NCBI GenBank assembly: GCA_002070355.1
Contig: MWDC01000002.1
Coordinates: 8,814 to 72,813, forward strand
Direction of reading: 5' to 3'
Length of the DNA: 64,000 nucleotides
DNA from: Parcubacteria group bacterium ADurb.Bin159
Lineage (GTDB): Bacteria; Patescibacteriota; Patescibacteriia; UBA2591; MWDC01
Part shown: piece by piece, positions 1 to 64,000 of the stretch
How the letters are laid out: each line of letters begins with the position of its first letter
Numbering within the stretch: the first letter of the stretch is position 1
Made by a program: the position numbers and the translations under genes
The notes under the pieces: generated by a model
What the model was told of the DNA's origin: nothing
The model's database searches: none
The model's input: only the letters and a program-made list of their open reading frames with translations

Positions 1-638
1 CCATAAATTTAAAAGAAAATATTAAAAATTTTAGTCCGGCTAAAATAGACAAAAGAATTCCTTCTTTTTGTCCGGGTTGTCCTCATCAGCCAGTTTTTTA
101 CGCGGTAAGAGAAGTTTTGGGTAAAGATAAAATTTATGGCGGCGATATTGGCTGTTATTTATTGGGGGCAATGCCTCCTTTTTATGGTGAAGATTTTATT
201 GTGGCTATGGGCGCGGGAATAGGCATATCGCATGGCATTAGCCAAACAAATAAAAAAAAGCCAGTGGCTTTTATTGGTGATTCCACTTTTTTTCACGCGG
301 GCATTCCTGCTTTGATAAATTTAATTTTTAATCAAGCTGATATTTTAGTGATTATTTTGAACAATCATTTTACCTCTATGACCGGACAGCAGCCGCATCC
401 AGAAACCGGAGAAAACGCCCGAGGCATAACTAAAAAAATTGCGATTGAAGATGTGGTTAAATCTATTCAAGTTGATTGGGTGAAAACCGTCAGCGCTTAT
501 AATTTAACTGAGTTAAAAAAAGCCCTTAAAGAGGGTTATGAGAAAAAAGGGGTTTGTGTTTTAATTACCGAAGGTCCCTGTCGTCTCGGTAAAAGACTTA
601 AGGGTGGAACCCTTAAATCCCCTGTAGTAGAGCGGTAA
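1..638 (+). CDS. iorA: indolepyruvate/2-oxoacid:ferredoxin oxidoreductase alpha (TPP-binding) subunit, 3' portion; gene begins upstream of window
   Basis: Frame is open from nt 3. The translation contains SFCPGCPHQPVFYAV (CPGCPH motif) and the GDIGCY / FIGDSTFFHAGIPALIN TPP-binding signatures. The last ~14 codons (KRLKGGTLKSPVVER) are encoded by the 41-bp hairpin repeat at 595-635. Confidence 0.7.
   Translation, partial: INLKENIKNFSPAKIDKRIPSFCPGCPHQPVFYAVREVLGKDKIYGGDIGCYLLGAMPPFYGEDFIVAMGAGIGISHGISQTNKKKPVAFIGDSTFFHAGIPALINLIFNQADILVIILNNHFTSMTGQQPHPETGENARGITKKIAIEDVVKSIQVDWVKTVSAYNLTELKKALKEGYEKKGVCVLITEGPCRLGKRLKGGTLKSPVVER
595..635 (+). repeat. 41-bp hairpin repeat R2, copy 1 (gacttaagggTGGAAcccttaaatcccctgtagtagagcgg)
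   Basis: Near-identical to 20101-20141. The stem is cttaaggg/cccttaa(g). The 5-nt loop TGGAA is the reverse complement of the loop TTCCA in copy 2, while the 3' tail tcccctgtagtagagcgg is in the same orientation. It ends 11 nt before the iorB ATG. Confidence 0.8.
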
Positions 639-646
639 AAACAACT

Positions 647-1216
647 ATGACAAAATTTTTTAATTTAATTATTTGCGGTTATGGAGGCCAAGGAGTTTTA
701 ACTTTGGCGGAAATAATTTCTCGCGCTGCTTTGGAAGAAAATTATAAAGTAATGGAATCCGAGTTGCACGGTTTAGCGCAAAGAGGCGGTCCTTTGGATT
801 GCCATATTAGAATGGGAAAAAACCAAGAATTTTTTTCTCCCTTAATCAGGCGAGGGGAAGCGGATTTAATTATTGCTTTGGATTTATTAGAAGCTTGGCG
901 GGCTTGTTATTTCGCTAACAAAAAAAAGACGAAAATTATTAGTAACGAAGAAATAGGTTTTCTTGGTAAATGGCAGGGGACGGACAAAAAACAAATGATT
1001 TCCCAAATTAAAAAAAACAGTCAAGAACAAGAATTTATAGAAGCAACAAAAATAGTTAAAGAAAACGTGGGGATTATTGGGCCTTTAAATATTTTTATGC
1101 TTTCTCAAGCGCTGAAAAAAAATTATCTCCCCTTAAAGAGGGAGACAGTTTGGCGAGTTATTGAAGAAAGATTAAAAGGTAAAAATTTGGAAATTAATAA
1201 AAAAGTTTTTTGTTAG
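647..1216 (+). CDS. iorB: indolepyruvate ferredoxin oxidoreductase beta subunit (POR/OFOR gamma-type catalytic domain)
   Basis: 189 aa. N-terminus ICGYGGQGVLTLAEIISRAAL..GLAQRGGPLDCHIRMG is the typical IorB/PorG fold. It lies 9 nt downstream of iorA. Confidence 0.75.
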   Translation: MTKFFNLIICGYGGQGVLTLAEIISRAALEENYKVMESELHGLAQRGGPLDCHIRMGKNQEFFSPLIRRGEADLIIALDLLEAWRACYFANKKKTKIISNEEIGFLGKWQGTDKKQMISQIKKNSQEQEFIEATKIVKENVGIIGPLNIFMLSQALKKNYLPLKRETVWRVIEERLKGKNLEINKKVFC

Positions 1217-1461
1217 GGTCAGACCCCAAAAACCGACCGCTGATAACCCTTTATTGATGCGGGTTTGCGGGCGATTTTTCAAAAATGGCACGATTTTGAT
1301 CAGAATTTGGAATTTAGAATTTTAAATATAAAATTTATTTTATTTTTATCATTTTTTACATTATTTTAAATTTGGTAAAAAAAGTGTCAAAATTGATTTT
1401 CGGGCGATTTTACCCTTTATTGATGCGGGTTTGCAGAGGTCGGAAAAAGGGGACTGTCCCC
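1216..1461 (-). repeat. modular intergenic repeat element, copy A (~246 bp), an inverted copy of element F at 53985-54222
   Basis: Modules found: M2 palindrome GGGTCAGACCCC (1216-1227); M3 ccctttattgatgcgggttt twice (1247-1266, 1413-1432); M5 aaaaatggcacgattttgat (1281-1300); AT-rich core; M1 palindrome GGGGACTGTCCCC (1449-1461). The reverse complement aligns to copy F over the full length at roughly 85-90% identity. Confidence 0.85.
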
Positions 1462-3659
1462 TTTGCAATTGACTTTGGCCAATCTTGAATAAGAAGAAGA
1501 TTGGCTTTTTCATTTGGATGAAATTCTTGCCAAATTTTTTCCGTGACAAAGGGAATAAACGGGTGTAAAAGTTTAAGCAGATCAAATAAAATTAAATATA
1601 AAATTTTAATTGTTTGATCCTTTAACTCAGCGTTTTTAATTTGTTTTTTAGCGGTTTCAATATATATATCGGCTAATTCGTGCCAAGAAAACTGATAAAG
1701 CTCTTGCGCGGCTTTACCTAATTCGTATTGTTCGATTTTTGAAGTAACGGAAATAATTATTTCGTTTAATCGCGAAAGGATTTGAATATCAGCAGGGGTC
1801 AGATTTTTATAATTTATTTTTTCTTTACTAAAATCTGTATCTATTGAATCTTGCATTTTTATAAATCGGGCAATGTTATAAATTTTATTAACGAAATTTC
1901 TCGCTCCCACTAAAGAGCGTTCATCAAATTTTATAGATTGCTGTTCTGGGGTAAGATTAAAAATTAAGCTCCAGCGAGTGGCATCGGCTCCGTAATTTTT
2001 AATTAAGTTTAATGGGTCAACGCCTGTGCCCAATGATTTGCTCATTCGTCGGCCTTCGGGGTTAAGAATAGTGGGATGAATATAAACCGTGGAAAACGGA
2101 ATTTTGCCGGTAAATTCTAAAGAGGAAAAAATCATTCGGGATACCCACAGATAAAGAATTTCTTGGGCAGTAGTTAAAAAATCAGTAGGATAAAAATTTT
2201 TTAAATCTTTTGTTTTTTTAGGCCAGCCAAGAATGGCAAATGGCCAAAGAGCAGAAGAAAACCAGGTATCTAACACATCGGGGACTTGCTCGTATTCTGA
2301 ATTACATATGGGGCATTTTTCTTTCGGCTTATTTATGGAAACTATGAAATTTGTTTTTTGGTTTTGATGGGCAGATTTTGAATTTTCTGCTTGACATTGC
2401 CAAACAGGCAATCTGTGCCCCCACCACAATTGGCGGGAAATACACCAATCTTCGATATTTTGAAGCCAATTAAAATATAATTTTTCTAAACGTGAGGGAA
2501 TTATTTTGATTTTTCCTTGTTTTACTACTTTAATGGCTGGGCGAACCAATTTATCCATTTTAATAAACCACTGAGTAGATATTTGCGGTTCGATAGGCGT
2601 TAGACACCGGTCGCATAAAGAAAGATGGTGAGTATAATCTTCTTCTTTAACTAATAATTTGAGACGTTCTAACTCCTCCTTTATTTTCTGCCGCGCTTCT
2701 AAAACAGGCAGCCCTTTATATTTACCCGCTTCATCAGTCATTTTTGCTTGCGGGCCAATAACATTTATAATTTTTAATTTATGCGCTTGGCCAATTTTCC
2801 AGTCAAGAGCATCGTGGGCAGGGGTGATTTTAACTGCTCCGGTGCCAAATTGAGGGTCAACAAAATGATTGGCAATAATAGGTATCTCCCGGTTAACTAT
2901 GGGCAGAATTGCTGTTTTGCCTATTAAATTTTTATATCTTTTGTCCTTAGGATTAACGGCTATGGCGGTATCGCCCAACATTGTTTCCGGCCGAGTAGTA
3001 GCCACAATAATATATTCTGAATTTTGAATTAAATTTGAATTTTTAATTTTATATTTTATATAGTAAAGTTTTGTTTTTTCTTCTTTATATTTAATTTCAA
3101 TATCAGAAATGGCTGTTTCGCATCTTGGACACCAGTTAACTAAACGCGGGCCACGATAAATATAGCCCTTTTGGTAATAATGAAAAAAAGCTTTCTCTAC
3201 AGCAGTGGAATAATCATCATCTAAAGTAAAACGAGTTCTTGACCAGTCGCAAGAACAACCCAATTTTTCAAATTGTGATAAAATAATATTGCCATATTTT
3301 TCTTTCCATTGCCAAACATACTCTAAAAATTTTTCACGGCCAATATTTTTGCGAGTTATTCCTTTTTTAGCTAATTCTTTTTCTACAACATTTTGAGTGG
3401 CAATGCCGGCATGGTCAGTACCGGGAACCCATAAAGTTTTTTCTCCTTTAAGCCGATGATAGCGAATTAAAATATCTTGAATAGTGGAGTTTAGGGCATG
3501 TCCCATATGGAGAGAACCGGTAATATTTGGTGGAGGGATAGCAATTACAAATTTTTTCTTTCTTTTCCCTGGCAGATTATCAGGATTAAAAAAGCCGCTC
3601 TCTTTCCAGAGCTGGTAAATTTCCTCTTCAAATTTTTCCGCTTGCCATTTCGGCTCCAT
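1410..3659 (-). CDS. valS: valine--tRNA ligase (short form, about 749 aa, no long C-terminal coiled coil)
   Basis: PPPNITGSLHMGHALN (HIGH region), KMSKS motif, and the CP1 editing motif GTGAVKITPAHD. The last ~17 codons are read through repeat element A. Confidence 0.9.
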   Translation of the reverse strand: MEPKWQAEKFEEEIYQLWKESGFFNPDNLPGKRKKKFVIAIPPPNITGSLHMGHALNSTIQDILIRYHRLKGEKTLWVPGTDHAGIATQNVVEKELAKKGITRKNIGREKFLEYVWQWKEKYGNIILSQFEKLGCSCDWSRTRFTLDDDYSTAVEKAFFHYYQKGYIYRGPRLVNWCPRCETAISDIEIKYKEEKTKLYYIKYKIKNSNLIQNSEYIIVATTRPETMLGDTAIAVNPKDKRYKNLIGKTAILPIVNREIPIIANHFVDPQFGTGAVKITPAHDALDWKIGQAHKLKIINVIGPQAKMTDEAGKYKGLPVLEARQKIKEELERLKLLVKEEDYTHHLSLCDRCLTPIEPQISTQWFIKMDKLVRPAIKVVKQGKIKIIPSRLEKLYFNWLQNIEDWCISRQLWWGHRLPVWQCQAENSKSAHQNQKTNFIVSINKPKEKCPICNSEYEQVPDVLDTWFSSALWPFAILGWPKKTKDLKNFYPTDFLTTAQEILYLWVSRMIFSSLEFTGKIPFSTVYIHPTILNPEGRRMSKSLGTGVDPLNLIKNYGADATRWSLIFNLTPEQQSIKFDERSLVGARNFVNKIYNIARFIKMQDSIDTDFSKEKINYKNLTPADIQILSRLNEIIISVTSKIEQYELGKAAQELYQFSWHELADIYIETAKKQIKNAELKDQTIKILYLILFDLLKLLHPFIPFVTEKIWQEFHPNEKANLLLIQDWPKSIAKGTVPFFRPLQTRINKG

Positions 3660-3703
3660 AATTTTTATTGTATTGATTTTTTGTATTAAGTCAATAATTT
3701 ATA

Positions 3704-3732
3704 TTGCTTGATTTCTAAAAATATATTATAAT
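3704..3732 (+). promoter_or_regulatory. sigma70-like promoter TTGCTT-N17-TATAAT; the -10 box ends 7 nt before the ATG at 3740 (leaderless mRNA)
   Basis: ttgctt at 3704-3709 and tataat at 3727-3732. No Shine-Dalgarno sequence is present. Confidence 0.5.
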
Positions 3733-3739
3733 ATAACAT

Positions 3740-4615
3740 ATGTCGATAGAGAGGCAATCAAATTCGGCAATTAAACAAGAAAAAGTTATAATCCCTAAAG
3801 AAGAAGGGGATAATTATAAGAAAGAAAAAGAAGAGCAAAAGCAGATAAAAGAATTTTATACTGATAATCTAAAAAACATTTTTGAAAAATTTTACCAGTC
3901 CTCTTTGGACTGGCGATTAATTGGTGGAACGGCTTTAAGTCTTTGTTTAGATAAAATTCCCGAACCTTATCGTTCTGATGGAACAGTTAGAGATGTGGAT
4001 ATTATGATTTTAGATGAAAAGCCAGAGAATCTTGAAGAAATAGACAAATTTTTTGAAAAAGAAAGGGAAAAATATAATATAAAAAATCCACATAATCCTG
4101 TTTATCCAGAAGTATCTATTTTTGCTATTAAAAATAAAAAATATTTGGAAGAAAAGAAGGCCTCTGTTTCTCAATTAGTGCCCCATATTTTGCGAGATGG
4201 TTCCCGTTTTTTTCTCCAATTTAGAGACATTTGGGAAGAGCTTGATCCAAAAATTTTAGAACCATATACTTTGGAAGTGGAAACAAATAAAGGGATTATT
4301 AAAGCCGAATCTTTTAATCCACAAACATTAGTTCATCTATACCTTAAACGTATCGGATGCTTAAAACTCAAAGATATAGATAAAATAAAAAATTTTTTAA
4401 GAGAATATAAAGAAAAAAACAAAAATCCGGAAATAGAAGAGAACCATAATTTATATTTGCCTTTTCATAGATTAGCTAAAAAGATGAGAGAAAAATATAA
4501 AATTGTCACCAAAGCTTGGCAATTATACAATTTAGTTGATTATAAATTGTTTAATTCGGCTTTGAGTCATAAAATAGTGCCGGAAAAAATAATTAAGATA
4601 TTTTTAGAAAAATAA
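3740..4615 (+). CDS. hypothetical K/E-rich protein with a possible nucleotidyltransferase-fold core
   Basis: 291 aa. LIGGTALSL..(x15)..DGTVRDVDIMI loosely fits the hG[GS]...DhDh motif of Pol-beta-like nucleotidyltransferases. Beyond that motif the recognisable similarity is weak. Confidence 0.45.
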   Translation: MSIERQSNSAIKQEKVIIPKEEGDNYKKEKEEQKQIKEFYTDNLKNIFEKFYQSSLDWRLIGGTALSLCLDKIPEPYRSDGTVRDVDIMILDEKPENLEEIDKFFEKEREKYNIKNPHNPVYPEVSIFAIKNKKYLEEKKASVSQLVPHILRDGSRFFLQFRDIWEELDPKILEPYTLEVETNKGIIKAESFNPQTLVHLYLKRIGCLKLKDIDKIKNFLREYKEKNKNPEIEENHNLYLPFHRLAKKMREKYKIVTKAWQLYNLVDYKLFNSALSHKIVPEKIIKIFLEK

Positions 4616-4629
4616 TTAACAGATTTTAT

Positions 4630-5655
4630 ATGGATATTCTAAATATCAAAAAACAAATAGAAGAAGATATTAGCCGCGTGAGGACATTAAATGATTTAGA
4701 AAATATTTCTAAAAAATATTTAGGCAGAAAAGGCGAGATTACTCGTTTTTTTGATGAAATAAAAAATTTTTCTTCAAAGCAAAGAGCAGAGAAAGGAAGA
4801 GAGGGGAATGAACTTAAAAATTGGTTAATTACCCAAATAGAAAGCAAGAGGCAAATATTTGAAAAGGGAGGAGAAGAGAGTAAATACAAAAAAGATATAG
4901 ACATTACTCAGCCCGGGGAAAAAATAGAAAGGGGTAATTTGTCGCTGATTACCCAGATGAAAAATGAAATAGAAATGTTTTTTCTTTCTATGGGGTTTGA
5001 TATAGCTGAGGGGCCGAATGTGGAAACAGAATTTTATAATTTTGATGCCTTAAATATACCAGAATATCATCCGGCTCGAGATATACAAGATACTTTTTGG
5101 CTGAAAGAAAAGGGAATAAATAAAGAAAAATTACTTTTGCGCACTCACACTTCGCCGGTGCAAATAAGATATATGAGAGAGCATAAGCCGCCGCTGAAAA
5201 TGATAACTATTGGCAATACTTTTAGACATGAAGCCATTGATGCTTCCCATGAAGCGCAATTTTGCCAAATGGAAGGGTTGGCTGTTGATAAAAACATTTC
5301 TTTGGCGAATTTAAAAGATGTGGTGGAAAATTTTTTGCGGCATTTTTTCGGCAAAAAAATGGCTATTCAATGGCGACCAGGTTATTTTCCTTTTGTTGAG
5401 CCGGGAGTAGAAGTGGATATGGAGTGTTTGATGTGTCGCGGAAAAGGATGTCCGGTTTGTAAAAATAGTGGATGGCTGGAAGTAATGGGGGCAGGAATGG
5501 TTCATCCGTATGTTTTAAAAAAAGGAGGTATTGACCCTCATAAATGGCAGGGATTTGCTTTTGGTATAGGCATTGACCGTTTGGTGATGTTAAGACACTG
5601 TATTACTGACATTCGAGTTTTCCGCGGGGGACAGTCCCCAAAGATTGACTTCTGA
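4630..5655 (+). CDS. pheS: phenylalanine--tRNA ligase alpha subunit
   Basis: 341 aa. The class II core motifs FRHEAIDASHEAQFCQMEGL and GAGMVHP are present. The last codons run into repeat element B. Confidence 0.95.
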   Translation: MDILNIKKQIEEDISRVRTLNDLENISKKYLGRKGEITRFFDEIKNFSSKQRAEKGREGNELKNWLITQIESKRQIFEKGGEESKYKKDIDITQPGEKIERGNLSLITQMKNEIEMFFLSMGFDIAEGPNVETEFYNFDALNIPEYHPARDIQDTFWLKEKGINKEKLLLRTHTSPVQIRYMREHKPPLKMITIGNTFRHEAIDASHEAQFCQMEGLAVDKNISLANLKDVVENFLRHFFGKKMAIQWRPGYFPFVEPGVEVDMECLMCRGKGCPVCKNSGWLEVMGAGMVHPYVLKKGGIDPHKWQGFAFGIGIDRLVMLRHCITDIRVFRGGQSPKIDF

Positions 5656-5933
5656 AAATCCGCATAAATAAAGGCGAAACAAGCGAATTTTTAAAATTAG
5701 GGTTGTGGACCCTAAATTTGAAAAATTATTTAAATTGGTCAAAAAATATATTAGTATTAAAGGAACAGTCCCCAAAAAAAGTAAAAAGTTGTTTAAATTG
5801 ATTAAAAAATATAATTTTTATTTTGAATAAACAAAATTCTAAATTTAGGGTTGTGAGCCCTAAATTTGAAAAATGCCTTTGAAACGCAGATGAATAAAGG
5901 CTTTTAGAGGGGCGGAAACAAGGGACTGTCCCC
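5627..5933 (+). repeat. modular intergenic repeat element, copy B (long form with an internal partial duplication)
   Basis: M1 GGGGACAGTCCCC (5627-5639); M3 aaatccgcataaataaaggc (5656-5675); M4 palindrome tagggttgtggaccctaa (5698-5715); half M1 ggaacagtcccc (5762-5773); M4 copy (5846-5863); M3-like cgcagatgaataaaggc (5885-5901); M1 (5922-5933). It is co-linear with copy E. Confidence 0.85.
5789..5815 (+). promoter_or_regulatory. promoter-like TTGTTT-N15-TATAAT embedded in repeat B, facing pheT
   Basis: The same arrangement (TTGCTT-N15-TATAAT) occurs at the equivalent position of repeat E (14772-14798). The 15-nt spacer is shorter than optimal. Confidence 0.35.
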
Positions 5934-5951
5934 AAAAAACCCAAAAAAATT

Positions 5952-8339
5952 ATGCTTTTGTCTTATTCGTGGTTAAAAGAATTAACAGGATTTAAATTAA
6001 AGCCAGAAAAACTGGCGGATATTTTGTCTACCCATACAGCAGAAGTAGAGAAAATAATTAAATTAGGACAAGGATTGGATAAAATAGTGGTGGGTGAAAT
6101 AAAAGAAATTAAACCTTTACCCAAATCTAAAAAATTAAGTTTAGCTAAAGTTCAAACAAAAATAAATAAAAAGGTGAAAGAATTGGATATAGTTTGCGGG
6201 GCGGAAAATATTGCCGTGGGGCAAAAAGTTCCCTTAGCCTTAACAGGAGCGAAAATATTAGGCGAGGAGATTAAAGAAGTTTCTATTTTGGGAGTAAAAT
6301 CTCAAGGCATGCTTTGCGCGGAAGACGAATTAGGCATTGGCGAAGATCATAGCGGAATTTATATTTTACCCGAAGAAACAAAAATAGGTGAACCAGTTGC
6401 TAAAGTTTTAGGACTTAATGATTATATATTAGAAATAGAAAATTCATCTCTTACCCATCGGCCGGATTTATTTAATCATTTTGGCTTGGCAAGAGAAATA
6501 ATGGCTTGCTTAGGGCAAATTAAAATTAAAAATTTTTACTTGCCAGCAGGTAAAGAAAATTCAAAATTAAAAGTTCAAAATCCAAAAATAAAACAACTCA
6601 AAATTATTGTTCAGGACAATAAATTATGTCCGCGTTATATGGCAGTAATTATAGACGGAATTAAAATTGTGCCTTCTCCTTTATGGATGCAGAATAGGTT
6701 AAGAAATTGCGGTATTCGGCCGATTAATAATGTAGTGGACATCACTAATTATGTTTTATTGGAATTAGGTCAACCCTTACACGCCTTTGATTTGAATAAT
6801 TTAGAGGGAACGCAAATAATGGTCAGGCCTGCAAAAAAAGGAGAAAAAATTTTAGCTTTGGACGGCAAGGAATATGAATTAGATAAAACAGATTTAATTA
6901 TTGCCGATAAAATAAAACCTGTTGCTTTAGCCGGAATAATGGGAGGAGAATATTCCGGAATATCCGAGAAAACAAAAACCATTGTTATTGAATCAGCCAA
7001 TTTTAACCCTATAAATATTCGTCAATCTTCCAAGCGTTTAGGGATAAGGACAGAATCATCTTTACGTTTTGAAAAGGGTTTGCCATTGAATTTTAGCCAA
7101 GAAGGTCTTTATCGAGCCATTGAATTAGTGAAAAATTTAGCGCAAGGGCAAGTGGTCAGCCAAATTTTTGATATAAAAAGTGAAGAAGCAAAAAGGCGAT
7201 TAACCGGTTCTAAAAAAATTTTTTTGAATTTTGAAAAATTAGAAAGAGTAGCCGGCATAAAATTTTCTACTAAAGAGATATTAAGTATATTAAAATTTTT
7301 AGGGTTTAAAACAAAGGAGCAAAAAAAGGACATTTTAGTTCAAGCGCCGATTTGGCGAAACGATATTAATATCCCCGAAGATATTATTGAAGAGGTTGTC
7401 AGGATTTACGGCATAAATAAAATTAAACCTAAGCCGATAGTAGCAGAGATTAAACCAGTTGCTTTAAGCCCGGAAATGAGTTGGGAAAATAAATTAAAAG
7501 ATATTTTAGCGGGAGCGGGGTTTGATGAAATCTACACTTATATTTTTTATCAAACACCAATAGAAACAAAAGTAGAACATTTAGAATTAGCTAACCCTTT
7601 AAATCCAAGTCAAAGATATTTAAGAATAAGTCTTTTGCCAAATTTAGAGAAAAGTATAGAAAAAAATCAGCGGTTTTTTGAGAAGATAAAAGTTTTCGAA
7701 TTAAGTAATGTCTTTTATAGAAAAGATAATCAAATTGTGGAAAAGAAAAATTTGGCAGGTATAATTTATGGAGAAAAAGAATTATTTTTTAAGGCAAAAG
7801 GAGTAGTAGAAATGATTTGTCGCGCTTGCGGAGTAGGGAGAGAATCATTGAGGTTTGAATTTTTTTCTTCAGACGAGATGAAGGAGTGGATTGATTTAAG
7901 CAAAGATGGTTTAGAGATAGAGATATTAATAGATAATAATATTTTAGGAATATTTGGGGAGAGAAAATTAGAAAAATATAAAATTGGTTTTTTTGAACTT
8001 GATTTTAAAGTTTTGGTAAATTACGCTAAGCAAATTAAAAAGTATGAACCAGCTTCCCGATACGAGCCGGTTAAGAGAGATTTGGCTTTTTTAATAGATA
8101 AAAATATTTCTTGTCAAAAAATAGAAGCGACAATTAAAAGTATTGACCCATTAATAAAAAAAGTAGAATTGTTTGATATTTTTACCAGTGAACGGTTTGG
8201 TGAAAAAAGAAATTTAGCTTTTCATATTATTTATCAAAGCAATGAACGAACTCTTGTTACTGAAGAAGTAGATGTTATTCAGAAAAAAATTATTGATAGT
8301 TTAGAAAAAAATTTTAAAGCCATTCTGCGTGATTTCTAA
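5952..8339 (+). CDS. pheT: phenylalanine--tRNA ligase beta subunit
   Basis: 795 aa. N-terminus MLLSYSWLKELTG is the typical PheT start. It includes the B3/4 and B5 domains and the C-terminal anticodon-binding region, and follows pheS. Confidence 0.95.
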   Translation: MLLSYSWLKELTGFKLKPEKLADILSTHTAEVEKIIKLGQGLDKIVVGEIKEIKPLPKSKKLSLAKVQTKINKKVKELDIVCGAENIAVGQKVPLALTGAKILGEEIKEVSILGVKSQGMLCAEDELGIGEDHSGIYILPEETKIGEPVAKVLGLNDYILEIENSSLTHRPDLFNHFGLAREIMACLGQIKIKNFYLPAGKENSKLKVQNPKIKQLKIIVQDNKLCPRYMAVIIDGIKIVPSPLWMQNRLRNCGIRPINNVVDITNYVLLELGQPLHAFDLNNLEGTQIMVRPAKKGEKILALDGKEYELDKTDLIIADKIKPVALAGIMGGEYSGISEKTKTIVIESANFNPINIRQSSKRLGIRTESSLRFEKGLPLNFSQEGLYRAIELVKNLAQGQVVSQIFDIKSEEAKRRLTGSKKIFLNFEKLERVAGIKFSTKEILSILKFLGFKTKEQKKDILVQAPIWRNDINIPEDIIEEVVRIYGINKIKPKPIVAEIKPVALSPEMSWENKLKDILAGAGFDEIYTYIFYQTPIETKVEHLELANPLNPSQRYLRISLLPNLEKSIEKNQRFFEKIKVFELSNVFYRKDNQIVEKKNLAGIIYGEKELFFKAKGVVEMICRACGVGRESLRFEFFSSDEMKEWIDLSKDGLEIEILIDNNILGIFGERKLEKYKIGFFELDFKVLVNYAKQIKKYEPASRYEPVKRDLAFLIDKNISCQKIEATIKSIDPLIKKVELFDIFTSERFGEKRNLAFHIIYQSNERTLVTEEVDVIQKKIIDSLEKNFKAILRDF

Positions 8340-8340
8340 T

Positions 8341-8353
8341 GGGGACTGTCCCC
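8341..8353. repeat. solo M1 palindrome GGGGACTGTCCCC immediately after the pheT stop
   Basis: This 13-mer terminates or begins repeat elements A, B, E and F. It is followed by atatccaca (8361-8369), which matches the DnaA-box consensus at 8 of 9 positions. Confidence 0.7.
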
Positions 8354-8378
8354 AAAAAATATATCCACATAATTTAAT

Positions 8379-8406
8379 TTGACATATTTTGTTTATTTTT
8401 TATAAT
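8379..8406 (+). promoter_or_regulatory. consensus sigma70 promoter TTGACA-N16-TATAAT
   Basis: ttgaca at 8379-8384 and tataat at 8401-8406, 49 nt upstream of the 8455 ATG. Confidence 0.6.
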
Positions 8407-8454
8407 TAATTTATTATTTAATTTTTATTTATATTTTTATTTAATTTTAACATT

Positions 8455-9441
8455 ATGAAAAAAGAAAACATTTGGTTAATCGTTTCTATTGTGTTGTTTA
8501 TTGGTTTAGTTGCTTCTATGTTTACTGGTGGTTTTGGTATAAAAATTAGCGGCAGTGGCGATTCTCCAGTAGAAGTAGCCGACAAGGCGGTAAAATTTAT
8601 TAATGATTACGGTTTAGGAGGAGGAGCAACTGCTTCAGTTGTGCCGGGTTCTTCAGAGTATTTAAAAAGCGACCTTTATAAATTTGGTTTAAATATAGGT
8701 GGGCAAGAATATACTTCTTATGTTTCTCGAGACGGCAAATTACTTTTTCCTAGTGTCATTGATATGGGAGAAATGTCCAAGTCCTCGCCGGAAGCAACAG
8801 CCGAAAATGAATCAGTAGAAATACCTCAGACAGAAAAGCCGGAGGTGAGATTATTTGTGATGGCTTATTGCCCTTATGGCAATCAAGCAGAAGCAGCGAT
8901 GATACCTGCGGCTAATCTCCTGAAAGACAAAGCTGATATTAGTTTAAATAGTGTTATTTATTCTGATTACGCTACAAATATGGGAGGAGAAGCCAAAGAT
9001 TGGTGTTTAGATGAAGAGCAAAAATATTGTTCTATGCATGGGATTAATGAATTAAATGAAGATATTAGAGAATTGTGTGTGGCTAAATACGAGCCGGAAA
9101 AACTTTGGGATTTTGTAGGGAAAATAAATGACGAAACAACTACTCAAGATGTGGAAACTAAATGGGAAGATATTGCCAAAGAAATGAAAATAGATGTTAA
9201 TAAAATAAAAGATTGTCAAAAAAATGAAGCGGAAAGTTTATTAGACGAACAAGTGGCTTTAAATGAAGAATATGGCATTTCCGGTTCACCTACTCTTTTA
9301 ATCAACGGAGTGAGATATCAAGGAGACCGCACTGCTGAGGCATATAAAACGGCCATTTGTCAGGCTTTTACAGAAATGCCGGAAGAATGCAAAACAACAT
9401 TAGACGAAGGAACAGTTGCTGCTCAAGGGACTTGTAACTAA
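8455..9441 (+). CDS. membrane-anchored thioredoxin-fold (DsbA-like) protein with a variant CPYG active-site motif
   Basis: An N-terminal transmembrane helix, FVMAYCPYGNQ, and GISGSPTLLINGVRYQG (thioredoxin/DsbA C-terminal signature). The second active-site Cys is replaced by Gly. Confidence 0.55.
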   Translation: MKKENIWLIVSIVLFIGLVASMFTGGFGIKISGSGDSPVEVADKAVKFINDYGLGGGATASVVPGSSEYLKSDLYKFGLNIGGQEYTSYVSRDGKLLFPSVIDMGEMSKSSPEATAENESVEIPQTEKPEVRLFVMAYCPYGNQAEAAMIPAANLLKDKADISLNSVIYSDYATNMGGEAKDWCLDEEQKYCSMHGINELNEDIRELCVAKYEPEKLWDFVGKINDETTTQDVETKWEDIAKEMKIDVNKIKDCQKNEAESLLDEQVALNEEYGISGSPTLLINGVRYQGDRTAEAYKTAICQAFTEMPEECKTTLDEGTVAAQGTCN

Positions 9442-9617
9442 TAAAAAGGATAGTTCCCACAAAGTAATCCTATAAAATCAATAAAGGGCTATCTTTTAAA
9501 AAAATAAAATAACTTGTCTTATTTTGTTTACTCTGTTTACTGACAGGCAGGCGGCAGACAGGCGTTTTTTGCCTATTTAAAAATTAATCACAAAAAATAT
9601 AAGAAAAGGAGGAAAAA

Positions 9618-10445
9618 ATGAAGCACCTTAAATCATCGAAATTATGGGATTGTCAAAGTTTTTGGTTGATTTTTTTTTGGGCTGGATTTCTTGTAATTCT
9701 ATCTTTTCAAGAACCATATTGGCGAGCAGGGAAGCAATACGCGGACATCATTAAAGAGCTGAGAGAATTGGGGTTCTCAGACAAACAAATAGATTCTATT
9801 TTTTCCGATCCCAGAATTCGGCTTCACCCGGATTTAGTTCAAAAATCAAAAGGGGTAAATGTTCCTAGTTTAATTAGTTCGAATTCCCGATTGCTATCCC
9901 AGGAGTCGGTTGCAAGAGGGAAAAAATTTTTAGAAGAAAATCGGGAATTTTTAGAAAAGATAGAATCAAAATATGGGGTGGAAAAAGAAGCAATAGTAGC
10001 GATTTTAAGGATAGAAACCGATTTTGGTAAATATTTAGGGGAATACTACGCTTTTAATATCTTTAATAGCGTAGTTTTCTATACGGATTCAGGGTTTTAC
10101 CGTTATGAATGGGCAAAGAAAGAATTAATAAGCCTCATCAAACTTTCTCAACTTTCCCAAAGAGAAAAATTTGATTATTTAGGGATTAGATCCTCATCAG
10201 CCGGCGCTATTGGGTTAGCCCAATTTTTACCCTCTAGCTATCTGCAATTTGCTGTTGATGGTAATGGAGATGGGAAAATTAATCTTTTTGAGGTAGAAGA
10301 TAGTATAGAGAGTATTGCCAATTATTTGAAAGAATCTGGTTGGCAAAAAAACAGAAATAAGGCAATTTGGCGATACAATCCCGACGAACATTACGTCGAG
10401 GGAGTTAATGTTTATGCACAAAAATTAAAAGAGGCGGATAAATAA
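9618..10445 (+). CDS. lytic murein transglycosylase (MltB family)
   Basis: GIRSSSAGAIGLAQFLPSSY..AVDGNGDGKINLFE..DSIESIANYL matches MltB-family motifs. There is a signal/TM N-terminus and a strong SD (aaaggagg) 8 nt upstream. Confidence 0.8.
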   Translation: MKHLKSSKLWDCQSFWLIFFWAGFLVILSFQEPYWRAGKQYADIIKELRELGFSDKQIDSIFSDPRIRLHPDLVQKSKGVNVPSLISSNSRLLSQESVARGKKFLEENREFLEKIESKYGVEKEAIVAILRIETDFGKYLGEYYAFNIFNSVVFYTDSGFYRYEWAKKELISLIKLSQLSQREKFDYLGIRSSSAGAIGLAQFLPSSYLQFAVDGNGDGKINLFEVEDSIESIANYLKESGWQKNRNKAIWRYNPDEHYVEGVNVYAQKLKEADK

Positions 10446-10476
10446 TCCGTCTTTTTGTTTGACATCTATTATTTAG

Positions 10477-11868
10477 ATGATATATTTTAAATATATGCAA
10501 AAGCCATCTCTTTTTTTTACCGTGTTAAAAGTTCCACTTGATTGGTTGATGCTTATTCTATCCGGTCTTTTTGTTTATTGGTTGCGTTTTATCGCTTTGG
10601 CTAATCGATGGCCAGTAGTTTTTGAGATAAAATTTCTTGATTATTTTTTAATTTTAATTATTTTAGCCTTTGTTTGGGTAGGCCTTTTTGCTATTAGCGG
10701 TCTTTACCAAACCAAAAGAATACATTTTTCCAAAGAAGCCCTAAAAATATTTTTAGCTTCTTCCATTGGCATTATTTTTCTTTTTTTAGTTAGTTTCTTT
10801 TCTAGAGAATTAATTCCCTCTCGATTTATTATTATTGCTTTTTGGTTTTTTTCTATTATTTTTGTTTGTTGGGGAAGAATTTTTATCCATTATTTACTGA
10901 ATAATCAATTTAAAAAAGGAAAAGGACTGGAGCCGATTATTATTTTAGGGAAAAATGAAATAGCGCAGCGTTTAATCACAATTATTAATAAAAATCCGAA
11001 TTTAGGATATAAAGTAATTGATAATCTCTCTTCAGTATTTCTTTTAAAAGAAAAATGGCAAGGCAAAGAAAGAAGAATAAATCAAATTATTCAAGCAGAT
11101 CCAAATATTAGTTCCGAAGAATTAAAAACTATTATTGATTTTTGTGTGGAAAATCAAATTATTTTTAGATACATTCCTGATTTAGTTGGTTTAGTTAGTC
11201 CGAAAATGGAGTTAGATTTTTTGGGAGGATTTCCTATAATGGAGATTAAGGAAAGTGTTTGTCAGGGTTGGGGGAGTGTAGCTAAAGATATTTTTGATCT
11301 CATCGTCTCTGATATTATTGTCACCTTGCTTTTACCTGTTTTTGTTATTATTATTTTGGCTATTAAATTAGATTCACCTGGTCCGGCTTTTGTTACTTTA
11401 ACTCGTCTTGGAGCAAGAGGAAAGCCATTCGGGCTTTTCAAATTCCGTTCTATGATAAAGGATGCAGATAAAATGAAAGAACAATTAGCCGCTTTAAATG
11501 AAAGAGAGGGACCTCTTTTTAAAATTAAAAACGACCCGCGAATTACGCGAGTAGGTAAAGTTTTACGCCGTTTAAGTTTAGATGAATTACCTCAATTTTT
11601 TAATGTTTTAAGGGGAGAAATGAGTTTAGTTGGCCCGCGGCCCCATGAGCCCGGAGAAGTGGCTAAATATGAAACTTGGCATAAAAAATTATTAAATGTC
11701 AAACCGGGCATAACCGGTTTAGCTCAAATTTCCGGTCGTTCAGATTTGAGTTTTGAAGAAGAGGCGCGGCTTGATTTATATTATCTTCAAAATTGGTCTT
11801 TTTTGTTTGATTTAGAAATTTTAATTAAAACTATCCCTGCGGTCTTAAACTTTAAACATTCTGCTTAA
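10477..11868 (+). CDS. polyprenyl-phosphate glycosylphosphotransferase (WbaP/bacterial sugar transferase family)
   Basis: 463 aa with an N-terminal multi-TM region. C-terminal motifs KFRSM..KNDPRITRVGKVLRRLSLDELPQFFNVLRGEMSLVGPRP are characteristic of this family. Confidence 0.85.
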   Translation: MIYFKYMQKPSLFFTVLKVPLDWLMLILSGLFVYWLRFIALANRWPVVFEIKFLDYFLILIILAFVWVGLFAISGLYQTKRIHFSKEALKIFLASSIGIIFLFLVSFFSRELIPSRFIIIAFWFFSIIFVCWGRIFIHYLLNNQFKKGKGLEPIIILGKNEIAQRLITIINKNPNLGYKVIDNLSSVFLLKEKWQGKERRINQIIQADPNISSEELKTIIDFCVENQIIFRYIPDLVGLVSPKMELDFLGGFPIMEIKESVCQGWGSVAKDIFDLIVSDIIVTLLLPVFVIIILAIKLDSPGPAFVTLTRLGARGKPFGLFKFRSMIKDADKMKEQLAALNEREGPLFKIKNDPRITRVGKVLRRLSLDELPQFFNVLRGEMSLVGPRPHEPGEVAKYETWHKKLLNVKPGITGLAQISGRSDLSFEEEARLDLYYLQNWSFLFDLEILIKTIPAVLNFKHSA

Positions 11869-11973
11869 ATGGGGTCTCCGCTTAAATGGGGTCAGACCCC
11901 CAAAACCAACCTCCGGAAAGCCGCATAAATAAAAGGATATCTTTCAAATTTTTAAAAATGGCACGATTTTGAT
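11863..11973 (+). repeat. modular intergenic repeat, copy D (partial: tandem 14-mer, M2, M3, M5)
   Basis: gcttaaatggggtc occurs twice (11863-11876, 11880-11893). M2 GGGGTCAGACCCCC (11888-11901); M3 ccgcataaataaaagg (11921-11936) in the opposite orientation relative to M2/M5 compared with copy A; M5 aaaaatggcacgattttgat (11954-11973). Confidence 0.75.
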
Positions 11974-11994
11974 TAAAATGATTAAAAAGACATC

Positions 11995-12023
11995 TTGATT
12001 TAAAAAATAAAATTTGTTATATT
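11995..12023 (+). promoter_or_regulatory. promoter TTGATT-N17-TATATT; the -10 box ends 6 nt before the ATG at 12030 (leaderless)
   Basis: ttgatt at 11995-12000 and tatatt at 12018-12023. Confidence 0.45.
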
Positions 12024-12029
12024 TATTTT

Positions 12030-12479
12030 ATGCCACGAAATTGTGTTTTTTGTAAAATTATTCAAGGGGAAATTCCTGCTGTAAAAATTTGGGAAGATAA
12101 AAATTATTTGGCGATTTTAGATTTAAATCCAAATACTGAAGGGATGACTTTGGTTTTACCTAAAAAACATTATTCTTCCGATGCTTTTAATATGCCGGAG
12201 AAAGAATATAAAAATTTTTTTATCGCCGGCAGGAAGATGGCAAAATTATTAAAAAGAAAATTAAAAGTAAAAAGAGTGGCTTTGGTTATGGAGGGAATGG
12301 GGGTTGACCATGCTCATCTTAAATTATATCCCCTTTATGGTTTGGAGAAAAATTTTGTTTCTATTACTCCTGCTCAAAAAATATTTTTTGAAAAATATCC
12401 CGGCTATTTAACTACTCAATTAGGCCCTCAAAAATCATTAAAAGAATTAGAAAAAACAGCCAAAAAAATTAGAAAATAA
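12030..12479 (+). CDS. HIT-family (histidine triad) hydrolase
   Basis: 149 aa. N-terminus CVFCKII.GEIPA, and a His triad region VDHAHLKLYP. Confidence 0.8.
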   Translation: MPRNCVFCKIIQGEIPAVKIWEDKNYLAILDLNPNTEGMTLVLPKKHYSSDAFNMPEKEYKNFFIAGRKMAKLLKRKLKVKRVALVMEGMGVDHAHLKLYPLYGLEKNFVSITPAQKIFFEKYPGYLTTQLGPQKSLKELEKTAKKIRK

Positions 12480-12496
12480 AATTTTACATTATTATT

Positions 12497-13783
12497 ATGT
12501 CCAACAAACAATGGACCAAAATTATTATAGTTTTAGTTATAGTCATTTTTGCCATACTTGTAGATATTCCTCGGCTTCCTTCCTGGGTGCCGGGTTATAA
12601 ATGGTTTAGCGACTTGAAGGTGCATTTAGGCCTTGATTTGCAAGGGGGGATACATCTTATTTACGAAACAGACACAACTAACATTCCGGAAGAAGATAAA
12701 GAATATGCTGTGGAAGGAGCGCGCGACGTTATTGAAAAGCGGGTAAATGTTTTTGGTGTTGGTGAACCCCAAATTCAAACGGCTAAAACTGGTTCAGAAT
12801 GGCGGATTATTGTGGAATTGCCGGGAATTAGCGACGTAGGAGAAGCGTTAGAAATAATTGGCCAGACACCCACTTTAGAGTTTAGGGAACCCGGAGATTT
12901 ATCATCTCTTACTGAGGAGCAAATTTCTTCGATTTCTTCTTGGGTTTATACTGGTTTATCGGGACAGCAGCTTAAAATGGCGCGTTTGTCTTTTGATCAG
13001 CAAAACAGACCGCAAGTGTCTTTAGAATTTAATGAAGAAGGGACAAAATTGTTTAAAGAAATAACCGAAAGGAACATTGGTAAACCTGTGGCTATATTTT
13101 TAGATGGCGCTCCTTTAAGTATTCCCACCGTTCAAGAGGCCATTCCTTCCGGGCAAGCGGTAATTACCGGAGATTTTTCTATAACCGAAGCCAAAGAATT
13201 AGCCGAACGTTTAGCTGCTGGCGCTTTGCCTGTACCTATTAAATTAATTTCGCAACAACATATTGGCCCGACATTGGGGAAAATTTCTTTAGAACAAAGT
13301 TTTTTCGCCGGCTTGTTGGGTTTAATTTTGGTTATGGTCTTTATGATTTATTTTTATAAAGGCAAAGGGGTGTGCGCTTCTTTGGCGTTAATTATTTATT
13401 GCTTAATAAATTTGGCAATTTTTAAATTAATCCCCGTTACTTTAACTTTAGCCGGTATTGCCGGATTTATTCTTTCCATAGGTATGGCTGTTGACGCTAA
13501 TGTTTTAATTTTTGAACAGATTAAAGACGAAGAAGAACAAGGGAAAAATTCGTTAGTTGCTCTTAATTCAGGGTTTCGCCACGCTTGGACAGCTATTCGC
13601 GACAGCAATATCACTACATTAATAGTGTGTTTTATTCTTTATGAATTCGGTACCGGATTAATTAGGGGATTTGGCTTGACCTTAGGTATTGGCGTAGCTG
13701 TTAGTATGTTCTCTGCACTTACTATAACAAGAATAATATTAGAGATATTTTATCAACCAAAAATTAAAACAGTGAAAGTATAA
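12497..13783 (+). CDS. secD: protein translocase subunit SecD
   Basis: LGLDLQGGIHLIYE is the SecD periplasmic P1 head motif. There are six C-terminal TM helices, and it lies immediately upstream of secF. Confidence 0.9.
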   Translation: MSNKQWTKIIIVLVIVIFAILVDIPRLPSWVPGYKWFSDLKVHLGLDLQGGIHLIYETDTTNIPEEDKEYAVEGARDVIEKRVNVFGVGEPQIQTAKTGSEWRIIVELPGISDVGEALEIIGQTPTLEFREPGDLSSLTEEQISSISSWVYTGLSGQQLKMARLSFDQQNRPQVSLEFNEEGTKLFKEITERNIGKPVAIFLDGAPLSIPTVQEAIPSGQAVITGDFSITEAKELAERLAAGALPVPIKLISQQHIGPTLGKISLEQSFFAGLLGLILVMVFMIYFYKGKGVCASLALIIYCLINLAIFKLIPVTLTLAGIAGFILSIGMAVDANVLIFEQIKDEEEQGKNSLVALNSGFRHAWTAIRDSNITTLIVCFILYEFGTGLIRGFGLTLGIGVAVSMFSALTITRIILEIFYQPKIKTVKV

Positions 13784-13785
13784 TT

Positions 13786-14727
13786 TTGATATATTTTATG
13801 TTTTCCATTGTTTCAAAAAGAAAAATTTTTTTTAGCATATCAGCGGTTGTTTGTTTAGCGGCAATTTTATGTTTGATTATTTGCCCCCTGAAATTAGGTA
13901 TTGATTTTACTGGTGGAGCAATGATTGAATTGTCCTTTGAAGAAAGGCCGTCAATAGAACAAATTAAAGAAAAGCTCAATTCTTTTAATTTAGGAGAAGT
14001 AAAAATCAGTCAAACAGGAGAGAATGGTTATCTTTTAAGATTTAAAGAAATTGACGAGCAAACTCACCAAGAAATTCTTAAAGTATTAACCGGCGCTAAA
14101 GAGGAAAGATATGAAATTGTTGGGCCGACTATTGGGCAAGAAGTAAAAACAAAAGCGAAAACAGCGATTATTTTGTCAGTTATTCTTATATTTGTTTATA
14201 TTGTTTGGGCTTTTCGTAAAATATCACGTTTTTTTGGCAGGCAGGAATCATGGCGTTATGGAGCAGGAGCAATTTTAGCCTTAGTTCATGATATGTTGAT
14301 TATGTGTGGATTTTTTGCTTTGCTCGGTTTTTTGAAGGGAACAGAAGTGGACACGCTTTTTATTAGCGCCTTATTAACGATTTTAGGATATTCAGTCAAT
14401 GATACTATTGTTATTTATGACCGCATTAGGGAAAACACCCTTCTCTACGGCAGAGATAATTTTGAAGAGGTGGTTAATCTTTCTTTAAACGAATCTTTAG
14501 TTCGTTCTTTAAATACTTCTTTAACTACTCTTTTAGTGGTTTTGACCATTGCTTTATTTACTGGTTCAAGTACTCAAATATTTGCTTTAGCTTTAGCTGT
14601 GGGTATTATATCCGGTACTTGGTCTACTATTGCCATTGCTACACCCTTTGTCCTTTTGGGCCACACCAAAAAGGGGACAGTCCCCAAAAGTCGACCTTCG
14701 CAAACCCGCATAAACATTGGCTTTTAG
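13786..14727 (+). CDS. secF: protein translocase subunit SecF
   Basis: LGIDFTGG motif with an RND-like TM region. The last ~15 codons (GTVPKSRPSQTRINIGF) run into repeat E. Confidence 0.9.
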   Translation: MIYFMFSIVSKRKIFFSISAVVCLAAILCLIICPLKLGIDFTGGAMIELSFEERPSIEQIKEKLNSFNLGEVKISQTGENGYLLRFKEIDEQTHQEILKVLTGAKEERYEIVGPTIGQEVKTKAKTAIILSVILIFVYIVWAFRKISRFFGRQESWRYGAGAILALVHDMLIMCGFFALLGFLKGTEVDTLFISALLTILGYSVNDTIVIYDRIRENTLLYGRDNFEEVVNLSLNESLVRSLNTSLTTLLVVLTIALFTGSSTQIFALALAVGIISGTWSTIAIATPFVLLGHTKKGTVPKSRPSQTRINIGF

Positions 14728-14918
14728 GACGAATTTTAAAAATTAGGGCTGTGAACCCTAAATTTGCAAAATTGCTTAAATTGGTCAAAAAATATAATTT
14801 TTATTTTAAATAAACAAAATTCTGAAAATTAGGGTTGTGAACCCTAATTTTGAAAAAATGCCTTTGAAACGCAGATGAATAAAGGCTTTTGGAGGGGCGG
14901 AAACGGGGGACTGTCCCC
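14673..14918 (+). repeat. modular intergenic repeat element, copy E (canonical long form)
   Basis: M1 (14673-14685); M3 variant aaacccgcataaacattggc (14702-14721); M4 tagggctgtgaaccctaa (14744-14761); promoter-like TTGCTT-N15-TATAAT (14772-14798); M4 (14830-14847); cgcagatgaataaaggc (14870-14886); M1 (14905-14918). It is co-linear with copy B. Confidence 0.85.
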
Positions 14919-14931
14919 AAAATAATAGAAT

Positions 14932-16527
14932 ATGATTCAAGCGATTATATTAGGCATTTTAGGACTTGTCTTTTTTTTCATTGGCGTTTTTGAATTGAAT
15001 TCTGTTGTCCAGAAAATCTTTAATTTTAGAATCAGACAATATCTTCAATCGGTTAATAAAAATCGATTTTTCGGCGCTATTTTTGGTTTTATTTTAACCG
15101 CTCTTCTTCAAAGCAGTTCAGTGGCAAGTGTTTTAATCATAGCTTTAGTCAACGCTGGACTTTTGAATTTTCTCGGGTCTTTACCTATTATTTTGGGTAT
15201 AGGAGTTGGTTCAACTATTGCTCCGGCTTTAGTCGCTTTTAAAATAACTAATATTGCCCCCATTTTTATTATTATTGGGGGTTTTTTATATCTTTTTTCA
15301 AAAAAAGATAAATTGCAATCTTTGGGACAGGCATTTTTATACTTTGGTTTATTATTTTTTGGGTTAGATTTAATTGGCGAAGCAGCGGAGCCCATAAAAA
15401 ATAGCGCTTTTTTTATGAGATTGGCTCAGGAAGGAATGTCTCCATTTTTTGGTTTGCTGTTTGGCATAATTTTTACCGCTATTATTCAAAGCAGCGTAGT
15501 GCCTATTGGGCTTTTAGTTATTTTAGCCGGAGAAGGTTTAGTCGGTTTAAACCTTGCTCTACCTATTATTTTAGGAGCGAATATTGGCACTACATTTAGC
15601 GCAATTTTAGTTAGTTTGAAAGAAAATTTAGCCGCTAAAAGAACAGCTTTATTTTATTTAATTTTTAAAATTATTGGTGTAATTATTATTTTTCCTTTTT
15701 TAGGACTATTCACTTCCTTTTTAGAAAAAATTTTTCCTTCTTTACCGTTTCAAATTATTGGCGCTCATTTCTTTTTCAATTTGTTTTTATTTTTAATTTT
15801 TATTTTTTTGACAGAAGCAATAGGAAAGATTATAAAACAAATTTTACCCGGGGAAGAGAAAGTATTGCCCCTTTTTCCTATTTATTTAGATAAGCGTTTA
15901 ACCGAATATCCATCTCAATCTTTTTCTGTTGTTTTAGAAGAATTGTCTCGGGCGGTTATTTTAATAAAAGAAATGTTTGAAGAAACGGAAAATCTTTTTA
16001 TAAATTTTAAACCTTCTGATTTTAAAAGAATAGATTATATTGAAGTAGTTATAGATGAATTACAAGACGAGATTTTGGATTTTTTGAATTGCCTTAAAAA
16101 AGAAAAATTAACGCAAAAAGACGTAAAAAAAGCAATCTGTTTAGCGACCATTACTGATGAGTTAGAAAGAATAGGTGATAGGATATTAAATGTGGCAAAA
16201 TTGGCTCGGCTTAAAGCAAAAAAAGAAGTTGTTTTTTCTCAAGAAGCAGAGGAAGAAATTAAGGGCATTTTATCTATGCTTAAAAATAGTTTTTCTATTT
16301 TAGAAAAAGCAATTTCTTCTTTAAGTCCTAATTATCTTAATGACATATTAGCGCAAAAAAAAGATTTTGAAGAAAAAATATCTTCAGCTTTGAATAACCA
16401 TCTTGAAAGATTTTATGAGAGAAAATGCCCAATGGCTGATAGCACTATTTTTAATAATATTCTTATTAATTTTCGGGAAATTTATAATCATTGTTTGAAA
16501 ATAATTCAAACACTTACGATGATATAG
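14932..16527 (+). CDS. Na+/phosphate cotransporter family protein (NptA-like) with a C-terminal PhoU-like domain
   Basis: Duplicated QSSS motifs (TALLQSSSVASVL / AIIQSSVVPIG) within a polytopic N-terminal half, and an alpha-helical PhoU-like C-terminus. Confidence 0.8.
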   Translation: MIQAIILGILGLVFFFIGVFELNSVVQKIFNFRIRQYLQSVNKNRFFGAIFGFILTALLQSSSVASVLIIALVNAGLLNFLGSLPIILGIGVGSTIAPALVAFKITNIAPIFIIIGGFLYLFSKKDKLQSLGQAFLYFGLLFFGLDLIGEAAEPIKNSAFFMRLAQEGMSPFFGLLFGIIFTAIIQSSVVPIGLLVILAGEGLVGLNLALPIILGANIGTTFSAILVSLKENLAAKRTALFYLIFKIIGVIIIFPFLGLFTSFLEKIFPSLPFQIIGAHFFFNLFLFLIFIFLTEAIGKIIKQILPGEEKVLPLFPIYLDKRLTEYPSQSFSVVLEELSRAVILIKEMFEETENLFINFKPSDFKRIDYIEVVIDELQDEILDFLNCLKKEKLTQKDVKKAICLATITDELERIGDRILNVAKLARLKAKKEVVFSQEAEEEIKGILSMLKNSFSILEKAISSLSPNYLNDILAQKKDFEEKISSALNNHLERFYERKCPMADSTIFNNILINFREIYNHCLKIIQTLTMI

Positions 16528-16561
16528 TAAAATTATTTTAATAAGAATTTTTAGATAATTT

Positions 16562-16585
16562 TCTGGTTTTAAGCCAGATTTTTTG
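16562..16585 (+). terminator. weak intrinsic terminator (tctgg-ttttaag-ccaga + T7)
   Basis: A 5-bp stem at 16562-16578 followed by tttttt, 35 nt after the transporter stop. Confidence 0.35.
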
Positions 16586-16594
16586 TTTTAAAAG

Positions 16595-16679
16595 TTATCC
16601 ACAGAAAGGACTTGTTTTGTGGTAAAAAATGGTGTATAATGTAAGCGCTGTGGAAATCTGTGGATAAAAGTGGGGATAA
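16595..16679. promoter_or_regulatory. DnaA-box cluster upstream of mraZ: TTATCCACA (16595-16603) plus three inverted boxes phased about 10-11 bp apart (tgtggaaat 16649-16657, tgtggataa 16659-16667, tggggataa 16671-16679)
   Basis: One box is a perfect match and one is the exact reverse complement of the TTATCCACA consensus; the other two have 1-2 mismatches. An extended -10 box tgtgtataat (16631-16640) lies between them. Confidence 0.6.
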
Positions 16680-16740
16680 CTCAAAATTTTAGAGGATAAG
16701 TTCCAAAAAACTATTATTTCTGCTTTTTTAACTTTTTATT

Positions 16741-17172
16741 ATGTTTATTGGTGAATATCATTATTTAATAGACGATAAAAATAGATTATCTATTCCAGTA
16801 AAATTTCGAAGCTACTTTAATAAAGGAGCAGTAATTACTCGAGGAATAGATAATTGTTTGACTCTTTATCCATTAGTTGAGTGGAAAAAAGTAGCAGAAA
16901 AATTAGTTAATCTTCCCACAAATCAAGCTAAACCACGAGCTTTTGCCCGTTTAATGTTAGCCGGAGCCATGGATGTTAAATTAGATTCTTTGGGCAGAAT
17001 TGTTTTGCCTGATTATTTAAAAAAATACGCTGGGTTAAAAAAAGAAATAGTCATTAGCGGCCTTTATAATAAGTTAGAAATTTGGGATGAGGTAAAATGG
17101 GAAGAAGTAAAAGCAAAAGCCGAATCTTCCAGCATTGACATTGCCGAAACATTAGGAGAAATGGGAGTATGA
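16741..17172 (+). CDS. mraZ: division/cell-wall cluster transcriptional regulator MraZ
   Basis: 143 aa. MFIGEYHYLIDDKNRLSIPVKFR and a second DXXXR-type repeat; it overlaps rsmH by 4 nt. Confidence 0.9.
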   Translation: MFIGEYHYLIDDKNRLSIPVKFRSYFNKGAVITRGIDNCLTLYPLVEWKKVAEKLVNLPTNQAKPRAFARLMLAGAMDVKLDSLGRIVLPDYLKKYAGLKKEIVISGLYNKLEIWDEVKWEEVKAKAESSSIDIAETLGEMGV

Positions 17173-18041
17173 AACACCTTCCTGTTCTTTTAAAAGAAAC
17201 AATACAATTTTTAGCTCCTTGTCCTAACGAGAATTTTATTGACGCGACTATCGGTGGAGGGGGGCATAGCTTGGCTATTTTAGAAAAAACAAAGTCAAAA
17301 GGAAAAGTTTTAGGTATTGATTGGTCATTAGAAGCTATTACTGAACTTGAACAGCAAAAAAAGAATAAACTGGATATTTCATCAAGATTGATTCTGGTGG
17401 CAGACAATTTTATAAATATTGCCGCTATTGCCCATAAATTAAATTTTAAACCTATCCATGGCATTTTATTTGATTTAGGATTGTCAACTGATATTTTAGA
17501 AAGCAAACGAGGATTTTCTTTTAAAGACAATGAGCCATTAGATATGCGCTATAATCCGAAGATGACAGATTTAACTGCTAGCCACATTTTGAATACAGCG
17601 AGCGAAAAAGAAATTTATTATATTTTAAAAAATTTTGGCGAAGAAAAATATTCTTACAAGATTGCTAAAACCATCATCTTCCTGCGCCAAAAAGAACCTT
17701 TTACCACCACCAAACAATTAAAAATAGCCGTAATTAAAGCCACTAAGCAAAATTTTAATATTAAAATTTTAGCCAGAGTTTTCCAGGCATTAAGAATCGT
17801 GGTAAATAAAGAATTGGAAAATTTAGAAAAAGCATTAGATGATTCTTTCAATATTTTGGCGGAAAACGGTAGAATAGTGGTTATTAGCTATCATTCTTTA
17901 GAAGATAGAATTGTTAAAAATAAATTTAAACAGGCAAAAAATTTTAAGATATTAACCAAAAAACCGATTATACCGAAAGAAGAAGAAATAAAAAATAATC
18001 CTCGTTCCCGCAGCGCTAAACTTCGAGCTATTAAAAAATGA
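17169..18041 (+). CDS. rsmH: 16S rRNA (cytosine1402-N4)-methyltransferase
   Basis: MKHLPVLLKE..DATIGGGGHS SAM-binding motif. It follows mraZ. Confidence 0.9.
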   Translation: MKHLPVLLKETIQFLAPCPNENFIDATIGGGGHSLAILEKTKSKGKVLGIDWSLEAITELEQQKKNKLDISSRLILVADNFINIAAIAHKLNFKPIHGILFDLGLSTDILESKRGFSFKDNEPLDMRYNPKMTDLTASHILNTASEKEIYYILKNFGEEKYSYKIAKTIIFLRQKEPFTTTKQLKIAVIKATKQNFNIKILARVFQALRIVVNKELENLEKALDDSFNILAENGRIVVISYHSLEDRIVKNKFKQAKNFKILTKKPIIPKEEEIKNNPRSRSAKLRAIKK

Positions 18042-18155
18042 AATTTTTGACGTTTGTTTGTCAGTAATGAGGCAAGGATTTTAAATTTTTGCTTTATTAT
18101 TTTGATTTTTGCCTTTAAATTTTAATTTTTGATTTTTACATTTTGATTTTTTATT

Positions 18156-18506
18156 ATGTCTCCTTTTCTTCAAAAACAATATAAAGAAAGAAAAGAAAAG
18201 AAAAATTTGATTATAAATATTATTCTTTTGGCTGTTTTTATCTTTTTTTTCGTTTCTACTATAGTGATAACTAATTTAAATCGAGACACCATAGAAGATT
18301 TAATTGTTTTAAGAGAAAAGACGAATAATTTAAAAATAGAAAACGAAGTTTTGTCTTTAAAATTCTCTCAAGCATTAGAACTTAGTAAATTAGAGAAGAG
18401 AGCAAAGGAGCTTTCGTATCTTCCTCTCTCTTCTATTATTTGGCTTAAATTACAGCCAGAAATTTTAGTAAAAAGTGACTTACTATCAAACGAAAAACAA
18501 TTTTAA
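18156..18506 (+). CDS. ftsL: FtsL-like small bitopic division protein
   Basis: 116 aa, a single TM helix followed by a coiled-coil segment. It sits between rsmH and the PBP gene. Confidence 0.5.
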   Translation: MSPFLQKQYKERKEKKNLIINIILLAVFIFFFVSTIVITNLNRDTIEDLIVLREKTNNLKIENEVLSLKFSQALELSKLEKRAKELSYLPLSSIIWLKLQPEILVKSDLLSNEKQF

Positions 18507-20100
18507 ACGGCTTAATTTGATGACGGGATGCGTTTTCATCTGCGCCTTAATAATTTTGGGGCGTCTTTTTTATTGCCAAATTATTGATAATTCTTTAATA
18601 AAAGCGGCGACGAATATAGAAAATACAGGGCATCAAAGAGCGGAAATTTTTGCCACTGATAAAACAGGAAAAGATTGGCCAATTGCCGTTAATATTGTAA
18701 TGTGGCGCCTTATTGCTGACCCTTCAAAAATTGACGAGCCGGTTTCCACATTAAAAATTCTTTCTCCCTTTTTAGATATTCCATCAAAATTTTTTGATGA
18801 AGATTTTTTGGAAGACAGCGAAGAAAATTTAGAATTTAAGAAATTGGTTAATCGTCTTTCTAATAAAAATTCTTATTATGAAATTTTAAAAATCGTTGAT
18901 AGAGAAGAAAAAGAAAAAATTGAACAGATGAGAATTCCCGGAATTTATTTTGAAGAAATAGATGGACGTTTTTGGCCAGAAAAAGATTATTTTGGCCAGA
19001 TTACTGGATTTACCAGATTAGAAAATGGCAAACTTGTTGGTCAATATGGTTTGGAAAAATTGATTGATGAATCAGATAATAAAAATTTATATATTACTAT
19101 TGATAGAACTCTTCAATTTTTTAGTTGTCAGCTTTTGAAAGAATCTTTAAAAAATTATAAGGCGGAGGGGGGGACAATTATTGTTTTAAATAAAGAAGGG
19201 GCTATTAAAGCTATGTGCAATTTGCCGAGTTTTGACCCTAATGATTATTCTTCTATCAGCGATTTTCATCTTTTCCAAAATGCCTCTATAGAAACTCCTT
19301 ATGAACCGGGTTCTATTTTCAAAATGATTACTATGGCGGCAGGATTGGATTCAAAAAAAGTAAAACCAGAGACAACTTATTTTGATCAAGGTTTTGTTAA
19401 AATTGGTCCAGAACCAAAAATTATTAAAAATTCAACAGGCCAGAGTTATGGAGAGCAAACAATGACTAATGTTTTGGAAAAATCTTTGAATACTGGCGCG
19501 GTTTGGGTGGCTAAACAGGTAGGCAGGGATTTATTTAAATATTACGTCAAGGAATTCGGTTTTGGCAGTTTAAGTGGGGTAGAATTGCCCGAAGAAGCTA
19601 AGGGTAATATTGATAATTTAGACAAGCCAAGTGAAATTTATTTAGCTACTGCCTCTTTTGGCCAAGGGCTTACTACTACTTCTTTGCAATTAGCTAATGC
19701 CTTTTTAGCCGTGGCTAATCAAGGAAAATTATACAGACCTTATATTTTAAGAGAAACAGGACCTTATTTTGTGAAACAAGTTATTAGCGAAGAAGCAGCG
19801 GAAGATTTAACAGAAATGTTAGTTTCAGTAGTGGAAAATGGTTATGGCCGTCGAGCTAAAGTAGCTGGCTATAAAGTTGCCGGCAAAACAGGAACAGCCG
19901 AAGTTCCTGAAGAAGGGGAATATAAAGGAAAAGTTATTCATTCTTTTGTGGGATTTGCCCCGGCGGAAAATCCTGAATTTGTAGCTTTGGTTAAATTAGA
20001 TAATCCTCAAATAGGCACATTTTCTGAATATACTGCTGTACCTGTTTTTGGCCAATTAGCCGATTTTGTTTTAAAATATTATCGTATCCCTCCTCAATAA
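18475..20100 (+). CDS. ftsI: peptidoglycan D,D-transpeptidase (class B PBP, FtsI-like); the likely start is the internal ATG at 18520
   Basis: SXXK (PGSIFKM), SXN (KSLNTG) and KTG (AGKTGTA) motifs, plus an N-terminal TM helix and dimerisation domain. Confidence 0.85.
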   Translation: MTYYQTKNNFKRLNLMTGCVFICALIILGRLFYCQIIDNSLIKAATNIENTGHQRAEIFATDKTGKDWPIAVNIVMWRLIADPSKIDEPVSTLKILSPFLDIPSKFFDEDFLEDSEENLEFKKLVNRLSNKNSYYEILKIVDREEKEKIEQMRIPGIYFEEIDGRFWPEKDYFGQITGFTRLENGKLVGQYGLEKLIDESDNKNLYITIDRTLQFFSCQLLKESLKNYKAEGGTIIVLNKEGAIKAMCNLPSFDPNDYSSISDFHLFQNASIETPYEPGSIFKMITMAAGLDSKKVKPETTYFDQGFVKIGPEPKIIKNSTGQSYGEQTMTNVLEKSLNTGAVWVAKQVGRDLFKYYVKEFGFGSLSGVELPEEAKGNIDNLDKPSEIYLATASFGQGLTTTSLQLANAFLAVANQGKLYRPYILRETGPYFVKQVISEEAAEDLTEMLVSVVENGYGRRAKVAGYKVAGKTGTAEVPEEGEYKGKVIHSFVGFAPAENPEFVALVKLDNPQIGTFSEYTAVPVFGQLADFVLKYYRIPPQ

Positions 20101-20141
20101 GACTTAAGGGTTCCACCCTTAAGTCCCCTGTAGTAGAGCGG
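20101..20141 (+). repeat. 41-bp hairpin repeat R2, copy 2 (gacttaagggTTCCAcccttaagtcccctgtagtagagcgg)
   Basis: It starts 1 nt after the ftsI stop and ends 10 nt before the murF ATG. The loop is inverted relative to copy 1. Confidence 0.8.
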
Positions 20142-20151
20142 AAATTGAGAT

Positions 20152-21399
20152 ATGAGTTTTAGAAAAATTATTCAATTTATTTTAAAGAAAAAAGCGAAAA
20201 AAGTCGTTCGCCGCTTTAATCCTTTGGTTATTGGCATAACCGGCAGTGTAGGAAAATCATCAACTAAAGAAATGATTGCTTTAGCTTTGTCTTCAAAATT
20301 TTCTCGTCTTCGCCAATCACCTTCAAATTATAATAATGAAGTTGGCTTACCTTTGACTATTTTAAACGAAAAAGGGCAAGAAAATAATTTAGGTAAATGG
20401 CTTAGTCTTTTTTGGCGAACAAGAGGAAGAGCACTACGACAGATGAAAGAATATCCGGAAATATTAGTTTTAGAAATGGCTGCTGACCATCCCGGAGATA
20501 TTTCCTATCTTCTTTCTATTGTCAAGCCTAAAATCGGTATTCTTACTGCTATCGCTCCTTGTCATTTGGAATATTTTAAAAATATAGAAAATGTTAAACG
20601 GGAAAAAATAAAATTATTAACTAGCATTAGCGAAGATGGTTGGGCTATTTTTAATTCTGACGATCCGAATTTAAGCGATATTAAACAAAAAATAAAAGCA
20701 AAAATTATCACTTTCGGATTTAATCCTTCGTCTGATATTTATCCTTTAGAAATTCAACTTGACCAAGAGTTAAAAGGCAAAAGAATTCATATTTTAGGGC
20801 TTCGTTTTAAAATAAAATGCCAAGGAAATGTTATTCCTGTATTTTTACCTAAGGTTTTATCAGGGTCTTTGGTTAATTCTGTTTTAGCCACTATGGCTGT
20901 GGGTGTTACTCAAGAAATCAATCTTTTAAAAATTGCTGAAAAAATAAGACAATATAAGCCGCTTTCTCAAAGAATGAATTTAATTTATGGGAAAAATGGA
21001 ACATTGATTATTGATGATACTTACAATTCTTCTCCTTATTCTTTAAAAAGCGCTCTCTCTGATTTGGATCAAATAAAAAATCATCCGCAAACCCAAAAAT
21101 GGGTGGTTTTATCAGATATGTTGGAATTGGGCGTTGAAGGGAAAAAATATCATTTAGAAATAGGGCAAGAAATAGCGCGGAAGAAAGATTGCCGATTAGT
21201 GGCTACAGGGGATTTATCTCTTTATTTTGTTAAAGGAGCGAGAGAGGAAGGAACGAGCAAAGAAAGGGCTTTATATTTTAAGGAAAAGCAGCAAGCCATA
21301 GAATATCTTTTAAAAAATATTAAAGAAGGAGATGTTATTTTGGTTAAAGGTTCTCGCGCTACTAAAATGGAAGAAGTGGTAGAAAAACTGAAAAAATAA
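20152..21399 (+). CDS. murF: Mur ligase family protein, probably UDP-MurNAc-tripeptide--D-Ala-D-Ala ligase (short form)
   Basis: ITGSVGKSSTKEMIA is the P-loop typical of MurF. The position after ftsI fits the dcw order. At 415 aa it is short. Confidence 0.7.
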   Translation: MSFRKIIQFILKKKAKKVVRRFNPLVIGITGSVGKSSTKEMIALALSSKFSRLRQSPSNYNNEVGLPLTILNEKGQENNLGKWLSLFWRTRGRALRQMKEYPEILVLEMAADHPGDISYLLSIVKPKIGILTAIAPCHLEYFKNIENVKREKIKLLTSISEDGWAIFNSDDPNLSDIKQKIKAKIITFGFNPSSDIYPLEIQLDQELKGKRIHILGLRFKIKCQGNVIPVFLPKVLSGSLVNSVLATMAVGVTQEINLLKIAEKIRQYKPLSQRMNLIYGKNGTLIIDDTYNSSPYSLKSALSDLDQIKNHPQTQKWVVLSDMLELGVEGKKYHLEIGQEIARKKDCRLVATGDLSLYFVKGAREEGTSKERALYFKEKQQAIEYLLKNIKEGDVILVKGSRATKMEEVVEKLKK

Positions 21400-21412
21400 A
21401 AATTTTGAACAT

Positions 21413-21441
21413 AAAAAAACCGAGATATTTCGGTTTTTTTT
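21413..21441. terminator. bidirectional intrinsic terminator (A7-ccga-gatatt-tcgg-T7) between convergent murF and smc
   Basis: aaaaaaaccgagatatttcggttttttt. Confidence 0.55.
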
Positions 21442-21460
21442 ATTTAATTAAAATCCAATA

Positions 21461-23635
21461 TTAATTTTCGTCTAATTTGACAGAAATAATTTTAGAAACT
21501 CCATCTCGGCCCATAGTAATGCCGTAAAGAGTATCAGCCGCTTGCATTGTTTGACGATTATGAGTGATAATAATAAGTTGGCTGTCTTTATTTATTTCTT
21601 TTAGAATTTCGGCGAAACGAAGAGAATTTTCTTCATCAAGAGCAGCATCAACTTCGTCATAAATAGCAAAAGGCGGTTTATTTAAAGAAAGAATAGCTGA
21701 AATCAAAGCTAAAGAAGTAAGAGTTTTTTCGCCGCCAGAAAGAGTTTTAACACTCTTTATTTTTTTTCCAGGAGGACAGGCTTCTATCTCAATGCCTTCT
21801 ACTTCTTTTAACTCATCTTTTGAAGGATTTTCTTCGTTTTTAAATTTAATGGGAATTAATTTAGTATAACCGCCATCAAAAAGTCGTTTAAAATATTCAT
21901 CAAATTTTTTATTTATTTCATTAAATTGTTTATTAAATTGTTTTTTTGTTTGTTCTTTTAATTCATCAATAATTTTATTTAAAGATTTTATTGACTTTAT
22001 AAGGTCATCGCTTTCTTGTTTAAGAAAATTATGGCGAGAAGAAATTTTAGGATATTCTTTTTCTACTTCCGGGTCAATTTCGCCAATAATTAAGAGTTCT
22101 CTTTTTATTTTAGCGATTTTTTCTTCTTTGTCGTCTATTGGAGATTCAACGGCCGGCCCCAGAGAATTATTAATTATTTTTTCTAAATTATCTTTGCCCA
22201 ATTCTTTTTCTATCTCTTTATATAAATTTTCTCGTTTTTCTTGAAGCCGGGCTAAATTAATTTTATTTTCTTGTAGAATATTTTCTTTTATTTCTAATTC
22301 TTTTCTTAATTTTTGATTTTCTTGTTCAAAAATAGCGAAAGATTGACGAAATTTATCCTCTTCTTCGCCGAGAGAGGATAATTTCAAAAAAATATCTTTT
22401 GCTTCTTTGGAAATTTTCTCCAAACGTTCTTCGAACTCTTTTTTTGTTTGAAGCAGATTTTGTGATTTTTCTTGAAATGTTTTGTCAGGCTCTTGCTTTT
22501 TGAAATAAGACAATATCTTATTAACGGAAGCGATTAATTCTTTAATTTGATTTTTAAAAGAAGAAGGATTCACAGAAGAAGAAATATCTGCTAATACAGA
22601 ATTCATTTTTTGTTCAATTGTTTTTAATTCTTGAAAAAGTAATTCGTTTTTTACTGTTAAAACAATCTCTTCATTTTTGGGTATATTTTTAAGTGATTTA
22701 ATTTCAAACTCTAAGGCAATAATTTCTCGGGAGTATTGATTCTTTTTTGCTTCTTTGTCTTGATATTCTTTTTGAAGTTCTTGCCAACGGCTAGACAGAT
22801 TAGAGGAGGAGAGGGTTTGAATTTTTTTCTCGTTTTCTTCTATGGATTTTTTTAATTTTTCTATTTTATTTAAAAGGTCAGGATTTTCCGTCTCATTTTC
22901 AGATATTTCCTGATTTATTTTTTTAGCTTCTATTTGATAAAAATCTTTTTCTAATTGAAATAACTCGCGTTTTAATTCTTGTTTTTTGGCTAATTTTTGG
23001 ACTTGCCGAGAAAGATAAGATAATTGAGGGCTAATTTCTTTCAAGGCAACTTCGACTTTAGCTAAATTCTCCTTTGCCATTTCAATTTTTTTTTGGGAAT
23101 TTTCTATTTTTTTAAGATAGGGCTTAACGCCGGTGGCTTCGTTAAAAAATTCTTTTTTCCCCGCGGGAGTCATTTCTAAAAGGCGAATAATTTCTCCTTG
23201 ACCGATAATGCTATAATTGTATTTACCAAAATTTAATTTAAAAAGTGTATCTTCAATATCTGCCAAGCGCACTTTATTTTTATTAAGTATATAATCACTA
23301 TCTCCGTTATACCAGAGCCGGCGTTTAATTTCAACTAATGGCCAAATATCTTTATTTGTTTTATTTTCTAAAGTAATACCAACTTCCGCATAATCGGCTC
23401 TAGCGCGAAGAGGGGAGCCGGAAAAAATAAGATCTTGGCTGTTGTGGGAGCGAAGAGTTTTATGACCTTGTTCGCCCAAGACCCATTGGATTGCTTCTAC
23501 GATATTAGATTTCCCACTGCCATTGGGTCCCACAATAGCGGTAATGCCAAAATTTTCCTCATTTGGTCGAGGAAAAATTAATTTTATTTTATCGGCAAAT
23601 GATTTAAAGCCGAATATCTCTAATTCCTTTAACAT
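21461..23635 (-). CDS. smc: SMC-family chromosome condensation ATPase, unusually short (724 aa) with no recognisable hinge
   Basis: N-terminus FKSFADK..ITAIVGPNGSGKSNIVEAIQWVLGEQ (SMC head). C-terminus LSGGEKTLTSLALI..FAIYDEVDAALDE (signature motif plus Walker B). About 450 aa of K/E-rich coiled coil in between. The rnc-smc synteny is conserved. Confidence 0.8.
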   Translation of the reverse strand: MLKELEIFGFKSFADKIKLIFPRPNEENFGITAIVGPNGSGKSNIVEAIQWVLGEQGHKTLRSHNSQDLIFSGSPLRARADYAEVGITLENKTNKDIWPLVEIKRRLWYNGDSDYILNKNKVRLADIEDTLFKLNFGKYNYSIIGQGEIIRLLEMTPAGKKEFFNEATGVKPYLKKIENSQKKIEMAKENLAKVEVALKEISPQLSYLSRQVQKLAKKQELKRELFQLEKDFYQIEAKKINQEISENETENPDLLNKIEKLKKSIEENEKKIQTLSSSNLSSRWQELQKEYQDKEAKKNQYSREIIALEFEIKSLKNIPKNEEIVLTVKNELLFQELKTIEQKMNSVLADISSSVNPSSFKNQIKELIASVNKILSYFKKQEPDKTFQEKSQNLLQTKKEFEERLEKISKEAKDIFLKLSSLGEEEDKFRQSFAIFEQENQKLRKELEIKENILQENKINLARLQEKRENLYKEIEKELGKDNLEKIINNSLGPAVESPIDDKEEKIAKIKRELLIIGEIDPEVEKEYPKISSRHNFLKQESDDLIKSIKSLNKIIDELKEQTKKQFNKQFNEINKKFDEYFKRLFDGGYTKLIPIKFKNEENPSKDELKEVEGIEIEACPPGKKIKSVKTLSGGEKTLTSLALISAILSLNKPPFAIYDEVDAALDEENSLRFAEILKEINKDSQLIIITHNRQTMQAADTLYGITMGRDGVSKIISVKLDEN

Positions 23636-24363
23636 ATTTTATTTGGGGATTGTTTCCATCGAGAAAGGGCGAGGGAGGCGGCAACGGTTTGCGCTTCTTG
23701 TTTACTTTTTCCCTTGCCTTTAGCAATAATTTTATCGCCAAGCATTAAATTAATCGTAAAAATTTTAGCGTGCGAGGGTCCGCTTTCTTCCACTAATTTA
23801 TAAGTGGGAGTAATACCAAAGCGGTTTTGGGCTATTTCCTGAAAAGTGCTTTTGGCATCTTTGTATAATTCATTTTTTAGAATGAAATTTGCTTTTTTTA
23901 AAAGATATTTAGAAAGAAATTTTTTAACCACTTCTATTCCTTGATCCAAATAAAGGGCCCCTATAAAGGCCTCTAATGTATTGGCTAAAATATGTTGTTT
24001 CCCTCTGGGGAAAGTAGCGCGCTCTCCTTTGGACAGATAAAGGAATTCGTCAAAATGTAGTTTTTGTGCCAATTCAGCTAAACTTTTGGTATTGACTAAA
24101 CTTGCCCGGAGGTGAGTTAATTGCCCCTCAGATAATTCAAAGGTAAAATAAAGGTATTCTGTAGTGATTAATTCCAAAACAGCATCGCCTAAAAACTCTA
24201 ATCTCTCATTTTGGCCATAAATCCAATTTTTACATTCATTGAGATAAGAGCGATGAGTAAAGGCTTGTTGGAATAAATTAATATTTTTAAATTTTAACCC
24301 CAATATTTTTTCCAATTGAAATAAATTTTTAGGAGTTGTCGTGTTTTTTTTATCTTTCTTCAT
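23629..24363 (-). CDS. rnc: ribonuclease III (start trimmed to MKKDKK; the longer ORF extension overlaps nusB)
   Basis: ERLEFLGDAVLELITTEYLY RNase III signature, and a C-terminal dsRBD. Confidence 0.9.
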   Translation of the reverse strand: MKKDKKNTTTPKNLFQLEKILGLKFKNINLFQQAFTHRSYLNECKNWIYGQNERLEFLGDAVLELITTEYLYFTFELSEGQLTHLRASLVNTKSLAELAQKLHFDEFLYLSKGERATFPRGKQHILANTLEAFIGALYLDQGIEVVKKFLSKYLLKKANFILKNELYKDAKSTFQEIAQNRFGITPTYKLVEESGPSHAKIFTINLMLGDKIIAKGKGKSKQEAQTVAASLALSRWKQSPNKIC

Positions 24364-24811
24364 CCTTTTTATATTTATTATAGATTGTCCCCAATACACC
24401 ATTAACAAATTTTCCTGAAGATATATTGCCAAAAATTTTAGCAATTTCCACCGCTTCATTAATGGCTACTTTCGGCGGAACATTTTTTGAAAACATCATT
24501 TCCCAGATACTCAAGCGTAAGATATTGCGATCAACAGGAGTAATTTTATCTAAGGGCCAATGAGGAGCAAATTCTTTTATATATGTATCGATTTTATCTA
24601 AATTTTTATAAACGCCTAAAACTAATTCTTCAACAAATTCTTTTTCATCAAAATTTTTTGGCGCAAAATATTCAAGATTATTTTTAATAACTTCATTTAA
24701 ATCCAAAGATTTGCCCAAAATAGAGGTATTAAAGTCCCATTGGGCAAGTATTTGTAAAGCAATCCCTCTGGCAAGATGCCGTGAAGACATAATAGATAAT
24801 TTAAATCTCAA
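24350..24811 (-). CDS. nusB: transcription antitermination factor NusB
   Basis: 153 aa. ARGIALQILAQWDF and the all-helical NusB family pattern. It lies upstream of rnc. Confidence 0.8.
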   Translation of the reverse strand: MRFKLSIMSSRHLARGIALQILAQWDFNTSILGKSLDLNEVIKNNLEYFAPKNFDEKEFVEELVLGVYKNLDKIDTYIKEFAPHWPLDKITPVDRNILRLSIWEMMFSKNVPPKVAINEAVEIAKIFGNISSGKFVNGVLGTIYNKYKKDEER

Positions 24812-24837
24812 AATGTAAAATAACCCGAAGAAGCGTG

Positions 24838-25059
24838 TTAGTCACGCGCTTGTCCTTCTTTTTTCATTTTTTTCTGTTTTTTCTCTTTTTTAGGTAGAAT
24901 TTCTTTGCCCTTAAAAAATCCGCAATAAGGGCAAATATGATGAGGTTTAATCAATTTTTTGCATTGGGGGCAGGGGATAAGGTTTGGTTTTTTTAACCGC
25001 AAATGAAAACGTTTTATTTTTGTCCTGCTTTTAGTGCTTTTTTGTGTTGGATTAGCCAT
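24838..25059 (-). CDS. rpmF: 50S ribosomal protein L32 (start at MANPTQK)
   Basis: ANPTQKSTKSRTKIKR..CPQCKKLIKPHHICPYCGFFKG shows the zinc-ribbon L32 pattern. Confidence 0.85.
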   Translation of the reverse strand: MANPTQKSTKSRTKIKRFHLRLKKPNLIPCPQCKKLIKPHHICPYCGFFKGKEILPKKEKKQKKMKKEGQARD

Positions 25060-25188
25060 AAAAATTAAAACGCAAAAATCAAATTTCAAAATACAAATTT
25101 AAAATTAAAAATAACCTTTTTAATTTTTTTATTATATCTTTTATTCCCTTTTTTGTCAATAAATTAAAGTTTATTAAATTTTAGATTT

Positions 25189-25197
25189 TGCTATAAT
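25189..25197 (+). promoter_or_regulatory. extended -10 promoter TGcTATAAT, 6 nt upstream of the polX ATG (leaderless)
   Basis: tgctataat at 25189-25197, ATG at 25204. Confidence 0.4.
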
Positions 25198-25203
25198 ATT
25201 TTT

Positions 25204-26937
25204 ATGGACAACATTGAGGTTAGCAAAATTTTGGAAGAAACGGCTGATATTTTGGAAATTAAAGGAGAAAATCAATTTCGGGTTGGCGCTTATCGTAAAG
25301 CATCGCAGGTTATAGGCACTTTATCTAAAGATATTAATGAAATTTATCGGCAAAATAAATTAGAAGAAATACCCGGCATAGGGAAGAATATCGCCTCTCA
25401 TATTAAAGAATTGTTAGAAAATGGCAAGTGTCGAGAATTCGAAAGTTTAAAAAAACAGGTTCCTTCTTCATTAATTGAACTTTTAAAAATAGAAGGATTA
25501 GGTCCCAAAAAGGTTAAATTTTTATTTGAAAAGTTTAACGTTAAAAGTGTAAGTCAATTGGAAAAATTATTAAAATCTCATTGTTTGGAAAATATTCCGA
25601 ATTGGGGAGAAAAATCAGTAGAAAATATTTTAAAAAGCTTAAAACTCTATAAAAAATATAAAAAGCGGTTTATTTTAGGAGAAATTTATCCTTTAGCTCA
25701 AGATATTTTATTTAAATTAAAAAAACAGAAATATATAGACCAAGCGGAAATTTGCGGTTCTATCCGCCGTATGAAAGAAACTATCGGTGATTTAGATTTT
25801 TTAGTTGCCAGCAAAAAACCAGGGAAAGCTATTGATTTTTTTTGTCGAATGAACGAAGTAGGGCGAATTATTGCTAAAGGAGAAACCAAAGTAAATGTTG
25901 TTCTAAAAAGAAATATTGACGCTGATTTACGAGTGGTCAACCCTCAAAGTTTTGGCGCAGCTCTTTGCTATTTTACCGGTTCAAAAGCGCATAATATTGT
26001 TTTGCGTCGTTTAGCAATGAAAAAGGGATTAAAAATTAATGAATACGGAGTTTTCAAAAAAAACGACAAAAATTTAATTAAAAAAGCTGGCGAAAAAGAA
26101 GAAGATATTTATCGTTTATTGGGTTTGTCTTATATTCCTCCTGAACTTCGAGAAAATAGGGGAGAGATTGAGGTGGCGCAAAAAAATCAATTGCCGACTT
26201 TAATTAAATCATCAGAAATTAAAGGAGATTTACATCTGCATACCAATTGGTCTGATGGCGATAATTCTATAGAAGAAATAGTTGAAGCTTGTCGCAGTAA
26301 AGGTTATAAATACATAGCCATTACTGACCATGCTTCTAATATAGGAGTGGCTAATGGTTTATCCCCAGAAAGAGTGTTAAAGCAGATAAAAGAAATAAGG
26401 CGTTTGGATAAAAAGTTTAAGAATATTAAGATTTTAGCTGGTATAGAAGTGGATATTCAAAAAGACGGCAGTTTAGTTTTACCTAATAGTGTTTTGGAAA
26501 AACTTGATTTTGTCATTGCTTCTATCCATAGTTCTTTTCATCTTTCCCGGGAAGAGATGACTAAGCGGTTGCTTAAAGCAATGGAAAATCCTTATATTAA
26601 TGTTATTGGCCATCTTACTGGTCGTTTAATCAATAAACGTGAACCCTATAATTTGGATTTGGGTGCTATATTTAAGCAAGCCCAAAAAAATAAAATTGCC
26701 TTAGAGATAAATGCTTTTTTTAATAGATTGGATTTAAATGATATCAATGCCCGGCAAGCCAAAGATATGGGAGTGAAAATAGTTATTAGCACAGATGCTC
26801 ATAATATTTCTCATTTATCTATGATGGATTACGGTATTTCCCAAGCTCGTCGCGCTTGGTTAGGCAGAAAAGATGTTTTAAATACCCAAAATTTAAATGC
26901 TTTTCTCGCCTCAATTTCAAGGCCCTTCCGCATTTAA
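25204..26937 (+). CDS. polX: DNA polymerase X family protein with a C-terminal PHP phosphoesterase domain
   Basis: N-terminal HhH motifs (GIGKNIASHI), a Pol-beta-like nucleotidyltransferase core, and a PHP domain (GDLHLHTNWSDGDNSIEEIV..YIAITDH). Confidence 0.85.
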   Translation: MDNIEVSKILEETADILEIKGENQFRVGAYRKASQVIGTLSKDINEIYRQNKLEEIPGIGKNIASHIKELLENGKCREFESLKKQVPSSLIELLKIEGLGPKKVKFLFEKFNVKSVSQLEKLLKSHCLENIPNWGEKSVENILKSLKLYKKYKKRFILGEIYPLAQDILFKLKKQKYIDQAEICGSIRRMKETIGDLDFLVASKKPGKAIDFFCRMNEVGRIIAKGETKVNVVLKRNIDADLRVVNPQSFGAALCYFTGSKAHNIVLRRLAMKKGLKINEYGVFKKNDKNLIKKAGEKEEDIYRLLGLSYIPPELRENRGEIEVAQKNQLPTLIKSSEIKGDLHLHTNWSDGDNSIEEIVEACRSKGYKYIAITDHASNIGVANGLSPERVLKQIKEIRRLDKKFKNIKILAGIEVDIQKDGSLVLPNSVLEKLDFVIASIHSSFHLSREEMTKRLLKAMENPYINVIGHLTGRLINKREPYNLDLGAIFKQAQKNKIALEINAFFNRLDLNDINARQAKDMGVKIVISTDAHNISHLSMMDYGISQARRAWLGRKDVLNTQNLNAFLASISRPFRI

Positions 26938-27055
26938 TGAAATATACCTAGTAATGCTTCTAAATTTGGTAAAACAAGGGATATATTAAAAAAATAGATG
27001 GATTTCTTTTTAAATATGAAAAAATGTTACCAAGAAGCCTTCCCGGCATAAACCC

Positions 27056-27083
27056 TTGACGTTTTTAAAAGAAAATATATAAT
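27056..27083 (+). promoter_or_regulatory. sigma70 promoter TTGACG-N16-TATAAT giving a ~165-nt 5' UTR for the RRM gene
   Basis: ttgacg at 27056-27061 and tataat at 27078-27083. The UTR contains ggcgaa..ttcgcc and cacca-aatt-tggtg hairpins. Confidence 0.55.
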
Positions 27084-27253
27084 ATAAAAACATTTTTTGG
27101 CGAAGAGCTAATGAATGTCGTACTCTTTAATTTCGCCTTACAAGGCTTTTACTTCCCGCCAAATTTTGGAAAGGAGTATAGCCGTAAGAAAATATGGGAG
27201 TAGGTCGTTTATTAAAATTTTTTTTATCACCATTTGGTGAGGAAGTTTAATTT

Positions 27254-27541
27254 ATGGAAAAGAAACTTTATGTAGGCAGTTTATCTTATAATACTACGGA
27301 AAATTCTTTAAAAGATTTTTTTTCTCAAGCAGGTACTGTGGAATCAGTCACTATTATTATGGATAAAATGTCTGGCAGGTCAAAAGGTTTTGGTTTTGTG
27401 GAAATGTCTAGCGAAGAAGAGGCTAAAAAAGCCATAGAAATGTTTGATGGAAAGGAATTAGACGGGAGAAGCATTAGGGTAAGCGAAGCAAGACCAATGA
27501 AAGAAAGACCTCAAAGAAGAAACTTTGATTATCGTAGATAA
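27254..27541 (+). CDS. RNA-binding protein with a single RRM domain
   Basis: RNP-2 LYVGSL and RNP-1 KGFGFVEM. 95 aa. SD gaggaag. Confidence 0.85.
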   Translation: MEKKLYVGSLSYNTTENSLKDFFSQAGTVESVTIIMDKMSGRSKGFGFVEMSSEEEAKKAIEMFDGKELDGRSIRVSEARPMKERPQRRNFDYRR

Positions 27542-27567
27542 TTAAAAGAATCTTTTCATTTTTAAAC

Positions 27568-27600
27568 AAAAGAGCCCGTTAAGGGTTCTTTTGTTTTTTA
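27568..27600. terminator. intrinsic terminator (aaagagccc-gtta-gggttcttt + T-run), usable from both strands
   Basis: A 9-bp stem with one G-U pair, followed by tgtttttt. It sits between convergent genes. Confidence 0.6.
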
Positions 27601-27620
27601 AAAGGGCTTAAAAGAAAAAT

Positions 27621-29051
27621 TTATTTTAAAAGCGGGCCATCGGAATAAGTATTTAAATCAGAATAACTAATAGTAATAATATCGCTCCATTTATAACCCA
27701 TTTTTTCAAAAACTTCTGCTGAATAAATTGGTCTTTTTGTTTTACCTTCTAATAAATATACTGTTGCTTTGTCTGGAGTTTTGACTAATGTAACATCTTT
27801 ATATTGAGCGAGTTTAGCTGAGTCAATTATTTTAACATTACTCCAATAATAGCCATAATTTTCAAAAACAGAGGGGCCGGGAATCCAGTGTTTTTTATTA
27901 TTATAAATAGCATATATTTTGTCGTCCCCTTTAGCTTTAACTAAAGCAGTTGGTTTAGTGTAGAAAGAAGGAGGAAAAAATTCTTCGTGGGAGGGGGGAG
28001 ATTGAATTATGGGAGAAGGAACGGGATTTTCGGTTTTTTCGTTGTTAAGAGAAGAATTATCATTAGAGATATTTTCATTAGATTCATTAGAAGGAGGAGG
28101 CGTTTGTTTGGTGGTAAAAAATAAATTTGAAGAAGACACTTTGTTACCAAAAATATCAGAAGAGGTAATCTTAAAGATATAAGTTGTGTTTGGTTTAAGA
28201 TTTTCTAAAACAAAAAAATGCTCTAATTTTTTAGGAGGTTTGGATTTGAGGGTATTACGGCAACGTGTTCCTTCTCCCCAGCAAATTTCACCGGTGGTAA
28301 TACGATTTGTTCGCCAACTAATAATAGCGCTATTCTCGGTGATATTTTGGTCATTATCGGAAATAGGGGAAATGTACGAGATTGACAAGGGTTCTTTATC
28401 TGCCTTAACATTATTATCCGTAATAAAATTCAATATTCCCGAAGAGCCAACATTTCCTGAAGAATCTCTTGATTCAAAGTAAAAATAATATTGAGTACTA
28501 GAAGACAAGCCAGTTAAATCTATTTCGTGAAAGGTTTGATATGCGGATGTTTTCTTTTGTTTTTTGCATTCTTGTGTAGTGCCGTATTTAAAAGTATCTT
28601 TAGCTGGTTCATCGGTTTCCCAACTGATAGTAGCGGTAGTGGCAGTAACAGAAACGATTTTTATATCTTTAATTTTTGGCGGATAGATGTCTTTATATTT
28701 TTCCGTTTTGAAATAAAGGTCATTAGAAAAAATTTGTTCGCCTGAAAGACTTGATGCCATTACTTTAAAATGATAAGTTGTTTCAGGTAAAAGATTGGTT
28801 AAAGCAACTTGATGAGAAGTGCTTTGGTCGTATTCGGAATAAGTCCAATAAATATAATTGTCTTTTTCTAAGCCAAATTTTACCATTCCCTTACTTGTTT
28901 CATTTGTTTGAAAAGTTATTATTGCTGAATTATCGGTAATTTCAGAAATATTTATATTAAGAATTTGAAAAGAAGCCGCTTCAAGCGGTGAGAAGATAAA
29001 GAAAGAAACTAAAAAAAACCCTAAAACAGATTTTTTATTTATTAAAGACAT
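27621..29051 (-). CDS. secreted protein with three FN3-like repeats and a C-terminal tandem ~45-aa repeat domain
   Basis: A signal peptide (MSLINKKSVLGFFLVSFFIFSPLEAA), three AIITFQT../ATISWET../AIISWRT.. FN3-like modules each ending in a TxYxFK pattern, a Pro/Ser linker, and a duplicated YAIYNNKKHWIP..YGYYWSNV / TVYLLEGKTKRPIY..MGYKWSDI unit. Confidence 0.55.
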   Translation of the reverse strand: MSLINKKSVLGFFLVSFFIFSPLEAASFQILNINISEITDNSAIITFQTNETSKGMVKFGLEKDNYIYWTYSEYDQSTSHQVALTNLLPETTYHFKVMASSLSGEQIFSNDLYFKTEKYKDIYPPKIKDIKIVSVTATTATISWETDEPAKDTFKYGTTQECKKQKKTSAYQTFHEIDLTGLSSSTQYYFYFESRDSSGNVGSSGILNFITDNNVKADKEPLSISYISPISDNDQNITENSAIISWRTNRITTGEICWGEGTRCRNTLKSKPPKKLEHFFVLENLKPNTTYIFKITSSDIFGNKVSSSNLFFTTKQTPPPSNESNENISNDNSSLNNEKTENPVPSPIIQSPPSHEEFFPPSFYTKPTALVKAKGDDKIYAIYNNKKHWIPGPSVFENYGYYWSNVKIIDSAKLAQYKDVTLVKTPDKATVYLLEGKTKRPIYSAEVFEKMGYKWSDIITISYSDLNTYSDGPLLK

Positions 29052-29193
29052 AATTTATTTTTTCAAAAATCATTTTAATTATACAAAATTTTAGGCTTTT
29101 GTCAAGAAGGTTGCTTATTTTTTAAAAGCATATATAATAAAAGTATCAATAAAGGTCGCCTATAGAGAATTATATATAAATTAAACTAATTTT

Positions 29194-29325
29194 ATGACAG
29201 CAGTAATAATAATATTAGTTGTGGCGCTTCTTGTTGTTTTATTCCTTTTAAAGAAGAGAAAAAAAGCAGAATCTATGCCTAAAAAAGAAGAAGAACCAAA
29301 AGAAGAGAATAAAGAAGAAATGTAA
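29194..29325 (+). CDS. candidate 43-aa single-TM small protein (MTAVIIILVVALLVVLFLLKKRKKAESMPKKEEEPKEENKEEM)
   Basis: Preceded by TTGCTT-N16-TATAAT (about 29111-29138) and followed by an intrinsic terminator (29353-29386). It is below the ORF-track size cutoff. Confidence 0.3.
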   Translation: MTAVIIILVVALLVVLFLLKKRKKAESMPKKEEEPKEENKEEM

Positions 29326-29352
29326 TATGGCGTTTTTAGCAATAAAATATAA

Positions 29353-29386
29353 GGGGGCAAGGGCTACTTGTCCCCTTTTTTATTTT
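29353..29386 (+). terminator. intrinsic terminator gggggcaag-ggcta-cttgtcccc + T6aT5
   Basis: A GC-rich stem with one bulge followed by a long T-run. It is followed immediately by the extended -10 box tgctataat (29387-29395). Confidence 0.6.
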
Positions 29387-29422
29387 TGCTATAATATAAA
29401 TAATGTGAAAATTAAACATCAA

Positions 29423-29797
29423 ATGCAAACTGATAATGTAAAATACGAAATTGAAGTTAATAACAAGATAAAAGCGCCGATTAAAGAAGAAGAAATCAAA
29501 AAAGAGGCGGAAAAAATTTTACAAGAATTATTTCCTTCAATCAAATTTTTATCCCCCCTTTCTATTGCCTTAGTAGATAAAAACACCATTAGGGCGCTTA
29601 ATAAAAAATATCGGAAATTAAATAAAATTACCAATGTTCTAACCTTTGGCGCTATAGGAGAAGATTTAATGGAAATTGTTATTTGCTGGGACAGAATAAA
29701 AAAAGAGGCGGATAGGGCAAAAATCTCCCTTAAAGAATATTTTGAATATGTATTAAGACACGGAATTGAAAATTTAAAACTTGCGGTTGAAACTTAA
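29423..29797 (+). CDS. ybeY: YbeY-like endoribonuclease homolog lacking the HxxxHxxxxxH metal-binding motif (possibly inactive)
   Basis: LSIALVDKNTIRALNKKYRKLNKITNVLTFG..GEDLMEIVICWDRIKKEADRAKISL aligns with the YbeY core. At the site of the canonical HGxLHLxGxDH motif it has RHGIENLKLAVET and then a stop. Confidence 0.55.
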   Translation: MQTDNVKYEIEVNNKIKAPIKEEEIKKEAEKILQELFPSIKFLSPLSIALVDKNTIRALNKKYRKLNKITNVLTFGAIGEDLMEIVICWDRIKKEADRAKISLKEYFEYVLRHGIENLKLAVET

Positions 29798-29861
29798 AAC
29801 TTGTAACGTCAGAAAAATTCAAAATTTTCGAAGGAATTTTTACATTTTAATTTTTTATTAT

Positions 29862-31079
29862 ATGCGTCTTGAAATTATAACTGGTATCGACCTCGGTTCA
29901 AAAACAATTAGAATTGCCGTGGGCGAGAAAGACCCAAAAACAAAAAAAATAAAAATTATCGGCGCAGCAGAAGGGGAATCAGAGGGCATTTCTAAAGGAG
30001 TTATTTCTAATTTAGAAGATACGATTTCCTCTATTTCCAAAGTAGTGGAAAAAACGGAAAGAATAATTGGTACATCTATTGAAAGGGCTAATATTGGTAT
30101 TTCGGGAACACACATTATTTCTGAAGAAAGCAAAGGTGTAGTGGCTGTTTCTCGAGCCGATGGAGAAATATCGCCAGAAGATGTGGCTAGGGCTTTAAGT
30201 GCAGCTCAAATTATTGCTACTCCGCCAAATTATGAAATTCTTCATATTATTCCGCGAAGCTATACTATTGATAGTCAACCAGGTATTAAAGATCCTGTAG
30301 GTATGACAGGCTCTCGATTAGAAGTTGATGCTCAAGTTATTTTAGGATTATCCAATCAAATTAAAACACTAAATAAAACATTTTATCGGGTGGGCATAGA
30401 AGTTAATGAATTTATTTTTTCGATTTTAGCCTGTGCTGAATCTGTTCTTAATCGAGAGCAAAAAGAGTTGGGGGTTGTTTTAGTTAATCTCGGAGAAACA
30501 ACAGCAAGTATGGCTGTTTTTGAAGAAGGAGATATTCTAAAAGCTAATGTTTTACCCATAGGTTCTCGCCATATTACTGCTGATATTGCTATTGGTTTGC
30601 AGATTCCTATGAAATTAGCAGAGAAAATAAAAATTAATTATGGCACAGCCAAACCAGAGACAGTTCCTAAATATGAACAAATTAATCTTAGCGAATTAGA
30701 TGAGAAGATAAAAACAATAGTGAGCAGGAAGGAGGTAGCAGAAATTATTTCTGCTAGATGCGAGGAAATTTTTAATCTTGTGGACGAAGAATTGAAAAAA
30801 ATTGGCCGTAGCGGGAAATTGCCAGCAGGAGTGGTTTTAACCGGCGCGGCAGCTCAGCTTGACGGCATAGCGGAATTAGCAAAACGTGTTTTTAAATTAC
30901 CAACATCGATTGGATTCCCTTCGGGTTATGATACGGCTATTGATAAAATCAATGACCCCAGTTTTTCTGCAGCTATTGGTTTGGTGTTATGGAATCCAGC
31001 TTATTCAATAGAATCTTCTCCTAAAGGGACAATGGGATTAAAATTTAAAAATTGGGTTAAAAATTTATGGCCGAAATAA
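29862..31079 (+). CDS. ftsA: cell division protein FtsA (start at MRLEIITGIDLGS)
   Basis: Actin-like ATPase motifs (GIDLGSKTIRIAV, GGGTS-equivalent regions) and a C-terminal amphipathic tail. It overlaps ftsZ by 13 nt. Confidence 0.9.
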   Translation: MRLEIITGIDLGSKTIRIAVGEKDPKTKKIKIIGAAEGESEGISKGVISNLEDTISSISKVVEKTERIIGTSIERANIGISGTHIISEESKGVVAVSRADGEISPEDVARALSAAQIIATPPNYEILHIIPRSYTIDSQPGIKDPVGMTGSRLEVDAQVILGLSNQIKTLNKTFYRVGIEVNEFIFSILACAESVLNREQKELGVVLVNLGETTASMAVFEEGDILKANVLPIGSRHITADIAIGLQIPMKLAEKIKINYGTAKPETVPKYEQINLSELDEKIKTIVSRKEVAEIISARCEEIFNLVDEELKKIGRSGKLPAGVVLTGAAAQLDGIAELAKRVFKLPTSIGFPSGYDTAIDKINDPSFSAAIGLVLWNPAYSIESSPKGTMGLKFKNWVKNLWPK

Positions 31080-32347
31080 TAAAAAGTCAAAAATCTCTTG
31101 CCTACCATCAGGTAGAAAAAAACAAAAGCCAAAATGATAAATTAAAAGTTAAAGATAAAAAGATAAAAAAAGAAATAAATAAATCAGATAAATTAACCAA
31201 TAAAAAATATTACGGGCCAAGGATTAAGATTATAGGGGTAGGGGGAGCAGGGGGGAATATAGTAGCGCGGCTTAGAAAGAAAAGTAAAGCTGATGGTTTA
31301 GATTATTTAGCCATTAATACTGATAAACAAGCATTAAGCGCGCTTCCTAGATTGATTAAGAAAATAATAATTGGTCAAAAAATTACCGGGGGATTGGGAG
31401 CAGGAATGAATCCGGATATTGGCCGAGCAGCGGCAGAAGAAGATGAAGAAATTATAAAAGAAGAGATAAAAAAAGCAGATATGGTTTTTATTTTAGCTGG
31501 TTTTGGCGGAGGGACGGGTACAGGGGCAACACCAGTGATTGCTGAAATAGCCAGAAAATTGGGAATTTTAACAGTGGTTTTGGCTATTCGTCCCTTTTCT
31601 TTTGAAGGGGAAGAACGGCTTTCTATCGCCGAAAACGGTTTTAAGGAAGTTCTTAATTTTGTAGATACGGCTATTTTTTTATCTAACGAACAATTATTCA
31701 GTCATTTGCCAGAAGGGGTTTCTCTTTTAGAAGGTTTTGATATAGCGGATAATATTTTTTCTGACGGACTTTTAGGAATTTTTAATATTTTGATTGAACC
31801 AGGTTTAATTAATCTTGATTTTGCTGATCTTAGAGTTGTTTTAGAAAATGGCGGGCAAGGTATTTTGGCTATTGGCGAAGGGGAAGGAGATAAGAAAGAT
31901 GAAGAAATTATAAAGGGTTTATTGAAAAATATTCCTCCTGATTTTCTATTGAAAAATTCAAAAAGAATTTTTTATGCCATAACAAGTAGTCCTTCTTCGG
32001 CTTTTAGTGAAATCCAAAAAATTATTGAAAAAATTAAAGAATTGTCTAATCCTGAAGCTAAAATAATTTTTGGCATTTCCATTGATTTAAAATTACACAA
32101 TAAAGTGAAAGCAACTCTCATCGCTACATCTTCCGATAATTCCTCAACCTTTTTGGCATCTAATTACAAACCCATAGAACAGAAAGATAAGGAAAAAGAT
32201 AAAAATAAATCGGAGGATTATGCTGATTTTGAAAAAAAGGAGGACAAACAAAAAATATTTGAAGAGACAAAAAATCAAAAGTATCAAGATTCTTTATACG
32301 ATGAATTGGATATTCCCGCTTTTATTAGGCGCCGTCTGCATAAATAA
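31067..32347 (+). CDS. ftsZ: cell division GTPase FtsZ
   Basis: GVGGAGGNIV and the tubulin signature GGGTGTGATPVIAEIA. The C-terminal conserved peptide DIPAFIRRR is present. Confidence 0.95.
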   Translation: MAEIIKSQKSLAYHQVEKNKSQNDKLKVKDKKIKKEINKSDKLTNKKYYGPRIKIIGVGGAGGNIVARLRKKSKADGLDYLAINTDKQALSALPRLIKKIIIGQKITGGLGAGMNPDIGRAAAEEDEEIIKEEIKKADMVFILAGFGGGTGTGATPVIAEIARKLGILTVVLAIRPFSFEGEERLSIAENGFKEVLNFVDTAIFLSNEQLFSHLPEGVSLLEGFDIADNIFSDGLLGIFNILIEPGLINLDFADLRVVLENGGQGILAIGEGEGDKKDEEIIKGLLKNIPPDFLLKNSKRIFYAITSSPSSAFSEIQKIIEKIKELSNPEAKIIFGISIDLKLHNKVKATLIATSSDNSSTFLASNYKPIEQKDKEKDKNKSEDYADFEKKEDKQKIFEETKNQKYQDSLYDELDIPAFIRRRLHK

Positions 32348-32423
32348 AGCGATTTTTTCAAAATTCACGAGTCAAAAGCAAGAATCAGAAAAAATTTATA
32401 ATTTTAGATTTATTCAATAATTT

Positions 32424-34406
32424 ATGTCAAAACCAACAGATTCATATAAAGCAGAATCAATTACCATTTTAGAAGGGTTAGCAGCTGTTCGTCGCCATCC
32501 GGCAATGTATATTGGTTCAACTGGCATAGCCGGCCTCCATCATCTTGTATACGAAGTTTGTGATAACGCGTTAGATGAAGTTATTGCTGGCTATGGTAAA
32601 AATATTATTGTTGACCTTTTAGATGATAATATGGTGAGAGTGAGTGACGATGGTAGGGGTATTCCTGTTGATATTCATAAGCCTACAGGACTTTCGGCGT
32701 TAGAAGTGGTAATGACCCGTTTGCATGCTGGGGCTAAATTTTCTCAAGATATTTATAAAGTATCGGGCGGTTTGCATGGTGTAGGAGTCGCAGCGGTTAA
32801 TGCCTTGTCTTCTTATCTTAAAGCAGAGGTTAAAAGAGACGGTTATCTTTACGAACAAACTTACCGCCAAGGTAAACCGGAAACAAAAGTTAAAAAAGTC
32901 AAAAAGGCGGAAGGCACAGGGACAATAATTACTTTTCAACCAGATGTGTCTATTTTTGGCAACATTGAGTTTAATCTTAAAACTATTCTTGCCCATCTTC
33001 GCCAGCAAGCATATCTTACTTCCGGAGTAAAAATACAAGTAAATGATTTTAGAAAAAAGAATTACAATCCTTATACTTTTTATTTTGAGGGAGGAATAAG
33101 ATCTTTTGTGCGATATCTTAATCGAACAAATAAACCTATTTCAGAAGAAATTTTTTATGTGAGTAAAGAGGTGGATAAAGTTTTTGTAGAAATCGCTCTT
33201 CAATATGTTGATGATTATAAAGAAAATGTTTTGGGTTTTGCTAATAATATTTATACCGTCGATGGAGGAACACATTTAGTTGGTTTTAGAACAGCATTAA
33301 CTCGGGCATTAAATAGTTTTGCTCGAAACAAAGAATTATTAAAAGAAAAAGATATTAATTTAACAGGAGATGATGTTAAAGAAGGACTTACCACTATAGT
33401 AAGTGTTCGTTTACCTCGTCCTCAATTTGAAGGACAGACAAAAGGGAAACTTGGCAATGAAGAGATAAGAAGCATTGTAGACAATGTTTTTTCTACTGCC
33501 TTTAAAACATATTTAGAAGAGCATCCCAAATCAGCGGGAGCTATCATAAATAAATGCCTTTTAACATTAAGAGCGAGGAGAGCGGCTAAAAATGCCAAAG
33601 AAGCAATTCTTAGAAAGGGATTACTTGAATCGTTTTCTCTTCCCGGCAAATTATCCGATTGTTCTTCCGGGGAGGCAGCTATATCTGAACTTTATATTGT
33701 AGAAGGGGACAGCGCTGGTGGTTCGGCTCGTCAGGGGAGAGATCCAAGATTCCAAGCAATATTACCCTTAAGGGGGAAAATTTTAAATGCTGAACGGACA
33801 AGAATGGAAAAAATTTTAGTCAATGAAGAGTTAAAATCTTTGATTATTGCTTTAGGAACAAATATTGGGGAACAATTTAATATAAATAAACTTCGTTATC
33901 ACAAAATTATTATTATGACCGATGCTGATGTTGACGGCTTGCATATTAGAACACTTCTCCTGACTTTTTTTTGGCGATACTTCCCTGAATTAATAAAAGG
34001 CGGTTATATTTATATTGCTTGTCCGCCTCTTTATCGGATAAATTATAAAGGAAAAAATTATTATGTTTATAGTGATGAAGAAAAAGAAAAATTAATAAAA
34101 AAAATAACTTATAAAACGCCATCTTCTAAAGCAGAAAAGTCAAGTTTTAAGATTAAAAAATTGGAAGAGAAAAAATCAGGAGAAGAGAAAATTGATATCC
34201 AAAGATATAAAGGATTAGGAGAAATGAACCCTGATGAATTATATACCACAACAATGGATCCAGAAAACAGAATTTTAAAACTTGTTACTGTGGAAGACGC
34301 TACTCAAGCCGATGAAATTTTTGAAATTTTAATGGGGGAAGATGTTGAGGCAAGAAAACATTTTATTCAAGTTCACGCTAAACAAGCAGAAAACATAGAT
34401 GTGTAA
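32424..34406 (+). CDS. gyrB: DNA gyrase subunit B (660 aa, short insertion form)
   Basis: GHKL ATPase motifs (LHHLVYEVCDNALDE, GLHGVGVAAVNALS), the Toprim EGDSAGGS motif, and the YKGLGEMNP motif. Confidence 0.9.
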   Translation: MSKPTDSYKAESITILEGLAAVRRHPAMYIGSTGIAGLHHLVYEVCDNALDEVIAGYGKNIIVDLLDDNMVRVSDDGRGIPVDIHKPTGLSALEVVMTRLHAGAKFSQDIYKVSGGLHGVGVAAVNALSSYLKAEVKRDGYLYEQTYRQGKPETKVKKVKKAEGTGTIITFQPDVSIFGNIEFNLKTILAHLRQQAYLTSGVKIQVNDFRKKNYNPYTFYFEGGIRSFVRYLNRTNKPISEEIFYVSKEVDKVFVEIALQYVDDYKENVLGFANNIYTVDGGTHLVGFRTALTRALNSFARNKELLKEKDINLTGDDVKEGLTTIVSVRLPRPQFEGQTKGKLGNEEIRSIVDNVFSTAFKTYLEEHPKSAGAIINKCLLTLRARRAAKNAKEAILRKGLLESFSLPGKLSDCSSGEAAISELYIVEGDSAGGSARQGRDPRFQAILPLRGKILNAERTRMEKILVNEELKSLIIALGTNIGEQFNINKLRYHKIIIMTDADVDGLHIRTLLLTFFWRYFPELIKGGYIYIACPPLYRINYKGKNYYVYSDEEKEKLIKKITYKTPSSKAEKSSFKIKKLEEKKSGEEKIDIQRYKGLGEMNPDELYTTTMDPENRILKLVTVEDATQADEIFEILMGEDVEARKHFIQVHAKQAENIDV

Positions 34407-34461
34407 AAATTTTTATTTTAATAATAATTTTAATTTTTAATATTTAATTTTTAATTTTATT

Positions 34462-35400
34462 ATGTTTGATGCAGTTACTGTGGGGGGAACGGTTCAGGAT
34501 ATTATTTTTATTACTAAAGAAGGAAAAACTATTTCAAATTACAATGATCCTCTTTGTCAAAAATTGATGGGATTTGAGGAGGGGGCAAAAATTTATAGTA
34601 AAGAAGTATATTTCACTTCAGGCGGAGGAGCAGCCAATTTGGCTGTCGGTTTAAGTAGATTTGGCGTTAAAACAAGTATTTTATCTCGTCTCGGTAAAGA
34701 TGATATAGGGAAAACAATTATAAGCAATTTAAAAAAAGAAGGAGTGGACACTTCTAACATTCAGTTAGATTCACATTTATCAACGGGTATTTCTTTTATT
34801 GTAAGTTTCCCTAAATCTCCCAAACAAATTATTTTTTCCTATCGCGGAGCGAACGATAAATTAAAAGTTCCAACTCAAAAAATTTCTACTCGCTGGTTTG
34901 TTGTTTCTTCTTTAAGTTTTTCTCATTGGACAAATATTTTAGATTATATAATTTCTCAAAAATGCGAAATTCTTTGGAACCCGGGAATTTCTCAAATTAG
35001 AATCCCGTTTTTTGTTTTCAGTAAATATCTTAAACAAATAATGATTTTTGTGGTTAATGAAGATGAAGCGCGAGAAATAGTTTTTAGAAAAAACAAAATA
35101 AAAAAAATATCCCTTAAAGAAGTTATAAAACAAATTTATTCTCTTGGTCCAAAAATAGTAGTTGTCACTCAGGGAAAGAATGGAGCAACTGCTTTTGATG
35201 GAAAAAATTTTTATTTTAAAAAAGCCAAGAAAACAAATATTATAAACGTGACCGGAGCAGGGGACGCCTTTAATAGCGGTTTTTTGGCTTATTATATGAA
35301 GTATGCTTCAATTAATAAGGCTTTGGAAGGCGGAATTTTAAATAGTGCGGCAGTTATTTCTCAAATTGGCGCGCAAAAAGGACTATTTAAAATAAATTAG
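34462..35400 (+). CDS. PfkB-family carbohydrate kinase (ribokinase-like)
   Basis: GGGAANLAVGLSRFG and VTGAGDAFNSGFLA (the anion-hole GAGD motif). Confidence 0.8.
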   Translation: MFDAVTVGGTVQDIIFITKEGKTISNYNDPLCQKLMGFEEGAKIYSKEVYFTSGGGAANLAVGLSRFGVKTSILSRLGKDDIGKTIISNLKKEGVDTSNIQLDSHLSTGISFIVSFPKSPKQIIFSYRGANDKLKVPTQKISTRWFVVSSLSFSHWTNILDYIISQKCEILWNPGISQIRIPFFVFSKYLKQIMIFVVNEDEAREIVFRKNKIKKISLKEVIKQIYSLGPKIVVVTQGKNGATAFDGKNFYFKKAKKTNIINVTGAGDAFNSGFLAYYMKYASINKALEGGILNSAAVISQIGAQKGLFKIN

Positions 35401-35458
35401 AATTTCTATTTTCATCTTTTGATTTATATCTTTAAGATTTAATTTTTAAGATATCATT

Positions 35459-36037
35459 ATGTCTACTTTTATTAAAGTTCCTGTTGAGATTTCGGCAAGA
35501 CATATTCATTTGTCAAAAAAAGATTTAGATAACCTTTTCGGCAGAGGATATAAATTAAAAAAATTACGGTCTCTTTCTCAACCAGGGATGTTTGCTGCTG
35601 AAGAAACAGTAGTTATTTGTAATAAGCAAAATTGTTTAAAAAATGTCAGAATTTTGGGACCAATTCGCCCTCAAACACAAATAGAAATTTCTCAAACAGA
35701 CGCTCGAGCGCTTGGACTAAAACCGCCCCTTAGAATTTCTGAAGATATTAGAGGTAGCGCTGGCTGTCAAATAAAAGGGCCCAAAGGAACTATTGATTTA
35801 AAAGAAGGCGTTATTATTGCTTGGCGACATCTTCATTGCCCGTTATCTTTTGCCAAAAAATATAATTTAGAAAAAAGAAAATTTGTTTCTATTAAAATAA
35901 ATAATCAGCGGTCATTGACTTTTCATAAAGTATGGTTGAGAATTAGCCCAAATTATAGATTGGCTTTTCATTTAGATACTGACGAGGGTAATGCCGCGGG
36001 AATAAAAAAAATAGCCAGAGGCTATTTAATACTATAA
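35459..36037 (+). CDS. pduL: phosphate propanoyl/acetyl-transferase PduL
   Basis: The duplicated PduL signature: ISARHIHLSKKDLDNLFG..QPGMFAAEE..RILGPIR and GVIIAWRHLHC..LDTDEGNAAGI. Confidence 0.8.
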   Translation: MSTFIKVPVEISARHIHLSKKDLDNLFGRGYKLKKLRSLSQPGMFAAEETVVICNKQNCLKNVRILGPIRPQTQIEISQTDARALGLKPPLRISEDIRGSAGCQIKGPKGTIDLKEGVIIAWRHLHCPLSFAKKYNLEKRKFVSIKINNQRSLTFHKVWLRISPNYRLAFHLDTDEGNAAGIKKIARGYLIL

Positions 36038-36058
36038 AATAATCATTTTAATTTAAAC

Positions 36059-36086
36059 AATCCCGGTTTTTGAGCGGGATTTTTTA
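36059..36086 (+). terminator. intrinsic terminator aatcccg-gtttttgag-cgggatt + T5
   Basis: A 7-bp stem 22 nt after the pduL stop. Confidence 0.6.
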
Positions 36087-36244
36087 TTTGGTCGCAATTA
36101 CTGAACGAGGGAATTTAATTTTTACTTTACAAATTTTAGAATTGGAAAGACCGACTGTTTTGGCTTTAAATATGGCTAACTTACTCAAGGGCGAAAGCGA
36201 GGGCGGGGCAGGAATTCCTTTCCCCCAATTCCTTTTCCTTATTT

Positions 36245-37336
36245 TTACTCTACGGCTATACGACGTACATAAACGTAAATTGAAGAAAGGTAATAATCAT
36301 AAGGGGTAACTTTTAAAGTATACTCTCCCGCCTGGTTAGGAGTAAAATAAAGTTTTCTCGTAATTGAAGTAACTTTTCCATCAAAATTACGAGGCCTTGT
36401 AAAAGGTTCTTCTTTGCTAATATAAATTATTGTTTTTTTATCAGGATTTTTTAATTCTATTTCTACTGAGAATTTTGGATCCGGCAATTCTATTTGAGGC
36501 ATAACTTGAACTTCTAAAATCATTTTTTCATTTATTGCCTCTGTTAAAGAAAATTTGACCGTGGTTGGCGTCCCAGGCACTATACAAGAGGGATCCAAAG
36601 TTCCCTTTTCCCCCACCGAAGTATTTATTAATAAAACTGATGTACAGGGAAATTTATTTTGCCAGACAATTGGATATTTCTTTTCTTCTTTGGTCCCCAG
36701 AAAAATACCGGCAGCTAAAGCTCCAATTGTCAGTAAAATCCCACAAATAATAATAATTGTTTTTTCTTTTTTAGAAGCGTGTTTATATACCTTTTTTGTT
36801 TCTTTAAAAGATTTTTCTTCTTTCGCTGTTTTTTTCTTATTAATTTCCAAAGCAAAACCAACATTAAATTTGGTTAAAATTAATAAAATTGCTGATTTGA
36901 GTTGTATTAAAAGCATTAAGATAATATCAACGAAACCAGCCCAAAAAATAAAATCAATAACTTTTCCTTGAATAGTGAAACCAACAAAATTATTAATTAC
37001 TTCCGGAAATACCCATACAAAATTAGGGTCTACTCCCAAATTAAAAGAATTAAAAAATTGATAAGCATGAGTATAATAAAAATAAGCGATAAAAGAAAAA
37101 ATACCTATTTGAAGCCAAGGTGGAGAAAAAAGTGATAACAACTCGGCTGTCGTACCAACCACAAGGAAAATACCCAAAAGTATCTCAAACAAATACTGCC
37201 CTTGGTTAAAATTCAATTTGCTTTGAATAATAATAAGAACAAAAATCCCTATCCCTACAAAACAAAATAGCCATAAAAGCAAAGAAATAATTTTTGAAAA
37301 AATATTCCAAATAATTTTTCCAAAGGAAACGTTCAT
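36245..37336 (-). CDS. polytopic membrane protein (about 6 N-terminal TM helices) with a C-terminal ~150-aa extracytoplasmic domain; paralog of the next gene
   Basis: Its C-terminal domain shares VE(I/V)ELKNPDKKTIIY(I/L)(S/E)KEE, W(Q/R)..FP.T, and AG(E/D)YTLK(V/I)TPY with the protein at 37346-37897. Confidence 0.6.
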   Translation of the reverse strand: MNVSFGKIIWNIFSKIISLLLWLFCFVGIGIFVLIIIQSKLNFNQGQYLFEILLGIFLVVGTTAELLSLFSPPWLQIGIFSFIAYFYYTHAYQFFNSFNLGVDPNFVWVFPEVINNFVGFTIQGKVIDFIFWAGFVDIILMLLIQLKSAILLILTKFNVGFALEINKKKTAKEEKSFKETKKVYKHASKKEKTIIIICGILLTIGALAAGIFLGTKEEKKYPIVWQNKFPCTSVLLINTSVGEKGTLDPSCIVPGTPTTVKFSLTEAINEKMILEVQVMPQIELPDPKFSVEIELKNPDKKTIIYISKEEPFTRPRNFDGKVTSITRKLYFTPNQAGEYTLKVTPYDYYLSSIYVYVRRIAVE

Positions 37337-37345
37337 ATTTTTATT

Positions 37346-37897
37346 TTACGTTGCTTCACGAATTGTTACATCAATATATTCAATGCCGTAGCTATAAGGA
37401 GTAATTTTTAAGGTGTAATCTCCTGCTTTTTCAATAGTAAAATTAAATTCTTTAAAAGAATTAGAGTTTTTATTTGGAGAATTAGGAATAGATCCTTTTA
37501 AAATTTCTTCTTTTTCTAAGTAAATAATTGTTTTTTTGTCAGGATTTTTTAATTCTACTTCAACAGAGGCCTCTGGCGAATTTTTCCCTTCTTGAATAAG
37601 AGGTTGCATAGCAACCATTAAATATAAAATTAATTTTTCATTTTCTTTCTCTAATGGAATAAGAGCTGTTTTTGTTTCTCCTGGTTTAATCGAGGAAGGA
37701 AGTAAATTGTCTTTTTTACCACAATCTTCTTTATAACAAATAGCTGTTCCAGGAAATCTGCCTCGCCAAATAGCAGGATGTTTTATCTCTTGTTGATCCG
37801 CAAACCAAACAATGGTAAAAATTACTCCTACAGCAAGCGCCATAGTAAAAAACATTATAAAAAGAGGATTTTGAAATATGTTTCGTTTTTTGGGCAT
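37346..37897 (-). CDS. single-TM membrane protein with the same extracytoplasmic domain (paralog)
   Basis: 183 aa; an N-terminal TM helix followed by the shared domain. It lies 9 nt upstream of its paralog and is co-oriented with tRNA-Pro. Confidence 0.6.
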   Translation of the reverse strand: MPKKRNIFQNPLFIMFFTMALAVGVIFTIVWFADQQEIKHPAIWRGRFPGTAICYKEDCGKKDNLLPSSIKPGETKTALIPLEKENEKLILYLMVAMQPLIQEGKNSPEASVEVELKNPDKKTIIYLEKEEILKGSIPNSPNKNSNSFKEFNFTIEKAGDYTLKITPYSYGIEYIDVTIREAT

Positions 37898-38078
37898 TTT
37901 TTTTAATTTCTATAGTTTTAAAACCAAAAGATTCAATTCGCATTACTAAACGAAGTACGAACCTTTTTTGAGTAAAGTCCTGAATGATTGCCGTGCTTTG
38001 CGGGCAGACACCAAAACGGAACGCTCGGGCGGGGCGAGTGAGTGAACAAATTCCTCACAAAATTCGTAATGTTTAGAT

Positions 38079-38153
38079 TGGTCGGGGTAGCCGGACTTGA
38101 ACCGGCGACCTCATCGTCCCGAACGATGCGCGCTACCACTGCGCTATACCCCG
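38079..38153 (-). tRNA. tRNA-Pro (anticodon CGG), with CCA encoded
   Basis: The reverse complement reads CGGGGTA-TA-GCGC-AGTGGTA-GCGC-G-CATCG-TTCGGGA-CGATG-AGGTC-GCCGG-TTCAAGT-CCGGC-TACCCCG-A-CCA. This is a canonical cloverleaf with a 7-bp acceptor stem and TTCGGGA anticodon loop. Two ORF-track entries (37933-38190 and 38097-38462) overlap it and are spurious. Confidence 0.9.
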
Positions 38154-38162
38154 CTTGCTTTA

Positions 38163-38190
38163 ATTGTAAAAGATTATGGTAAAAAGTCAA
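38163..38190 (-). promoter_or_regulatory. promoter TTGACT-N16-TACAAT for tRNA-Pro (minus strand); the -10 box ends 9 nt before the mature 5' end
   Basis: The reverse complement of agtcaa (38185-38190) and attgta (38163-38168). Confidence 0.5.
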
Positions 38191-38280
38191 AATATGCCAA
38201 ATACTCCTTCTGCTGGTTTGTCATGGAAATTTTGGATTTTAATATCTTGTTTTCGTTTTATAAATTGCTAAAATATTATT

Positions 38281-40476
38281 ATGAGCCAAAAAACACAAAA
38301 TATATTATTAGAGATAATTTATTTTGGCAGCGCCCTGATTTTGTTTTTGCCTCTTTTGGTCTTAAAAACCACTATATATCCTTTTATTTTTCCCAAGGTT
38401 ATTTTTTTTCAAATTATTGTAGAAATTATTTTTGCTGTTTGGCTGGGATTGGCTATTTATGAGCCAAAATTTCGCCCAAATTGGAAAAACCCAGTGCTTA
38501 TAAGTTTAATTGTTTTTGTAAGTTTTTTAATTCTTTCGGGTATTTTTGGCTTGGATATTTATCGTTCTTTTTATTCAACTCAAGAAAGAATGACAGGCAT
38601 ATTAACTTGGTTGCATCTTTTGATTTGGTTTATAATACTTTCGTCTGTTTTTACACAAGAAAAAGAAATTAAAAAATTAATTTGGATAACGCTAATTGTT
38701 TCTTTCTTGGTTGGTTTATACGGCATTGGCCAACGTTTTGGTCTGTCATTTTTGATAAAAGATAAAAATGTGCGATTGACCTCTACTTTGGGTAATCCTA
38801 TTTTTTTGGGTGTATATAGTATGATGCACTTTTTTCTGGGCCTTTTTTTGTTTTTAAAAGAAAAGAGAAAAATTCGTTTTTTCACTTTGGCTTTATCTAT
38901 TTTTAATTTAGTAATTATGTTTTTGGCTGCTTCAAGGGGGGTGATGCTGGCTACTATAATTGGTATAATACTTATAATTGGAGTGATGATTTTTACTTTA
39001 AAAAAACGAAAATTAAGGAATATTTTAAGCATTTTATTTGTTATTTTTATTATCAGTGTTGTTTCAATTATTATTTATATTCAGGGTAAACCATTACCCC
39101 AAAAAGCGCCTTATGCTTTAACTCGTTTATCTAATTTAATGGGTTCAGCTGAAGATAGATTAATTGCTTGGGGAATTGCCAAGAATGGTTTTGAAGAAAA
39201 GCCATTTTTAGGTTGGGGTTGGGCTAATTATAACTTAATTTTTAATAAATATTATAACCCCTATTTTTTAGAAAAAGGCCTGTCAGCCACTTGGTTTGAT
39301 CATTCTCATAATCAACTTTTAGATATTTTGGCGTTAAGTGGAATTTTAGGATTTTTAGCTTATCTCTCTATTTTTTTAACCATTTTAATTATTTGGGGAA
39401 AATTTTTGAAAGAAGCGGATAAACAGGACAAATTGGCTATTTCTGTTTTATCCACTTTGAATATAGCATATTTTATTCAAAATATTTTTGTTTTTGATAC
39501 ACCAGCGCCTCTTTTTATTTTTATTTTTAATTTAGCTTTATTTTCTTTTTATAGTCAAAAACAATATTCTTCTAAAAATCTTGTTAAAGAAAATAAAAAA
39601 AATAAATTTCCTTTGCCAATTTTTATTTTTTTAATTATTTTATTTTTATCTTTTTCTCTTTGGTCTTTTAATTTTTCTCCTTTTAATCAATCTAAATTAG
39701 GCGCGCAAGCAAATCAGGCGTCAAAAGTTGATTTTAGCCAAAGTATTTATTTATTTAACAAATCTTTGGAAAAAAGCACTTTTACTGCGCCAGAAATTAG
39801 GGCTCTTTTAGCTAAAACAATAAGCGATAATAAACCACCCAAAGTTTCTACTGATACTTATAATATTGGTTTGGAATTGGCTATTTCCCAAATGGAAAAA
39901 AACGTTAAAGAACATCCTTTGGATGCCCATTATTGGCTATATTTAGGTCAACTTTACGGGCTTTCTAGCGATCAAAATAATAAAAATCTTGATTTAGCTG
40001 AAGAAGCGCTAAAAAAGGCATTTTCTCTTTCACCTAAACGGCAAGAAATATATTATGAATTAAGTAATATATATCTTTTAAAACGAGAACCAGCAAAAGC
40101 TTTAGAATGGGCGAGACAAGCTGTTATTTTAGATGGAAATGTGGGAATGAGCTGGTGGCATTTAGCCGTAGCTTATCTTGTTTCTGGAGAGAAAATAAAA
40201 GCCACAAAAGTTCTTGATAAAGCTGTTTGGCAATTTGGTTATTATAGGCCGGGATTAGATAAATATTTTGCTGATGCTTATAAAGAAGCGGAAAATTATG
40301 AGCGGGCTATTTATTTCTGCGATAAAGCCGTGGTAAATGAGCCGAAAGATTTAGAAGGTTCAATTTTTTGTTTTACTTTAGCTAAACAAAAAGGGAAAGA
40401 AGATAAAGCCAATTATTATTTTTCAAAAATTAAAGAGCAAGATGAAGAATTAGCTGAACAATTGGCCGGAATATAG
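38281..40476 (+). CDS. O-antigen ligase (Wzy_C) family membrane protein fused to C-terminal TPR repeats
   Basis: An N-terminal half of about 12 TM helices with HSHNQLLDILALSGILGFLAY (O-antigen ligase motif), and a C-terminal 250 aa of TPR-like helical repeats. It is a paralog of 59549-61822. Confidence 0.7.
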   Translation: MSQKTQNILLEIIYFGSALILFLPLLVLKTTIYPFIFPKVIFFQIIVEIIFAVWLGLAIYEPKFRPNWKNPVLISLIVFVSFLILSGIFGLDIYRSFYSTQERMTGILTWLHLLIWFIILSSVFTQEKEIKKLIWITLIVSFLVGLYGIGQRFGLSFLIKDKNVRLTSTLGNPIFLGVYSMMHFFLGLFLFLKEKRKIRFFTLALSIFNLVIMFLAASRGVMLATIIGIILIIGVMIFTLKKRKLRNILSILFVIFIISVVSIIIYIQGKPLPQKAPYALTRLSNLMGSAEDRLIAWGIAKNGFEEKPFLGWGWANYNLIFNKYYNPYFLEKGLSATWFDHSHNQLLDILALSGILGFLAYLSIFLTILIIWGKFLKEADKQDKLAISVLSTLNIAYFIQNIFVFDTPAPLFIFIFNLALFSFYSQKQYSSKNLVKENKKNKFPLPIFIFLIILFLSFSLWSFNFSPFNQSKLGAQANQASKVDFSQSIYLFNKSLEKSTFTAPEIRALLAKTISDNKPPKVSTDTYNIGLELAISQMEKNVKEHPLDAHYWLYLGQLYGLSSDQNNKNLDLAEEALKKAFSLSPKRQEIYYELSNIYLLKREPAKALEWARQAVILDGNVGMSWWHLAVAYLVSGEKIKATKVLDKAVWQFGYYRPGLDKYFADAYKEAENYERAIYFCDKAVVNEPKDLEGSIFCFTLAKQKGKEDKANYYFSKIKEQDEELAEQLAGI

Positions 40477-40575
40477 AATAAATAAAATTTTAAATCCGAA
40501 TTTTAGAAAATTTAAAAGTTAAAATGAGATTAAATCTTAAAATTCAAAAAATTAAAACCTAAATTTTGATTTATT

Positions 40576-41802
40576 ATGGCGTTTTTTAGGACAATTAAAA
40601 ATATTAAAAATCTTTACGGGAAACGAGTTTTAATGCGCGTTGATTTTAATTTTACCCTAAAAGACGGAAAACCCATAGATAGTTTTCGTTTAAAAGCCAT
40701 ATTTCCTACTTTAGAATTTTTAAAACCATTTAGAACAAAACTAATTTTAATCAGTCATTTTGGCGAACCCAAGGGAAAATTTGATAAAAAATATAGTTTA
40801 GAGCCTATAGCTAAATGGCTATTAAACCAAGATAAAATTTTTCAAAACTTAAAATTTATTGTCAATCCGTTTGAGAAAGAGGGGAGAGAAGCAATCCAAA
40901 ATTTGAAAGAAGGAGATATTGCTCTTTTAGAAAATATCCGCTTCTGGAAAGGAGAAGAAGAAAATAATCCAAAATTTGCGCAAAAATTAGCTAATTTTGG
41001 GGATATTTATATTAACGAAGCATTTTCTGTTTCTCATCGAGCACATTCTTCTATAACGGGATTACCTAAAATTTTACCCAGTTACGCTGGGATAAATTTT
41101 GAAAATGAAGTTAATAATTTAAATCAAGTTTTAAAAAAATATCATCATCCTTTTACTCTTATTTTAGGAGGAGCAAAAATTAGCACTAAACTTGGTTTGC
41201 TTTTAAATTTTAAGAACAAAGCAAATTTTATTCTTATTGGCGGCGCTATGGCTAACACTTTTTTAAAAGCAAAGGGATCCAATATAGGCAATTCTTTAAT
41301 AGAAGAAACAATGCTTTCAAAAGCCAAAGAAATTCTAAAACAAAAAAATTTGATTTTACCTAATGATGTGATGATAAAAATGAGAAATAAAAAAATACGA
41401 ATTATAGATATTGACAAATTAAACGATTTAAAGCATAATGATTTTAAGATATTGGATATTGGCCCGAAAACGATAAAAAAATTTTCTGATATTATTAAAA
41501 CATCTAAAGAAATAATTTGGAATGGACCATTAGGTTATTTTGAGGAGAAACCCTTTACTCAAGGAACGGTAAAAATAATTCAAAGTATTTTGTCTAATAA
41601 AAAGGCGAGAATAACTATTGGTGGGGGAGAAACCATAGTTTGCCTTGGACAGGCAAAGGTTAAACGTCCGATGCCAAATGCCGAAAATAAAATATTCGTT
41701 TCTACTGGAGGAGGGGCGATGCTTGAATTTTTAAGCGGGAAAGAATTACCCGGTTTAATCGCCTTGACAAAAAATAAGGATTTGGTAAATTTAAATAAAT
41801 AA
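40576..41802 (+). CDS. pgk: phosphoglycerate kinase
   Basis: 408 aa. N-terminus VLMRVDFNFTLKDGKPID, the hinge, and C-terminal nucleotide-binding GGGETIV / GGGAMLEFL motifs. Confidence 0.9.
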   Translation: MAFFRTIKNIKNLYGKRVLMRVDFNFTLKDGKPIDSFRLKAIFPTLEFLKPFRTKLILISHFGEPKGKFDKKYSLEPIAKWLLNQDKIFQNLKFIVNPFEKEGREAIQNLKEGDIALLENIRFWKGEEENNPKFAQKLANFGDIYINEAFSVSHRAHSSITGLPKILPSYAGINFENEVNNLNQVLKKYHHPFTLILGGAKISTKLGLLLNFKNKANFILIGGAMANTFLKAKGSNIGNSLIEETMLSKAKEILKQKNLILPNDVMIKMRNKKIRIIDIDKLNDLKHNDFKILDIGPKTIKKFSDIIKTSKEIIWNGPLGYFEEKPFTQGTVKIIQSILSNKKARITIGGGETIVCLGQAKVKRPMPNAENKIFVSTGGGAMLEFLSGKELPGLIALTKNKDLVNLNK

Positions 41803-41814
41803 AATAATTTAGCC

Positions 41815-41901
41815 GAAGAAAGTAGGGGATTATAACAATCTTAAAAATCCTATTGAGGCAAAACATTAGACCTACTTTCTTCTTTATACTGTAGGTTTTT
41901 T
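41815..41901 (+). terminator. pgk 3' structure: a perfect 12-bp inverted repeat gaagaaagtagg/cctactttcttc (41815-41826 and 41871-41882), plus an alternative cctac..gtagg + T6 hairpin (41871-41901)
   Basis: There are two mutually exclusive pairings for the cctac segment. The T-run is followed by tatataat (41901-41908), a -10-like box. Confidence 0.45.
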
Positions 41902-41944
41902 ATATAATTAAAAAATAAATTTTACCTTTACTAAACAGAAATTT

Positions 41945-42160
41945 GTTTTCGTGGTAATCCCTCGCTACCGCTCCGAGCTTTGACAAATAATACTCGCTCG
42001 CTTCGGGGAGCCCTCTAAAATTCCGCTCGCTTTGCTCGCTCCAGTTTTAGTTTCCCTCTCGCTCGCTTCGTTTATTTGTTACAAATCTCTCCGCTCAAAC
42101 GCTCGGGATTAGACGAAAACAATTAATTTTTTCCTGCCCACCTATTGGCAGGCAGGGATT
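41945..42160 (+). promoter_or_regulatory. structured 5' leader of rplJ-rplL (candidate L10 autoregulatory leader) ending in a terminator-like hairpin
   Basis: Two 7-bp long-range helices, gttttcg..taatccc (41945-41961) with gggatta..cgaaaac (42105-42120), enclose about 140 nt rich in ctcgctcgcttcg repeats. Then cctgcc-cacctatt-ggcagg (42133-42154) plus a T-rich run immediately before the ATG. Confidence 0.5.
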
Positions 42161-42173
42161 TTTGATTTTTTTT

Positions 42174-42686
42174 ATGCCTAAAACACGTCAAGAAAAAGAA
42201 AATCTTATTAAAAATTTGTCTTATGATTTAAATGAGGCAAAAATTGTGGTTTTTACTAATCATTTAGGTTTGAATGCCAATGAATTAAATAGTTTAAGGA
42301 AAATTTTAAGAGAAAATGAATGTAAATACCAAGTAGTTAAAAAAACCCTTTTAAAAAAGGTTTACCAAAATAAAAATATAGAAGAAGAGATAGATAAACT
42401 TGAAGGAGGAGTGGGAGTAATTTTTAGTTTTGGAGACGAGATTAAGGGGCCCAAAGCAGCTCTTAAATTTTCAGAGGAAAAAGCAAAATTTAAGATAAAC
42501 GGGGGAATTTGGAATAAAAATTATTTAACTGGAAACGAAATTTTGTCTTTAGCTAATTTACCTTCTAAAAAAACGCTTTTATCCCAAGTTGCGGGTAATA
42601 TTAGTTTTCCCTTAAAACGATTAGATTATATTCTTAAATATAATTTACAAAGGTTGATTTTAGTTTTAGAATCTTTATCTAAATAA
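42174..42686 (+). CDS. rplJ: 50S ribosomal protein L10
   Basis: MPKTRQEKENLIKNL..IVVFTNHLGLNANELNSLRKILRE..KYQVVKKTL. Confidence 0.9.
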   Translation: MPKTRQEKENLIKNLSYDLNEAKIVVFTNHLGLNANELNSLRKILRENECKYQVVKKTLLKKVYQNKNIEEEIDKLEGGVGVIFSFGDEIKGPKAALKFSEEKAKFKINGGIWNKNYLTGNEILSLANLPSKKTLLSQVAGNISFPLKRLDYILKYNLQRLILVLESLSK

Positions 42687-42703
42687 TTTTTATATTTTTT
42701 ATT

Positions 42704-43132
42704 ATGGTTGAAGAAAAACAAAAACAAGAAGAAAAAAAAGAGGCAAATGAAGTGCCTTTAAAGTTTCAGAAGATTGTTGAAGAAATAGAAAAATTGAATG
42801 TTTTGGAGCTTAGCGAGTTAGTTAAGGTTCTGGAAAAGAGATTTGATATTTCTCCTATGCCGATAGTAAGCGGAGCGATAGGGGTGGCTTCTGAAGCGCC
42901 AGAGAAGAAAGGTGAAGAACAAACTGTTTTTAATGTGGAATTAGCTGATGCGGGAACGAATAAAATCGGAGTGATTAAAAGCTTAAGAGAAGTTATTCAG
43001 ATTGGTTTAAAAGAAGCTAAAGATTTAGTTGATAATTTACCCAAAGTTGTTAAAGAGGGGGTTAATAAAGAAGAGGCCGAAACATTAAAGAAAAAGTTTG
43101 AAGAAGCGGGGGCGAAAGTGAATTTAATCTGA
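42704..43132 (+). CDS. rplL: 50S ribosomal protein L7/L12
   Basis: The C-terminal domain FNVELADAG..KIGVIKSLREV..GLKEAKDLVDNLPKVVKEGVNKEEAE..KKKFEEAGAKV. Confidence 0.9.
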   Translation: MVEEKQKQEEKKEANEVPLKFQKIVEEIEKLNVLELSELVKVLEKRFDISPMPIVSGAIGVASEAPEKKGEEQTVFNVELADAGTNKIGVIKSLREVIQIGLKEAKDLVDNLPKVVKEGVNKEEAETLKKKFEEAGAKVNLI

Positions 43133-45094
43133 AATTTGATATATTTCTGTTCCGGCAAGCAAGGTTATAACCCCATTTTTTTCTTCTATGCTTTTTAGGT
43201 TGGCAAAAGCAGGATTTTTATATTGGCTTACAAGCTCTCCTTCTTTATTATAAATAATAATTCTTTCTGTTTCTTTATCAGTAAAATAAAGATTATCTGT
43301 TTCAGAATGGGTATAAAGAAGAGCAGCGTTTTCTATTTCAGGGAAAACGTCTTTTTGTTTAAATTCTTTTTGTTCGCCGAGATAAAATTTGCTTATTATC
43401 CCGTCATTTCTTAGTAAATAGATATTGCCATTTATAGCAAAAGAAGCAATATTAGTGAAATTTCTTGGTTGGTTTTCCAATATCCAAGGCGTTCCTTTGG
43501 AAAAACCAATAATTGTTTCGGGGTATTTAAAAATTTGATGGGCTGTTTTGTCTAAAACATAGAGCCTGCCACCGTAAAGAGAAATATCGGAAATTTCAGT
43601 ATTATTTTGAGCTAATTCAATTGTTAGAGGAGTATAAGTTTTAGTTTTTAAATTAAAACGGCCAATATGTTTTGTCTCATCTAAAACCAAAAGATTGTCT
43701 TTATCCCAAGATATTAATTTATCAATTGTTGTTTTACCCTCTAAAGAAGTAGAGTAAAGAACAGATTTTTTGTTTAAAAGATTTATTTGCCAAAGATGAT
43801 TTGTTGTTTTATTGATTACATAAAAATAATCGCCATTCATTAATAAATTTGTTGGATTAAAGTTGATTTCTAAATCTTTAAGGCTAAACAAAGGAGTCAG
43901 ATCAATTGTCTGATATTTAAAGTATTGATTTATTAAAGCAAGCCATTCTTTTTTTAGGTCAGCATATTTTTCTTTTTGTAATTCATTGTTTTGGGGGAAT
44001 TCTTCTAAAATTGTTTCCATTTCTTTTAAAATAGTTTTTATTTCTCCCCCTGTTTGAACTACAGACAATTGTTCTTTTCTAAGATCGAATTCGGTTTGCG
44101 TCTCGGTAAGAAGTTGTTCTTCTTTTTTAATTTGAGAATTCTTTTTTGAGACGCTAATATTTTGAGCGAAAATAATTAAAGCAATGATAATTAAAATAAA
44201 AATAGCTTTTTGAAGAGAGCTTAAATGAGGCAATCGCACCTTTTTATTTTTTAAGGGTTGTTCTATCTTATAACCATTTTCTGGGACAAGATTAGCTAAC
44301 TCTTTTTTGGGCGGTTTTACTTTAACTTCTTTAATCTCTTTAACCTCTTTTTTTTCAGGTTTTAACTGTTCTTCCTTTTTATTTTCCGCTAAAAGTTTTT
44401 TTTCATCTTCTTCCTTATTATTTTTTGTTTCTTTCATTTGAATAATAAGCCCCTCTAAATTAAAATTAAAAGAAGAAGAACGATTTTCCAAAACAGCTTG
44501 AAATTCTAAAGGATTATTTGTTTTAAGCAATTCAGATATTTTATCTTCAGCAAAATAATCAAAGATATTTTCTAAAGTAAAAAACAAGGTATCTCCTTCG
44601 GATAAATTTCCGCTGATTATATTAATAAATTTTTTATCCTTTTCTTTCTCTTTGGGCTCGAGAAATTCAAATTGATTATCAGAAACTAAAAAAATTTGAA
44701 ACCCGCCGAATTTAGAAGAAAATATTTTTTCTTCAACAGCAAGAACTAAGCATAGCTCCATATTCTCAAAATATAATTTTTGAGAACGGAGTATTTCCCT
44801 TTTAAGCCAATCGTTGATTTTATTGAGCAAATTTTCAAAACCATCTTCCGGGGATTTAATTGATTCTATAGGGTTATAATAAATATCTTCTATTTGTATT
44901 AAAATTTTTTTTATAAATTCTTTAATTTCATCCTTTTCGTTTTTTAGGGGAGGGGAAGAAAACCAAAAATTGCTCATTAAATAAATATTGCCAAATTTTT
45001 GGAATTTACCAGTTGGCTCAATAGAGCGAATTAAGGGATAATTTTTCGCTTCAAGATTGTCGTCCCAGCAAAAATATGAGATTTGTGTTTGCAT
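43124..45094 (-). CDS. hypothetical bitopic membrane protein: N-terminal cytoplasmic domain (weak PP2C-like pattern), K/E-rich linker, TM helix, C-terminal beta-propeller-like repeats
   Basis: 656 aa. A TM helix AIFILIIIALIIF at about residue 300. The C-terminal repeats (GRLYVLDKTAHQIFKY, NLYFTDKETERIIIYNKEG) resemble NHL/YVTN blades. LSEGDTLFFTLENIFDY weakly resembles the PP2C GD..SDG motif. Confidence 0.45.
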   Translation of the reverse strand: MQTQISYFCWDDNLEAKNYPLIRSIEPTGKFQKFGNIYLMSNFWFSSPPLKNEKDEIKEFIKKILIQIEDIYYNPIESIKSPEDGFENLLNKINDWLKREILRSQKLYFENMELCLVLAVEEKIFSSKFGGFQIFLVSDNQFEFLEPKEKEKDKKFINIISGNLSEGDTLFFTLENIFDYFAEDKISELLKTNNPLEFQAVLENRSSSFNFNLEGLIIQMKETKNNKEEDEKKLLAENKKEEQLKPEKKEVKEIKEVKVKPPKKELANLVPENGYKIEQPLKNKKVRLPHLSSLQKAIFILIIIALIIFAQNISVSKKNSQIKKEEQLLTETQTEFDLRKEQLSVVQTGGEIKTILKEMETILEEFPQNNELQKEKYADLKKEWLALINQYFKYQTIDLTPLFSLKDLEINFNPTNLLMNGDYFYVINKTTNHLWQINLLNKKSVLYSTSLEGKTTIDKLISWDKDNLLVLDETKHIGRFNLKTKTYTPLTIELAQNNTEISDISLYGGRLYVLDKTAHQIFKYPETIIGFSKGTPWILENQPRNFTNIASFAINGNIYLLRNDGIISKFYLGEQKEFKQKDVFPEIENAALLYTHSETDNLYFTDKETERIIIYNKEGELVSQYKNPAFANLKSIEEKNGVITLLAGTEIYQISD

Positions 45095-45188
45095 AATTAT
45101 TATGTTTTGCTAAAATGATATAAAGAATTTTAATTATAGTATACAAAAAACAAAAAAATGTGCAACTTCAAAATAAGGTCTTCACTTT

Positions 45189-45578
45189 TTGACATTTATT
45201 ATGTTTTTATATTTTAACACTTTAGGAGATAAAAAAACAATTAAGGTTTTGGGAGCCAAAAAAGATGATGAAATTTGCTTTTTTGCTCCTAATAATTCAC
45301 AAGAGCATATTTTACTATATTTAAATAAATTGCAAAAAAGGGCAGGATTTGATTTAAAAGATATAAAAGGAATAATGGTGAATCAAGGGCCAGGTTCTTT
45401 TGCCGGAATTCGCAAGATTTTAACCATAGTTAATGTTATGGGGTGGTGTTTGCAAATTCCTGTACAGGGAGTTTCTTTAGAGCGAGAGAAAACAGAAGAA
45501 GAAGCGGTCAAAAAAGCATTAGCGAAAATAAAAAGAAAAAAAACAGGAAGTTTTGCTATGCCCGTGTATAAGATTTAA
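45189..45578 (+). CDS. truncated TsaB/YeaZ-like protein (N-terminal Kae1/YeaZ fold only; TTG start)
   Basis: 129 aa. IMVNQGPGSFAGIRKILTIVNVMGWCLQIPVQGVSLE matches the GPGSFTGxR core of TsaB. Confidence 0.45.
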   Translation: MTFIMFLYFNTLGDKKTIKVLGAKKDDEICFFAPNNSQEHILLYLNKLQKRAGFDLKDIKGIMVNQGPGSFAGIRKILTIVNVMGWCLQIPVQGVSLEREKTEEEAVKKALAKIKRKKTGSFAMPVYKI

Positions 45579-45664
45579 TATTAAAAGAGGCCTTGTCAAT
45601 TTTAATTAAATATGTTAATCTAAAATCAAAAATAAAGTTTTTAAAAAATTAATTAAAAATTTAT

Positions 45665-46417
45665 ATGATCAATATTCCTCTTACCAATGAATTAGCTAAA
45701 AACGCCGTACATTTAGGACATCGGACGAGCAGAGTCTGCCCTCAGATGCTTCCTTATATTAGCGGAGTGCAGGCGACTATTCATATTATTGATTTAGAAA
45801 AAACAAGGCAAAAATTAGAAGAAGCCTTGAATTTTTTAACCCATCTTATTCAAAATCAAGGTGTGATTCTTTTTGTGGGGACAAAACCATCGGCTAAAAA
45901 GATTATTAAAGAAGCGGCCTTAAAGGCAAATGTGCCTTATGTTAATGAAAAGTGGATAGGGGGAACATTGACCAATTTTCCAGTTATATTAGATAAACTG
46001 ATATCAAAACTAAAAACAATGCGCCAAGAGAAGAAAGATAATCTTTGGTTAGAATTGAATAAAAAAGAACAAATTGAAAAAGCAAGAGAAATAGAACGAT
46101 TAGAAAAAATGGTAGGGGGGATTGCTTCTCTTACAAAAATACCTGATGCTTTATTTGTAATAGATTTAATTAAAGAAAAAACGGCTATTCGTGAGGCAAA
46201 ACGGCTTAATATTCCAGTAATTGGTTTAGTTGACACCAACGCCAACCCTACGTTAATCGATTGGCCAATTCCCGCTAACGATGATGCTCGCCGGTCTATT
46301 CAATTTATTACTGATTTAGTTGTCCGAGCAATAAAAGAGGCTCAAAATCAACCCAAAAATTTAAAAAAAGAAAAAGAAAAAAATGAGAAAAAAGAAGAAA
46401 AAAAATCTGAAAAATAA
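45665..46417 (+). CDS. rpsB: 30S ribosomal protein S2 with a K/E-rich C-terminal tail
   Basis: AVHLGHRTSRVCPQMLPYI and the S2 fold. The tail is KNLKKEKEKNEKKEEKKSEK. Confidence 0.9.
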   Translation: MINIPLTNELAKNAVHLGHRTSRVCPQMLPYISGVQATIHIIDLEKTRQKLEEALNFLTHLIQNQGVILFVGTKPSAKKIIKEAALKANVPYVNEKWIGGTLTNFPVILDKLISKLKTMRQEKKDNLWLELNKKEQIEKAREIERLEKMVGGIASLTKIPDALFVIDLIKEKTAIREAKRLNIPVIGLVDTNANPTLIDWPIPANDDARRSIQFITDLVVRAIKEAQNQPKNLKKEKEKNEKKEEKKSEK

Positions 46418-46426
46418 TTTAATTTT

Positions 46427-47011
46427 ATGGAAATACAAATTCAAGATATTAAAATATTAAGAGAAAAAACGGGTTTAGGAATTGCTGAATGTAAATCTGC
46501 CCTTAAAGAAGCAGGAGGAAACAAGGAAAAGGCTCTTGAAATTCTTGCTATGAAAAGTAAAATTATTTCCCAAGAAAAAGAAAATAGAATAGTTAAAGAA
46601 GGGGTCATTTCAGCTTATGTTCATAGTAATAATAAAATTGGCGTTTTAGTTGAACTTCTTTGTGAAACAGATTTTGTGGCCCGTTCAGTTAAATTTCAAA
46701 ATTTGGCTCATGAAATTGCCCTTCAAATAGCCGCTGCTAATCCTCAATGGATTTCTAAAAACGAGGTTCCACTTAAAATTATGCAAGAAAAAAGAAAAAT
46801 AATAGAAGAGAGTTTAGAAGAAAATAAACCATTGGAAATTAAAGAAAAAATTATTCAAGGGAAGTTAGAGCAATTTTTAAAAGAAAATTGCCTTTTAGAA
46901 CAATCTTATATTCGCGATGAAAAATTTACCATAAATGATTTAATTCAAGAACACATAGCTTTATTTAAAGAAAACATTAAATTATCTCGATTCATTAGAT
47001 TCTCTATATGA
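46427..47011 (+). CDS. tsf: elongation factor Ts (short form)
   Basis: LREKTGLGIAECKSALKEAGGNKEKALEIL (the UBA-like N-terminus) and the dimerisation core. Confidence 0.9.
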   Translation: MEIQIQDIKILREKTGLGIAECKSALKEAGGNKEKALEILAMKSKIISQEKENRIVKEGVISAYVHSNNKIGVLVELLCETDFVARSVKFQNLAHEIALQIAAANPQWISKNEVPLKIMQEKRKIIEESLEENKPLEIKEKIIQGKLEQFLKENCLLEQSYIRDEKFTINDLIQEHIALFKENIKLSRFIRFSI

Positions 47012-47778
47012 GGATTTATGAAATTTTAATAACATCGTGGGATAAGCCATATCTTCTTTCATGCCAAAATGAAAGTATTTCTGAATTATTAAAAGTGGGG
47101 GAGAGAGTAATTTTACGATCTAAATCAGGTATAGATTTAGCGGAGATAGTGGCTATTAAAGAAGTTAATGAATCTCCGGAATTAGTAGAAAAAATAAAAG
47201 AATTTTCTATTTTAAGAAAAGCAAGCGAGGAAGATTGTCAAAAATATAATTATCTTAATCAAGAGGAAAAAATAAAAGAAGCAATAGAAGTCAGTAATAA
47301 ATTGGTTAAAAAGCATAATTTGCCCATTAAAATAATGGGTGCTTATTTTTCTTTTGATGGGGGGAGAATTACTTTTCTTTTTACTGCTCCGGATAGGGTT
47401 GATTTTCGGGAGTTAGTTAAAAATCTCACTCAAGAATTTCATAAGTCAATTAGATTGCATCAAGTTGGCATTAGGCAAGCTCTCGAATTCAGTGGCGATA
47501 TAGGCTCTTGCGGCAGGCCTATTTGTTGTAAAGATTTTTTAAAAGAATTAGGTAAAATAACTACGGATTTAATAGCAGACCAAAATTTATTTAATCGAGG
47601 AGCAGATCGATTAACGGGCATCTGCGGGCGTTTAAAATGTTGTCTCCTTTTTGAAGAAGAAGATTATAAAAAGTCAAAAGCGCCTGTGGCGCGACGAGCA
47701 AGAATACCTATTGGCAAGCAAGGGGTAAGTAAGGAAAATCCTTCAATTCACCGCAAGCAGAAAAAATCAACATTATAA
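47008..47778 (+). CDS. PSP1 C-terminal domain protein (RicT/YaaT-like)
   Basis: GSCGRPICCKDFL..GICGRLKCCLLFEE is the PSP1/RicT hallmark. Its start overlaps the tsf stop (ATGA). Confidence 0.7.
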   Translation: MRIYEILITSWDKPYLLSCQNESISELLKVGERVILRSKSGIDLAEIVAIKEVNESPELVEKIKEFSILRKASEEDCQKYNYLNQEEKIKEAIEVSNKLVKKHNLPIKIMGAYFSFDGGRITFLFTAPDRVDFRELVKNLTQEFHKSIRLHQVGIRQALEFSGDIGSCGRPICCKDFLKELGKITTDLIADQNLFNRGADRLTGICGRLKCCLLFEEEDYKKSKAPVARRARIPIGKQGVSKENPSIHRKQKKSTL

Positions 47779-47787
47779 ATTAAAAGT

Positions 47788-48447
47788 ATGTTTAAAAAGA
47801 TTATTTTGGTTATTATTATTTTAATTATTGTTTTTTTAATAGTTTATTTCTTCTTCATTAATAAAAAATTTAGCAATAAAATTTCTATGCCGGAAGAAAA
47901 AAAATTAAATTTAAGAGGGAAAAAAGTTGCTTTAATTATCGCTCAAGAGGGGTTTGAAGATGACGAATTCTCACAAACCAAAGATGTCTTAATAAGACAA
48001 GGGGCGGAAATATCAGTTGTTTCAAAAAATACGGTTTTGCCTGCTTTAGGGAAATATGGATTAGAAGTAATTCCTGATATTAAATTAGATGATTTGGAAG
48101 TTGAAGATTTTAATGCTATTGTTTTTATTGGCGGTCCTGGGGCAACAGTTTATGTTGATGATTTAAGGGCTCACCAAATTATAAAAGAAGCAGTAGAAAA
48201 AAAGAAAATTTTAGGAGCGATTTGTATTGCTCCGACGATTTTAGCCAAAGCTGGAGTTTTAAGAGGAGTAGAGGCTACGGTTTGGTCTAACGCTTTTGAT
48301 CCAAGTACCATTGATGTTTTAAAAGAAAGTGGGGCTAATTATATAGACAAACCAGTAGTTATTTCAGGTAAAATTGTTACTGCTAACGGTCCATCTGCTG
48401 CCTCTGAATTCGGTGAGGCTTTAGCTAGTTTATTGGGAGAAGAATAA
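47788..48447 (+). CDS. DJ-1/PfpI family protein with an N-terminal membrane anchor
   Basis: An N-terminal TM helix (IILVIIILIIVFLIVYFFFI), KKVALIIAQEGFEDDEF, and the nucleophile elbow AICIAP. Confidence 0.8.
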   Translation: MFKKIILVIIILIIVFLIVYFFFINKKFSNKISMPEEKKLNLRGKKVALIIAQEGFEDDEFSQTKDVLIRQGAEISVVSKNTVLPALGKYGLEVIPDIKLDDLEVEDFNAIVFIGGPGATVYVDDLRAHQIIKEAVEKKKILGAICIAPTILAKAGVLRGVEATVWSNAFDPSTIDVLKESGANYIDKPVVISGKIVTANGPSAASEFGEALASLLGEE

Positions 48448-48550
48448 AATAATCTAGAAATAAATTAAAAATTTTCTTCAAAGATTTCATTAAGAGCAGA
48501 ATGCCAAAATTTAAAATTCAAAATTCTATATTCTAATTAATTTTTTTATT

Positions 48551-49561
48551 ATGCTTTCCAAAATTCGTTTAGCTATTAATGGTTTTGGCCGTATTGGCCG
48601 AGCAGCATTTAAAATTGGTTGGGAAAGGCAAGATATTGAATTTGTTGCCATTAATGATTTGGGCGATATAAAGACAATGGCGCATCTTTTAAAATATGAT
48701 TCTATTTATGGCATTTGGGATAAAGAAATAGATTATGATGAGCAAGGTTTGATTATAAATAAAAAAAGAGTGCCTATTTTAAAAGAAAAAGAGCCGATGA
48801 ATTTGCCTTGGAAAAAGATGGGGGTTGATATTGTTTTAGAATCTACAGGTATTTTTTTAGACAAAGAATCATCAATGGGCCATATTAAAGCTGGAGCAAA
48901 AAGAGTTATCATTTCCGCGCCTGCTAAAGGAGAGGATATCCCTACCTATATTTTAGGAGTTAATGAAGAAAAATTAGATGCCTCCCAACTTATTATTTCT
49001 AATGGTTCCTGCACCACTAATTGTTTAGCGCCAATAGTAAAAATTTTAGATGATAATTTTGGTTTAGATTATGGATTTATGACCACGGTACATGCTTATA
49101 CAAATGACCAAAAAATATTAGATTTACCCCATAAAGATTTACGGCGAGCGAGAGCAGCGGGATTTAATATGATTCCGACTACAAGTGGCGCAACCAAAAC
49201 AGTAGTAGATGTCCTTCCTCATCTTAAAGGACGGTTAGACGGTTTAGCCATAAGAGTACCCATTCCCGTTGTTTCTCTTGTTGATTTTGTTTGTCTCACT
49301 AAAAAAGAAGTTAATGTTTCGTTAATTAATCAAACGTTTGAACAAGCTTCTAAGGGGGTGTTATCCAATATCATAGCCGTAACTAATGAGCCGCTTGTTT
49401 CTTCAGATTTTAAGGGGGACACTCATTCGGCTATTGTTGACCTTTCTTTAACTCAAGTTCAAAATAATAATTTAGTTAAAATTATTGCTTGGTATGATAA
49501 TGAATGGGGTTATTCTCAGCGCTATATTGAGTTGGCTGAATATTTAGGAAGGAAAATTTAA
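48551..49561 (+). CDS. gap: glyceraldehyde-3-phosphate dehydrogenase
   Basis: INGFGRIGR (Rossmann fold) and the catalytic SNGSCTTNCLAP. Confidence 0.95.
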   Translation: MLSKIRLAINGFGRIGRAAFKIGWERQDIEFVAINDLGDIKTMAHLLKYDSIYGIWDKEIDYDEQGLIINKKRVPILKEKEPMNLPWKKMGVDIVLESTGIFLDKESSMGHIKAGAKRVIISAPAKGEDIPTYILGVNEEKLDASQLIISNGSCTTNCLAPIVKILDDNFGLDYGFMTTVHAYTNDQKILDLPHKDLRRARAAGFNMIPTTSGATKTVVDVLPHLKGRLDGLAIRVPIPVVSLVDFVCLTKKEVNVSLINQTFEQASKGVLSNIIAVTNEPLVSSDFKGDTHSAIVDLSLTQVQNNNLVKIIAWYDNEWGYSQRYIELAEYLGRKI

Positions 49562-49572
49562 TATTTAAAATT

Positions 49573-49959
49573 ATGTCTCAAAAATTTATTCCAATTATTG
49601 TTTTAACCTCCATTTCTTTAATTGTTTGCTTTTTTATAGGTTGTCTTTTTATGTTTTTTAAAGACACTGCTTTAAGTATAATGTTTTCTGATGATAAAAT
49701 TGATGATTTAATGAGAGAAGAGGGTATTACTAATGAGATGATAAAAATATCAATGACTTTTGTTGGTTCTTTAAGTTTAGCTTTGGCAGCTTGGTTTGGT
49801 TTGGCTCTCAATCAAATGAGTTCAGGAAAAGCATTTATTCATTTTATTATTCCAGCAGTGTTATCTTTTGTTTTAGGTATTTGGTTAGCTGGTATTTGTG
49901 GTTTTATCGCTGCTTTTATTTATAAACATCAAATAAAAGCAAATAAATTGACAAAATAA
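49573..49959 (+). CDS. small hypothetical membrane protein (three TM helices)
   Basis: 128 aa, hydrophobic, no recognisable motifs. Confidence 0.4.
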   Translation: MSQKFIPIIVLTSISLIVCFFIGCLFMFFKDTALSIMFSDDKIDDLMREEGITNEMIKISMTFVGSLSLALAAWFGLALNQMSSGKAFIHFIIPAVLSFVLGIWLAGICGFIAAFIYKHQIKANKLTK

Positions 49960-49967
49960 GATAAAAG

Positions 49968-50034
49968 TTATCCACAATTTATCCACAGTTTATCCACTTC
50001 TTTGATTTGGATTTTTTTTATTTTAGTTTATAAT
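49968..50034 (+). promoter_or_regulatory. oriC-type DnaA-box array (three direct TTATCCACA boxes with 11-bp periodicity: 49968, 49979, 49990), an AT-rich segment, and a dnaA promoter (TTGGAT-N16-TATAAT, 50007-50034) ending 8 nt before the ATG
   Basis: ttatccacaat-ttatccacagt-ttatccact; the -10 box tataat is at 50029-50034. Confidence 0.8.
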
Positions 50035-50042
50035 AAACCAAT

Positions 50043-51434
50043 ATGACAGAAGAAAAAAATAATAAAATAGAAGAAATAAATAAAGAAGAACTTTGGCAAA
50101 GTGTTTTGGGTGAATTAGAAGTTTCTATTTCTCCGGCAAATTTCAAAACCTGGTTTTCTAATACTTTTATTTTACGATTTGAAAATAATGGAGAAACGGT
50201 TGTTATCGGTGTGCCCAATGTTTTTACTGAGCAATGGTTAAGTCAAAAATACCATAAAGCGATATTAGATGCCTTTCAAAACATAACCGATAATAAAATA
50301 AAAGAGATTGTTTATACTATTAAAGCCGCTCTTCCTCCTCAAGAAAGATTTTTGGATAATTTAATAAAAATAAAAGCAAATGATAATGAAGGAACTTTTA
50401 AAACAGATAAACACGGGCTTAATCCTCGTTATACTTTCGAAAATTTTATTGTGGGAAAGGGCAACGAATTAGCCCATGCCGCTGCTATAGCAGTAAGTAA
50501 ACAACCAGGGAAAAAATATAATCCGCTTTTTATTTACGGGGGAGTGGGATTAGGTAAAACTCATCTTCTTCAAGCGATAGGGCATCGTGTTCTAGCTAAA
50601 AATCCTAAAACTAAAGTTCGTTATGTTAATGCCGAGGTTTTTACAAATGAATTTATTGAAGGCATTAGAACTGGTCAAAATGATAATTTTAAAAATAAGT
50701 ATCGTCAACTTGATTTTCTTTTAGTTGATGATATTCAATTTATGGCAGGGAAAGAGAGGACAGAAGAAGAATTTTTTCACACTTTTGATTGGCTTCATCA
50801 AGGAGGCAAACAAATAGTTATTACTTCTGATAGGCCCCCGAAATCTTTACCTGCTCTAGAAAAGAGGATTATTTCCCGATTTGAATGGGGATTAATTTGC
50901 GATATTACTCCTCCTGATTTTGAAACACGTTTGGCTATTTTAAAAACAAAATCAAAAGAAAAGGGATATAAATTAGAAGATGATGTTTTAAATTATTTAG
51001 CTAGTCATATACAAAATAATGTAAGAGAATTGGAAGGAGCGTTGAATAAAATTTTTGCTTGGCATGAATTAAAAGGAGGGCCGATTAATCTTGATGTAGT
51101 AGAAAAAATTATAAAAAGTTTGAATCAAATACAAAAAGGGTCTGTTAAAAGTGATAAAATAATTCAAGAAGTATCAGAGTTTTATAATTTGACGCCTCTT
51201 GATTTGAAAAGCGCTTCTCGAAAAAAAGAATTAGTGATGTCAAGGCAAATAGCTATGTATTTATTAAGAGAAGATTTAAACTTATCTTTTCCTGCTATTG
51301 GAAAAATTATAGGGGGGCGCGATCATTCTACCACTATGCATGGATGGGAAAAGGTAAAAAAAGAAGTTGAAGAAGGGGGAGAAACAAAACAAGATATTGA
51401 TTCTATCAGACAAAGAATTTATACTCATAAATAA
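50043..51434 (+). CDS. dnaA: chromosomal replication initiator DnaA
   Basis: AAA+ Walker A GGVGLGKTHLLQAIG, Walker B LLVDDIQF, and a C-terminal DnaA-box binding HTH (SRQIAMYLLRE..IGKIIGGRDHSTTMH). Confidence 0.95.
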   Translation: MTEEKNNKIEEINKEELWQSVLGELEVSISPANFKTWFSNTFILRFENNGETVVIGVPNVFTEQWLSQKYHKAILDAFQNITDNKIKEIVYTIKAALPPQERFLDNLIKIKANDNEGTFKTDKHGLNPRYTFENFIVGKGNELAHAAAIAVSKQPGKKYNPLFIYGGVGLGKTHLLQAIGHRVLAKNPKTKVRYVNAEVFTNEFIEGIRTGQNDNFKNKYRQLDFLLVDDIQFMAGKERTEEEFFHTFDWLHQGGKQIVITSDRPPKSLPALEKRIISRFEWGLICDITPPDFETRLAILKTKSKEKGYKLEDDVLNYLASHIQNNVRELEGALNKIFAWHELKGGPINLDVVEKIIKSLNQIQKGSVKSDKIIQEVSEFYNLTPLDLKSASRKKELVMSRQIAMYLLREDLNLSFPAIGKIIGGRDHSTTMHGWEKVKKEVEEGGETKQDIDSIRQRIYTHK

Positions 51435-51441
51435 ATTTAAA

Positions 51442-52293
51442 ATGACCAAAAATAAAGAAATTTTTGTTCGAAAAGCTACTGGAGGAAGAGATAAATTTAG
51501 ACCGGAAAAAATAAAAAATACTTGTTTGAGGATTGGGGTAAACCCTGAAACAGCCCAAAAAATCGTTGATAAGGTTTCTGAAGAGATATATAACGGTATT
51601 TCCACTAAAAAAATATTAGAAAAAACACGTTATTATTTAAAAGAAATTTCTCCGGTTTTATCTGATATTTATTCTTTAAAATCAGCTATGTTAGAACTTG
51701 GTCCAGATGGTTTTATTTTTGAAGAATATTGTCGCCGACTTTTAAATTATTACAATATTCCCGCTGTTTGCCCTAAAACTATTTTTGGGTTTTGTATTAG
51801 TCATGAAGTTGATATAATTTTTGAAAATGAAAAAAAATATACTTTTATTGAATGTAAATATCACAATAGGCAAGGAATATATTGCGGTTCAAAGGATATT
51901 CTTTATACTTGGGCAAGATTTTTAGATCTGCAAGATGGATTTAAATCACAAAAAAATTTTTATAATTTTACTTCAGTTTGGCTAATTACCAATACTAAAT
52001 TTTCTGACCATGCTAAACAATTTGGCTTATGTAAAAAGATGGGTCTTTTAGGATGGAATTGGCCAGAAAATGGAGGGTTGGCTTATTATATTAAAAAAGC
52101 AAAATTTTGGCCAATTACCATTTTGTCTAATATTGATAATAACATTCGTAAAATTTTATTTAAAGAAGGAATTATATTAATAAGCGATTTACTTAAACCA
52201 AATTTTACTTTAAAAAACGGTAAAATCAGCCAAAAGAAAATATCTATCATCCAAGAAGAAGCCCAAAAAGTAATGGATTATTTTAAAGAGTAA
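51442..52293 (+). CDS. ATP-cone domain fused to a PD-(D/E)xK (Mrr-like restriction endonuclease fold) domain
   Basis: N-terminus IFVRKATGGRDKFRPEKIKNTCLRIGV is ATP-cone-like, as in NrdR. The C-terminal half has ..FIFEEYCRRLL..HEVDIIFENEKKYTFIECKYH. (hD..ExK). The start is trimmed to MTKNKE to avoid overlapping dnaA. Confidence 0.55.
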   Translation: MTKNKEIFVRKATGGRDKFRPEKIKNTCLRIGVNPETAQKIVDKVSEEIYNGISTKKILEKTRYYLKEISPVLSDIYSLKSAMLELGPDGFIFEEYCRRLLNYYNIPAVCPKTIFGFCISHEVDIIFENEKKYTFIECKYHNRQGIYCGSKDILYTWARFLDLQDGFKSQKNFYNFTSVWLITNTKFSDHAKQFGLCKKMGLLGWNWPENGGLAYYIKKAKFWPITILSNIDNNIRKILFKEGIILISDLLKPNFTLKNGKISQKKISIIQEEAQKVMDYFKE

Positions 52294-52312
52294 AATAAAT
52301 ATATTTTTTATT

Positions 52313-53983
52313 ATGCCTCAAAACAACACATCTCCCACTTCCGAAGAAATGGAAAAAAAATTAAAAGATAAACTTAGCGGTCTTGCTTTAGAAAAGGAAG
52401 AAGAAAACGCTAGAAATATGGCTTACAGCTTAGGATTAGATTATATTAATTTATATAACTTTCCTATTGCCCCGGAAGCCTTAAGGTTAATTTCCGAAGA
52501 AGAGGCGAGACAATTTAATACTGTTTGTTTTTGGTTGGGAGAGAAAGAGGCGAAATTAGCTACAACCTTAATAGAAAAATCAAAAATAAGAGAATTCCAA
52601 AAAATTTTTGAAGAAAGGGCGGGGGTATCTACTCGTCTTTTTTTTGTTTCTCAAAATAGTTTAAAATATGCTCTTGATTTTTATAAAACGCTTCCCAAAA
52701 TTTATCAGCCATCTAAGGGGGTTCAAATTACTTCTGTTGATTTAGCACGTTTTGAAGATAAAATAAAAACCTTTAAGGATTTAAACGAAGAGATAAAAAA
52801 TGTTTCTATTTCAGATATCGTAACCTTAATTGTTGCTTCAGCTATTAATTCCCGCGCTTCAGATATTCATATAGAAGCAGAAGAAAAGGAAATTAAAGTT
52901 CGATTTAGAGTTGATGGAGTTTTAGTGGATGTAGCTGATATAGATAAAGATTTATGGAAAAGTATTATTTCGCGTATAAAATTACTCTCCGCTCTTAAAA
53001 TTAACATTAATGACCAACCCCAAGATGGCCGTTTTACCATAAATTTGCCGAACGATAAAGTAGATGTAAGGGTTTCTACTTTGCCGACGGCATTTGGAGA
53101 AAGCGTAGTAATGAGGTTGCTTCGTTCTTCTTCTGTTGGTTTGCAATTTGAAGATTTAGGTTTAATAGACAGGGCGTTTGACATACTATCCCGGGCAATT
53201 AAGAGGCCGAATGGTATGATTATTACCACTGGTCCGACTGGTTCAGGGAAAACGACTACTCTTTACGCTATTTTAAATAAAATTAATCGGCCAGAAATAA
53301 AAATTCTTACTTTAGAAGACCCTATTGAATATCACTTAGAAGGAATTAATCAAAGTCAAGTAGATAAAGAAAAAGATTATACTTTTGCTAAAGGCCTTCG
53401 CTCACTTATGCGGCAAGATCCTGATGTAATAATGATTGGAGAAATTAGGGACGGGGAAACAGCAGAAATAGCTATTCAAGCAGCTTTAACCGGCCATTTA
53501 GTTATTTCCACTCTTCATACTAATGACGCCGCTGGAGCAATTCCCAGATTTATTGCTTTAGGAGCAAAACCATTTCTTTTAGCCCCGGCTTTAAATGTGA
53601 TTATTGCTCAAAGATTAGTTCGCCGAATTTGCCCTGAATGCAAGAAAGAAACAAAATTATCTCCTGACCTTCTCAAAAGAGTTTCTGCTGATTTGAATAA
53701 AATTCCGCAGAAAAACAATCTTTCTTTAGAAAAACTTAAATTTTATAAAGGAGAGGGATGTTCTCATTGTCAAGGATTAGGATATCATGGCCGTATCGGT
53801 ATTTATGAGGTTTTAGAAATTACTTCAGAAGCTGAAAAGATTATCAACGAAGGAGATGTTTCTGAATATAAAATAAAAGAATTCGCCGCCAGCCAAGGGA
53901 TGGTTCCTATGGTGGGCGATGGTTTATTAAAAGCCATTAATGGAATTACTACTGTAGACGAAGTATATCGTGTCATCGAATAA
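52313..53983 (+). CDS. type II secretion / type IV pilus assembly ATPase (GspE/PilB family)
   Basis: Walker A GPTGSGKTTT, Asp/His boxes, Walker B DPDVIMIGEIRD, and the tetracysteine CPECKK..CSHCQGLGY. Confidence 0.9.
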   Translation: MPQNNTSPTSEEMEKKLKDKLSGLALEKEEENARNMAYSLGLDYINLYNFPIAPEALRLISEEEARQFNTVCFWLGEKEAKLATTLIEKSKIREFQKIFEERAGVSTRLFFVSQNSLKYALDFYKTLPKIYQPSKGVQITSVDLARFEDKIKTFKDLNEEIKNVSISDIVTLIVASAINSRASDIHIEAEEKEIKVRFRVDGVLVDVADIDKDLWKSIISRIKLLSALKININDQPQDGRFTINLPNDKVDVRVSTLPTAFGESVVMRLLRSSSVGLQFEDLGLIDRAFDILSRAIKRPNGMIITTGPTGSGKTTTLYAILNKINRPEIKILTLEDPIEYHLEGINQSQVDKEKDYTFAKGLRSLMRQDPDVIMIGEIRDGETAEIAIQAALTGHLVISTLHTNDAAGAIPRFIALGAKPFLLAPALNVIIAQRLVRRICPECKKETKLSPDLLKRVSADLNKIPQKNNLSLEKLKFYKGEGCSHCQGLGYHGRIGIYEVLEITSEAEKIINEGDVSEYKIKEFAASQGMVPMVGDGLLKAINGITTVDEVYRVIE

Positions 53984-53984
53984 A

Positions 53985-54222
53985 GGGGACAGTCCCCTTT
54001 TTCTGCCTCTCGCAAACCCGCATCAATAAAGGCTTATCTCGCGAGAAAATCAAATTTGACACTTTTTTTACCTTTTTAAAATAATAATAAAAATAAATTA
54101 AATTTTATATTCCATATTCCAAATTCTAAATTCTGATCAAAATCGTGCCATTTTTGAAAAATCGCCTGGAAATCCGCATCAATAAAGGGCTTCCTGCGGT
54201 CGGTTTTTGGGGTCTGACCCCC
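53985..54222 (+). repeat. modular intergenic repeat element, copy F (~238 bp), inverted partner of copy A
   Basis: M1 (53985-53997) starts 1 nt after the gspE stop. M3 aaacccgcatcaataaagg (54014-54032); TTGACA-N15-TAAAAT (54056-54082); AT-rich core; M5 in reverse complement (54136-54155); M3 (54170-54189); M2 GGGGTCTGACCCCC (54209-54222). Confidence 0.85.
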
Positions 54223-54255
54223 AATTAAAATACCAATTTTTTATTTACGCCTAAA

Positions 54256-55329
54256 ATGGAAAAATTATTCCAAAAACAAACAAAAGAGAGGATGAAAAAC
54301 TCCTCTTTATTTATAGTTATTCCTTGCCATAATGGTAGAAAATATATTAAAGATTTAATTTATTCGCTTAATCAAGGCGAAGTAAAACCAAATTCAATAA
54401 TTATTATAGATAATGGCTCAACTGACGGCACTGCGGATCTAATTCAACAAGAATTTCCCGAAGTTAGATTATTCTCTTATAAAGAAAGCCTTGGTTATGC
54501 CAAGGCATCTAATTTAGGAATAAAAAAAGCTTTAGAAGATGGGCCGGATTATATTTTTCTTCTTAATCAAGATATAATTTGCAAAAAAGACACTATAAAA
54601 AATTTGATTGATTTTGCCGAAATCCATCAAAATTTTTTTATTCTCTCTCCCTTAATTCTTTGTTGGCCTGAAAAAGATTTAATACAAACTTCGGGAGATA
54701 TGATGCATTTTTTAGGTTTTGGCTATTCAGGCAATTATAAATTGCCTTTATCCGAATTTAAATTAAAACCATTTACTTATGCTTCAGGCGCGGCAATGTT
54801 TTTCAACGCTCAAAAATTAAAAAAAATTGGTTTTTTTGATGAAGATTTTGTTATGTATCACGAAGATGCAGATTTGTGTTTAAGGGCGCAATTAAAAAAA
54901 GAAAAATATTTACTTGTTCCCCAAGCGCAACTTTATCATCGTTATAAAGAAGAAATTAGCGATTTTCGCTGGTTTTGGTCGGAAAGAAATAGAATTTTAA
55001 CTTTGATAAAATTTTATAAATTACCCACTTTACTTCTTATTGCTCCCTTATTTAAGTTTATGGAATTAGGGGTTCTTGGTTTTAGCTTATTCGATGGCTG
55101 GTTAAACCTTAAAATAAAAAGCTATCAGGACATTTATAAATTGCTTCCTAAAATATTAAAAAAGAGAAAAATTATTCAAAAAGAACGGAAAATATCAGAT
55201 AAAGAATTTTTAAAATATTTTGTAGCTACTTTTCATTTTGAAGGATTTACTCATCCTTTGCTTAAATACATAGTAAATCCTATTTTTGGTTTTGCCTGGA
55301 AAATTCTTTATTCTTGTGTATTTTGGTAA
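54256..55329 (+). CDS. family 2 glycosyltransferase
   Basis: LFIVIPCHNGRKYI..IIIIDNGSTDGT and a DxD-containing region EDADLCLRA. Confidence 0.8.
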   Translation: MEKLFQKQTKERMKNSSLFIVIPCHNGRKYIKDLIYSLNQGEVKPNSIIIIDNGSTDGTADLIQQEFPEVRLFSYKESLGYAKASNLGIKKALEDGPDYIFLLNQDIICKKDTIKNLIDFAEIHQNFFILSPLILCWPEKDLIQTSGDMMHFLGFGYSGNYKLPLSEFKLKPFTYASGAAMFFNAQKLKKIGFFDEDFVMYHEDADLCLRAQLKKEKYLLVPQAQLYHRYKEEISDFRWFWSERNRILTLIKFYKLPTLLLIAPLFKFMELGVLGFSLFDGWLNLKIKSYQDIYKLLPKILKKRKIIQKERKISDKEFLKYFVATFHFEGFTHPLLKYIVNPIFGFAWKILYSCVFW

Positions 55330-55444
55330 AATACAGCAGAAACCTTTTTAAGACACTCTTTTCTTATTTTTAAAATAGCCCAAGAATCATTTATATCTTG
55401 GGTCTTTATTTTAAGGGTTAAAATGATATAATAATATAAAGATT

Positions 55445-56575
55445 ATGTTAAAAATCGCTCATATTGTTTGCGCTTTTCCCCCTTATCAGGGAGGGATGGG
55501 TAATGTTTGTTTTAATCAAGCCACATATTTGGCTAAAATTGGCCATCAAGTTACTGTTTTTGCTCCTCAAATAAACAATCAAGAGTCATTTTCTTTGGGA
55601 TTTAAGCAGCAAAAATTAATATCTCTTTTGACCTTAGGCAACGCCAGTTTAATTTTCCCTCAAATTTCTATTTTAAACAAATTTGATATTTTACATTTTC
55701 ATTATCCTTTTATTGGTTTAGGGGAGCAAATACTTTTTTTAAAAAAAATAGGGCTTATTAAAATTCCTTTAATTATTCAATATCATATGGATTTAATCGG
55801 GGAGGGGAATAGAAAATTATTTTTTGAAATTTATAATAAAAAAACTTTACCCTTATTGCTTTGCGCAGATAAAATTTTAGTAAGCTCTGAAGATTATTTG
55901 CTGCATTCAAAAATAAAGAAATATTTTCTAAAAGCAAAAAATAAATTTGAAATTTTACCTTTAGGGGTAGATGAAAATAAATTTTATCCTTCTTTTGAAG
56001 CAACTTCTTCAGAATATCAAAACATTCTTTTTGTTGGCGCTTTAGATAAAGCCCATTATTTCAAGGGAGTTGATGTTTTGATTAAGGCGTTTAAAAAAGT
56101 AAATAATATTTTACCGCAAAGCCGTTTAATTATTGTGGGCAAAGGAGATTTAAGAAATCAATTTATTGATTTAGCTAAAAAATTAAACATTAGAGACAAA
56201 ATTGAATTTGCTGATAATGTTCTAAAAGAAGAATTGCCTCTTTATTATCAAAAAACGGCTGTTTTTGTTCTTCCCTCCACTACTCGTTCTGAGGCTTTTG
56301 GTTTAGTTACTTTGGAAGCAATGGCTAGCGGTTTGCCAGTTATTGTTTCTAATCTTCCCGGACCTCGTTCTTTAGTTGATAATAATGGTTTTCTAGTAAA
56401 ACCCGGCGATTCAGATGATTTGTCTGCCAAAATAATTAAAATTTTACAAAACGATAAGCTAAAAAAAGAGTTTGGCAACCAATCGCGGCAATTAGTTAAT
56501 AAGTATTATTGTTGGTCTAAAATAGTTCCTCGTTTATCAACTATTTATGAAAATATTCTTTCAGCAAAATTGTGA
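55445..56575 (+). CDS. family 4 (GT-B) glycosyltransferase
   Basis: The C-terminal EAFGLVTLEAMASGLPVIVSN motif (EX7E-type). Confidence 0.85.
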   Translation: MLKIAHIVCAFPPYQGGMGNVCFNQATYLAKIGHQVTVFAPQINNQESFSLGFKQQKLISLLTLGNASLIFPQISILNKFDILHFHYPFIGLGEQILFLKKIGLIKIPLIIQYHMDLIGEGNRKLFFEIYNKKTLPLLLCADKILVSSEDYLLHSKIKKYFLKAKNKFEILPLGVDENKFYPSFEATSSEYQNILFVGALDKAHYFKGVDVLIKAFKKVNNILPQSRLIIVGKGDLRNQFIDLAKKLNIRDKIEFADNVLKEELPLYYQKTAVFVLPSTTRSEAFGLVTLEAMASGLPVIVSNLPGPRSLVDNNGFLVKPGDSDDLSAKIIKILQNDKLKKEFGNQSRQLVNKYYCWSKIVPRLSTIYENILSAKL

Positions 56576-58799
56576 AAATTTGATTTTAACTATAAAAAAA
56601 AATAAATATTTTCTAGGAACAATTTTAGAAGTAATTATTCCCCTTTTTTGGTTTTTAAATTTTACCAACGGAAAAAACATATTAATTAATGTTTTTTTAT
56701 TTATTAGTTATTTTGCTCTTAATGGATTTTATCTTGGTTTAATTTTAAAAAAGTATTTGAAAATAAGATATTTTTTTATTTTAGGTATTTTAGCTATTTT
56801 TTATTTAATTAGCTTTGCTCTATCTATACCTATTGTTTTTTATAAAATTGCGCCTTTATATTTATTTATTATTTTAGCTATTATCGGGATTATTCTTTCT
56901 TTAAGCGTTCAATATTTATTTAAGGATAAGCAGTACGACGGACCTAGCCGCAACACGAATTCCGGAAATAGCAACCCTATTCCTCTTTGGTGGAAAATTA
57001 GTTTTTTAATTCTTTTTTTGGCTTCTTTGTTTGTTCTTTTACATTCCCGTACTTCCAGCATAATTCGTTCTCCTTGGCAAGAGATTCATCCGCTTTATAT
57101 TTACGGCTATATAGGGCTAATAATTTTAGTCCTTTATTTAATTAAATTAAAACCAAAATTTAAGATTTTTATTTTTTTTGTTATTTTGCTTTCTTTATTA
57201 GCTCATAGTTATGTAATTTTTCCTTATGAAGCTGGTTTTGGCGGAGATAAATGGCGACATTTAGGAGCAGAGCAATGGCTAATGGAAGGCAATATATATT
57301 CTCCCTCTCTTTTTGGCGAAAAAATTTCTTATAAACAATTGGGGCCACTTAAAATACCTGAAGTGTTTTTAATTGGCAATAAAACTTCTTATGCCAATCT
57401 TTGGGCGGGAGTTATTAATTTATCTTGGTTATTAAATATATCTCCTTTTTGGATTGATATTTTTTTATGTTTTATTTTATCCAGTATTTTTTTGCCATTT
57501 TTACTTTACGAATTAGGGAAAAAAGTATTTAAAAAAAGAGAAGCAATTTATTTTTTTATTTTGGCTCCTCTTTTTTTCTTTCCCTTTCAATTATATGGCT
57601 CTTTAACTGTGCCCACATTTTTTGGTTTTATTCTTTTTTGTTTTTCTTTGCTTTTGCTTTTTTCTTTATATCAATTTGCTTGCCGAGAAAAGTTGTCTTT
57701 AAAATATTTTTTCTTAGCGCTAATTTTACCCTGTCTTTTTCTTTATTTTAATTATGTTCTGTATCTCATTCTTTATTTAATGGTTTTTATTTTATTTATA
57801 TTTTTTTATCGGCTTTTACCTCTTTTAAATCGTTCTCTTTCAACCATCTTATTGATAATTTTAATTTGTTTTATGGCAATCGTCTTTCCTTGTTTAGATG
57901 TAGCAAGCGGTTATTCACAATTTAAATCAGAAAAATTATCTGGTACAACAATTAAAAATTTCGGTCATAATTTATTATTTTCTTTGCCTATATTTTATCG
58001 GGAAAATGGGTTTGAACAAGACAGCTGGCTTTATAGCGGGATAGAAGAAAATTTATCTTCATCTATTTTTAGTCAAATTATTAAATGGAACTATTTTTTT
58101 ACCCCTATTTTTTGGCTGATTACCATTATCGGTTTTTTTTCATTTTATTTTTGGCAATCAAAAAAAGAAATAGGTTTAATTTTTAGTTTATTAATAATTA
58201 TTTTGATATCACAATTTATAGGTTCTTCTTTTTTAGAAGGAAGCTGTCTTTTTAGCAAACGTTTAATTTTAGTTTTTTCTTTTTTCTTATTTTTCTCTTT
58301 TGCCGCTGGTTTAAGTTGGGTTGTTTTTAAAAAAGAAAAACTTTTTATATTTCTTATAATTTTTTTAGGTCTTTTTTCGGGAAGCAGTTATATCTCCGGA
58401 CCGAAGTTTGAAGCAGTAACCGGCAATGAATTAAAGGCGGTTTCTTATATCTGGCAAAATCTTAAATCTGAAGATGGGCCATATTGCGTTATAGGCAATA
58501 CTTGGCCACTTTTGGCTTTGGAAGGAGTAAGTGGCAGGCAAATTATTGCCGGCGGTTTTCCTGTTTATCAAGAATATAAACAACCGGAAAGAGTGCAGTT
58601 ATTTGAAAATTTAAATAGCTATCCCCATATAAATGATTTTAATAAAGCATTAGAAATAACCGGTGCTTCTTCTTGTTATTTTATGACCGAAGAACGTTGG
58701 ATAAGAGGAGGGAAAAAGGATATTGTTTTTAATAATTTAAAGACAATAATCGGTGAGCCTTTTATTCTTGGCGATATTTATATTTGGCATTATCAATAA
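56547..58799 (+). CDS. large polytopic membrane protein (about 14 TM helices plus a C-terminal ~180-aa soluble domain); possible GT-C-type glycosyltransferase
   Basis: 750 aa, with the topology of PMT/ArnT/STT3-like enzymes and a position between glycosyltransferases and the O-antigen ligase. No WWDYG or DE motif was found. Confidence 0.4.
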   Translation: MKIFFQQNCENLILTIKKNKYFLGTILEVIIPLFWFLNFTNGKNILINVFLFISYFALNGFYLGLILKKYLKIRYFFILGILAIFYLISFALSIPIVFYKIAPLYLFIILAIIGIILSLSVQYLFKDKQYDGPSRNTNSGNSNPIPLWWKISFLILFLASLFVLLHSRTSSIIRSPWQEIHPLYIYGYIGLIILVLYLIKLKPKFKIFIFFVILLSLLAHSYVIFPYEAGFGGDKWRHLGAEQWLMEGNIYSPSLFGEKISYKQLGPLKIPEVFLIGNKTSYANLWAGVINLSWLLNISPFWIDIFLCFILSSIFLPFLLYELGKKVFKKREAIYFFILAPLFFFPFQLYGSLTVPTFFGFILFCFSLLLLFSLYQFACREKLSLKYFFLALILPCLFLYFNYVLYLILYLMVFILFIFFYRLLPLLNRSLSTILLIILICFMAIVFPCLDVASGYSQFKSEKLSGTTIKNFGHNLLFSLPIFYRENGFEQDSWLYSGIEENLSSSIFSQIIKWNYFFTPIFWLITIIGFFSFYFWQSKKEIGLIFSLLIIILISQFIGSSFLEGSCLFSKRLILVFSFFLFFSFAAGLSWVVFKKEKLFIFLIIFLGLFSGSSYISGPKFEAVTGNELKAVSYIWQNLKSEDGPYCVIGNTWPLLALEGVSGRQIIAGGFPVYQEYKQPERVQLFENLNSYPHINDFNKALEITGASSCYFMTEERWIRGGKKDIVFNNLKTIIGEPFILGDIYIWHYQ

Positions 58800-58809
58800 A
58801 ATAATTTTT

Positions 58810-59349
58810 ATGACTTTTTCTCGTTTTTACCGTTTAATTTTTATTTTAACCATTTTTGGGCTTTTTATTTGGCTGGGGGCGCAAAATTTTATGCCTCAAA
58901 AGGAGCTTCTTTTAGAATGGACCCCAGAAGGAAGAGGCAAGTTTGTAAGTGATATTTATCCCCAAGAAAGAGTATTAAATGTTTGGGAAGAAAATAATTC
59001 ATATAGCAAAGTTTTATTTGAGCCGATTTATTTTTTTGTTTATTTGCCCAAATCTTTTAAAAAAGCAGAAGTCAATCTTATCTATCAAAGCGATTTAGAT
59101 ATAAGGATTGGTTTGATGTATCGTCAGGGAGTTTTACCTAATTGGCAATTTGACCTTAAAGATATAAAAGAAAAAAATATTGGTATGGATATTTGGAAAA
59201 ATGGTGAAGTAGAATTTAATATTACTTCCGAATTTATTAATAAAAAAAATCGTTTTAATGGTTTAGAATTTATAATTTCTATTCCCGAGATTTATAAAAA
59301 AGAAGGAGATGTTAAAATCAAAAAAATAGAAATTTTATTAAAAAATTAG
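58810..59349 (+). CDS. hypothetical single-TM protein
   Basis: An N-terminal TM helix (FYRLIFILTIFGLFIWL); no recognisable motifs. The start is trimmed to the ATG after the upstream stop. Confidence 0.4.
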   Translation: MTFSRFYRLIFILTIFGLFIWLGAQNFMPQKELLLEWTPEGRGKFVSDIYPQERVLNVWEENNSYSKVLFEPIYFFVYLPKSFKKAEVNLIYQSDLDIRIGLMYRQGVLPNWQFDLKDIKEKNIGMDIWKNGEVEFNITSEFINKKNRFNGLEFIISIPEIYKKEGDVKIKKIEILLKN

Positions 59350-59351
59350 TT

Positions 59352-59552
59352 ATGTTTAAATTTAATTTACAATTTTTTAAAGATTTGAGTTTGGTAAGTA
59401 TTCTAACTTTTATTTTACTTTTAATGATAGAGGATTTTAAACCAGGTTTTGTTGTTTTTTGGTTTGACCCAAAAATTATTTTTTATATTTTTTTATTTAG
59501 TTTTTTAATTTATTTATTTTTAATTATATTTAATACAAAATCAGAAAAATGA
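59352..59552 (+). CDS. small hydrophobic protein (66 aa, two TM helices)
   Basis: Tightly packed between flanking genes (overlapping or abutting stop/start codons). Confidence 0.3.
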   Translation: MFKFNLQFFKDLSLVSILTFILLLMIEDFKPGFVVFWFDPKIIFYIFLFSFLIYLFLIIFNTKSEK

Positions 59553-61822
59553 ACAAAATCGCCTCTGCCTGCCAATTAGACAGGCCAAATTTAAAAAATG
59601 AGCCAAAAAACCGTATAAATAAAGGGTTTCATAAGGAGGAGGAAAGAGAGTGTGAAGAAAAAAAAGGATTATCCCTTTTGGAGGTGGTGTGGTTAATCAC
59701 TATTGCTATTGTGCCGCTTTGTTTTTGTCTTAATATGTTTAACCCTTGGCAAATGGCTAAAAATATCATTTTCCAAAGTTTAGTTGAAATATCTTTTTTT
59801 ATTTTTTGGGGACAAATTATAATTTTTGGCTTTCCTAAAGAAGAATTCAAGAAAAAATTAAAATTTATTATACCACCATTTATTTTTATTATTATTTTAG
59901 GTTTGGCTACTTTGTTCTCTCCTACGCGCTGGTTTAGTTTTTGGGGTTATTGGGAAAGAAAATTGGGGTTTTTAACTTGGCTTCACTTTTTTATTTTTTA
60001 TGTAATTTTACTTCTAAATATAAAAAATAAAGTTCAAATTAAACGCATTATTTTAACTGTTTTGATAACAGCAACGCTCGTAGCCTTCTATGGTTTTATG
60101 CAGTTTGCCAGATATGACCCTTTTGAGTGGGATCTTAATCCTATTTTGAAAATATCCGATTACCGCGTTTTTTCTTCTTTAGGACAACCGAATTTTTTAG
60201 CTTCTTGGCTACTTTTGGTCATCCCTTTAAATATTTTAGCCATATTTATTTACAAAAAAAGAATAGTTAGGTTTTTTTTATTTTTACTTTTTTCTATTTT
60301 AATTGTTCTTTTAATTTTAACTCAGAGTAGGGGAGGGCTAATTGGTTTTATCTTTGAAATTGTTTTTTTGCTTCTTTCTTTCTCCTATTTTAAAAAAAAG
60401 AAAAAAATATTTATTTTTATTTCTATTGTTTTAATTTTAGGAATTTTATTTATTTTTTGGATAAATTCAAAAAATATCGATTTAGAAAAAACAGAGAATA
60501 ACCTTTTTAATCGTCTTCAGTCTTTAGTTAATCTTAAAGAAGCTGGAGAATATCGGCTTTGGCATTGGCAGGCGAGTTTAGAATTGATAAAAAAGAAACC
60601 GATTTTGGGTTATGGTTTAGAAAGTCAACGTTTTTATTTTCCCTCTTATTACCGCAAAGAATTTGCCATGAAAGAAGCGCCGAATATTTTTTTAGATAGA
60701 GCGCATAACGATATTTTAGATGTTCTTTTGAATAGCGGGTTTTTGGGGCTTATTTCTTGGTGGTTTTTTCTTGGCTATTTATTTTATCAAGGATTTAAAA
60801 CAGTAAAAAGGGGTAAGATTAATATTTTATTTCTTTTAGCCGGTATTTTCGGTTATTTGGTTTCTTTACAATTTTCTTTTCATACTCATTCTACCTTGCT
60901 TTATTTTTGGATATGGGCAATATTAATTTTTTTAAATAATGATGATAATGAATTTAAAATAGATTGCTCCAAAAAGTATTTCAAAGAAAAACCCGAGGTA
61001 CATTCTTGTATTTCTAAAATTCAAATAGCAATAATTTTTCTTTTAATTATTTTAACCTGTTCTTTTATTTGGTTTATTAATGGTTATGAGTATTTAGCCA
61101 GTCATTATTTACTTAAAGCGGAGATAGCTAAAATTGAAGGAAAGGGAGAAGATGCTGATATTTTTTATACTAAATCAATAAAATATGGCAGAAATGACCC
61201 TTATTTTCGTCAAATGTCGGCTGAGGGTATGTTAGAATTAGGTTTAATGGAGCAAGATTTGTCAAAAAAAATGTTTTTTATTCAAACAGGTATCAAGCAG
61301 ATAGAAGATATCCCAAACAATTTAAGGCCCATTGAAGCCAGAATTTATTTACCACAGTTATTAACCCAAAAAGCAAAATTAACTAATAACCCAGATGATT
61401 TTGAAAAAGCCGAATATTATTTTAAAGATTTAATTGAGTTTAGCCCAAATTTAGCTTTAGCTTGGCGGAATTGGGCGGAATTAGATATAGTTAGAAAAGA
61501 TTGGGATAAAGCTAGAGAAAAAATAAATTTGTCTTTAAACTTGTGCCCTGACCCTTTTGACAAAGAGAACGAACATTCAGAAGAGGTTATTAGTGAAATA
61601 ATTGCAGCTAAAGAAAAATTAGCCCGTATAGAATTAGAAACAGGAAATTACGATAAATCCTTAGAAATTTATAATGAAATTCTCCGGCTTGATCCAGAAC
61701 AATTTTTTGTTTGGCAAAAAATAAGCGAAATTTATGAAATGAAAGGAGACAAAGATAATGCAATTAAAGCTCAAAATGAATTTTTAAAAAGAATGAGAGA
61801 TAGAAATTTTTATGATTTATGA
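59549..61822 (+). CDS. O-antigen ligase (Wzy_C) family membrane protein fused to C-terminal TPR repeats (paralog of 38281-40476)
   Basis: RAHNDILDVLLNSGFLGLISW matches the O-antigen ligase motif, and the C-terminus carries TPR-like repeats. Confidence 0.7.
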   Translation: MNKIASACQLDRPNLKNEPKNRINKGFHKEEERECEEKKGLSLLEVVWLITIAIVPLCFCLNMFNPWQMAKNIIFQSLVEISFFIFWGQIIIFGFPKEEFKKKLKFIIPPFIFIIILGLATLFSPTRWFSFWGYWERKLGFLTWLHFFIFYVILLLNIKNKVQIKRIILTVLITATLVAFYGFMQFARYDPFEWDLNPILKISDYRVFSSLGQPNFLASWLLLVIPLNILAIFIYKKRIVRFFLFLLFSILIVLLILTQSRGGLIGFIFEIVFLLLSFSYFKKKKKIFIFISIVLILGILFIFWINSKNIDLEKTENNLFNRLQSLVNLKEAGEYRLWHWQASLELIKKKPILGYGLESQRFYFPSYYRKEFAMKEAPNIFLDRAHNDILDVLLNSGFLGLISWWFFLGYLFYQGFKTVKRGKINILFLLAGIFGYLVSLQFSFHTHSTLLYFWIWAILIFLNNDDNEFKIDCSKKYFKEKPEVHSCISKIQIAIIFLLIILTCSFIWFINGYEYLASHYLLKAEIAKIEGKGEDADIFYTKSIKYGRNDPYFRQMSAEGMLELGLMEQDLSKKMFFIQTGIKQIEDIPNNLRPIEARIYLPQLLTQKAKLTNNPDDFEKAEYYFKDLIEFSPNLALAWRNWAELDIVRKDWDKAREKINLSLNLCPDPFDKENEHSEEVISEIIAAKEKLARIELETGNYDKSLEIYNEILRLDPEQFFVWQKISEIYEMKGDKDNAIKAQNEFLKRMRDRNFYDL

Positions 61823-61851
61823 TATAATAATTCTATTAATAAGAATAAATT

Positions 61852-62754
61852 ATGTTATTTGAAATTATTCTAATCATATTTTTTGCCCTTGGTTTAACTG
61901 GTCTTTTTTTGTATTTTAAGAAAAGAATGGATGAGATAAGCGAAACAAAAAAAGGAGACCAAAGTTTGCTTTTGCTCAATCAAAATATTCAGGGTATTGA
62001 ACAAAAAATTAACAGTCAAATAAATCAGCTCGCTTCTAATTTAGGAGAACTTACCGAAGTAGGAAGAGATATTAAATCTTTTAGTGAATTTTTAAAATCT
62101 CCCAAGCTTAGGGGAAATATTGGCGAAGAAATTTTGCAGGACCTTTTGGAGCAATATTTTTCCAAAGAGCATTTTGCTTTGCAGTATAAGTTTAAAAGCG
62201 GAGAAAGAGTTGACGCTATTTTAAAAACAAGGGAGGGGATAATCCCTATTGATGCTAAATTTCCTTTAGAAAATTTTCAGAAATGGAATAAAGCAAATAA
62301 AGAAGAAGAAAAAAAAATTTATTTTAAAGCGTTTATTAATGATGTTAAGAAACATATTGATAAAATTTCTCAAAAATACATTTTGCCAGAAGAGGGCACG
62401 GTTGATTTTGCAGTAATGTATATTCCCTCTGAAACAATTTATTATGAATTAATAGGGCGGGAGACAGATATTTCGGAATTTAGCAGGCGAAAAAGAGTTT
62501 ATTTTACTTCACCTAATAGTTTTTATTATTTTTTGAAGGTTATTATGATGAGCATGCAAGGAGAAAAAATTCAAGAAAATTCAAAAAAAATTTTAGAGGT
62601 TCTTGAAGCCATTAGAGTAGACAGTTTAAAGTTTGCTAAAACCCTGAAATTAGTAAGTTCACATTTTAATAATGCGGAAAAAGCATTAAATGAGGCAACC
62701 AATGAATATAGAAATCTTTCTTTAAAGATTGACCAAATAAAACTTTTAAAATGA
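61852..62754 (+). CDS. rmuC: DNA recombination protein RmuC
   Basis: An N-terminal TM helix, a coiled coil, then KLRGNIGEEILQDLLE..RVDAILKTREGIIPIDAKFPLENF..DFAVMYIPSE, which is the RmuC nuclease-like core. Confidence 0.8.
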   Translation: MLFEIILIIFFALGLTGLFLYFKKRMDEISETKKGDQSLLLLNQNIQGIEQKINSQINQLASNLGELTEVGRDIKSFSEFLKSPKLRGNIGEEILQDLLEQYFSKEHFALQYKFKSGERVDAILKTREGIIPIDAKFPLENFQKWNKANKEEEKKIYFKAFINDVKKHIDKISQKYILPEEGTVDFAVMYIPSETIYYELIGRETDISEFSRRKRVYFTSPNSFYYFLKVIMMSMQGEKIQENSKKILEVLEAIRVDSLKFAKTLKLVSSHFNNAEKALNEATNEYRNLSLKIDQIKLLK

Positions 62755-63890
62755 AATTTAAACAAAAATCTTTTTATTTAGCTATAAGCGCTTTTATAGG
62801 GACAGTTATTGGGGCAGGAATTTTTGCCTTGCCTTATGTTTTTTCTCAATCCGGCTTTGGTATCGGATTTTTTTGGTTAGTTTTATTAAGTTTAATATTA
62901 ATAATTGTTTCTTTATCTTATGGCGAAGTTGTTTTGCGAACTCCTCAAGATTTAGAAATGGCTGGTTATGCTGAATATTATTTAGGTAAAAAGGGCAAAA
63001 TTATGGCTACGGTCTCTATGATTTTAGGAACTTACGCCGCCTTAATCGCTTATATAATCGGTGTAGGTAATTTTTTATCCGAACTTTTGGTAACATTTAA
63101 TTATGAGCCTATTTTTTGGGGTATTATTTTTTGGGCTATAGCCAGTTTCATACTTTTTTTGGGTATACAGGCGGTAAGCAAATTAGAATTAGTATTGAAT
63201 TTAGGAGTGGCTTTAATCATCATAATTATTATTTTTTCCTGCCTCGGCTTTATTGATTTGTCAAATTTCACTTATTTAAATCTCGACAACTTTTGGGTTC
63301 CTTACGGGCCTCTTCTTTTTGCTTTAGGAGGAATAAGCGCTGTGCCGACAATGAAAAGAATATTAAAAAATGAGCCGAAACTTTTAAAAAAAGCAGTTAT
63401 TAACGGGAAAATAATTGTTTTTTTTATTTATCTGATATTTATTATAACTGTTTTAGGGGTAGCTGGCAAAAATACTTCACCTCAAGCCATTAGCGGATTG
63501 ATTAATATAGTAAGCCCTTATGTTTTAATTCTTAGTTTTATTTTAGGCATTTTAACAATGACTACTTCTTTTTTAATCTTGGGTCACATTTTAATCCAAT
63601 TATATGGATATGATTGGAAGATCCCCAAAATTGCTGCTTGGTTTTTGGTTGTTTTCCCTCCTCTTTTACTCTTGCTTTTGGGGTTGAATAATTTTATTTT
63701 AGTTATTTCTTTGGGTGGAGGATTATTGTCAGGATTAGAAGGCATTCTTTTACTTTTAGTTTGGAAAAGGGCAAAAAAGCAGGGGAAACGTCAGCCAGAA
63801 TATGAAATTAAAATTCCTCCTTTTGTTTTTTATTTTATTTTGTTAATTTTCGCTTTTAGTATAATTTATCAAATAATTGATTTAATATGA
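62751..63890 (+). CDS. amino-acid permease-like transporter (Aa_trans / aromatic amino acid permease-like)
   Basis: 11 TM helices; the N-terminus AISAFIGTVIGAGIFALPYVFSQSGFGIG resembles the amino acid/auxin permease signature. Confidence 0.55.
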   Translation: MKFKQKSFYLAISAFIGTVIGAGIFALPYVFSQSGFGIGFFWLVLLSLILIIVSLSYGEVVLRTPQDLEMAGYAEYYLGKKGKIMATVSMILGTYAALIAYIIGVGNFLSELLVTFNYEPIFWGIIFWAIASFILFLGIQAVSKLELVLNLGVALIIIIIIFSCLGFIDLSNFTYLNLDNFWVPYGPLLFALGGISAVPTMKRILKNEPKLLKKAVINGKIIVFFIYLIFIITVLGVAGKNTSPQAISGLINIVSPYVLILSFILGILTMTTSFLILGHILIQLYGYDWKIPKIAAWFLVVFPPLLLLLLGLNNFILVISLGGGLLSGLEGILLLLVWKRAKKQGKRQPEYEIKIPPFVFYFILLIFAFSIIYQIIDLI

Positions 63891-64000
63891 AAAATTTAAC
63901 AAAATCTATAGCTGTTTTAAATGCCGGCAGCACTTCTTTAAAATATAAAGTTTTTTCTCTTGATTTAAAAATTTTAGCTTCCGGAGAATTTGCTAATTTA
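63887..64000 (+). CDS. ackA: acetate kinase, 5' end (continues beyond window)
   Basis: MKNLTKSIAVLNAGSTSLKYKVF matches the AckA N-terminal phosphate-1 motif (LVLNCGSSSIKY). Its ATG overlaps the permease stop (ATGA). Confidence 0.7.
   Translation, partial: MKNLTKSIAVLNAGSTSLKYKVFSLDLKILASGEFANL

What the first reader, a model, noticed from the sequence alone, without database searches (positions are those of the whole stretch)
595..635. 41-bp hairpin repeat with a flipped loop between copies, placed 10-11 nt upstream of start codons inside operons
The copies at 595-635 and 20101-20141 are identical except that the loop TGGAA in one is TTCCA in the other. The hairpin is therefore inverted in situ while its 18-nt 3' tail (tcccctgtagtagagcgg) keeps the same orientation. 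Both copies fill the short gap between co-directional genes (iorA-iorB and ftsI-murF). This is the signature of a stem-loop maintained for structure, for example an RNase III site, a processing or translational-coupling element, or a protein-binding hairpin, rather than for primary sequence. Module M3 also appears in both orientations relative to M2 and M5 in different copies.
Basis: seen in the sequence. Interest (0 to 1): 0.55.

Follow-up and report, generated by a model that had tools for sequence, protein, structure and literature searches.

The report
REP-type hairpin repeat of a RAYT transposase
The 41-base hairpin repeat is a small selfish DNA element of the REP type. A matching transposase gene (RAYT-like) sits in another part of the same Parcubacteria species' genome. 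The flipped loop is a replication copying error (template switch), not a sign of a regulatory RNA.

Summary
The repeat is real. There are two copies, at 595-635 and 20101-20141, where chance predicts none. Each has an 11-bp stem, a 3-nt loop (GGA vs TCC) and a shared 16-nt tail.

There is a fourth difference between the copies (A617 vs G20123). Copy 1 lies inside the last 14 codons of the iorA ORF.

The unit belongs to a family, (A)GACTTAAGGGT-GGA-ACCCTTAAR-N10-TAGAGCGG. The family occurs at about 19 unrelated sites in contigs of the same or closely related Parcubacteria. Copies lie in both orientations and 10-40 nt from the next ATG. Some supply stop codons, and two sit in frame inside genes (GlyRS and a PP-loop ATPase).

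A distant relative (MurF 59% identical) has an empty ftsI-murF site.

The key result is that a 225-aa HUH/Y1 transposase gene is flanked by inverted copies of this unit. Its best solved match is E. coli TnpA_REP. The gene lies on a contig whose LigA is 100% identical to that of the MAG holding the window's IorB.

The loop flip happened in situ between strains that are 99.8% identical. It is linked to a T>G change, and a single template switch explains all four bases.

Verdict: a new member of a known kind (REP-RAYT), lacking the canonical GTAG tag. Interest is modest.

The parts
595..619 (+). Copy 1 hairpin: stem 595-605/609-619, loop GGA 606-608, C597.A617 mismatch. Preceded by A594, which is part of the 42-nt family consensus AGACTT...
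620..635 (+). Copy 1 tail CCCTGTAGTAGAGCGG. Its end, TAGAGCGG, is shared with the unit that abuts the transposase stop codon in L048/L141.
594..638 (+). Last 14 codons plus the stop of the iorA ORF, encoded by the element (RLKGGTLKSPVVER, then TAA at 636-638). Removing 42 nt (594-635) would leave ...GPCRLGK-TAA, a length typical of relatives.
   Evidence: the reconstruction is inference
647..1216 (+). iorB (Pfam POR domain). Its ATG lies 11 nt after the element.
18475..20100 (+). ftsI (transpeptidase). Its TAA at 20098-20100 directly abuts the element.
20101..20125 (+). Copy 2 hairpin: perfect 11-bp stem 20101-20111/20115-20125, loop TCC 20112-20114. This is the derived, flipped state. Other strains have T at 20101 and loop GGA.
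20126..20141 (+). Copy 2 tail CCCTGTAGTAGAGCGG.
20142..20151 (+). Native 10-nt leader AAATTGAGAT of murF. It is conserved as AAATTGAGA in the empty site of relative L138.
20152..21399 (+). murF (Mur ligase domains).

Best explanation
The 41-42-nt unit is a REP-type (repetitive extragenic palindrome) element. It consists of a 5' (A)GA tag, the hairpin CTTAAGGGT-GGA-ACCCTTAAR, and a tail ending in TAGAGCGG. It is the cognate repeat of a RAYT-like HUH/Y1 transposase encoded elsewhere in the same Parcubacteria species.

Inferred mechanism, by analogy with E. coli TnpA_REP and IS200/IS605 TnpA: the enzyme recognises the folded hairpin and its tag in single-stranded DNA, then cuts and rejoins nearby. 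This scatters solo units and doublets through the genome without target-site duplications.

Only insertions that spare genes survive in this compact genome. The two window copies therefore sit at the stop-codon end of two very short intercistronic gaps. The native 10-11-nt leader of the next gene is left intact, and that accounts for the apparent spacing.

The flipped loop of copy 2 is a later single replication template switch. The left arm and loop were recopied from the loop and right arm. That one event inverted the loop and corrected a stem-base mismatch.

Shown: the repeat family, the insertion relative to a relative, the transposase flanked by the units, the same-species link, and the in-situ flip.
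Inferred: enzyme-hairpin recognition, the mode of spread, and selective neutrality at the RNA level.
For: Family and boundaries. Alignment A3 gives the consensus AGACTTAAGGGTGGAACCCTTAAACGGCGCTTAATAGAGCGG. Similarity begins and ends sharply, and the flanks are unrelated. There are 32 de-duplicated hairpin sites in low-GC contigs, about 19 of them of the GGA...AAA type.

Empty site. In L138 the junction reads TAA-tt-AAATTGAGAaaatATG. In the window it reads TAA-[41 nt]-AAATTGAGAtATG.

Transposase.
- L048:1146-1820 matches Pfam Y1_Tnp (E 4.7e-12, 46.5 bits, cut-off 23).
- Its best NCBIfam hit is REP_Tyr_transpos (E 1.6e-9), against IS200 at E 0.08.
- The HUH motif (MPNHFHLL) and the Tyr motif (RYIHGNP) are conserved in 5 homologues.
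- The profile's best PDB hit is 4ER8, TnpA_REP, at E 1.4e-5 over nearly its full length.

Flanks. The unit plus a second hairpin lies upstream of the ATG. The reverse-complemented unit abuts the TAG stop.

Same species. The L141 LigA is 497/497 identical to OQB43964.1 of 'Parcubacteria group bacterium ADurb.Bin159'. The window's IorB is exactly OQB44410.1 of that same MAG.

Independent REPtron-like arrangements. Related hairpins flank RAYT-like genes in the unrelated contigs L055 and L054, and lie upstream of one in L067.

REP-like behaviour matches the published description in PMC3733652. Units lie between co-directional or convergent genes, supply stop codons and occur inside genes.

Flip.
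- T+GGA is found in 6 contigs and G+TCC in 2, and the two changes are fully linked.
- revcomp(GGA+ACCCTTAAGTC) equals GACTTAAGGGT+TCC, which is the derived sequence.
- A second in-situ flip separates L072 from L091, which are 97.2% identical.
- Template switching is known to homogenise arms and invert spacers (PMC8794818; PMC8604942 abstract).
Against: - The canonical 5'-GTAG or CGTC tag next to the stem is absent. The NCBIfam score (37.8) is below the equivalog cut-off (80).
- No transposase gene lies in the 64-kb window itself. The link rests on identical marker proteins between MAG contigs.
- There are only two copies in 64 kb, so copy number in this genome is unknown. Most family members were retrieved with a pattern that required an exact stem, so stem conservation cannot be judged from them.
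- Mobility has not been observed directly. The empty site comes from a distant relative (MurF 59% identical).
- In GlyRS the element-bearing linker is only 4-5 aa longer than in relatives. That copy is therefore not a simple 42-nt insertion.
- An added RNA-level effect in the two operons is not excluded.
Confidence: 0.8

Rival explanations
1. A cis-acting RNA stem-loop in the operon mRNA, kept by selection for structure: an RNase III or other processing site, an mRNA stabiliser, or a translational coupling or decoupling element.
For: Both window copies are in sense orientation, in operon-internal positions 10-11 nt before an ATG. Copy 2 folds stably (dG -17, z -3.6). The genome encodes RNase III. 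REPs in other bacteria are known to affect mRNA stability and translation (own knowledge; PMC3733652).
Against: Family members lie in either orientation relative to the genes (about 8 sense, 6 antisense) and 10-40 nt from the next ATG. Some lie over stop codons or inside CDSs. The unit is absent at the orthologous junction in L138 and L135. Copy 1 has a mismatch and folds no better than shuffles, and it is translated, so ribosomes would melt it. An 11-bp stem is short for classical RNase III. No Rfam family matches. The loop flip is explained mechanistically.
Confidence: 0.1
2. An operator: a palindromic double-stranded DNA site for a dimeric regulator, whose unrecognised centre can flip freely.
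For: The half-sites CTTAAGGGT/ACCCTTAAG are perfect and the spacer does not matter.
Against: The sites lie at gene 3' ends and inside CDSs rather than at promoters. No promoter-like site is called at copy 1. The copies carry an asymmetric tail and tag that an operator would not need. The sites flank a transposase gene as inverted repeats.
Confidence: 0.04
3. An intrinsic terminator or attenuator between the cistrons.
For: A GC-cored hairpin lies right after a stop codon.
Against: No T-run follows it, and the terminator scan does not call it at either site. The genome has canonical hairpin+T-run terminators, for example at 21413-21440. ftsI-murF and iorA-iorB are normally co-transcribed (own knowledge).
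Confidence: 0.03
4. A programmed invertible switch (phase variation), or an assembly artefact at a palindrome.
For: Two loop states exist at one locus in a population.
Against: The invertible segment would be 3 nt, far too short for recombinase synapsis. No recombinase gene is adjacent. The two states sort by strain and sample and are linked to a T/G change. Each state is seen in at least 2 independent assemblies built with k-mers longer than the 25-nt hairpin (contig names k141_...).
Confidence: 0.03

Closest known systems
REP / REPIN elements with their RAYT (TnpA_REP) transposases (REPtrons), as in E. coli, Pseudomonas and Stenotrophomonas
   Same: Short palindromic units of 20-40 nt with a 5-13-bp stem and a small loop. 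They are scattered mostly downstream of genes, between co-directional or convergent ORFs. They occasionally supply stop codons or sit inside genes. Solo units and doublets both occur. A Y1/HUH transposase gene is flanked by inverted units. The transposase is closer to 4ER8 TnpA_REP than to IS200-type TnpA.
   Different: There is no 5'-GTAG or CGTC tag at the stem foot; the conserved 5' bases are (A)AGA. A 16-18-nt tail belongs to the unit. The stems are near-perfect and AT/GC mixed. The host is a Parcubacteria (CPR) genome, a group for which the searched library holds no paper that also mentions RAYT or REPIN. The protein scores below the NCBIfam equivalog threshold.
IS200/IS605 insertion sequences and their gene-less derivatives (PATEs)
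   Same: A Y1 HUH transposase, recognition of hairpins in single-stranded DNA, and no target-site duplication.
   Different: IS200/IS605 ends are two different subterminal hairpins on the same strand, and the whole IS is multi-copy. Here the flanks are inverted copies of one unit, and only the units are dispersed.
Rickettsia palindromic elements (RPE)
   Same: Palindromic selfish DNA that survives in frame inside protein-coding genes of a reduced genome (here the iorA 3' end, the GlyRS linker and an NFACT-R loop).
   Different: The classical RPE-1 elements are reported (own knowledge) as 100-150 bp, with shorter RPE types also described (PMC3733652). R. conorii RPEs carry a CGTC tag, and CGTC-type repeats lack a dedicated transposase (PMC3733652). 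The elements here are 41-42 nt and have a RAYT-like gene.
Template-switch mutations at inverted repeats (quasipalindrome correction, hairpin-loop inversion)
   Same: A multinucleotide change that inverts the spacer and makes the arms perfectly complementary in one event.
   Different: Nothing essential. This is a clean natural example caught between near-identical strains.

Membership tests
REP-RAYT system (REPtron) | Short (about 20-40 nt) palindromic unit repeated at many unrelated, mostly extragenic sites | tested here: met
   41-42-nt unit. Two copies in the window. About 19 GGA-type sites with unrelated flanks in contigs of the same or closely related Parcubacteria.
REP-RAYT system (REPtron) | A Y1/HUH transposase of the RAYT clade in the same genome, flanked by the units in inverted orientation | tested here: met
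   The L048/L141 gene matches Y1_Tnp and, best in NCBIfam, REP_Tyr_transpos; its profile's best PDB hit is 4ER8. The flanking units are shown. Same species by LigA 100% identity and an exact IorB match to ADurb.Bin159. The gene is not inside the window itself.
REP-RAYT system (REPtron) | Conserved unpaired GTAG (or CGTC) tetranucleotide directly 5' of the stem (PMC3733652, PMC3479197) | tested here: not met
   The bases 5' of the stem are (A)AGA: GA in 12 of 19 sites and AAGA in 7. GTAG occurs only within the tail, after four intervening bases 3' of the 11-bp stem, and on the wrong side.
REP-RAYT system (REPtron) | Inverted doublets (REPIN/BIME) as the common form | tested here: inconclusive
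   Doublets exist in L141 8229-8293, L091 2697-2759 and L048 1074-1135. Both window copies are singlets.
REP-RAYT system (REPtron) | The enzyme binds and cleaves the single-stranded unit | not testable with these tools
   Needs biochemistry.
IS200/IS605 insertion sequence | Two distinct subterminal hairpins (left and right ends) on one strand, and a multi-copy whole element | tested here: not met
   The flanks are inverted copies of the same unit. The NCBIfam IS200 model scores only E 0.08.
DDE-type MITE | Terminal inverted repeats plus target-site duplication | tested here: not met
   No consistent duplication at 4 independent sites. TAAAA flanks copy 1 only.
Rickettsia palindromic element | CGTC-tagged palindromic element (classical RPE-1 about 100-150 bp) inserted in frame in ORFs | tested here: not met
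   Length is 41-42 nt and there is no CGTC tag. In-frame copies do exist.
Intrinsic terminator | GC-rich hairpin followed by a T-run | tested here: not met
   Neither copy is called. The tail is CCCTGTAG...
Curated RNA families (Rfam 15) | Match at or near the gathering score | tested here: not met
   Best hits 7-19 bits with E > 0.6.

The most novel reading that the evidence does not exclude
Hairpins of the form TTAAGGGT-N3-ACCCTTAA mark an uncatalogued REP superfamily that spans several phyla. It has its own RAYT clade and a non-GTAG tag. It is still active in an ultra-small Parcubacteria genome that keeps two separate RAYT/repeat systems. Its units end up translated inside essential genes (IorA, GlyRS), making it a CPR counterpart of Rickettsia's RPEs.
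Probability: 0.4. Interest if true: 0.5.

Novelty: new member of a known kind. Interest (0 to 1): 0.35.

Why it matters
This explains an odd-looking 'flipped' hairpin without needing a new regulatory RNA. It also shows that a streamlined CPR/Parcubacteria genome carries REP-RAYT-type selfish DNA, including copies read as protein. The searched library holds no paper on Patescibacteria, Parcubacteria or CPR that also mentions RAYT or REPIN. The ftsI-murF site is a clean natural record of a template-switch mutation between near-identical strains. Such events can mimic compensatory evolution, so it is a caution for structure-based inference. The same transposase logic probably also explains the window's other modular intergenic repeats.

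Tried and rejected
- The tail 18-mer in GTDB genomes gave 3 chance hits with no hairpin beside the one inspected, L012. The species is apparently not in that collection.
- Viral contigs: the hairpin gave 0 hits, and the tail 17-mer gave 1 chance hit with no hairpin.
- Rfam at gathering and at permissive thresholds: nothing.
- Promoter and terminator scans: the element is not called.
- Shine-Dalgarno role for the tail: rejected. The genome largely lacks SD motifs.
- Target-site duplication: TAAAA flanks copy 1, but nothing comparable is found at other sites.
- Simple 42-nt insertion in GlyRS: rejected. The linker is only 4-5 aa longer than in relatives.
- Plain inversion of the whole hairpin: rejected. 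It predicts ...AAGTA at the 3' end, whereas C20125 is retained.
- Gene conversion from copy 1: rejected. It would import the A/T of the mismatch.
- Transposase search among 9 small window ORFs and by tblastn of the RAYT against the window: none found.
- Literature string search for the hairpin sequences: only unrelated primer and virus hits.
- The iorA-iorB empty site could not be found. All retrieved strains, down to 96.6% identity, carry the unit.

Full report
**1. The observation**

The two copies exist as described, at 595-635 and 20101-20141 on the + strand. No match appeared in 100 dinucleotide-preserving shuffles. No third copy exists in the window at up to 3 mismatches, whether the whole unit, the tail or the hairpin is searched.

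The anatomy is an 11-bp stem (GACTTAAGGGT/ACCCTTAAGTC), a 3-nt loop and a 16-nt tail CCCTGTAGTAGAGCGG. The loop is GGA in copy 1 (606-608) and TCC in copy 2 (20112-20114), which are reverse complements. A617 vs G20123 gives copy 1 a C.A mismatch and a much weaker fold (dG -10.8, z -1.0, against -17, z -3.6).

Pfam supports iorA/iorB and ftsI/murF. Copy 2 starts directly after the ftsI TAA. Copy 1 is inside the iorA ORF. The ORF reads through it as RLKGGTLKSPVVER and stops at the TAA immediately after the unit. The next ATG follows after 11 and 10 nt.

**2. The flip happened in situ**

The same loci were recovered from other assemblies. At ftsI-murF, the window and L002 carry G...TCC. Six other contigs (L001, L003, L004, L005, L110, L117) carry T...GGA.

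L003-5 and L117 differ from the window by only 5-7 bases in 2.6-4 kb, and four of those bases are these. The T+GGA state is found both in the closest strains (99.8%) and in more distant ones (99.1%). It also matches the family consensus. The window state is therefore derived.

All four changes follow from a single event. Replacing left arm plus loop by the reverse complement of loop plus right arm (GGA+ACCCTTAAGTC) gives GACTTAAGGGT+TCC. A plain inversion of the hairpin would have left ...AAGTA at the 3' end, which is not seen. This is the known signature of template switching: arm homogenisation plus spacer inversion (PMC8794818; PMC8604942 abstract).

A second in-situ flip separates L072 from L091. 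These are orthologous contigs, 97.2% identical over 2 kb, and one of their four hairpins is flipped. Each state at ftsI-murF is seen in at least two independent assemblies, which argues against an artefact.

**3. It is a dispersed repeat family, not an operon-specific signal**

In low-GC contigs I found about 19 independent sites of the type (A)GA-CTTAAGGGT-GGA-ACCCTTAAA. The tails fall into a few mosaic classes.

Four sites with unrelated flanks share the full 41-42-nt unit ending in TAGAGCGG. Similarity starts and stops sharply at the unit's ends (alignment A3).

- **Orientation.** Relative to the flanking genes it is mixed, roughly 8 sense and 6 antisense.
- **Distance.** The next start codon lies 10-40 nt away.
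- **Stop codons.** In several cases the hairpin's own TTAA supplies the upstream gene's stop codon.
- **Copies inside genes.** One lies in frame in the GlyRS linker (L112, LKGGTLKQQEVER, the same frame as in iorA). One lies in a loop of an NFACT-R domain (L032).
- **Duplications.** No consistent target-site duplication is seen.

All of this matches published REP behaviour (PMC3733652).

**4. Insertion**

In relative L138 (MurF 59% identical) the ftsI-murF junction reads TAA-tt-AAATTGAGAaaatATG. In the window it reads TAA-[41 nt]-AAATTGAGAtATG. A closer relative, L135 (70%), has an unrelated 89-nt spacer. The unit is therefore an insertion at the stop-codon end of a gap of roughly 10-15 nt, and it leaves the native leader intact.

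For copy 1, removing 42 nt (594-635) restores ...GPCRLGK-TAA followed by 8 nt and the ATG. That C-terminal length is typical of Patescibacteria IorA homologues. This reconstruction is inference. Together the two cases account for the '10-11 nt upstream of ATG' pattern without invoking a function. The genome also largely lacks Shine-Dalgarno motifs.

**5. The transposase**

Scanning genes next to family members showed that L048:1146-1820 (225 aa) is a Y1/HUH transposase.

- It matches Pfam Y1_Tnp (E 4.7e-12, 46.5 bits, cut-off 23).
- Its best NCBIfam hit is REP_Tyr_transpos (E 1.6e-9, 37.8 bits, below the equivalog cut-off of 80). The IS200 model scores only E 0.08.
- HUH (MPNHFHLL) and the tyrosine motif (RYIHGNP) are invariant in five homologues.
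- The profile's best solved match is 4ER8, E. coli TnpA_REP (E 1.4e-5, nearly full length), ahead of ISDra2 TnpA.

The gene is flanked by the finding's unit in inverted orientation. Upstream lies AGACTTAAGGGTGGAACCCTTAAACGGCGCTTAATGCTGCGG, then a second hairpin, then the ATG. Downstream, the TAG stop is directly followed by CCGCTCTATTAAGCGCCGTTTAAGGGTTCCACCCTTAAGTCT, the reverse complement of AGACTT...TAGAGCGG.

The same arrangement is in NCBI contig JAKJDU010000011.1 (L141). That contig's LigA is 497/497 identical to OQB43964.1 of 'Parcubacteria group bacterium ADurb.Bin159'. The window's IorB is exactly OQB44410.1 of the same MAG, on a 74,175-bp contig. The transposase therefore belongs to the window's species, although it is not in the window.

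Related hairpins with a CAG/CTG centre flank RAYT-like genes in the unrelated contigs L055 and L054, and lie just upstream of one in L067. These contigs had been retrieved by the hairpin alone.

**6. How it most likely works**

By analogy with TnpA_REP and IS200/IS605 TnpA (PMC3479197), the enzyme would recognise the folded hairpin and its 5' bases in single-stranded DNA, then cut and rejoin nearby, spreading units without duplications. This step is inferred.

In a compact genome only harmless insertions persist: gene ends, variable linkers and surface loops. The hairpin also makes the site prone to template switching, which explains the flips. The units are transcribed within operon mRNAs and may have side effects there. 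Nothing here shows that.

**7. Comparison and novelty**

Functionally this is a REP-RAYT (REPtron) system. It fails one classical membership criterion. There is no GTAG or CGTC tag at the stem foot; the conserved 5' bases are (A)AGA. It also differs from IS200/IS605 in having inverted identical flanks.

The searched library holds no paper on Patescibacteria, Parcubacteria or CPR that also mentions RAYT or REPIN, and the hairpin sequences are not reported there as repeats.

I rate it a new member of a known kind, with modest interest.

Noticed in passing
window 1216-1464, 5627-5937, 11888-11957, 14673-14922, 53982-54220 (also 9477-9510, 59584-59628); L141 5427-5516 and 6140-6227: A second modular repeat family: GGGGAC(A/T)GTCCCC or GGGTCAGACCCC, then 20 nt, then CCGCATAAATAAAGG, and so on. 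It has the same module order and 20-nt spacing as the inverted flanks of a second Y1 transposase gene (L141 5535-6137, 200 aa) in the same species. The window's composite intergenic repeats of roughly 250-310 bp are probably gene-less derivatives of that element.
   Followed up: partly
L055 610-1312; L054 984-1700; L067 1313-2073; many CAJICE01... loci (for example L100, L046): Palindromes (C)TTAAGGGTC(A/T)GACCCTTAA(G) are multi-copy in unrelated metagenomic organisms (GC 0.3-0.65). In L055 and L054 they flank RAYT-like genes, and in L067 they lie just upstream of one. This suggests a widespread REP superfamily sharing this stem.
   Followed up: partly
L112 1186-1227; L032 3140-3190 (- strand): Family units lie in frame inside glycyl-tRNA synthetase (the linker between the catalytic and anticodon-binding domains) and inside an NFACT-R domain loop of a PP-loop ATPase. 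The GlyRS linker is only 4-5 aa longer than in relatives, so part of the native linker was replaced or lost.
   Followed up: partly
window 20092-20097 and 20144-20149: The sequences on either side of copy 2, CTCAAT and ATTGAG, are complementary. RNAfold predicts they form an outer stem enclosing the element. This may be chance, or the unit may have inserted at the centre of a small palindrome.
   Followed up: no
window 21413-21440: A canonical bidirectional intrinsic terminator (AAAAAAACCGA-gatatt-TCGGTTTTTTT) lies between murF and the convergent downstream gene.
   Followed up: no
window, upstream of most start codons (for example 3740, 25204, 38281, 55445): Almost no Shine-Dalgarno motifs. 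Leaders are AT-rich, and TATAAT-like boxes often lie only 5-10 nt before the ATG, suggesting very short or absent leaders.
   Followed up: no
window 3-638 vs homologues (alignment A1): This IorA ends a few residues after the conserved Cys. The closest homologues (50-60% identity) carry an extra C-terminal 4Fe-4S ferredoxin-like extension of about 60 aa.
   Followed up: no
L069 698-779 and 799-1854: Three tandem family hairpins lie directly downstream of a reverse-transcriptase (RVT_1) gene.
   Followed up: no
L072 1834-1842 vs L091 2730-2738: A 9-nt indel (CTTAAAAAG) lies immediately beside the hairpin whose loop is flipped between these orthologous contigs. It may be part of the same template-switch event.
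   Followed up: no
window 41795-41911; 38079-38153: A ribosomal protein L10 leader (RF00557, 51.4 bits) and a tRNA-Pro(CGG). These are the only Rfam/ARAGORN hits in the window.
   Followed up: no

What the first reader, a model, noticed from the sequence alone, without database searches (positions are those of the whole stretch)
1216..54222. A family of modular, palindrome-containing intergenic repeat elements at gene 3' ends
Five recurring sequence modules are assembled in different combinations at six intergenic sites: 1216-1461, 5627-5933, 8341-8353, 11863-11973, 14673-14918 and 53985-54222. The modules are M1 GGGGACAGTCCCC, M2 GGGGTCAGACCCC, M3 (A/C)CCGCAT(C/A)AATAAAGG, M4 TAGGGTTGTG(A/G)ACCCTAA and M5 AAAAATGGCACGATTTTGAT. 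Three modules are near-perfect palindromes with a GT/AC centre. Each copy sits within 0-3 nt of a stop codon, or the ORF runs into it. This resembles REP/BIME/BOX-type mosaic elements, but with a different module set. Such an element family in a tiny, streamlined genome is unexpected and may supply terminators, promoters or protein-binding sites.
Basis: seen in the sequence. Interest (0 to 1): 0.75.

Follow-up and report, generated by a model that had tools for sequence, protein, structure and literature searches.

The report
REP-like repeats with a RAYT partner
The five "modules" are conserved blocks of one ~95-base end piece of a small repeat that, in related ultra-small (Patescibacteria) bacteria, flanks a single-copy REP-type (RAYT) transposase gene, so this is a new, atypical version of the known REP/RAYT repeat system in an unexpectedly tiny genome.

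Summary
The 13-nt palindrome occurs 10 times in the window against 0.03 expected, and all sites match the stated coordinates.

The modules are not free building blocks. They are fixed blocks of one rigid end module: palindrome (M1/M2), 20 nt, M3 box, 12 nt, then an inner motif (M4 or M5). Two end modules facing each other make two element types: A (1215-1461, 53985-54221) and B (5627-5933, 14673-14918). There is also a half copy (11888-11973) and a solo palindrome (8341-8353).

A metagenome scan found the module in about 75 low-GC contigs, always with the 20-nt spacing.

In 8 of 8 related loci examined, inverted copies of the palindrome enclose a ~200-aa HUH/Y1 gene. In most of them recognisable parts of the end module are there too. 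The best matches of this gene are the REP-associated tyrosine transposase (NF047646; PDB 4ER8). The gene sits at one fixed, syntenic locus per genome.

Related species have an empty pheS|pheT junction.

I conclude that this is a non-canonical REP/RAYT (REPIN/BIME-like) system of Patescibacteria. It lacks the GT[AG]G foot. Mobilisation by the RAYT and any terminator or promoter role are inferred. No RAYT lies in this window.

The parts
1215..1461 (-). Type A element, copy 1, between the convergent genes por-gamma (647-1216, +) and leuS (1410-3659, -). Contents: Pal2 1215-1227 (AGGGTCAGACCCC); M3 1248-1262(-); M5 1281-1300; promoter-like TTGACAC-N-TAAAAT 1390-1363(-); M3 1414-1428(-); Pal1 1449-1461. 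The last 17 codons of leuS (1410-1461) are element DNA.
   Evidence: (I1/I2: 79-89% reverse-complement match to 53985-54221)
5627..5933 (+). Type B element, copy 1, between pheS and pheT. Contents: Pal 5627-5639; M3 5660-5674; M4 hairpin 5697-5715; internal duplication with a degenerate Pal 5761-5773; M4 hairpin 5845-5863; M3 variant CGCAGATGAATAAAGG 5885-5900; Pal 5921-5933 (AGGGACTGTCCCC). pheS codons 5627-5655 are element DNA and replace the conserved PheS C-terminus.
   Evidence: The junction is empty in L004 (4-nt gap) and L005 (11-nt gap).
8341..8353 (.). Solo palindrome GGGGACTGTCCCC, 1 nt after the pheT stop codon. At the orthologous site, the 71%-PheS relative L004 carries a palindrome followed by a full end module.
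11863..11973 (+). Half element after the sugar-transferase gene. A 14-nt tandem duplication of gene end plus half palindrome lies at 11863-11876 and 11880-11893. One end module follows at 11888-11973 (Pal2, 20 nt, M3 11921-11935, M5 11954-11973).
   Evidence: The module is 84/86 identical to the DNA immediately upstream of the RAYT ORF in L057.
14673..14918 (+). Type B element, copy 2, between secF and the Na/Pi transporter gene. Contents: Pal 14673-14685; M3 variant 14706-14720; M4 14743-14761; M4 14829-14847; M3 variant 14870-14885; Pal 14906-14918. secF codons 14673-14727 are element DNA.
   Evidence: (single-stranded DNA fold z = -5.3)
53985..54221 (+). Type A element, copy 2, between pilB-like gene 52313-53983 and gene 54256-55329. 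Contents: Pal1 53985-53997 followed by TTTTT; M3 54018-54032; promoter-like TTGACA-18-AATAAT 54056-54085(+); M5 54136-54155(-); M3 54174-54188; Pal2 54209-54221.
   Evidence: Segment 54127-54221 is 75/91 identical to the DNA just downstream of the RAYT ORF in L057.
9445..9500 (+). Tentative decayed end module directly after the stop codon of gene 8455-9441: AGGATAGTTCCCA ... AAAATCAATAAAGGGCTATCT. It has a shortened spacer and did not reach the nhmmer threshold.
   Evidence: (D20)

Best explanation
**What it is.** The repeats are the non-autonomous partners of a RAYT (REP-associated tyrosine transposase, HUH/Y1 family). They form a REP/REPIN/BIME-like system specific to a lineage of Patescibacteria.

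**The repeated unit.** The unit is a rigid ~95-nt end module with five parts in fixed order:
1. A 13-nt perfect palindrome (GGGGACAGTCCCC or GGGGTCAGACCCC).
2. A 20-nt spacer.
3. The box AAACCCGCATMAATAAAGG (M3).
4. 12 nt.
5. A lineage-specific inner motif: hairpin M4, or M5/TTGACAC.

**Relation to the RAYT gene.** In related genomes, inverted copies of the palindrome bracket one RAYT gene, mostly with recognisable end-module blocks. The window's 237-307-nt elements are the same pair of end modules without the gene. The half copy and the solo palindrome are further truncations.

**Shown:**
- The family, its fixed anatomy and its abundance.
- Its association with a single-locus RAYT.
- Gain or loss of elements between species.
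- Placement at gene 3' ends.
- Element-encoded C-terminal tails on PheS, LeuRS and SecF.
- A sense-strand bias of M3.

**Inferred by analogy with E. coli TnpA(REP) and IS200/IS605 TnpA:**
- The RAYT binds the folded palindrome on single-stranded DNA, probably at the replication fork.
- It cuts and rejoins nearby, with the equally conserved M3 box as a likely second recognition or cleavage site.
- This seeds copies into the short AT-rich gaps behind stop codons.

**Why copies persist (also inferred).**
- The module brings stop codons in all three frames.
- In type A it brings a hairpin plus T-run and an inward-reading promoter-like block.
- Insertions are therefore tolerated, or possibly useful as gene-boundary signals.
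For: **Repeat family.**
- Pal occurs 10 times in the window, against 0.03 expected.
- Type A and type B copies align end to end, and similarity stops at the palindromes.
About 75 are low-GC, and all of those have exactly 20 nt between Pal and M3.
- A 60-nt profile finds 174 modules in 547 kb.
- 108 unique modules share one frame.

**Palindrome under selection.**
- 73 of 73 family hits are palindromic at the two positions the search left free.
- The variants GGGGAC/GTCCCC, GGGGTC/GACCCC and GGTGAC/GTCACC differ by double substitutions.
- The M4 stem shows a T-A to C-G change.

**RAYT link.**
- ORFs flanked by the modules hit PF01797 at 1.4e-15.
- They score 63-76 bits on NF047646 (RAYT), against about 20 bits for IS200.
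- A profile of the family hits only 4ER8 TnpA(REP) in the PDB, at 5.9e-8.
- The AF2 model (pLDDT 85) has 4er8_A as its top fold match (E 2.2e-8); the IS608, ISDra2 and IS200 transposases score about 1e-5.
- HUH (H62, H64) and Y121 are invariant.
- 8 of 8 RAYT loci are bracketed by inverted palindromes.
- Window 11888-11973 is 97.7% identical to a RAYT 5' flank, and 54127-54221 is 82% identical to its 3' flank.
- A RAYT C-terminal relic lies inside gene-less elements.

**Single locus.**
- P0123 occurs on 20 contigs and P0187 on 23, and in every place shown each has the same neighbours.
- Three species share the synteny around the gene.

**Gain or loss between species.**
- pheS|pheT is filled here but empty in L004 and L005, while L004 has modules at other junctions.

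**Assembly breaks.**
- Same-species contigs end inside the element.
Against: - No RAYT gene lies in the 64-kb window. The window's genome is not in the genome collection, so co-residence of repeats and enzyme in this organism is not shown.
- The canonical REP signature, a 5' GT[AG]G at the hairpin foot (PMC6006769), is absent.
- The NCBIfam RAYT score is below that model's curated cut-off of 80 bits.
- No presence/absence polymorphism was seen among same-species contigs. No target-site duplication or clean empty-site junction could be defined. Recent mobility is therefore not demonstrated.
- Type A does not fold better than shuffled sequence as single-stranded DNA (z = -0.4), unlike a classical REPIN.
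- In two RAYT loci (L176, L182) only the two flanking palindromes are present within 16-20 kb, so amplification is not universal.
Confidence: 0.78

Rival explanations
1. This is an IS200/IS605-type insertion sequence of about 800 bp, consisting of the Y1 gene plus its ends. The window's elements are its internally deleted, still selfish derivatives (PATE/MITE-like), moved by classical peel-and-paste transposition.
For: - The gene-bearing unit is compact (801-809 nt) and bounded by the same ends as the gene-less elements.
- The gene-less elements look like internal deletions, and some hold a RAYT relic.
- The inner hairpins (M4; TGCCGT-AAATA-ACGGCA) lie in direct orientation at the two ends, as the left- and right-end hairpins of IS200/IS605 do.
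- The fold also matches the IS608 and ISDra2 TnpA structures at about 1e-5.
Against: - The protein is clearly nearer to TnpA(REP) than to TnpA(IS200): 63-76 bits against about 20 bits, and only 4ER8 is found by the profile.
- The gene sits at one fixed locus on 20 and 23 contigs, with synteny conserved across species. That is not the multi-copy pattern of an IS.
- The elements have about 35-nt terminal inverted repeats, which IS200/IS605 lack.
- No tnpB is present.
- No insertion polymorphism was seen within species.
Confidence: 0.1
2. The modules are primarily host regulatory cassettes for gene boundaries: a terminator hairpin, a binding site for a host protein (M3) and a promoter. They are kept by selection and spread by recombination. 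The neighbouring RAYT is incidental.
For: - Palindromes start 1-3 nt after stop codons.
- Pal1 is followed by TTTTT and often preceded by AAAA, which gives the shape of a bidirectional terminator.
- TTGACA-16/18-TAAAAT/AATAAT (11/12 match) lies inside type A and reads toward the downstream gene at 54056-54085.
- M3 is on the sense strand of co-directional neighbours in 41 of 50 cases.
- M3 and Pal are more conserved than the rest of the module.
- Sites are stable within species.
Against: - Ends with a T-run are not enriched at gene 3' ends relative to ends with an A-run (23/32 against 31/40).
- Type B ends at gene 3' ends have no T-run.
- In copy 1215-1461 the promoter-like block points antisense into por.
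- The -10 part is not conserved in many TTGACAC modules.
- Insertions overwrite the conserved PheS C-terminus.
- Occupancy of orthologous junctions differs between related species.
- The consistent bracketing of RAYT genes (8/8) is hard to call incidental.
Confidence: 0.08
3. The elements encode or constitute a structured non-coding RNA or cis-regulatory RNA (for example a leader or riboswitch-like element) repeated in several 5' or 3' UTRs.
For: - Hairpins with compensatory changes are present (Pal, M4).
- The sense-strand bias of M3 fits an RNA-level role.
- Stems around reversed M3 boxes co-vary in a few copies.
Against: - There is no Rfam match, even at E<=1.
- In 70 modules the only consensus helix is the 13-nt palindrome.
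- M3 occurs in either orientation relative to Pal.
- Copies lie between convergent genes and at both 5' and 3' gene ends.
- The family brackets a transposase-family gene.
Confidence: 0.03

Closest known systems
REP / REPIN - RAYT (TnpA-REP) systems and REPtrons of Proteobacteria (Nunvar 2010 PMC2817692; Bertels & Rainey 2011 PMC3116915; Messing 2012 PMC3479197; Quentin 2018 PMC6006769)
   Same: - Short GC-rich palindromes are dispersed in extragenic DNA.
- Inverted copies bracket a single-copy, vertically inherited HUH/Y1 gene whose closest solved relative is 4ER8.
- Each enzyme lineage has its own palindrome variant.
- Gene-less copies far outnumber the gene.
   Different: - There is no 5' GT[AG]G at the hairpin foot.
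- The repeated unit is a rigid ~95-nt bipartite module (Pal, 20 nt, M3, and so on) rather than a 20-40-nt hairpin.
- Gene-less elements look like internally deleted RAYT cassettes.
- Type A does not form a long hairpin.
- The host is a low-GC Patescibacterium, whereas non-IS200 Y1 genes were reported mostly in large genomes (PMC6006769).
- The W of the E. coli W94-Q95 motif is F here.
BIMEs of E. coli (bacterial interspersed mosaic elements)
   Same: - Composite intergenic elements are built from inverted palindromic units plus defined linker motifs.
- They are located after genes.
- Several architectures come from a small module set.
   Different: - The module order and spacing here are fixed.
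- The linker motifs (M3, M4, M5) are unrelated to the BIME L/S/l/r/s motifs.
- No IHF consensus was found in M3 (my own inspection).
IS200/IS605 insertion sequences and their PATE derivatives
   Same: - The enzyme has the Y1 HUH fold.
- Subterminal hairpins lie in direct orientation.
- No target-site duplication is seen.
- Short gene-less derivatives exist.
   Different: - The enzyme is nearer to TnpA(REP).
- The gene sits at a single fixed locus.
- Terminal inverted repeats are present.
- No tnpB is present.
Correia elements (Neisseria) and Rickettsia palindromic elements
   Same: - These are small elements with inverted ends that sit at gene boundaries.
- They can carry promoter or terminator signals (Correia), or add peptide segments to proteins (RPE). 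This comparison rests on my own knowledge.
   Different: - They are unrelated in sequence.
- Correia elements have a TA duplication and a DDE-type origin.
- Neither is tied to a Y1 enzyme.

Membership tests
REP/RAYT system (REPtron sensu Quentin 2018) | An associated Y1 protein with HUH and Tyr motifs that is closer to TnpA(REP) than to TnpA(IS200). | tested here: met
   - Pfam PF01797.
- NF047646 scores 63-76 bits against about 20 bits for NF033573; the RAYT score is below the 80-bit equivalog cut-off.
- The profile hits only 4ER8.
- Foldseek's top match is 4er8_A.
- H62, H64 and Y121 are invariant.
- All of this was found in related loci, not in the window.
REP/RAYT system (REPtron sensu Quentin 2018) | The RAYT gene is flanked by copies of the dispersed palindrome in inverted orientation. 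| tested here: met
   8 of 8 loci: L050, L057, L159 (one side only, at a contig end), L164, L166, L168, L176, L182.
REP/RAYT system (REPtron sensu Quentin 2018) | The RAYT gene is single copy and vertically inherited (Bertels 2017, PMC5581495). | tested here: met
   - Identical proteins on 20 and 23 contigs have the same neighbours in every place shown.
- Synteny is shared by three species.
- Whole-genome copy number could not be counted.
REP/RAYT system (REPtron sensu Quentin 2018) | Many copies of the palindrome lie in extragenic space of the same genome. | tested here: inconclusive
   - 10 copies in 64 kb here and 174 modules in 547 kb of selected loci.
- The genome-wide count is not available.
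- L176 and L182 show only the two flanking copies.
REP/RAYT system (REPtron sensu Quentin 2018) | Canonical REP: a 5' GT[AG]G tetranucleotide at the foot of the hairpin. | tested here: not met
   - No GT[AG]G adjoins Pal, M4 or the TGCCGT hairpin in any of the 108 modules.
- Quentin 2018 also reports atypical, GTAG-less structures for subclasses 2.6 and 3.
REP/RAYT system (REPtron sensu Quentin 2018) | The RAYT is encoded in the same genome as the repeats of this window. | not testable with these tools
   No RAYT lies in the window, and the genome is not in genome contigs.
REP/RAYT system (REPtron sensu Quentin 2018) | The enzyme binds and cleaves the repeat as single-stranded DNA. | not testable with these tools
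   This needs biochemistry.
REPIN | Two inverted REPs separated by a short spacer, able to fold into one long hairpin. | tested here: inconclusive
   - Type B folds with its ends paired (z = -5.3).
- Type A does not (z = -0.4).
- The spacers are 200-280 nt, much longer than in REPINs.
IS200/IS605 + PATE | Multi-copy tnpA, no terminal inverted repeats, insertion 3' of a fixed tetra- or pentanucleotide. | tested here: not met
   - The gene sits at a single locus.
- About 35-nt inverted ends are present.
- No common flanking tetranucleotide is seen.
Classical MITE (DDE-derived) | Terminal inverted repeats plus a target-site duplication. | tested here: not met
   Inverted ends are present, but none of the four full copies has a direct duplication of flanking bases.
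Rfam RNA families | A match to a curated covariance model. | tested here: not met
   No match at the gathering score or at E<=1.

The most novel reading that the evidence does not exclude
A domesticated, single-copy RAYT in ultra-small Patescibacteria genomes maintains a family of mobile 'gene-boundary cassettes'. Each cassette would carry a hairpin directly behind the stop codon, stops in all three frames, a conserved M3 protein site and, in type A, a promoter. Such cassettes would re-partition transcription units and even re-tail essential proteins (PheS, LeuRS, SecF).

In this reading the enzyme recognises a bipartite site, a palindrome plus a box exactly 20 nt away. That mode has not been described for Y1 enzymes.
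Probability: 0.2. Interest if true: 0.7.

Novelty: new variant of a known kind. Interest (0 to 1): 0.5.

Why it matters
- **Unexpected host.** REP/RAYT systems have been characterised mainly in Proteobacteria and other bacteria with large genomes. Non-IS200 Y1 genes were reported to be rare in small genomes (PMC6006769). Here a conserved, syntenic RAYT with its own repeat family occurs in Patescibacteria, where non-coding DNA is scarce. That argues the system is tolerated or useful rather than simply not yet purged.
- **Practical consequences for these genomes.** The repeats break assemblies of these MAGs. They alter the C-termini of essential proteins. They may define transcription-unit boundaries.
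- **A testable substrate.** The rigid module (Pal, 20 nt, M3) offers a defined substrate for testing how a GTAG-less RAYT recognises its DNA.
- **Prior literature.** I found no paper in the searchable library that describes REP, REPIN or MITE families in this phylum.

Tried and rejected
- **Viral contig scan** for Pal plus CGCAT: 22 hits, all high-GC chance matches.
- **Genome-collection scan with the M5 20-mer:** the window's genome is not there. 16 of 17 hits are a coding-sequence coincidence in Flavobacteriaceae and Globicatella. One Patescibacteria hit (L037) has M5 plus an M3-like box without Pal.
- **M5 as a sigma-54 promoter (TGGCACG):** rejected, because the -12 GC is missing at the obligatory GG-N10-GC spacing (my own inspection).
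- **M3 as an IHF site:** the consensus WATCAANNNNTTR is not met (my own inspection).
- **M3 in a conserved hairpin loop:** a few reversed-M3 copies show co-varying stems, but the consensus fold of 70 forward modules supports only the palindrome.
- **Rfam:** nothing.
- **Phage database:** nothing.
- **Target-site duplications:** none.
- **Clean filled/empty junctions:** same-species contigs always carry the element. The cross-species pair L140/L060 is too diverged to define the ends.
- **Exact look-up of the window's PheT:** not on record.
- **Search for a multi-copy protein among 727 ORFs of the fetched loci:** only the Y1 gene stood out. The other clusters are housekeeping or surface proteins.
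- **T-run ends enriched at gene 3' ends:** not supported.


Full report
**1. Observation**

- The 13-nt palindrome GGGGWCWGWCCCC (<=1 mismatch) occurs 10 times in 64 kb, against 0.03 expected from dinucleotide-preserving shuffles.
- The M3 box occurs 9 times against 0.45 expected, and 6 of these lie in the elements.
- M4 (4 copies) and M5 (3 copies) occur only inside the elements.
- The window is about 31% G+C.
- Genes next to the elements are housekeeping genes: por-gamma, leuS, pheS, pheT, a thioredoxin-like gene, a sugar transferase, HIT, secD/F, a Na/Pi transporter and pilB.
- The closest named PheS relatives are Patescibacteria/Parcubacteria.

**2. Anatomy**

The modules are not shuffled freely. 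Repeat finding and alignment show two element types:
- Type A: 1215-1461 and, in reverse orientation, 53985-54221 (79-89% identical).
- Type B: 5627-5933 and 14673-14918. The first copy carries an internal ~60-nt duplication.
- A half copy lies at 11888-11973 and a solo palindrome at 8341-8353.

Similarity between copies stops at the outer edge of the palindromes. The left palindrome has a central A and the right one a central T, so the ends are inverted repeats. M1 and M2 are the same palindrome with a compensatory A/T swap.

Each end has a fixed order: palindrome, 20 nt, M3, 12 nt, then M4 or M5 (or TTGACAC). In the window's elements the palindrome and spacer are inverted at the two ends. 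The M3 boxes and the M4 hairpins are in direct orientation.

No target-site duplication is visible.

**3. The family outside the window**

- Same-species contigs (PheS 99%) carry the same element between pheS and pheT. Two of them end inside it, as expected for a repeat that breaks assemblies.
- A relative with 71% PheS identity (L004) has a 4-nt pheS|pheT gap. It has modules upstream of pheS and directly after pheT, where the window has only the solo palindrome.
- A 59% relative (L005/L006) is syntenic but has no modules and an 11-nt gap.
About 75 hits are low-GC, and every one of these has exactly 20 nt of spacer. The high-GC hits with other spacings are chance matches.
- A 60-nt profile finds 174 modules in 77 low-GC loci, 547 kb in total.
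- 108 unique modules line up in one frame without gaps.
- Anchoring on M3, the 13-mer 20 nt away is GGGGACAGTCCCC (72), GGGGTCAGACCCC (28), GGGGACTGTCCCC (11) or GGTGACAGTCACC (4). These are perfect palindromes that differ by double substitutions.
- 73 of 73 scan hits are palindromic at the two positions the pattern left free.
- M4 also shows a compensatory T-A to C-G change.
- In a consensus fold of 70 modules, only the palindrome is a conserved helix. M3 is conserved as sequence.

**4. The partner gene**

- Clustering 727 ORFs from the fetched loci singled out one ~200-aa protein that lies next to modules in unrelated contigs.
- It is a Y1 HUH protein: PF01797, 1.4e-15.
- Its best NCBIfam model is the REP-associated tyrosine transposase, at 63-76 bits (cut-off 80). 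IS200 scores about 20 bits.
- A profile of 34 members finds only 4ER8, E. coli TnpA(REP) bound to a REP hairpin, in the PDB (5.9e-8). The alignment runs across the HUH and Tyr motifs.
- An AlphaFold model (pLDDT 85) has 4er8_A as top Foldseek match (2.2e-8), ahead of the IS608, ISDra2 and IS200 transposases at about 1e-5.
- H62, H64 and Y121 are invariant.
- At least 296 homologues exist. Those that carry a name are called Patescibacteria 'transposase', 'putative transposase' or 'RayT'.

Arrangement around the gene:
- In L050 the gene sits in an 801-nt unit: palindrome, module, ORF, module, palindrome.
- L057, L159, L164, L166, L168, L176 and L182 show the same bracket. The palindrome variant is lineage-specific (GGTGAC..GTCACC in L164/L166). 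Inner inverted repeats next to the ORF co-vary between lineages.
- Window 11888-11973 is 84/86 identical to the DNA just upstream of the L057 RAYT ORF. Window 54127-54221 is 75/91 identical to the DNA just downstream of it.
- A 44-aa relic of the RAYT C-terminus lies inside gene-less elements in three contigs.

Copy number of the gene:
- The identical P0123 protein is on 20 contigs, and in all 8 places shown its context is alaS-DUF5654-RAYT-nusB.
- P0187 is on 23 contigs and always has the same downstream neighbours.
- Three species share the neighbourhood of P0155, P0158 and P0220.
- This is the single-copy, vertically inherited pattern described for RAYTs (PMC5581495), not that of an insertion sequence.

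**5. Relation to genes**

- Of 107 unique module ends, 69 abut a gene 3' end, 23 a 5' end and 15 neither. The stop codon starts 4-6 nt before the palindrome, or the ORF runs 26-52 nt into the module, which holds stops in all frames.
- In the window the element encodes the last residues of three proteins:
  - PheS: RGGQSPKIDF, replacing the conserved HSxDLRFxxQF.
  - LeuRS: KGTVPFFRPLQTRINKG.
  - SecF: KGTVPKSRPSQTRINIGF.
- M3 lies on the sense strand of co-directional neighbours in 41 of 50 cases. I cannot separate a replication-strand bias from selection on transcription, and near-duplicate loci may inflate the count.
- Type A carries TTGACA-16-TAAAAT (1390-1363, minus strand) and TTGACA-18-AATAAT (54056-54085, plus strand).
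- Pal1 is followed by TTTTT. However, T-run ends are not enriched at gene 3' ends. The -10 part is missing in many TTGACAC modules. In copy 1215-1461 the block points antisense into por.

**6. Interpretation**

The best-supported reading is a REP/RAYT-type system. The window's elements are gene-less pairs of the end modules that bracket a single-copy RAYT in related genomes.

Mobilisation by that enzyme on single-stranded DNA is inferred from homology (PMC3479197, PMC8266576) and from the bracket arrangement. It is not shown here.

Four points limit the claim:
- No RAYT is in the window, and the genome itself could not be retrieved.
- No polymorphism was seen within species.
- The canonical GT[AG]G foot is absent.
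- Type A does not fold as a long hairpin, whereas type B does.

Rivals:
- An IS200-like insertion sequence with MITE-like derivatives fits the compact gene-bearing unit and the direct inner hairpins. It does not fit the single fixed locus or the protein's affinity.
- A purely regulatory cassette fits the position and the promoter and terminator shapes. It does not fit the variable occupancy, the overwritten PheS C-terminus or the constant bracket around RAYT genes.
- A structured RNA has no support beyond the hairpins.

**7. Novelty**

- REP/RAYT systems are well known.
- The Y1 genes of Patescibacteria are already labelled 'RayT' or 'transposase' by pipelines.
- I found no description of the associated repeats in this phylum.
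- Quentin et al. reported that non-IS200 Y1 genes favour large genomes.
- The rigid bipartite ~95-nt module, the absence of GTAG and the cassette-like gene-less elements make this a new variant of a known kind rather than a new kind.

Noticed in passing
window 11863-11893; also L166 upstream of RAYT, L132/L094, L108/L060: There are tandem duplications of the gene-end flank plus the left half of the palindrome, up to its centre. In the window this is GCTTAAATGGGGTC twice. The break point is always in or near the hairpin loop, which suggests slippage or nicking at the folded palindrome.
   Followed up: partly
window 8379-8406 (+): A perfect 12/12 sigma-70 consensus (TTGACA-16-TATAAT) lies 26 nt after the solo palindrome and upstream of the thioredoxin-like gene at 8455. 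It is the best promoter match in the first 16 kb.
   Followed up: no
window 9445-9500 and 59611-59625: A probable decayed end module lies right after the stop of gene 8455-9441. An isolated M3-like box (CCGTATAAATAAAGG) lies just upstream of a ribosome-binding site near 59630.
   Followed up: partly
window 36402-36470 and 37500-37568: A 69-nt direct repeat (81% identical) lies inside two adjacent minus-strand ORFs (36245-37336 and 37346-37897). The ORFs may be paralogous genes (D16).
   Followed up: no
window 38079-38153 (-) and 41795-41911 (+): The only Rfam/ARAGORN features in the window are tRNA-Pro(CGG) and a ribosomal protein L10 leader.
   Followed up: no
L029-L045 (genome-contig hits): The exact M5 20-mer AAAAATGGCACGATTTTGAT occurs in a conserved coding region of Arenibacter and other Flavobacteriaceae and of Globicatella. 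This is a coincidence unrelated to the element.
   Followed up: yes
L037 7230-7340 (-): Another Patescibacteria MAG (JBMFLE010000026.1) has M5 preceded by an M3-like box but no palindrome. The inner part of the module therefore exists in more distant lineages.
   Followed up: partly
L168-L175: In this lineage the RAYT unit lies beside tRNA genes, nusB, L32 and dnaA, close to the presumed replication origin.
   Followed up: no
L140 8190-8440, L051, L079, L149: Short tandem repeats (AATGACTAATGACTAA, TCAAATGTCAAATGTCAAAA) lie next to modules of the GGGCTGAGAGCCC sub-family. In that sub-family the 3' arm of the palindrome can alternatively pair with a downstream G-run.
   Followed up: no

What the first reader, a model, noticed from the sequence alone, without database searches (positions are those of the whole stretch)
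1216..1461. Elements A and F are ~250-bp inverted copies bracketing 52.7 kb
The reverse complement of 1216-1461 aligns end-to-end with 53985-54222. The module order is the same, the AT-rich core is conserved, and identity is about 85-90% by eye. The two copies therefore form a large inverted repeat pair spanning most of the window. Such a pair could mediate inversion by homologous recombination. Alternatively they are simply two members of a dispersed family. The inner boundary of A abuts convergent gene ends (iorB and valS), while F separates co-directional genes.
Basis: seen in the sequence. Interest (0 to 1): 0.55.

Follow-up and report, generated by a model that had tools for sequence, protein, structure and literature searches.

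The report
REP-like repeats with their own transposase
The two inverted 240-bp copies are real, but they are just two of at least 21 sites of a repeat family scattered through this tiny Parcubacteria genome, which also encodes the transposase-like enzyme (RAYT) that such repeats depend on, and no assembly shows the 52-kb segment between them inverted.

Summary
Observation confirmed: rc(1215-1461) aligns end to end with 53985-54221 (82.6% identity counting gaps, 86.1% ungapped, longest identical run 39 nt).

The pairing is not special. The window holds six family sites (A-F).

Twelve independent assemblies span A or F. All are collinear with the window and none shows the inverted junction.

The family is a REP/RAYT system. 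Each arm has three parts:
- a 13-nt palindrome, GGGG(A/T)C(A/T)G(A/T)CCCC;
- a lineage-specific stem-loop followed by a U-run;
- a TGGCACGATTTTG box about 68 nt from the hairpin.

The same genome encodes a 202-aa HUH/Y1 transposase whose best structural match is E. coli TnpA-REP (4ER8). It is flanked by these arms in inverted orientation, and so are its homologues in three other Patescibacteria lineages. A and F look like that unit with the gene deleted.

The arms sit at or inside gene ends (the valS tail is element-encoded). They carry terminator-like hairpins and one σ70-like promoter.

It differs from classical REPs: there is no GTAG head, the arms are about 90 nt, and the host is a CPR bacterium.

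The parts
1215..1461 (-). Element A: full-length two-armed, RAYT-less doublet. In unit orientation (T-arm to P-arm) it reads on the minus strand.
   Evidence: The boundaries are sharp across 9 copies with unrelated flanks.
1215..1300 (+). A, P-arm. Hairpin AGGGTCAGACCCC at 1215-1227 (overlaps the POR stop codon TAG at 1214-1216); CCGACC; stem-loop with loop motif CCTTTATTGATGCGG at 1248-1262; U-run; P box AAAAATGGCACGATTTTGAT at 1281-1300.
   Evidence: Same class as the 3' arm of the RAYT unit.
1363..1461 (-). A, T-arm. Hairpin GGGGACAGTCCCC plus TTTTT (1461-1449 on the minus strand); R motif at 1428-1414; σ70-like promoter TTGACA-16-TAAAAT at 1390-1363, firing into the core. The last 17 codons and the stop of the valS ORF (stop at 1410-1412) are read from this arm.
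53985..54221 (+). Element F: full-length doublet in unit orientation on the plus strand. Hairpin at 53985-53997, 1 nt after the pilB stop, followed by TTTTT; R at 54018-54032; TTGACA promoter from about 54056; P box (rc) at 54136-54155; R at 54174-54188; hairpin at 54209-54221; GT2 gene starts at 54256.
   Evidence: Four contigs break inside it.
5627..5933 (+). Element B: second subtype, with inner hairpins TTAGGGTTGTGRRCCCTAA in place of P. It fills the pheS-pheT spacer, and the pheS stop (5653-5655) lies inside the left arm.
8341..8353 (.). Element C: solitary terminal-type hairpin GGGGACTGTCCCC, 1 nt after the pheT stop.
11888..11975 (+). Element D: solitary P-arm (hairpin, R in the opposite orientation to A-left, U-run, P box). 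It differs at only 2 positions from the 5' arm of the genome's RAYT gene.
14673..14918 (+). Element E: B-type doublet. The secF ORF stop (14725-14727) lies inside the left arm, and the next gene starts 13 nt after the right hairpin.

Best explanation
A and F are two copies of a non-autonomous REP/BIME/REPIN-like repeat belonging to a REP-RAYT system of a Parcubacteria (CPR) genome.

The ancestral unit is a RAYT gene, a single-strand-DNA HUH/Y1 transposase. It is bracketed by two arms of about 90 nt in inverted orientation. Each arm has three parts:
- an outermost 13-nt palindromic hairpin;
- a lineage-specific stem-loop framed by an A-tract and a U-tract;
- a TGGCACGATTTTG box.

A and F are that unit with the gene replaced by a short AT-rich core. 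Solo arms (D), solo hairpins (C) and a second subtype (B, E) are further derivatives.

Shown: the repeat family, its copy number, the RAYT gene in the same genome, and its flanking by the same arms.

Inferred: the RAYT copies the arms through a strand-specific single-stranded intermediate. The stem-loop's loop motif reads the same way in both arms of every unit, as in IS200/IS605 ends. Also inferred: once inserted, the arms act on transcription. The hairpin plus U-run would work as a terminator or an mRNA 3'-end protector directly after stop codons, and the T-arm supplies a TTGACA-16-TAAAAT promoter.

The inverted A/F arrangement across 52.5 kb is incidental.
For: Family and copy number:
- The hairpin occurs 10 times in the window against 0.03 expected.
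- There are 6 sites in the window, 6 in L196 and 9 in L207, giving 21 sites and 27 hairpins in about 96 kb of one MAG.
- Nine full-length copies have unrelated flanks and sharp ends.
- Assemblies break inside A and F.

Same-genome links:
- L138's PNPase is 100% identical to P0241 on GCA_022705795.1 contig 010.
- The window's PilB and GT2 are on contig 006.
- The RAYT P0383 is on contig 009.
- NCBI names all of them Parcubacteria ADurb.Bin159.

RAYT identity:
- Pfam Y1_Tnp 57 bits; NCBIfam REP_Tyr_transpos 75.4 bits against 20.9 for IS200.
- PDB 4ER8 by sequence.
- The AlphaFold model (pLDDT 86.8) has 4ER8 as its best fold match, E = 1.2e-9, ahead of IS608, ISDra2 and IS200 at about 2e-5.
- HUH (H62, H64) is invariant and Y121 is at least 90% conserved across 46 homologues.

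Flanking by inverted arms: seen in L078/L207, L177, L223 and L225. D differs from the RAYT 5' arm at 2 positions.

Unbiased arm architecture: extra hairpins in distant CPR loci also carry the P core about 68 nt away. The fifth pair of the hairpin covaries.

Gene-end effects:
- ValS lacks the 60-75 aa C-terminal domain of its homologues and ends in an element-encoded tail.
- Hairpin plus U-run folds at -10 to -12 kcal/mol.
- Promoter found.
Against: - No filled-versus-empty site polymorphism was found, so mobility is not demonstrated.
- No target-site duplication or conserved cleavage motif is visible at the ends.
- The hairpin lacks the GT(A/G)G head of classical REPs and is only 13 nt.
- The RAYT scores just below the NCBIfam curated cut-off (75.4 against 80).
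- The middle stem-loop has no common consensus structure, and only 5 of 14 individual folds reach z <= -2.
- The strand bias of the loop motif (11 to 2 in the source genome, p = 0.02) is contradicted by three copies on related contigs.
- No transcript data exist for the terminator and promoter roles.
Confidence: 0.8

Rival explanations
1. A and F are the boundaries of a functional or recurrent 52.5-kb chromosomal inversion, produced by homologous or site-specific recombination between the inverted copies.
For: The copies are inverted and share identical runs of 39 and 25 nt, long enough in principle for RecA-dependent exchange. Two short contigs (L217, L219) carry the POR flank but leave the A sequence inside the repeat.
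Against: - Five assemblies across A (L117, L182, L215, L221, L222) and seven across F (NCBI MAG, L185, L186, L188, L190, L191, L194) are all collinear at 98.6% identity or better, and none has a POR-pilB or valS-GT2 junction.
- A and F are among the least similar pairs in the family.
- At least 19 other family sites exist in about 96 kb of the same genome, so this pair is not singled out.
- The window encodes no recombinase.
- L217 and L219 end inside the repeat and match no inverted flank, so they may be assembly chimeras.
Confidence: 0.03
2. The elements are not mobile. They are conserved regulatory cassettes (terminator plus promoter, or small-RNA genes) that spread by duplication and are kept for their function.
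For: - Hairpins start 0-1 nt after stop codons in A-left, C, F and the L196 copy.
- T-arm hairpin plus U5 and the A-tract/stem/U-tract look like terminators.
- The core holds a TTGACA-16-TAAAAT promoter, which faces the downstream gene in F, L196, L108 and L169.
- The hairpin and P box are conserved across distant CPR lineages.
Against: - In A, L076, L125 and L150 the promoter faces the 3' end of the upstream gene.
- Both arms are conserved while the putatively transcribed core is the most variable part.
- The arms replace gene 3' ends (valS).
- The same arms bracket a transposase gene.
- There is no Rfam match and no consensus RNA structure beyond the terminal hairpin.
- Secondary use as terminators or promoters is compatible with the main explanation.
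Confidence: 0.1
3. The elements are classical MITEs: terminal-inverted-repeat elements moved by a DDE transposase of an unseen insertion sequence.
For: Small size, no coding capacity, many copies, inverted terminal hairpins plus CCGACC, and an AT-rich variable core.
Against: - No target-site duplication in 9 copies.
- The inner loop motif is in direct, not inverted, orientation in the two arms.
- No DDE transposase lies near any copy (and the gene tables).
- The only enzyme bracketed by the arms is a Y1/HUH protein.
Confidence: 0.05

Closest known systems
REP / BIME / REPIN elements with RAYT (TnpA-REP) of Gammaproteobacteria (E. coli yafM and BIMEs; Pseudomonas REPINs; Stenotrophomonas REPs)
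   Same: - A Y1/HUH transposase-like gene is flanked by two copies of the repeat in inverted orientation.
- The same repeat is dispersed in extragenic space at high density, often as inverted doublets and mosaic combinations.
- Copies lie directly after gene ends.
- The gene sits at one fixed locus in all assemblies seen.
- The best structural match of the enzyme is 4ER8.
Criteria taken from PMC2817692 and PMC5581495.
   Different: - No GT(A/G)G head.
- The conserved hairpin is a 13-nt near-perfect palindrome rather than a 20-40-nt imperfect one.
- Each arm is about 90 nt and tripartite (hairpin, lineage-specific stem-loop, TGGCACGATTTTG box).
- The doublet spacer is about 80-210 nt and carries a promoter.
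- The host is a streamlined CPR/Patescibacteria genome.
- The protein is about 200 aa and scores just below the NCBIfam RAYT cut-off.
IS200/IS605 family and its gene-less derivatives (PATEs)
   Same: - The enzyme has the same fold and the HUH plus Tyr chemistry.
- No terminal inverted repeats in the strict sense and no target duplications.
- Subterminal hairpins present the same loop on one strand at both ends.
- A and F look like an internally deleted unit.
   Different: - The enzyme matches the RAYT model far better than the IS200 model (75 against 21 bits) and matches 4ER8 better than IS608 or ISDra2.
- The gene is at a single fixed locus rather than in multiple copies.
- No tnpB partner.
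- A conserved flanking target is only hinted at (TTAATT in 6 of 9 copies).
Correia elements (Neisseria), BOX and RUP (Streptococcus pneumoniae), ERIC
   Same: Short modular intergenic repeats that carry promoters and terminator-like hairpins, insert between or at the ends of genes, and can alter the transcription of neighbours.
   Different: Those elements have true terminal inverted repeats and (for Correia and RUP) TA duplications linked to DDE-type transposition. None is bracketing a Y1 transposase.

Membership tests
REP/RAYT system (REP, BIME, REPIN) | A RAYT-type Y1/HUH transposase gene in the same genome | tested here: met
   P0383 lies on GCA_022705795.1 contig 009, and the window's genes lie on contig 006 of the same MAG. 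Pfam Y1_Tnp 57 bits; NCBIfam REP_Tyr_transpos 75.4 bits (cut-off 80, so just below) against 20.9 for IS200. Best fold match 4ER8, E = 1.2e-9.
REP/RAYT system (REP, BIME, REPIN) | The RAYT ORF is flanked by two copies of the repeat in inverted orientation | tested here: met
   In L207 the hairpins are at 6888 and 7684 around ORF 6997-7605. The same arrangement is seen in L177, L223 and L225.
REP/RAYT system (REP, BIME, REPIN) | The same repeat is dispersed at high copy number in extragenic space | tested here: met
   21 sites and 27 hairpins in about 96 kb of the same MAG, all intergenic or at gene ends. D differs from the RAYT 5' arm at 2 positions.
REP/RAYT system (REP, BIME, REPIN) | The REP is a 20-40-nt imperfect palindrome with a GT(A/G)G (or CGTC) head | tested here: not met
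   The conserved hairpin is a 13-nt near-perfect palindrome, and no conserved tetranucleotide lies outside it. The 27-40-nt lineage-specific stem-loop inside the arm is REP-like in size but also has no GTAG.
REP/RAYT system (REP, BIME, REPIN) | Inverted doublets that behave as the replicating unit (REPIN) | tested here: inconclusive
   A, B, E, F and the L196 copy are inverted doublets that are conserved as whole units. The spacer is long, however, and solo arms are equally common.
REP/RAYT system (REP, BIME, REPIN) | The RAYT is present as a single copy at a fixed locus | tested here: inconclusive
   All 8 assemblies place it between a 108-aa ORF and secA. tblastn finds no second copy in the DNA held. 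The whole genome was not available.
REP/RAYT system (REP, BIME, REPIN) | The enzyme binds and cleaves the repeat; copies are gained or lost | not testable with these tools
   No filled-versus-empty polymorphism appeared among the held contigs. Biochemistry is required.
MITE (TIR element moved by a DDE transposase) | Target-site duplication and a cognate insertion sequence with the same termini | tested here: not met
   No duplication in 9 copies. No DDE transposase near any copy.
IS200/IS605-derived PATE | Cognate IS200-type TnpA; insertion 3' of a fixed tetra- or pentanucleotide | tested here: inconclusive
   The enzyme fits RAYT better than IS200. TTAATT abuts the P-arm hairpin in 6 of 9 copies but could be part of the element. 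The loop motif lies on the same strand in both arms.
Programmed or recurrent invertible segment | Both orientations are present in the population | tested here: not met
   12 independent assemblies across A or F are all collinear.
Any curated RNA family (Rfam 15) | A covariance-model match | tested here: not met
   No hit at gathering score or at E <= 5 in the element regions, apart from a meaningless 20-bit MIR7533 match.

The most novel reading that the evidence does not exclude
Patescibacteria carry a phylum-wide, largely vertically kept REP-RAYT partnership of a new architecture: a 13-nt palindrome, a lineage-specific stem-loop and a TGGCACGATTTTG box about 68 nt away. The hairpin co-varies with the enzyme lineage (GGGGAC against GGTGAC). 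The arms occupy roughly 3% of an ultra-small genome and have become its standard gene-end terminators and occasional promoters. On this reading a domesticated single-strand transposase shapes transcription-unit boundaries in streamlined genomes.
Probability: 0.4. Interest if true: 0.55.

Novelty: new variant of a known kind. Interest (0 to 1): 0.35.

Why it matters
The finding as stated is ordinary. The inverted pair is a chance arrangement of two copies of an abundant repeat, and no inversion is seen.

The family behind it has some value. REP/RAYT systems have been characterised mainly in Proteobacteria, and I found no paper linking them to CPR bacteria. Here a roughly 1-Mb-class streamlined genome tolerates about one family site per 4.6 kb. 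These sites rewrite gene 3' ends (valS lost its C-terminal domain), split the pheS-pheT pair, and supply hairpins and promoters at gene boundaries.

Practical consequences:
- These repeats break short-read assemblies of such MAGs.
- They can cause wrong stop-codon calls in annotation.
- They offer markers for strain typing.

Tried and rejected
- **Rfam**, at gathering and permissive thresholds: nothing.
- **Consensus RNA structure of the arm:** only the terminal hairpin and a weak A/U stem in P are shared, so a structured-RNA gene was rejected.
- **σ54 promoter reading of TGGCACGATTTTG:** compared with the consensus recalled from memory, the spacer is 1 nt short and the -12 GC is missing. I could not establish whether CPR have RpoN (one search was uninformative). 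Left as unexplained.
- **P as a σ70 -35 element:** no -10 box at a fixed distance across lineages.
- **Mini-ORF ATG-GCA-CGA-TTT-TGA in P:** not pursued, because the conservation is at the nucleotide level.
- **Viral contigs:** only chance matches inside coding sequence.
- **GTDB genome scan:** mostly chance hits, with three real CPR loci.
- **Target-site duplications:** none.
- **Empty-site search by all-against-all BLAST:** only about 100-N scaffold gaps and unrelated marine contigs.
- **Transposase or recombinase in the window or beside copies:** none. The tyrosine recombinase next to one copy in L196 merely has its 3' end overlapped by an arm.
- **L217 and L219 as inversion junctions:** they end inside the repeat and match no inverted flank.
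- **DNA-uptake-sequence idea:** copy density is too low and the RAYT link explains the data better.

Full report
**1. The observation.**
The reverse complement of 1216-1461 aligns end to end with 53985-54222. BLAST gives 85.4% over 247 columns with E = 1e-75. Pairwise MAFFT gives 82.6% when gaps count, 86.1% over ungapped columns, and a longest identical run of 39 nt. The gene context is as described. A POR-family gene (647-1216, +) and valS (minus strand) converge on A. F lies between a pilB-like ATPase (52313-53983) and a GT2 glycosyltransferase (54256-55329), both on the plus strand.

**2. It is a family, not a pair.**
The terminal motif GGGGWCWGWCCCC occurs 10 times in the window against 0.03 expected. 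These hits mark six intergenic sites:
- A (1215-1461), a two-armed element;
- B (5627-5933, between pheS and pheT), a two-armed element of a second subtype;
- C (8341-8353), a lone hairpin;
- D (11888-11975), a lone arm;
- E (14673-14918), a two-armed element of the B subtype;
- F (53985-54221), a two-armed element.

A metagenome scan with the inner 18-mer returned many further copies. Nine full-length A/F-type copies have unrelated flanks and sharp common ends: (TTAATT)GGGGTCAGACCCC on one side and GGGGACTGTCCCC(TTT) on the other. They show no target-site duplication, and the AT-rich core is the most variable part.

**3. The extra copies are in the same genome.**
The window's PilB and GT2 proteins are encoded on contig JAKJDU010000006.1 of NCBI MAG GCA_022705795.1. 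Contig L138 carries a full-length copy. Its PNPase is 100% identical to P0241, which is encoded on contig 010 of that same MAG. NCBI names these proteins "Parcubacteria group bacterium ADurb.Bin159". The 14 kb of contig 010 that I hold has six family sites, and the 17.6 kb of contig 009 has nine. With the window that makes 21 sites and 27 hairpins in about 96 kb.

**4. No inversion.**
Five independent assemblies span A: L117, L182, L215, L221 and L222. Seven span F: the NCBI MAG, L185, L186, L188, L190, L191 and L194. All are collinear with the window at 98.6-100% identity. Several contigs simply stop inside A or F, as expected for a multi-copy repeat. Two short contigs, L217 and L219, carry the POR flank and then leave the A sequence inside the repeat. 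L219 switches to another family variant, and L217's tail matches nothing I hold. Both end within the repeat, so they cannot be told apart from assembly chimeras. Recombination between A and F is possible in principle given the 39-nt identical run, but nothing indicates it happens.

**5. Anatomy of an arm.**
Reading inward, every arm has three parts:
- a 13-nt palindrome;
- about 55 nt that fold into one stem-loop framed by an A-tract and a U-tract (5 of 14 folds have z <= -2);
- a box whose core is TGGCACGATTTTG.

The loop of the stem-loop is the motif CCGCATMAATAAAGG. The 18-mer I scanned with is conserved by construction. However, additional hairpins in distant CPR loci that were not selected through it also carry the core at about 68 nt, in two variants: AAAATGGCACGATTTTGAT and AATTTGGCACGATTTTGTTCAAAAT. 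Across 21 diverse arms only two structures are shared: the terminal hairpin, whose fifth pair covaries as A-U, U-A or C-G, and a weak AAAAU-GGCACG-AUUUU stem. One peculiarity stands out. In every two-armed element the hairpins are inverted, yet the loop motif reads in the same direction in both arms.

**6. The enzyme.**
In L177, a distant CPR contig, two arms face each other across a 201-aa ORF. That ORF matches Pfam Y1_Tnp, NCBIfam "REP-associated tyrosine transposase" and PDB 4ER8. A 54%-identical homologue sits in L078, with a D-type arm directly upstream and an inverted A-left-type arm directly downstream. An identical protein (P0383, OQB43996.1) is encoded on contig 009 of the same MAG as the window. 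In all eight assemblies it lies between a 108-aa ORF and secA.

Its scores are:
- 75.4 bits on the RAYT model (curated cut-off 80), against 20.9 on the IS200 model;
- 57 bits on Y1_Tnp;
- a hit to 4ER8 by sequence.

An AlphaFold model built from 46 homologues (pLDDT 86.8) has E. coli TnpA-REP (4ER8) as its best fold match. That match has E = 1.2e-9 and TM 0.73 over 155 columns, ahead of the IS608, ISDra2 and IS200 transposases at about 2e-5. The HUH histidines are invariant and the predicted catalytic tyrosine (Y121) is at least 90% conserved. There are 220 homologues at E <= 1e-10, almost all about 200 aa, and several are labelled RayT or Patescibacteria transposase by their sources. Two further homologues on long contigs are likewise bracketed by inverted hairpins. 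In L223 the hairpin is a variant, GGTGACNGTCACC, and the box varies too.

**7. Interpretation.**
These features satisfy the core definition of a REP/RAYT system. Nunvar et al. [quoted passage not shown] Bertels et al. 2017 (PMC5581495) describe RAYTs as single-copy genes associated with REPINs. All arm classes of the window align in register with the two RAYT-flanking arms. D differs from the 5' arm at two positions, and A-left and F-right belong to the 3'-arm class. The T-arm of A and F has TTGACAC where the other arms have TGGCAC, which creates a TTGACA-16-TAAAAT promoter. A and F therefore look like the RAYT unit with the ORF deleted. That step is inference.

The same-strand orientation of the loop motif in both arms is what a strand-specific single-strand-DNA enzyme of the IS200/IS605 type would produce. 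That is also inference. Within the source genome the strand carrying the loop motif agrees with the coding strand of the neighbouring genes at 11 sites against 2 (p = 0.02). Three copies on related contigs lie the other way, so I treat the bias as suggestive only.

**8. Effects on the host.**
Hairpins start 0-1 nt after stop codons at A-left, C, F and the contig-010 copy. The ORFs of valS, pheS and secF run into arms and stop there. The window's ValS ends "…WPKS-IAKGTVPFFRPLQTRINKG*", a tail read through the hairpin and loop motif. It lacks the 60-75 C-terminal residues present in homologues of 65-69% identity. The T-arm hairpin with its flanking A- and U-runs folds at -10 to -12 kcal/mol, so it could plausibly act as a small terminator. 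The internal promoter faces a downstream gene in four copies and an upstream gene's 3' end in four others. Any regulatory use is therefore opportunistic.

**9. What is different, and what is unknown.**
The hairpin has no GT(A/G)G head and is much shorter than classical REPs. The arms are long and tripartite. The host is a CPR bacterium, for which I found no REP/RAYT literature. I found no filled-versus-empty sites, so mobility is inferred rather than shown. The role of the TGGCACGATTTTG box is unexplained. It resembles the σ54 -24/-12 consensus as I recall it, but with a spacer 1 nt short and no -12 GC.

**10. Verdict.**
The "dispersed family" reading is right, and the inversion reading has no support. 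The family itself is a new variant of the REP/RAYT kind in Patescibacteria.

Noticed in passing
window 1410-1461 (valS 3' end); alignment A2: ValS lacks the 60-75-residue C-terminal domain present in its 65-69% identical homologues. It ends in 17 codons read from element A's arm. Strain variant L182 has 18 extra bases (6 aa, ISRSQL) at the junction, bounded by an AATTGACT direct repeat.
   Followed up: partly
window 5751-5813 inside element B: Compared with E, element B has a 63-nt insertion that contains a half hairpin (ACAGTCCCCAAAAAAA). It is bordered by 22-nt direct repeats, TTTAAATTGGTCAAAAAATATA and TTTAAATTGATTAAAAAATATA. B also separates pheS from pheT by 297 nt.
   Followed up: no
window 11871-11887 (left edge of D): A 17-bp tandem duplication (GCTTAAATGGGGTC repeated, with TCC between the copies) lies at the hairpin edge. 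It is absent from the 99%-identical contig L178.
   Followed up: partly
L217 1728-1823 and L219 1141-1362: Two short contigs carry the POR flank of A but diverge from A inside the repeat. L219 continues as a different family variant, 94-95% identical to several copies. L217 continues into unmatched sequence after the P box. These could be gene conversion, rearrangement or assembly chimeras.
   Followed up: partly
P box, e.g. window 1285-1300, 11958-11973, 54136-54151: The conserved core TGGCACGATTTTG resembles the σ54 -24/-12 consensus with a spacer 1 nt short. It also contains the mini-ORF ATG GCA CGA TTT TGA and can form an AAAAU-GGCACG-AUUUU stem. Its function is unknown.
   Followed up: partly
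window, L196 and L207 (all family sites): The strand carrying the loop motif GCATnAATAAA matches the coding strand of the neighbouring genes at 11 sites against 2 (p = 0.02). Copies on related contigs L076, L125 and L150 are opposite.
   Followed up: partly
window 15000-53900: Family sites are unevenly spread. Five of the six lie in the first 15 kb, and none lies in the next 39 kb, which holds the mraZ-ftsZ division cluster, gyrB, ribosomal protein genes and dnaA.
   Followed up: no
window 50043-51434 and 8361-8369: dnaA lies inside the A-F interval, yet GC skew stays positive on both sides of it. A DnaA-box-like ATATCCACA sits just after hairpin C.
   Followed up: no
window 38079-38153 and 41795-41911: tRNA-Pro (CGG) on the minus strand, and a ribosomal protein L10 leader (Rfam RF00557, 51 bits) upstream of the L10/L12 genes.
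   Followed up: no
L196 82-1104: A XerC/D-like tyrosine recombinase gene has its 3' end overlapped by a T-arm (R motif at 79, hairpin at 114). This is another gene whose end is read from a repeat arm.
   Followed up: no
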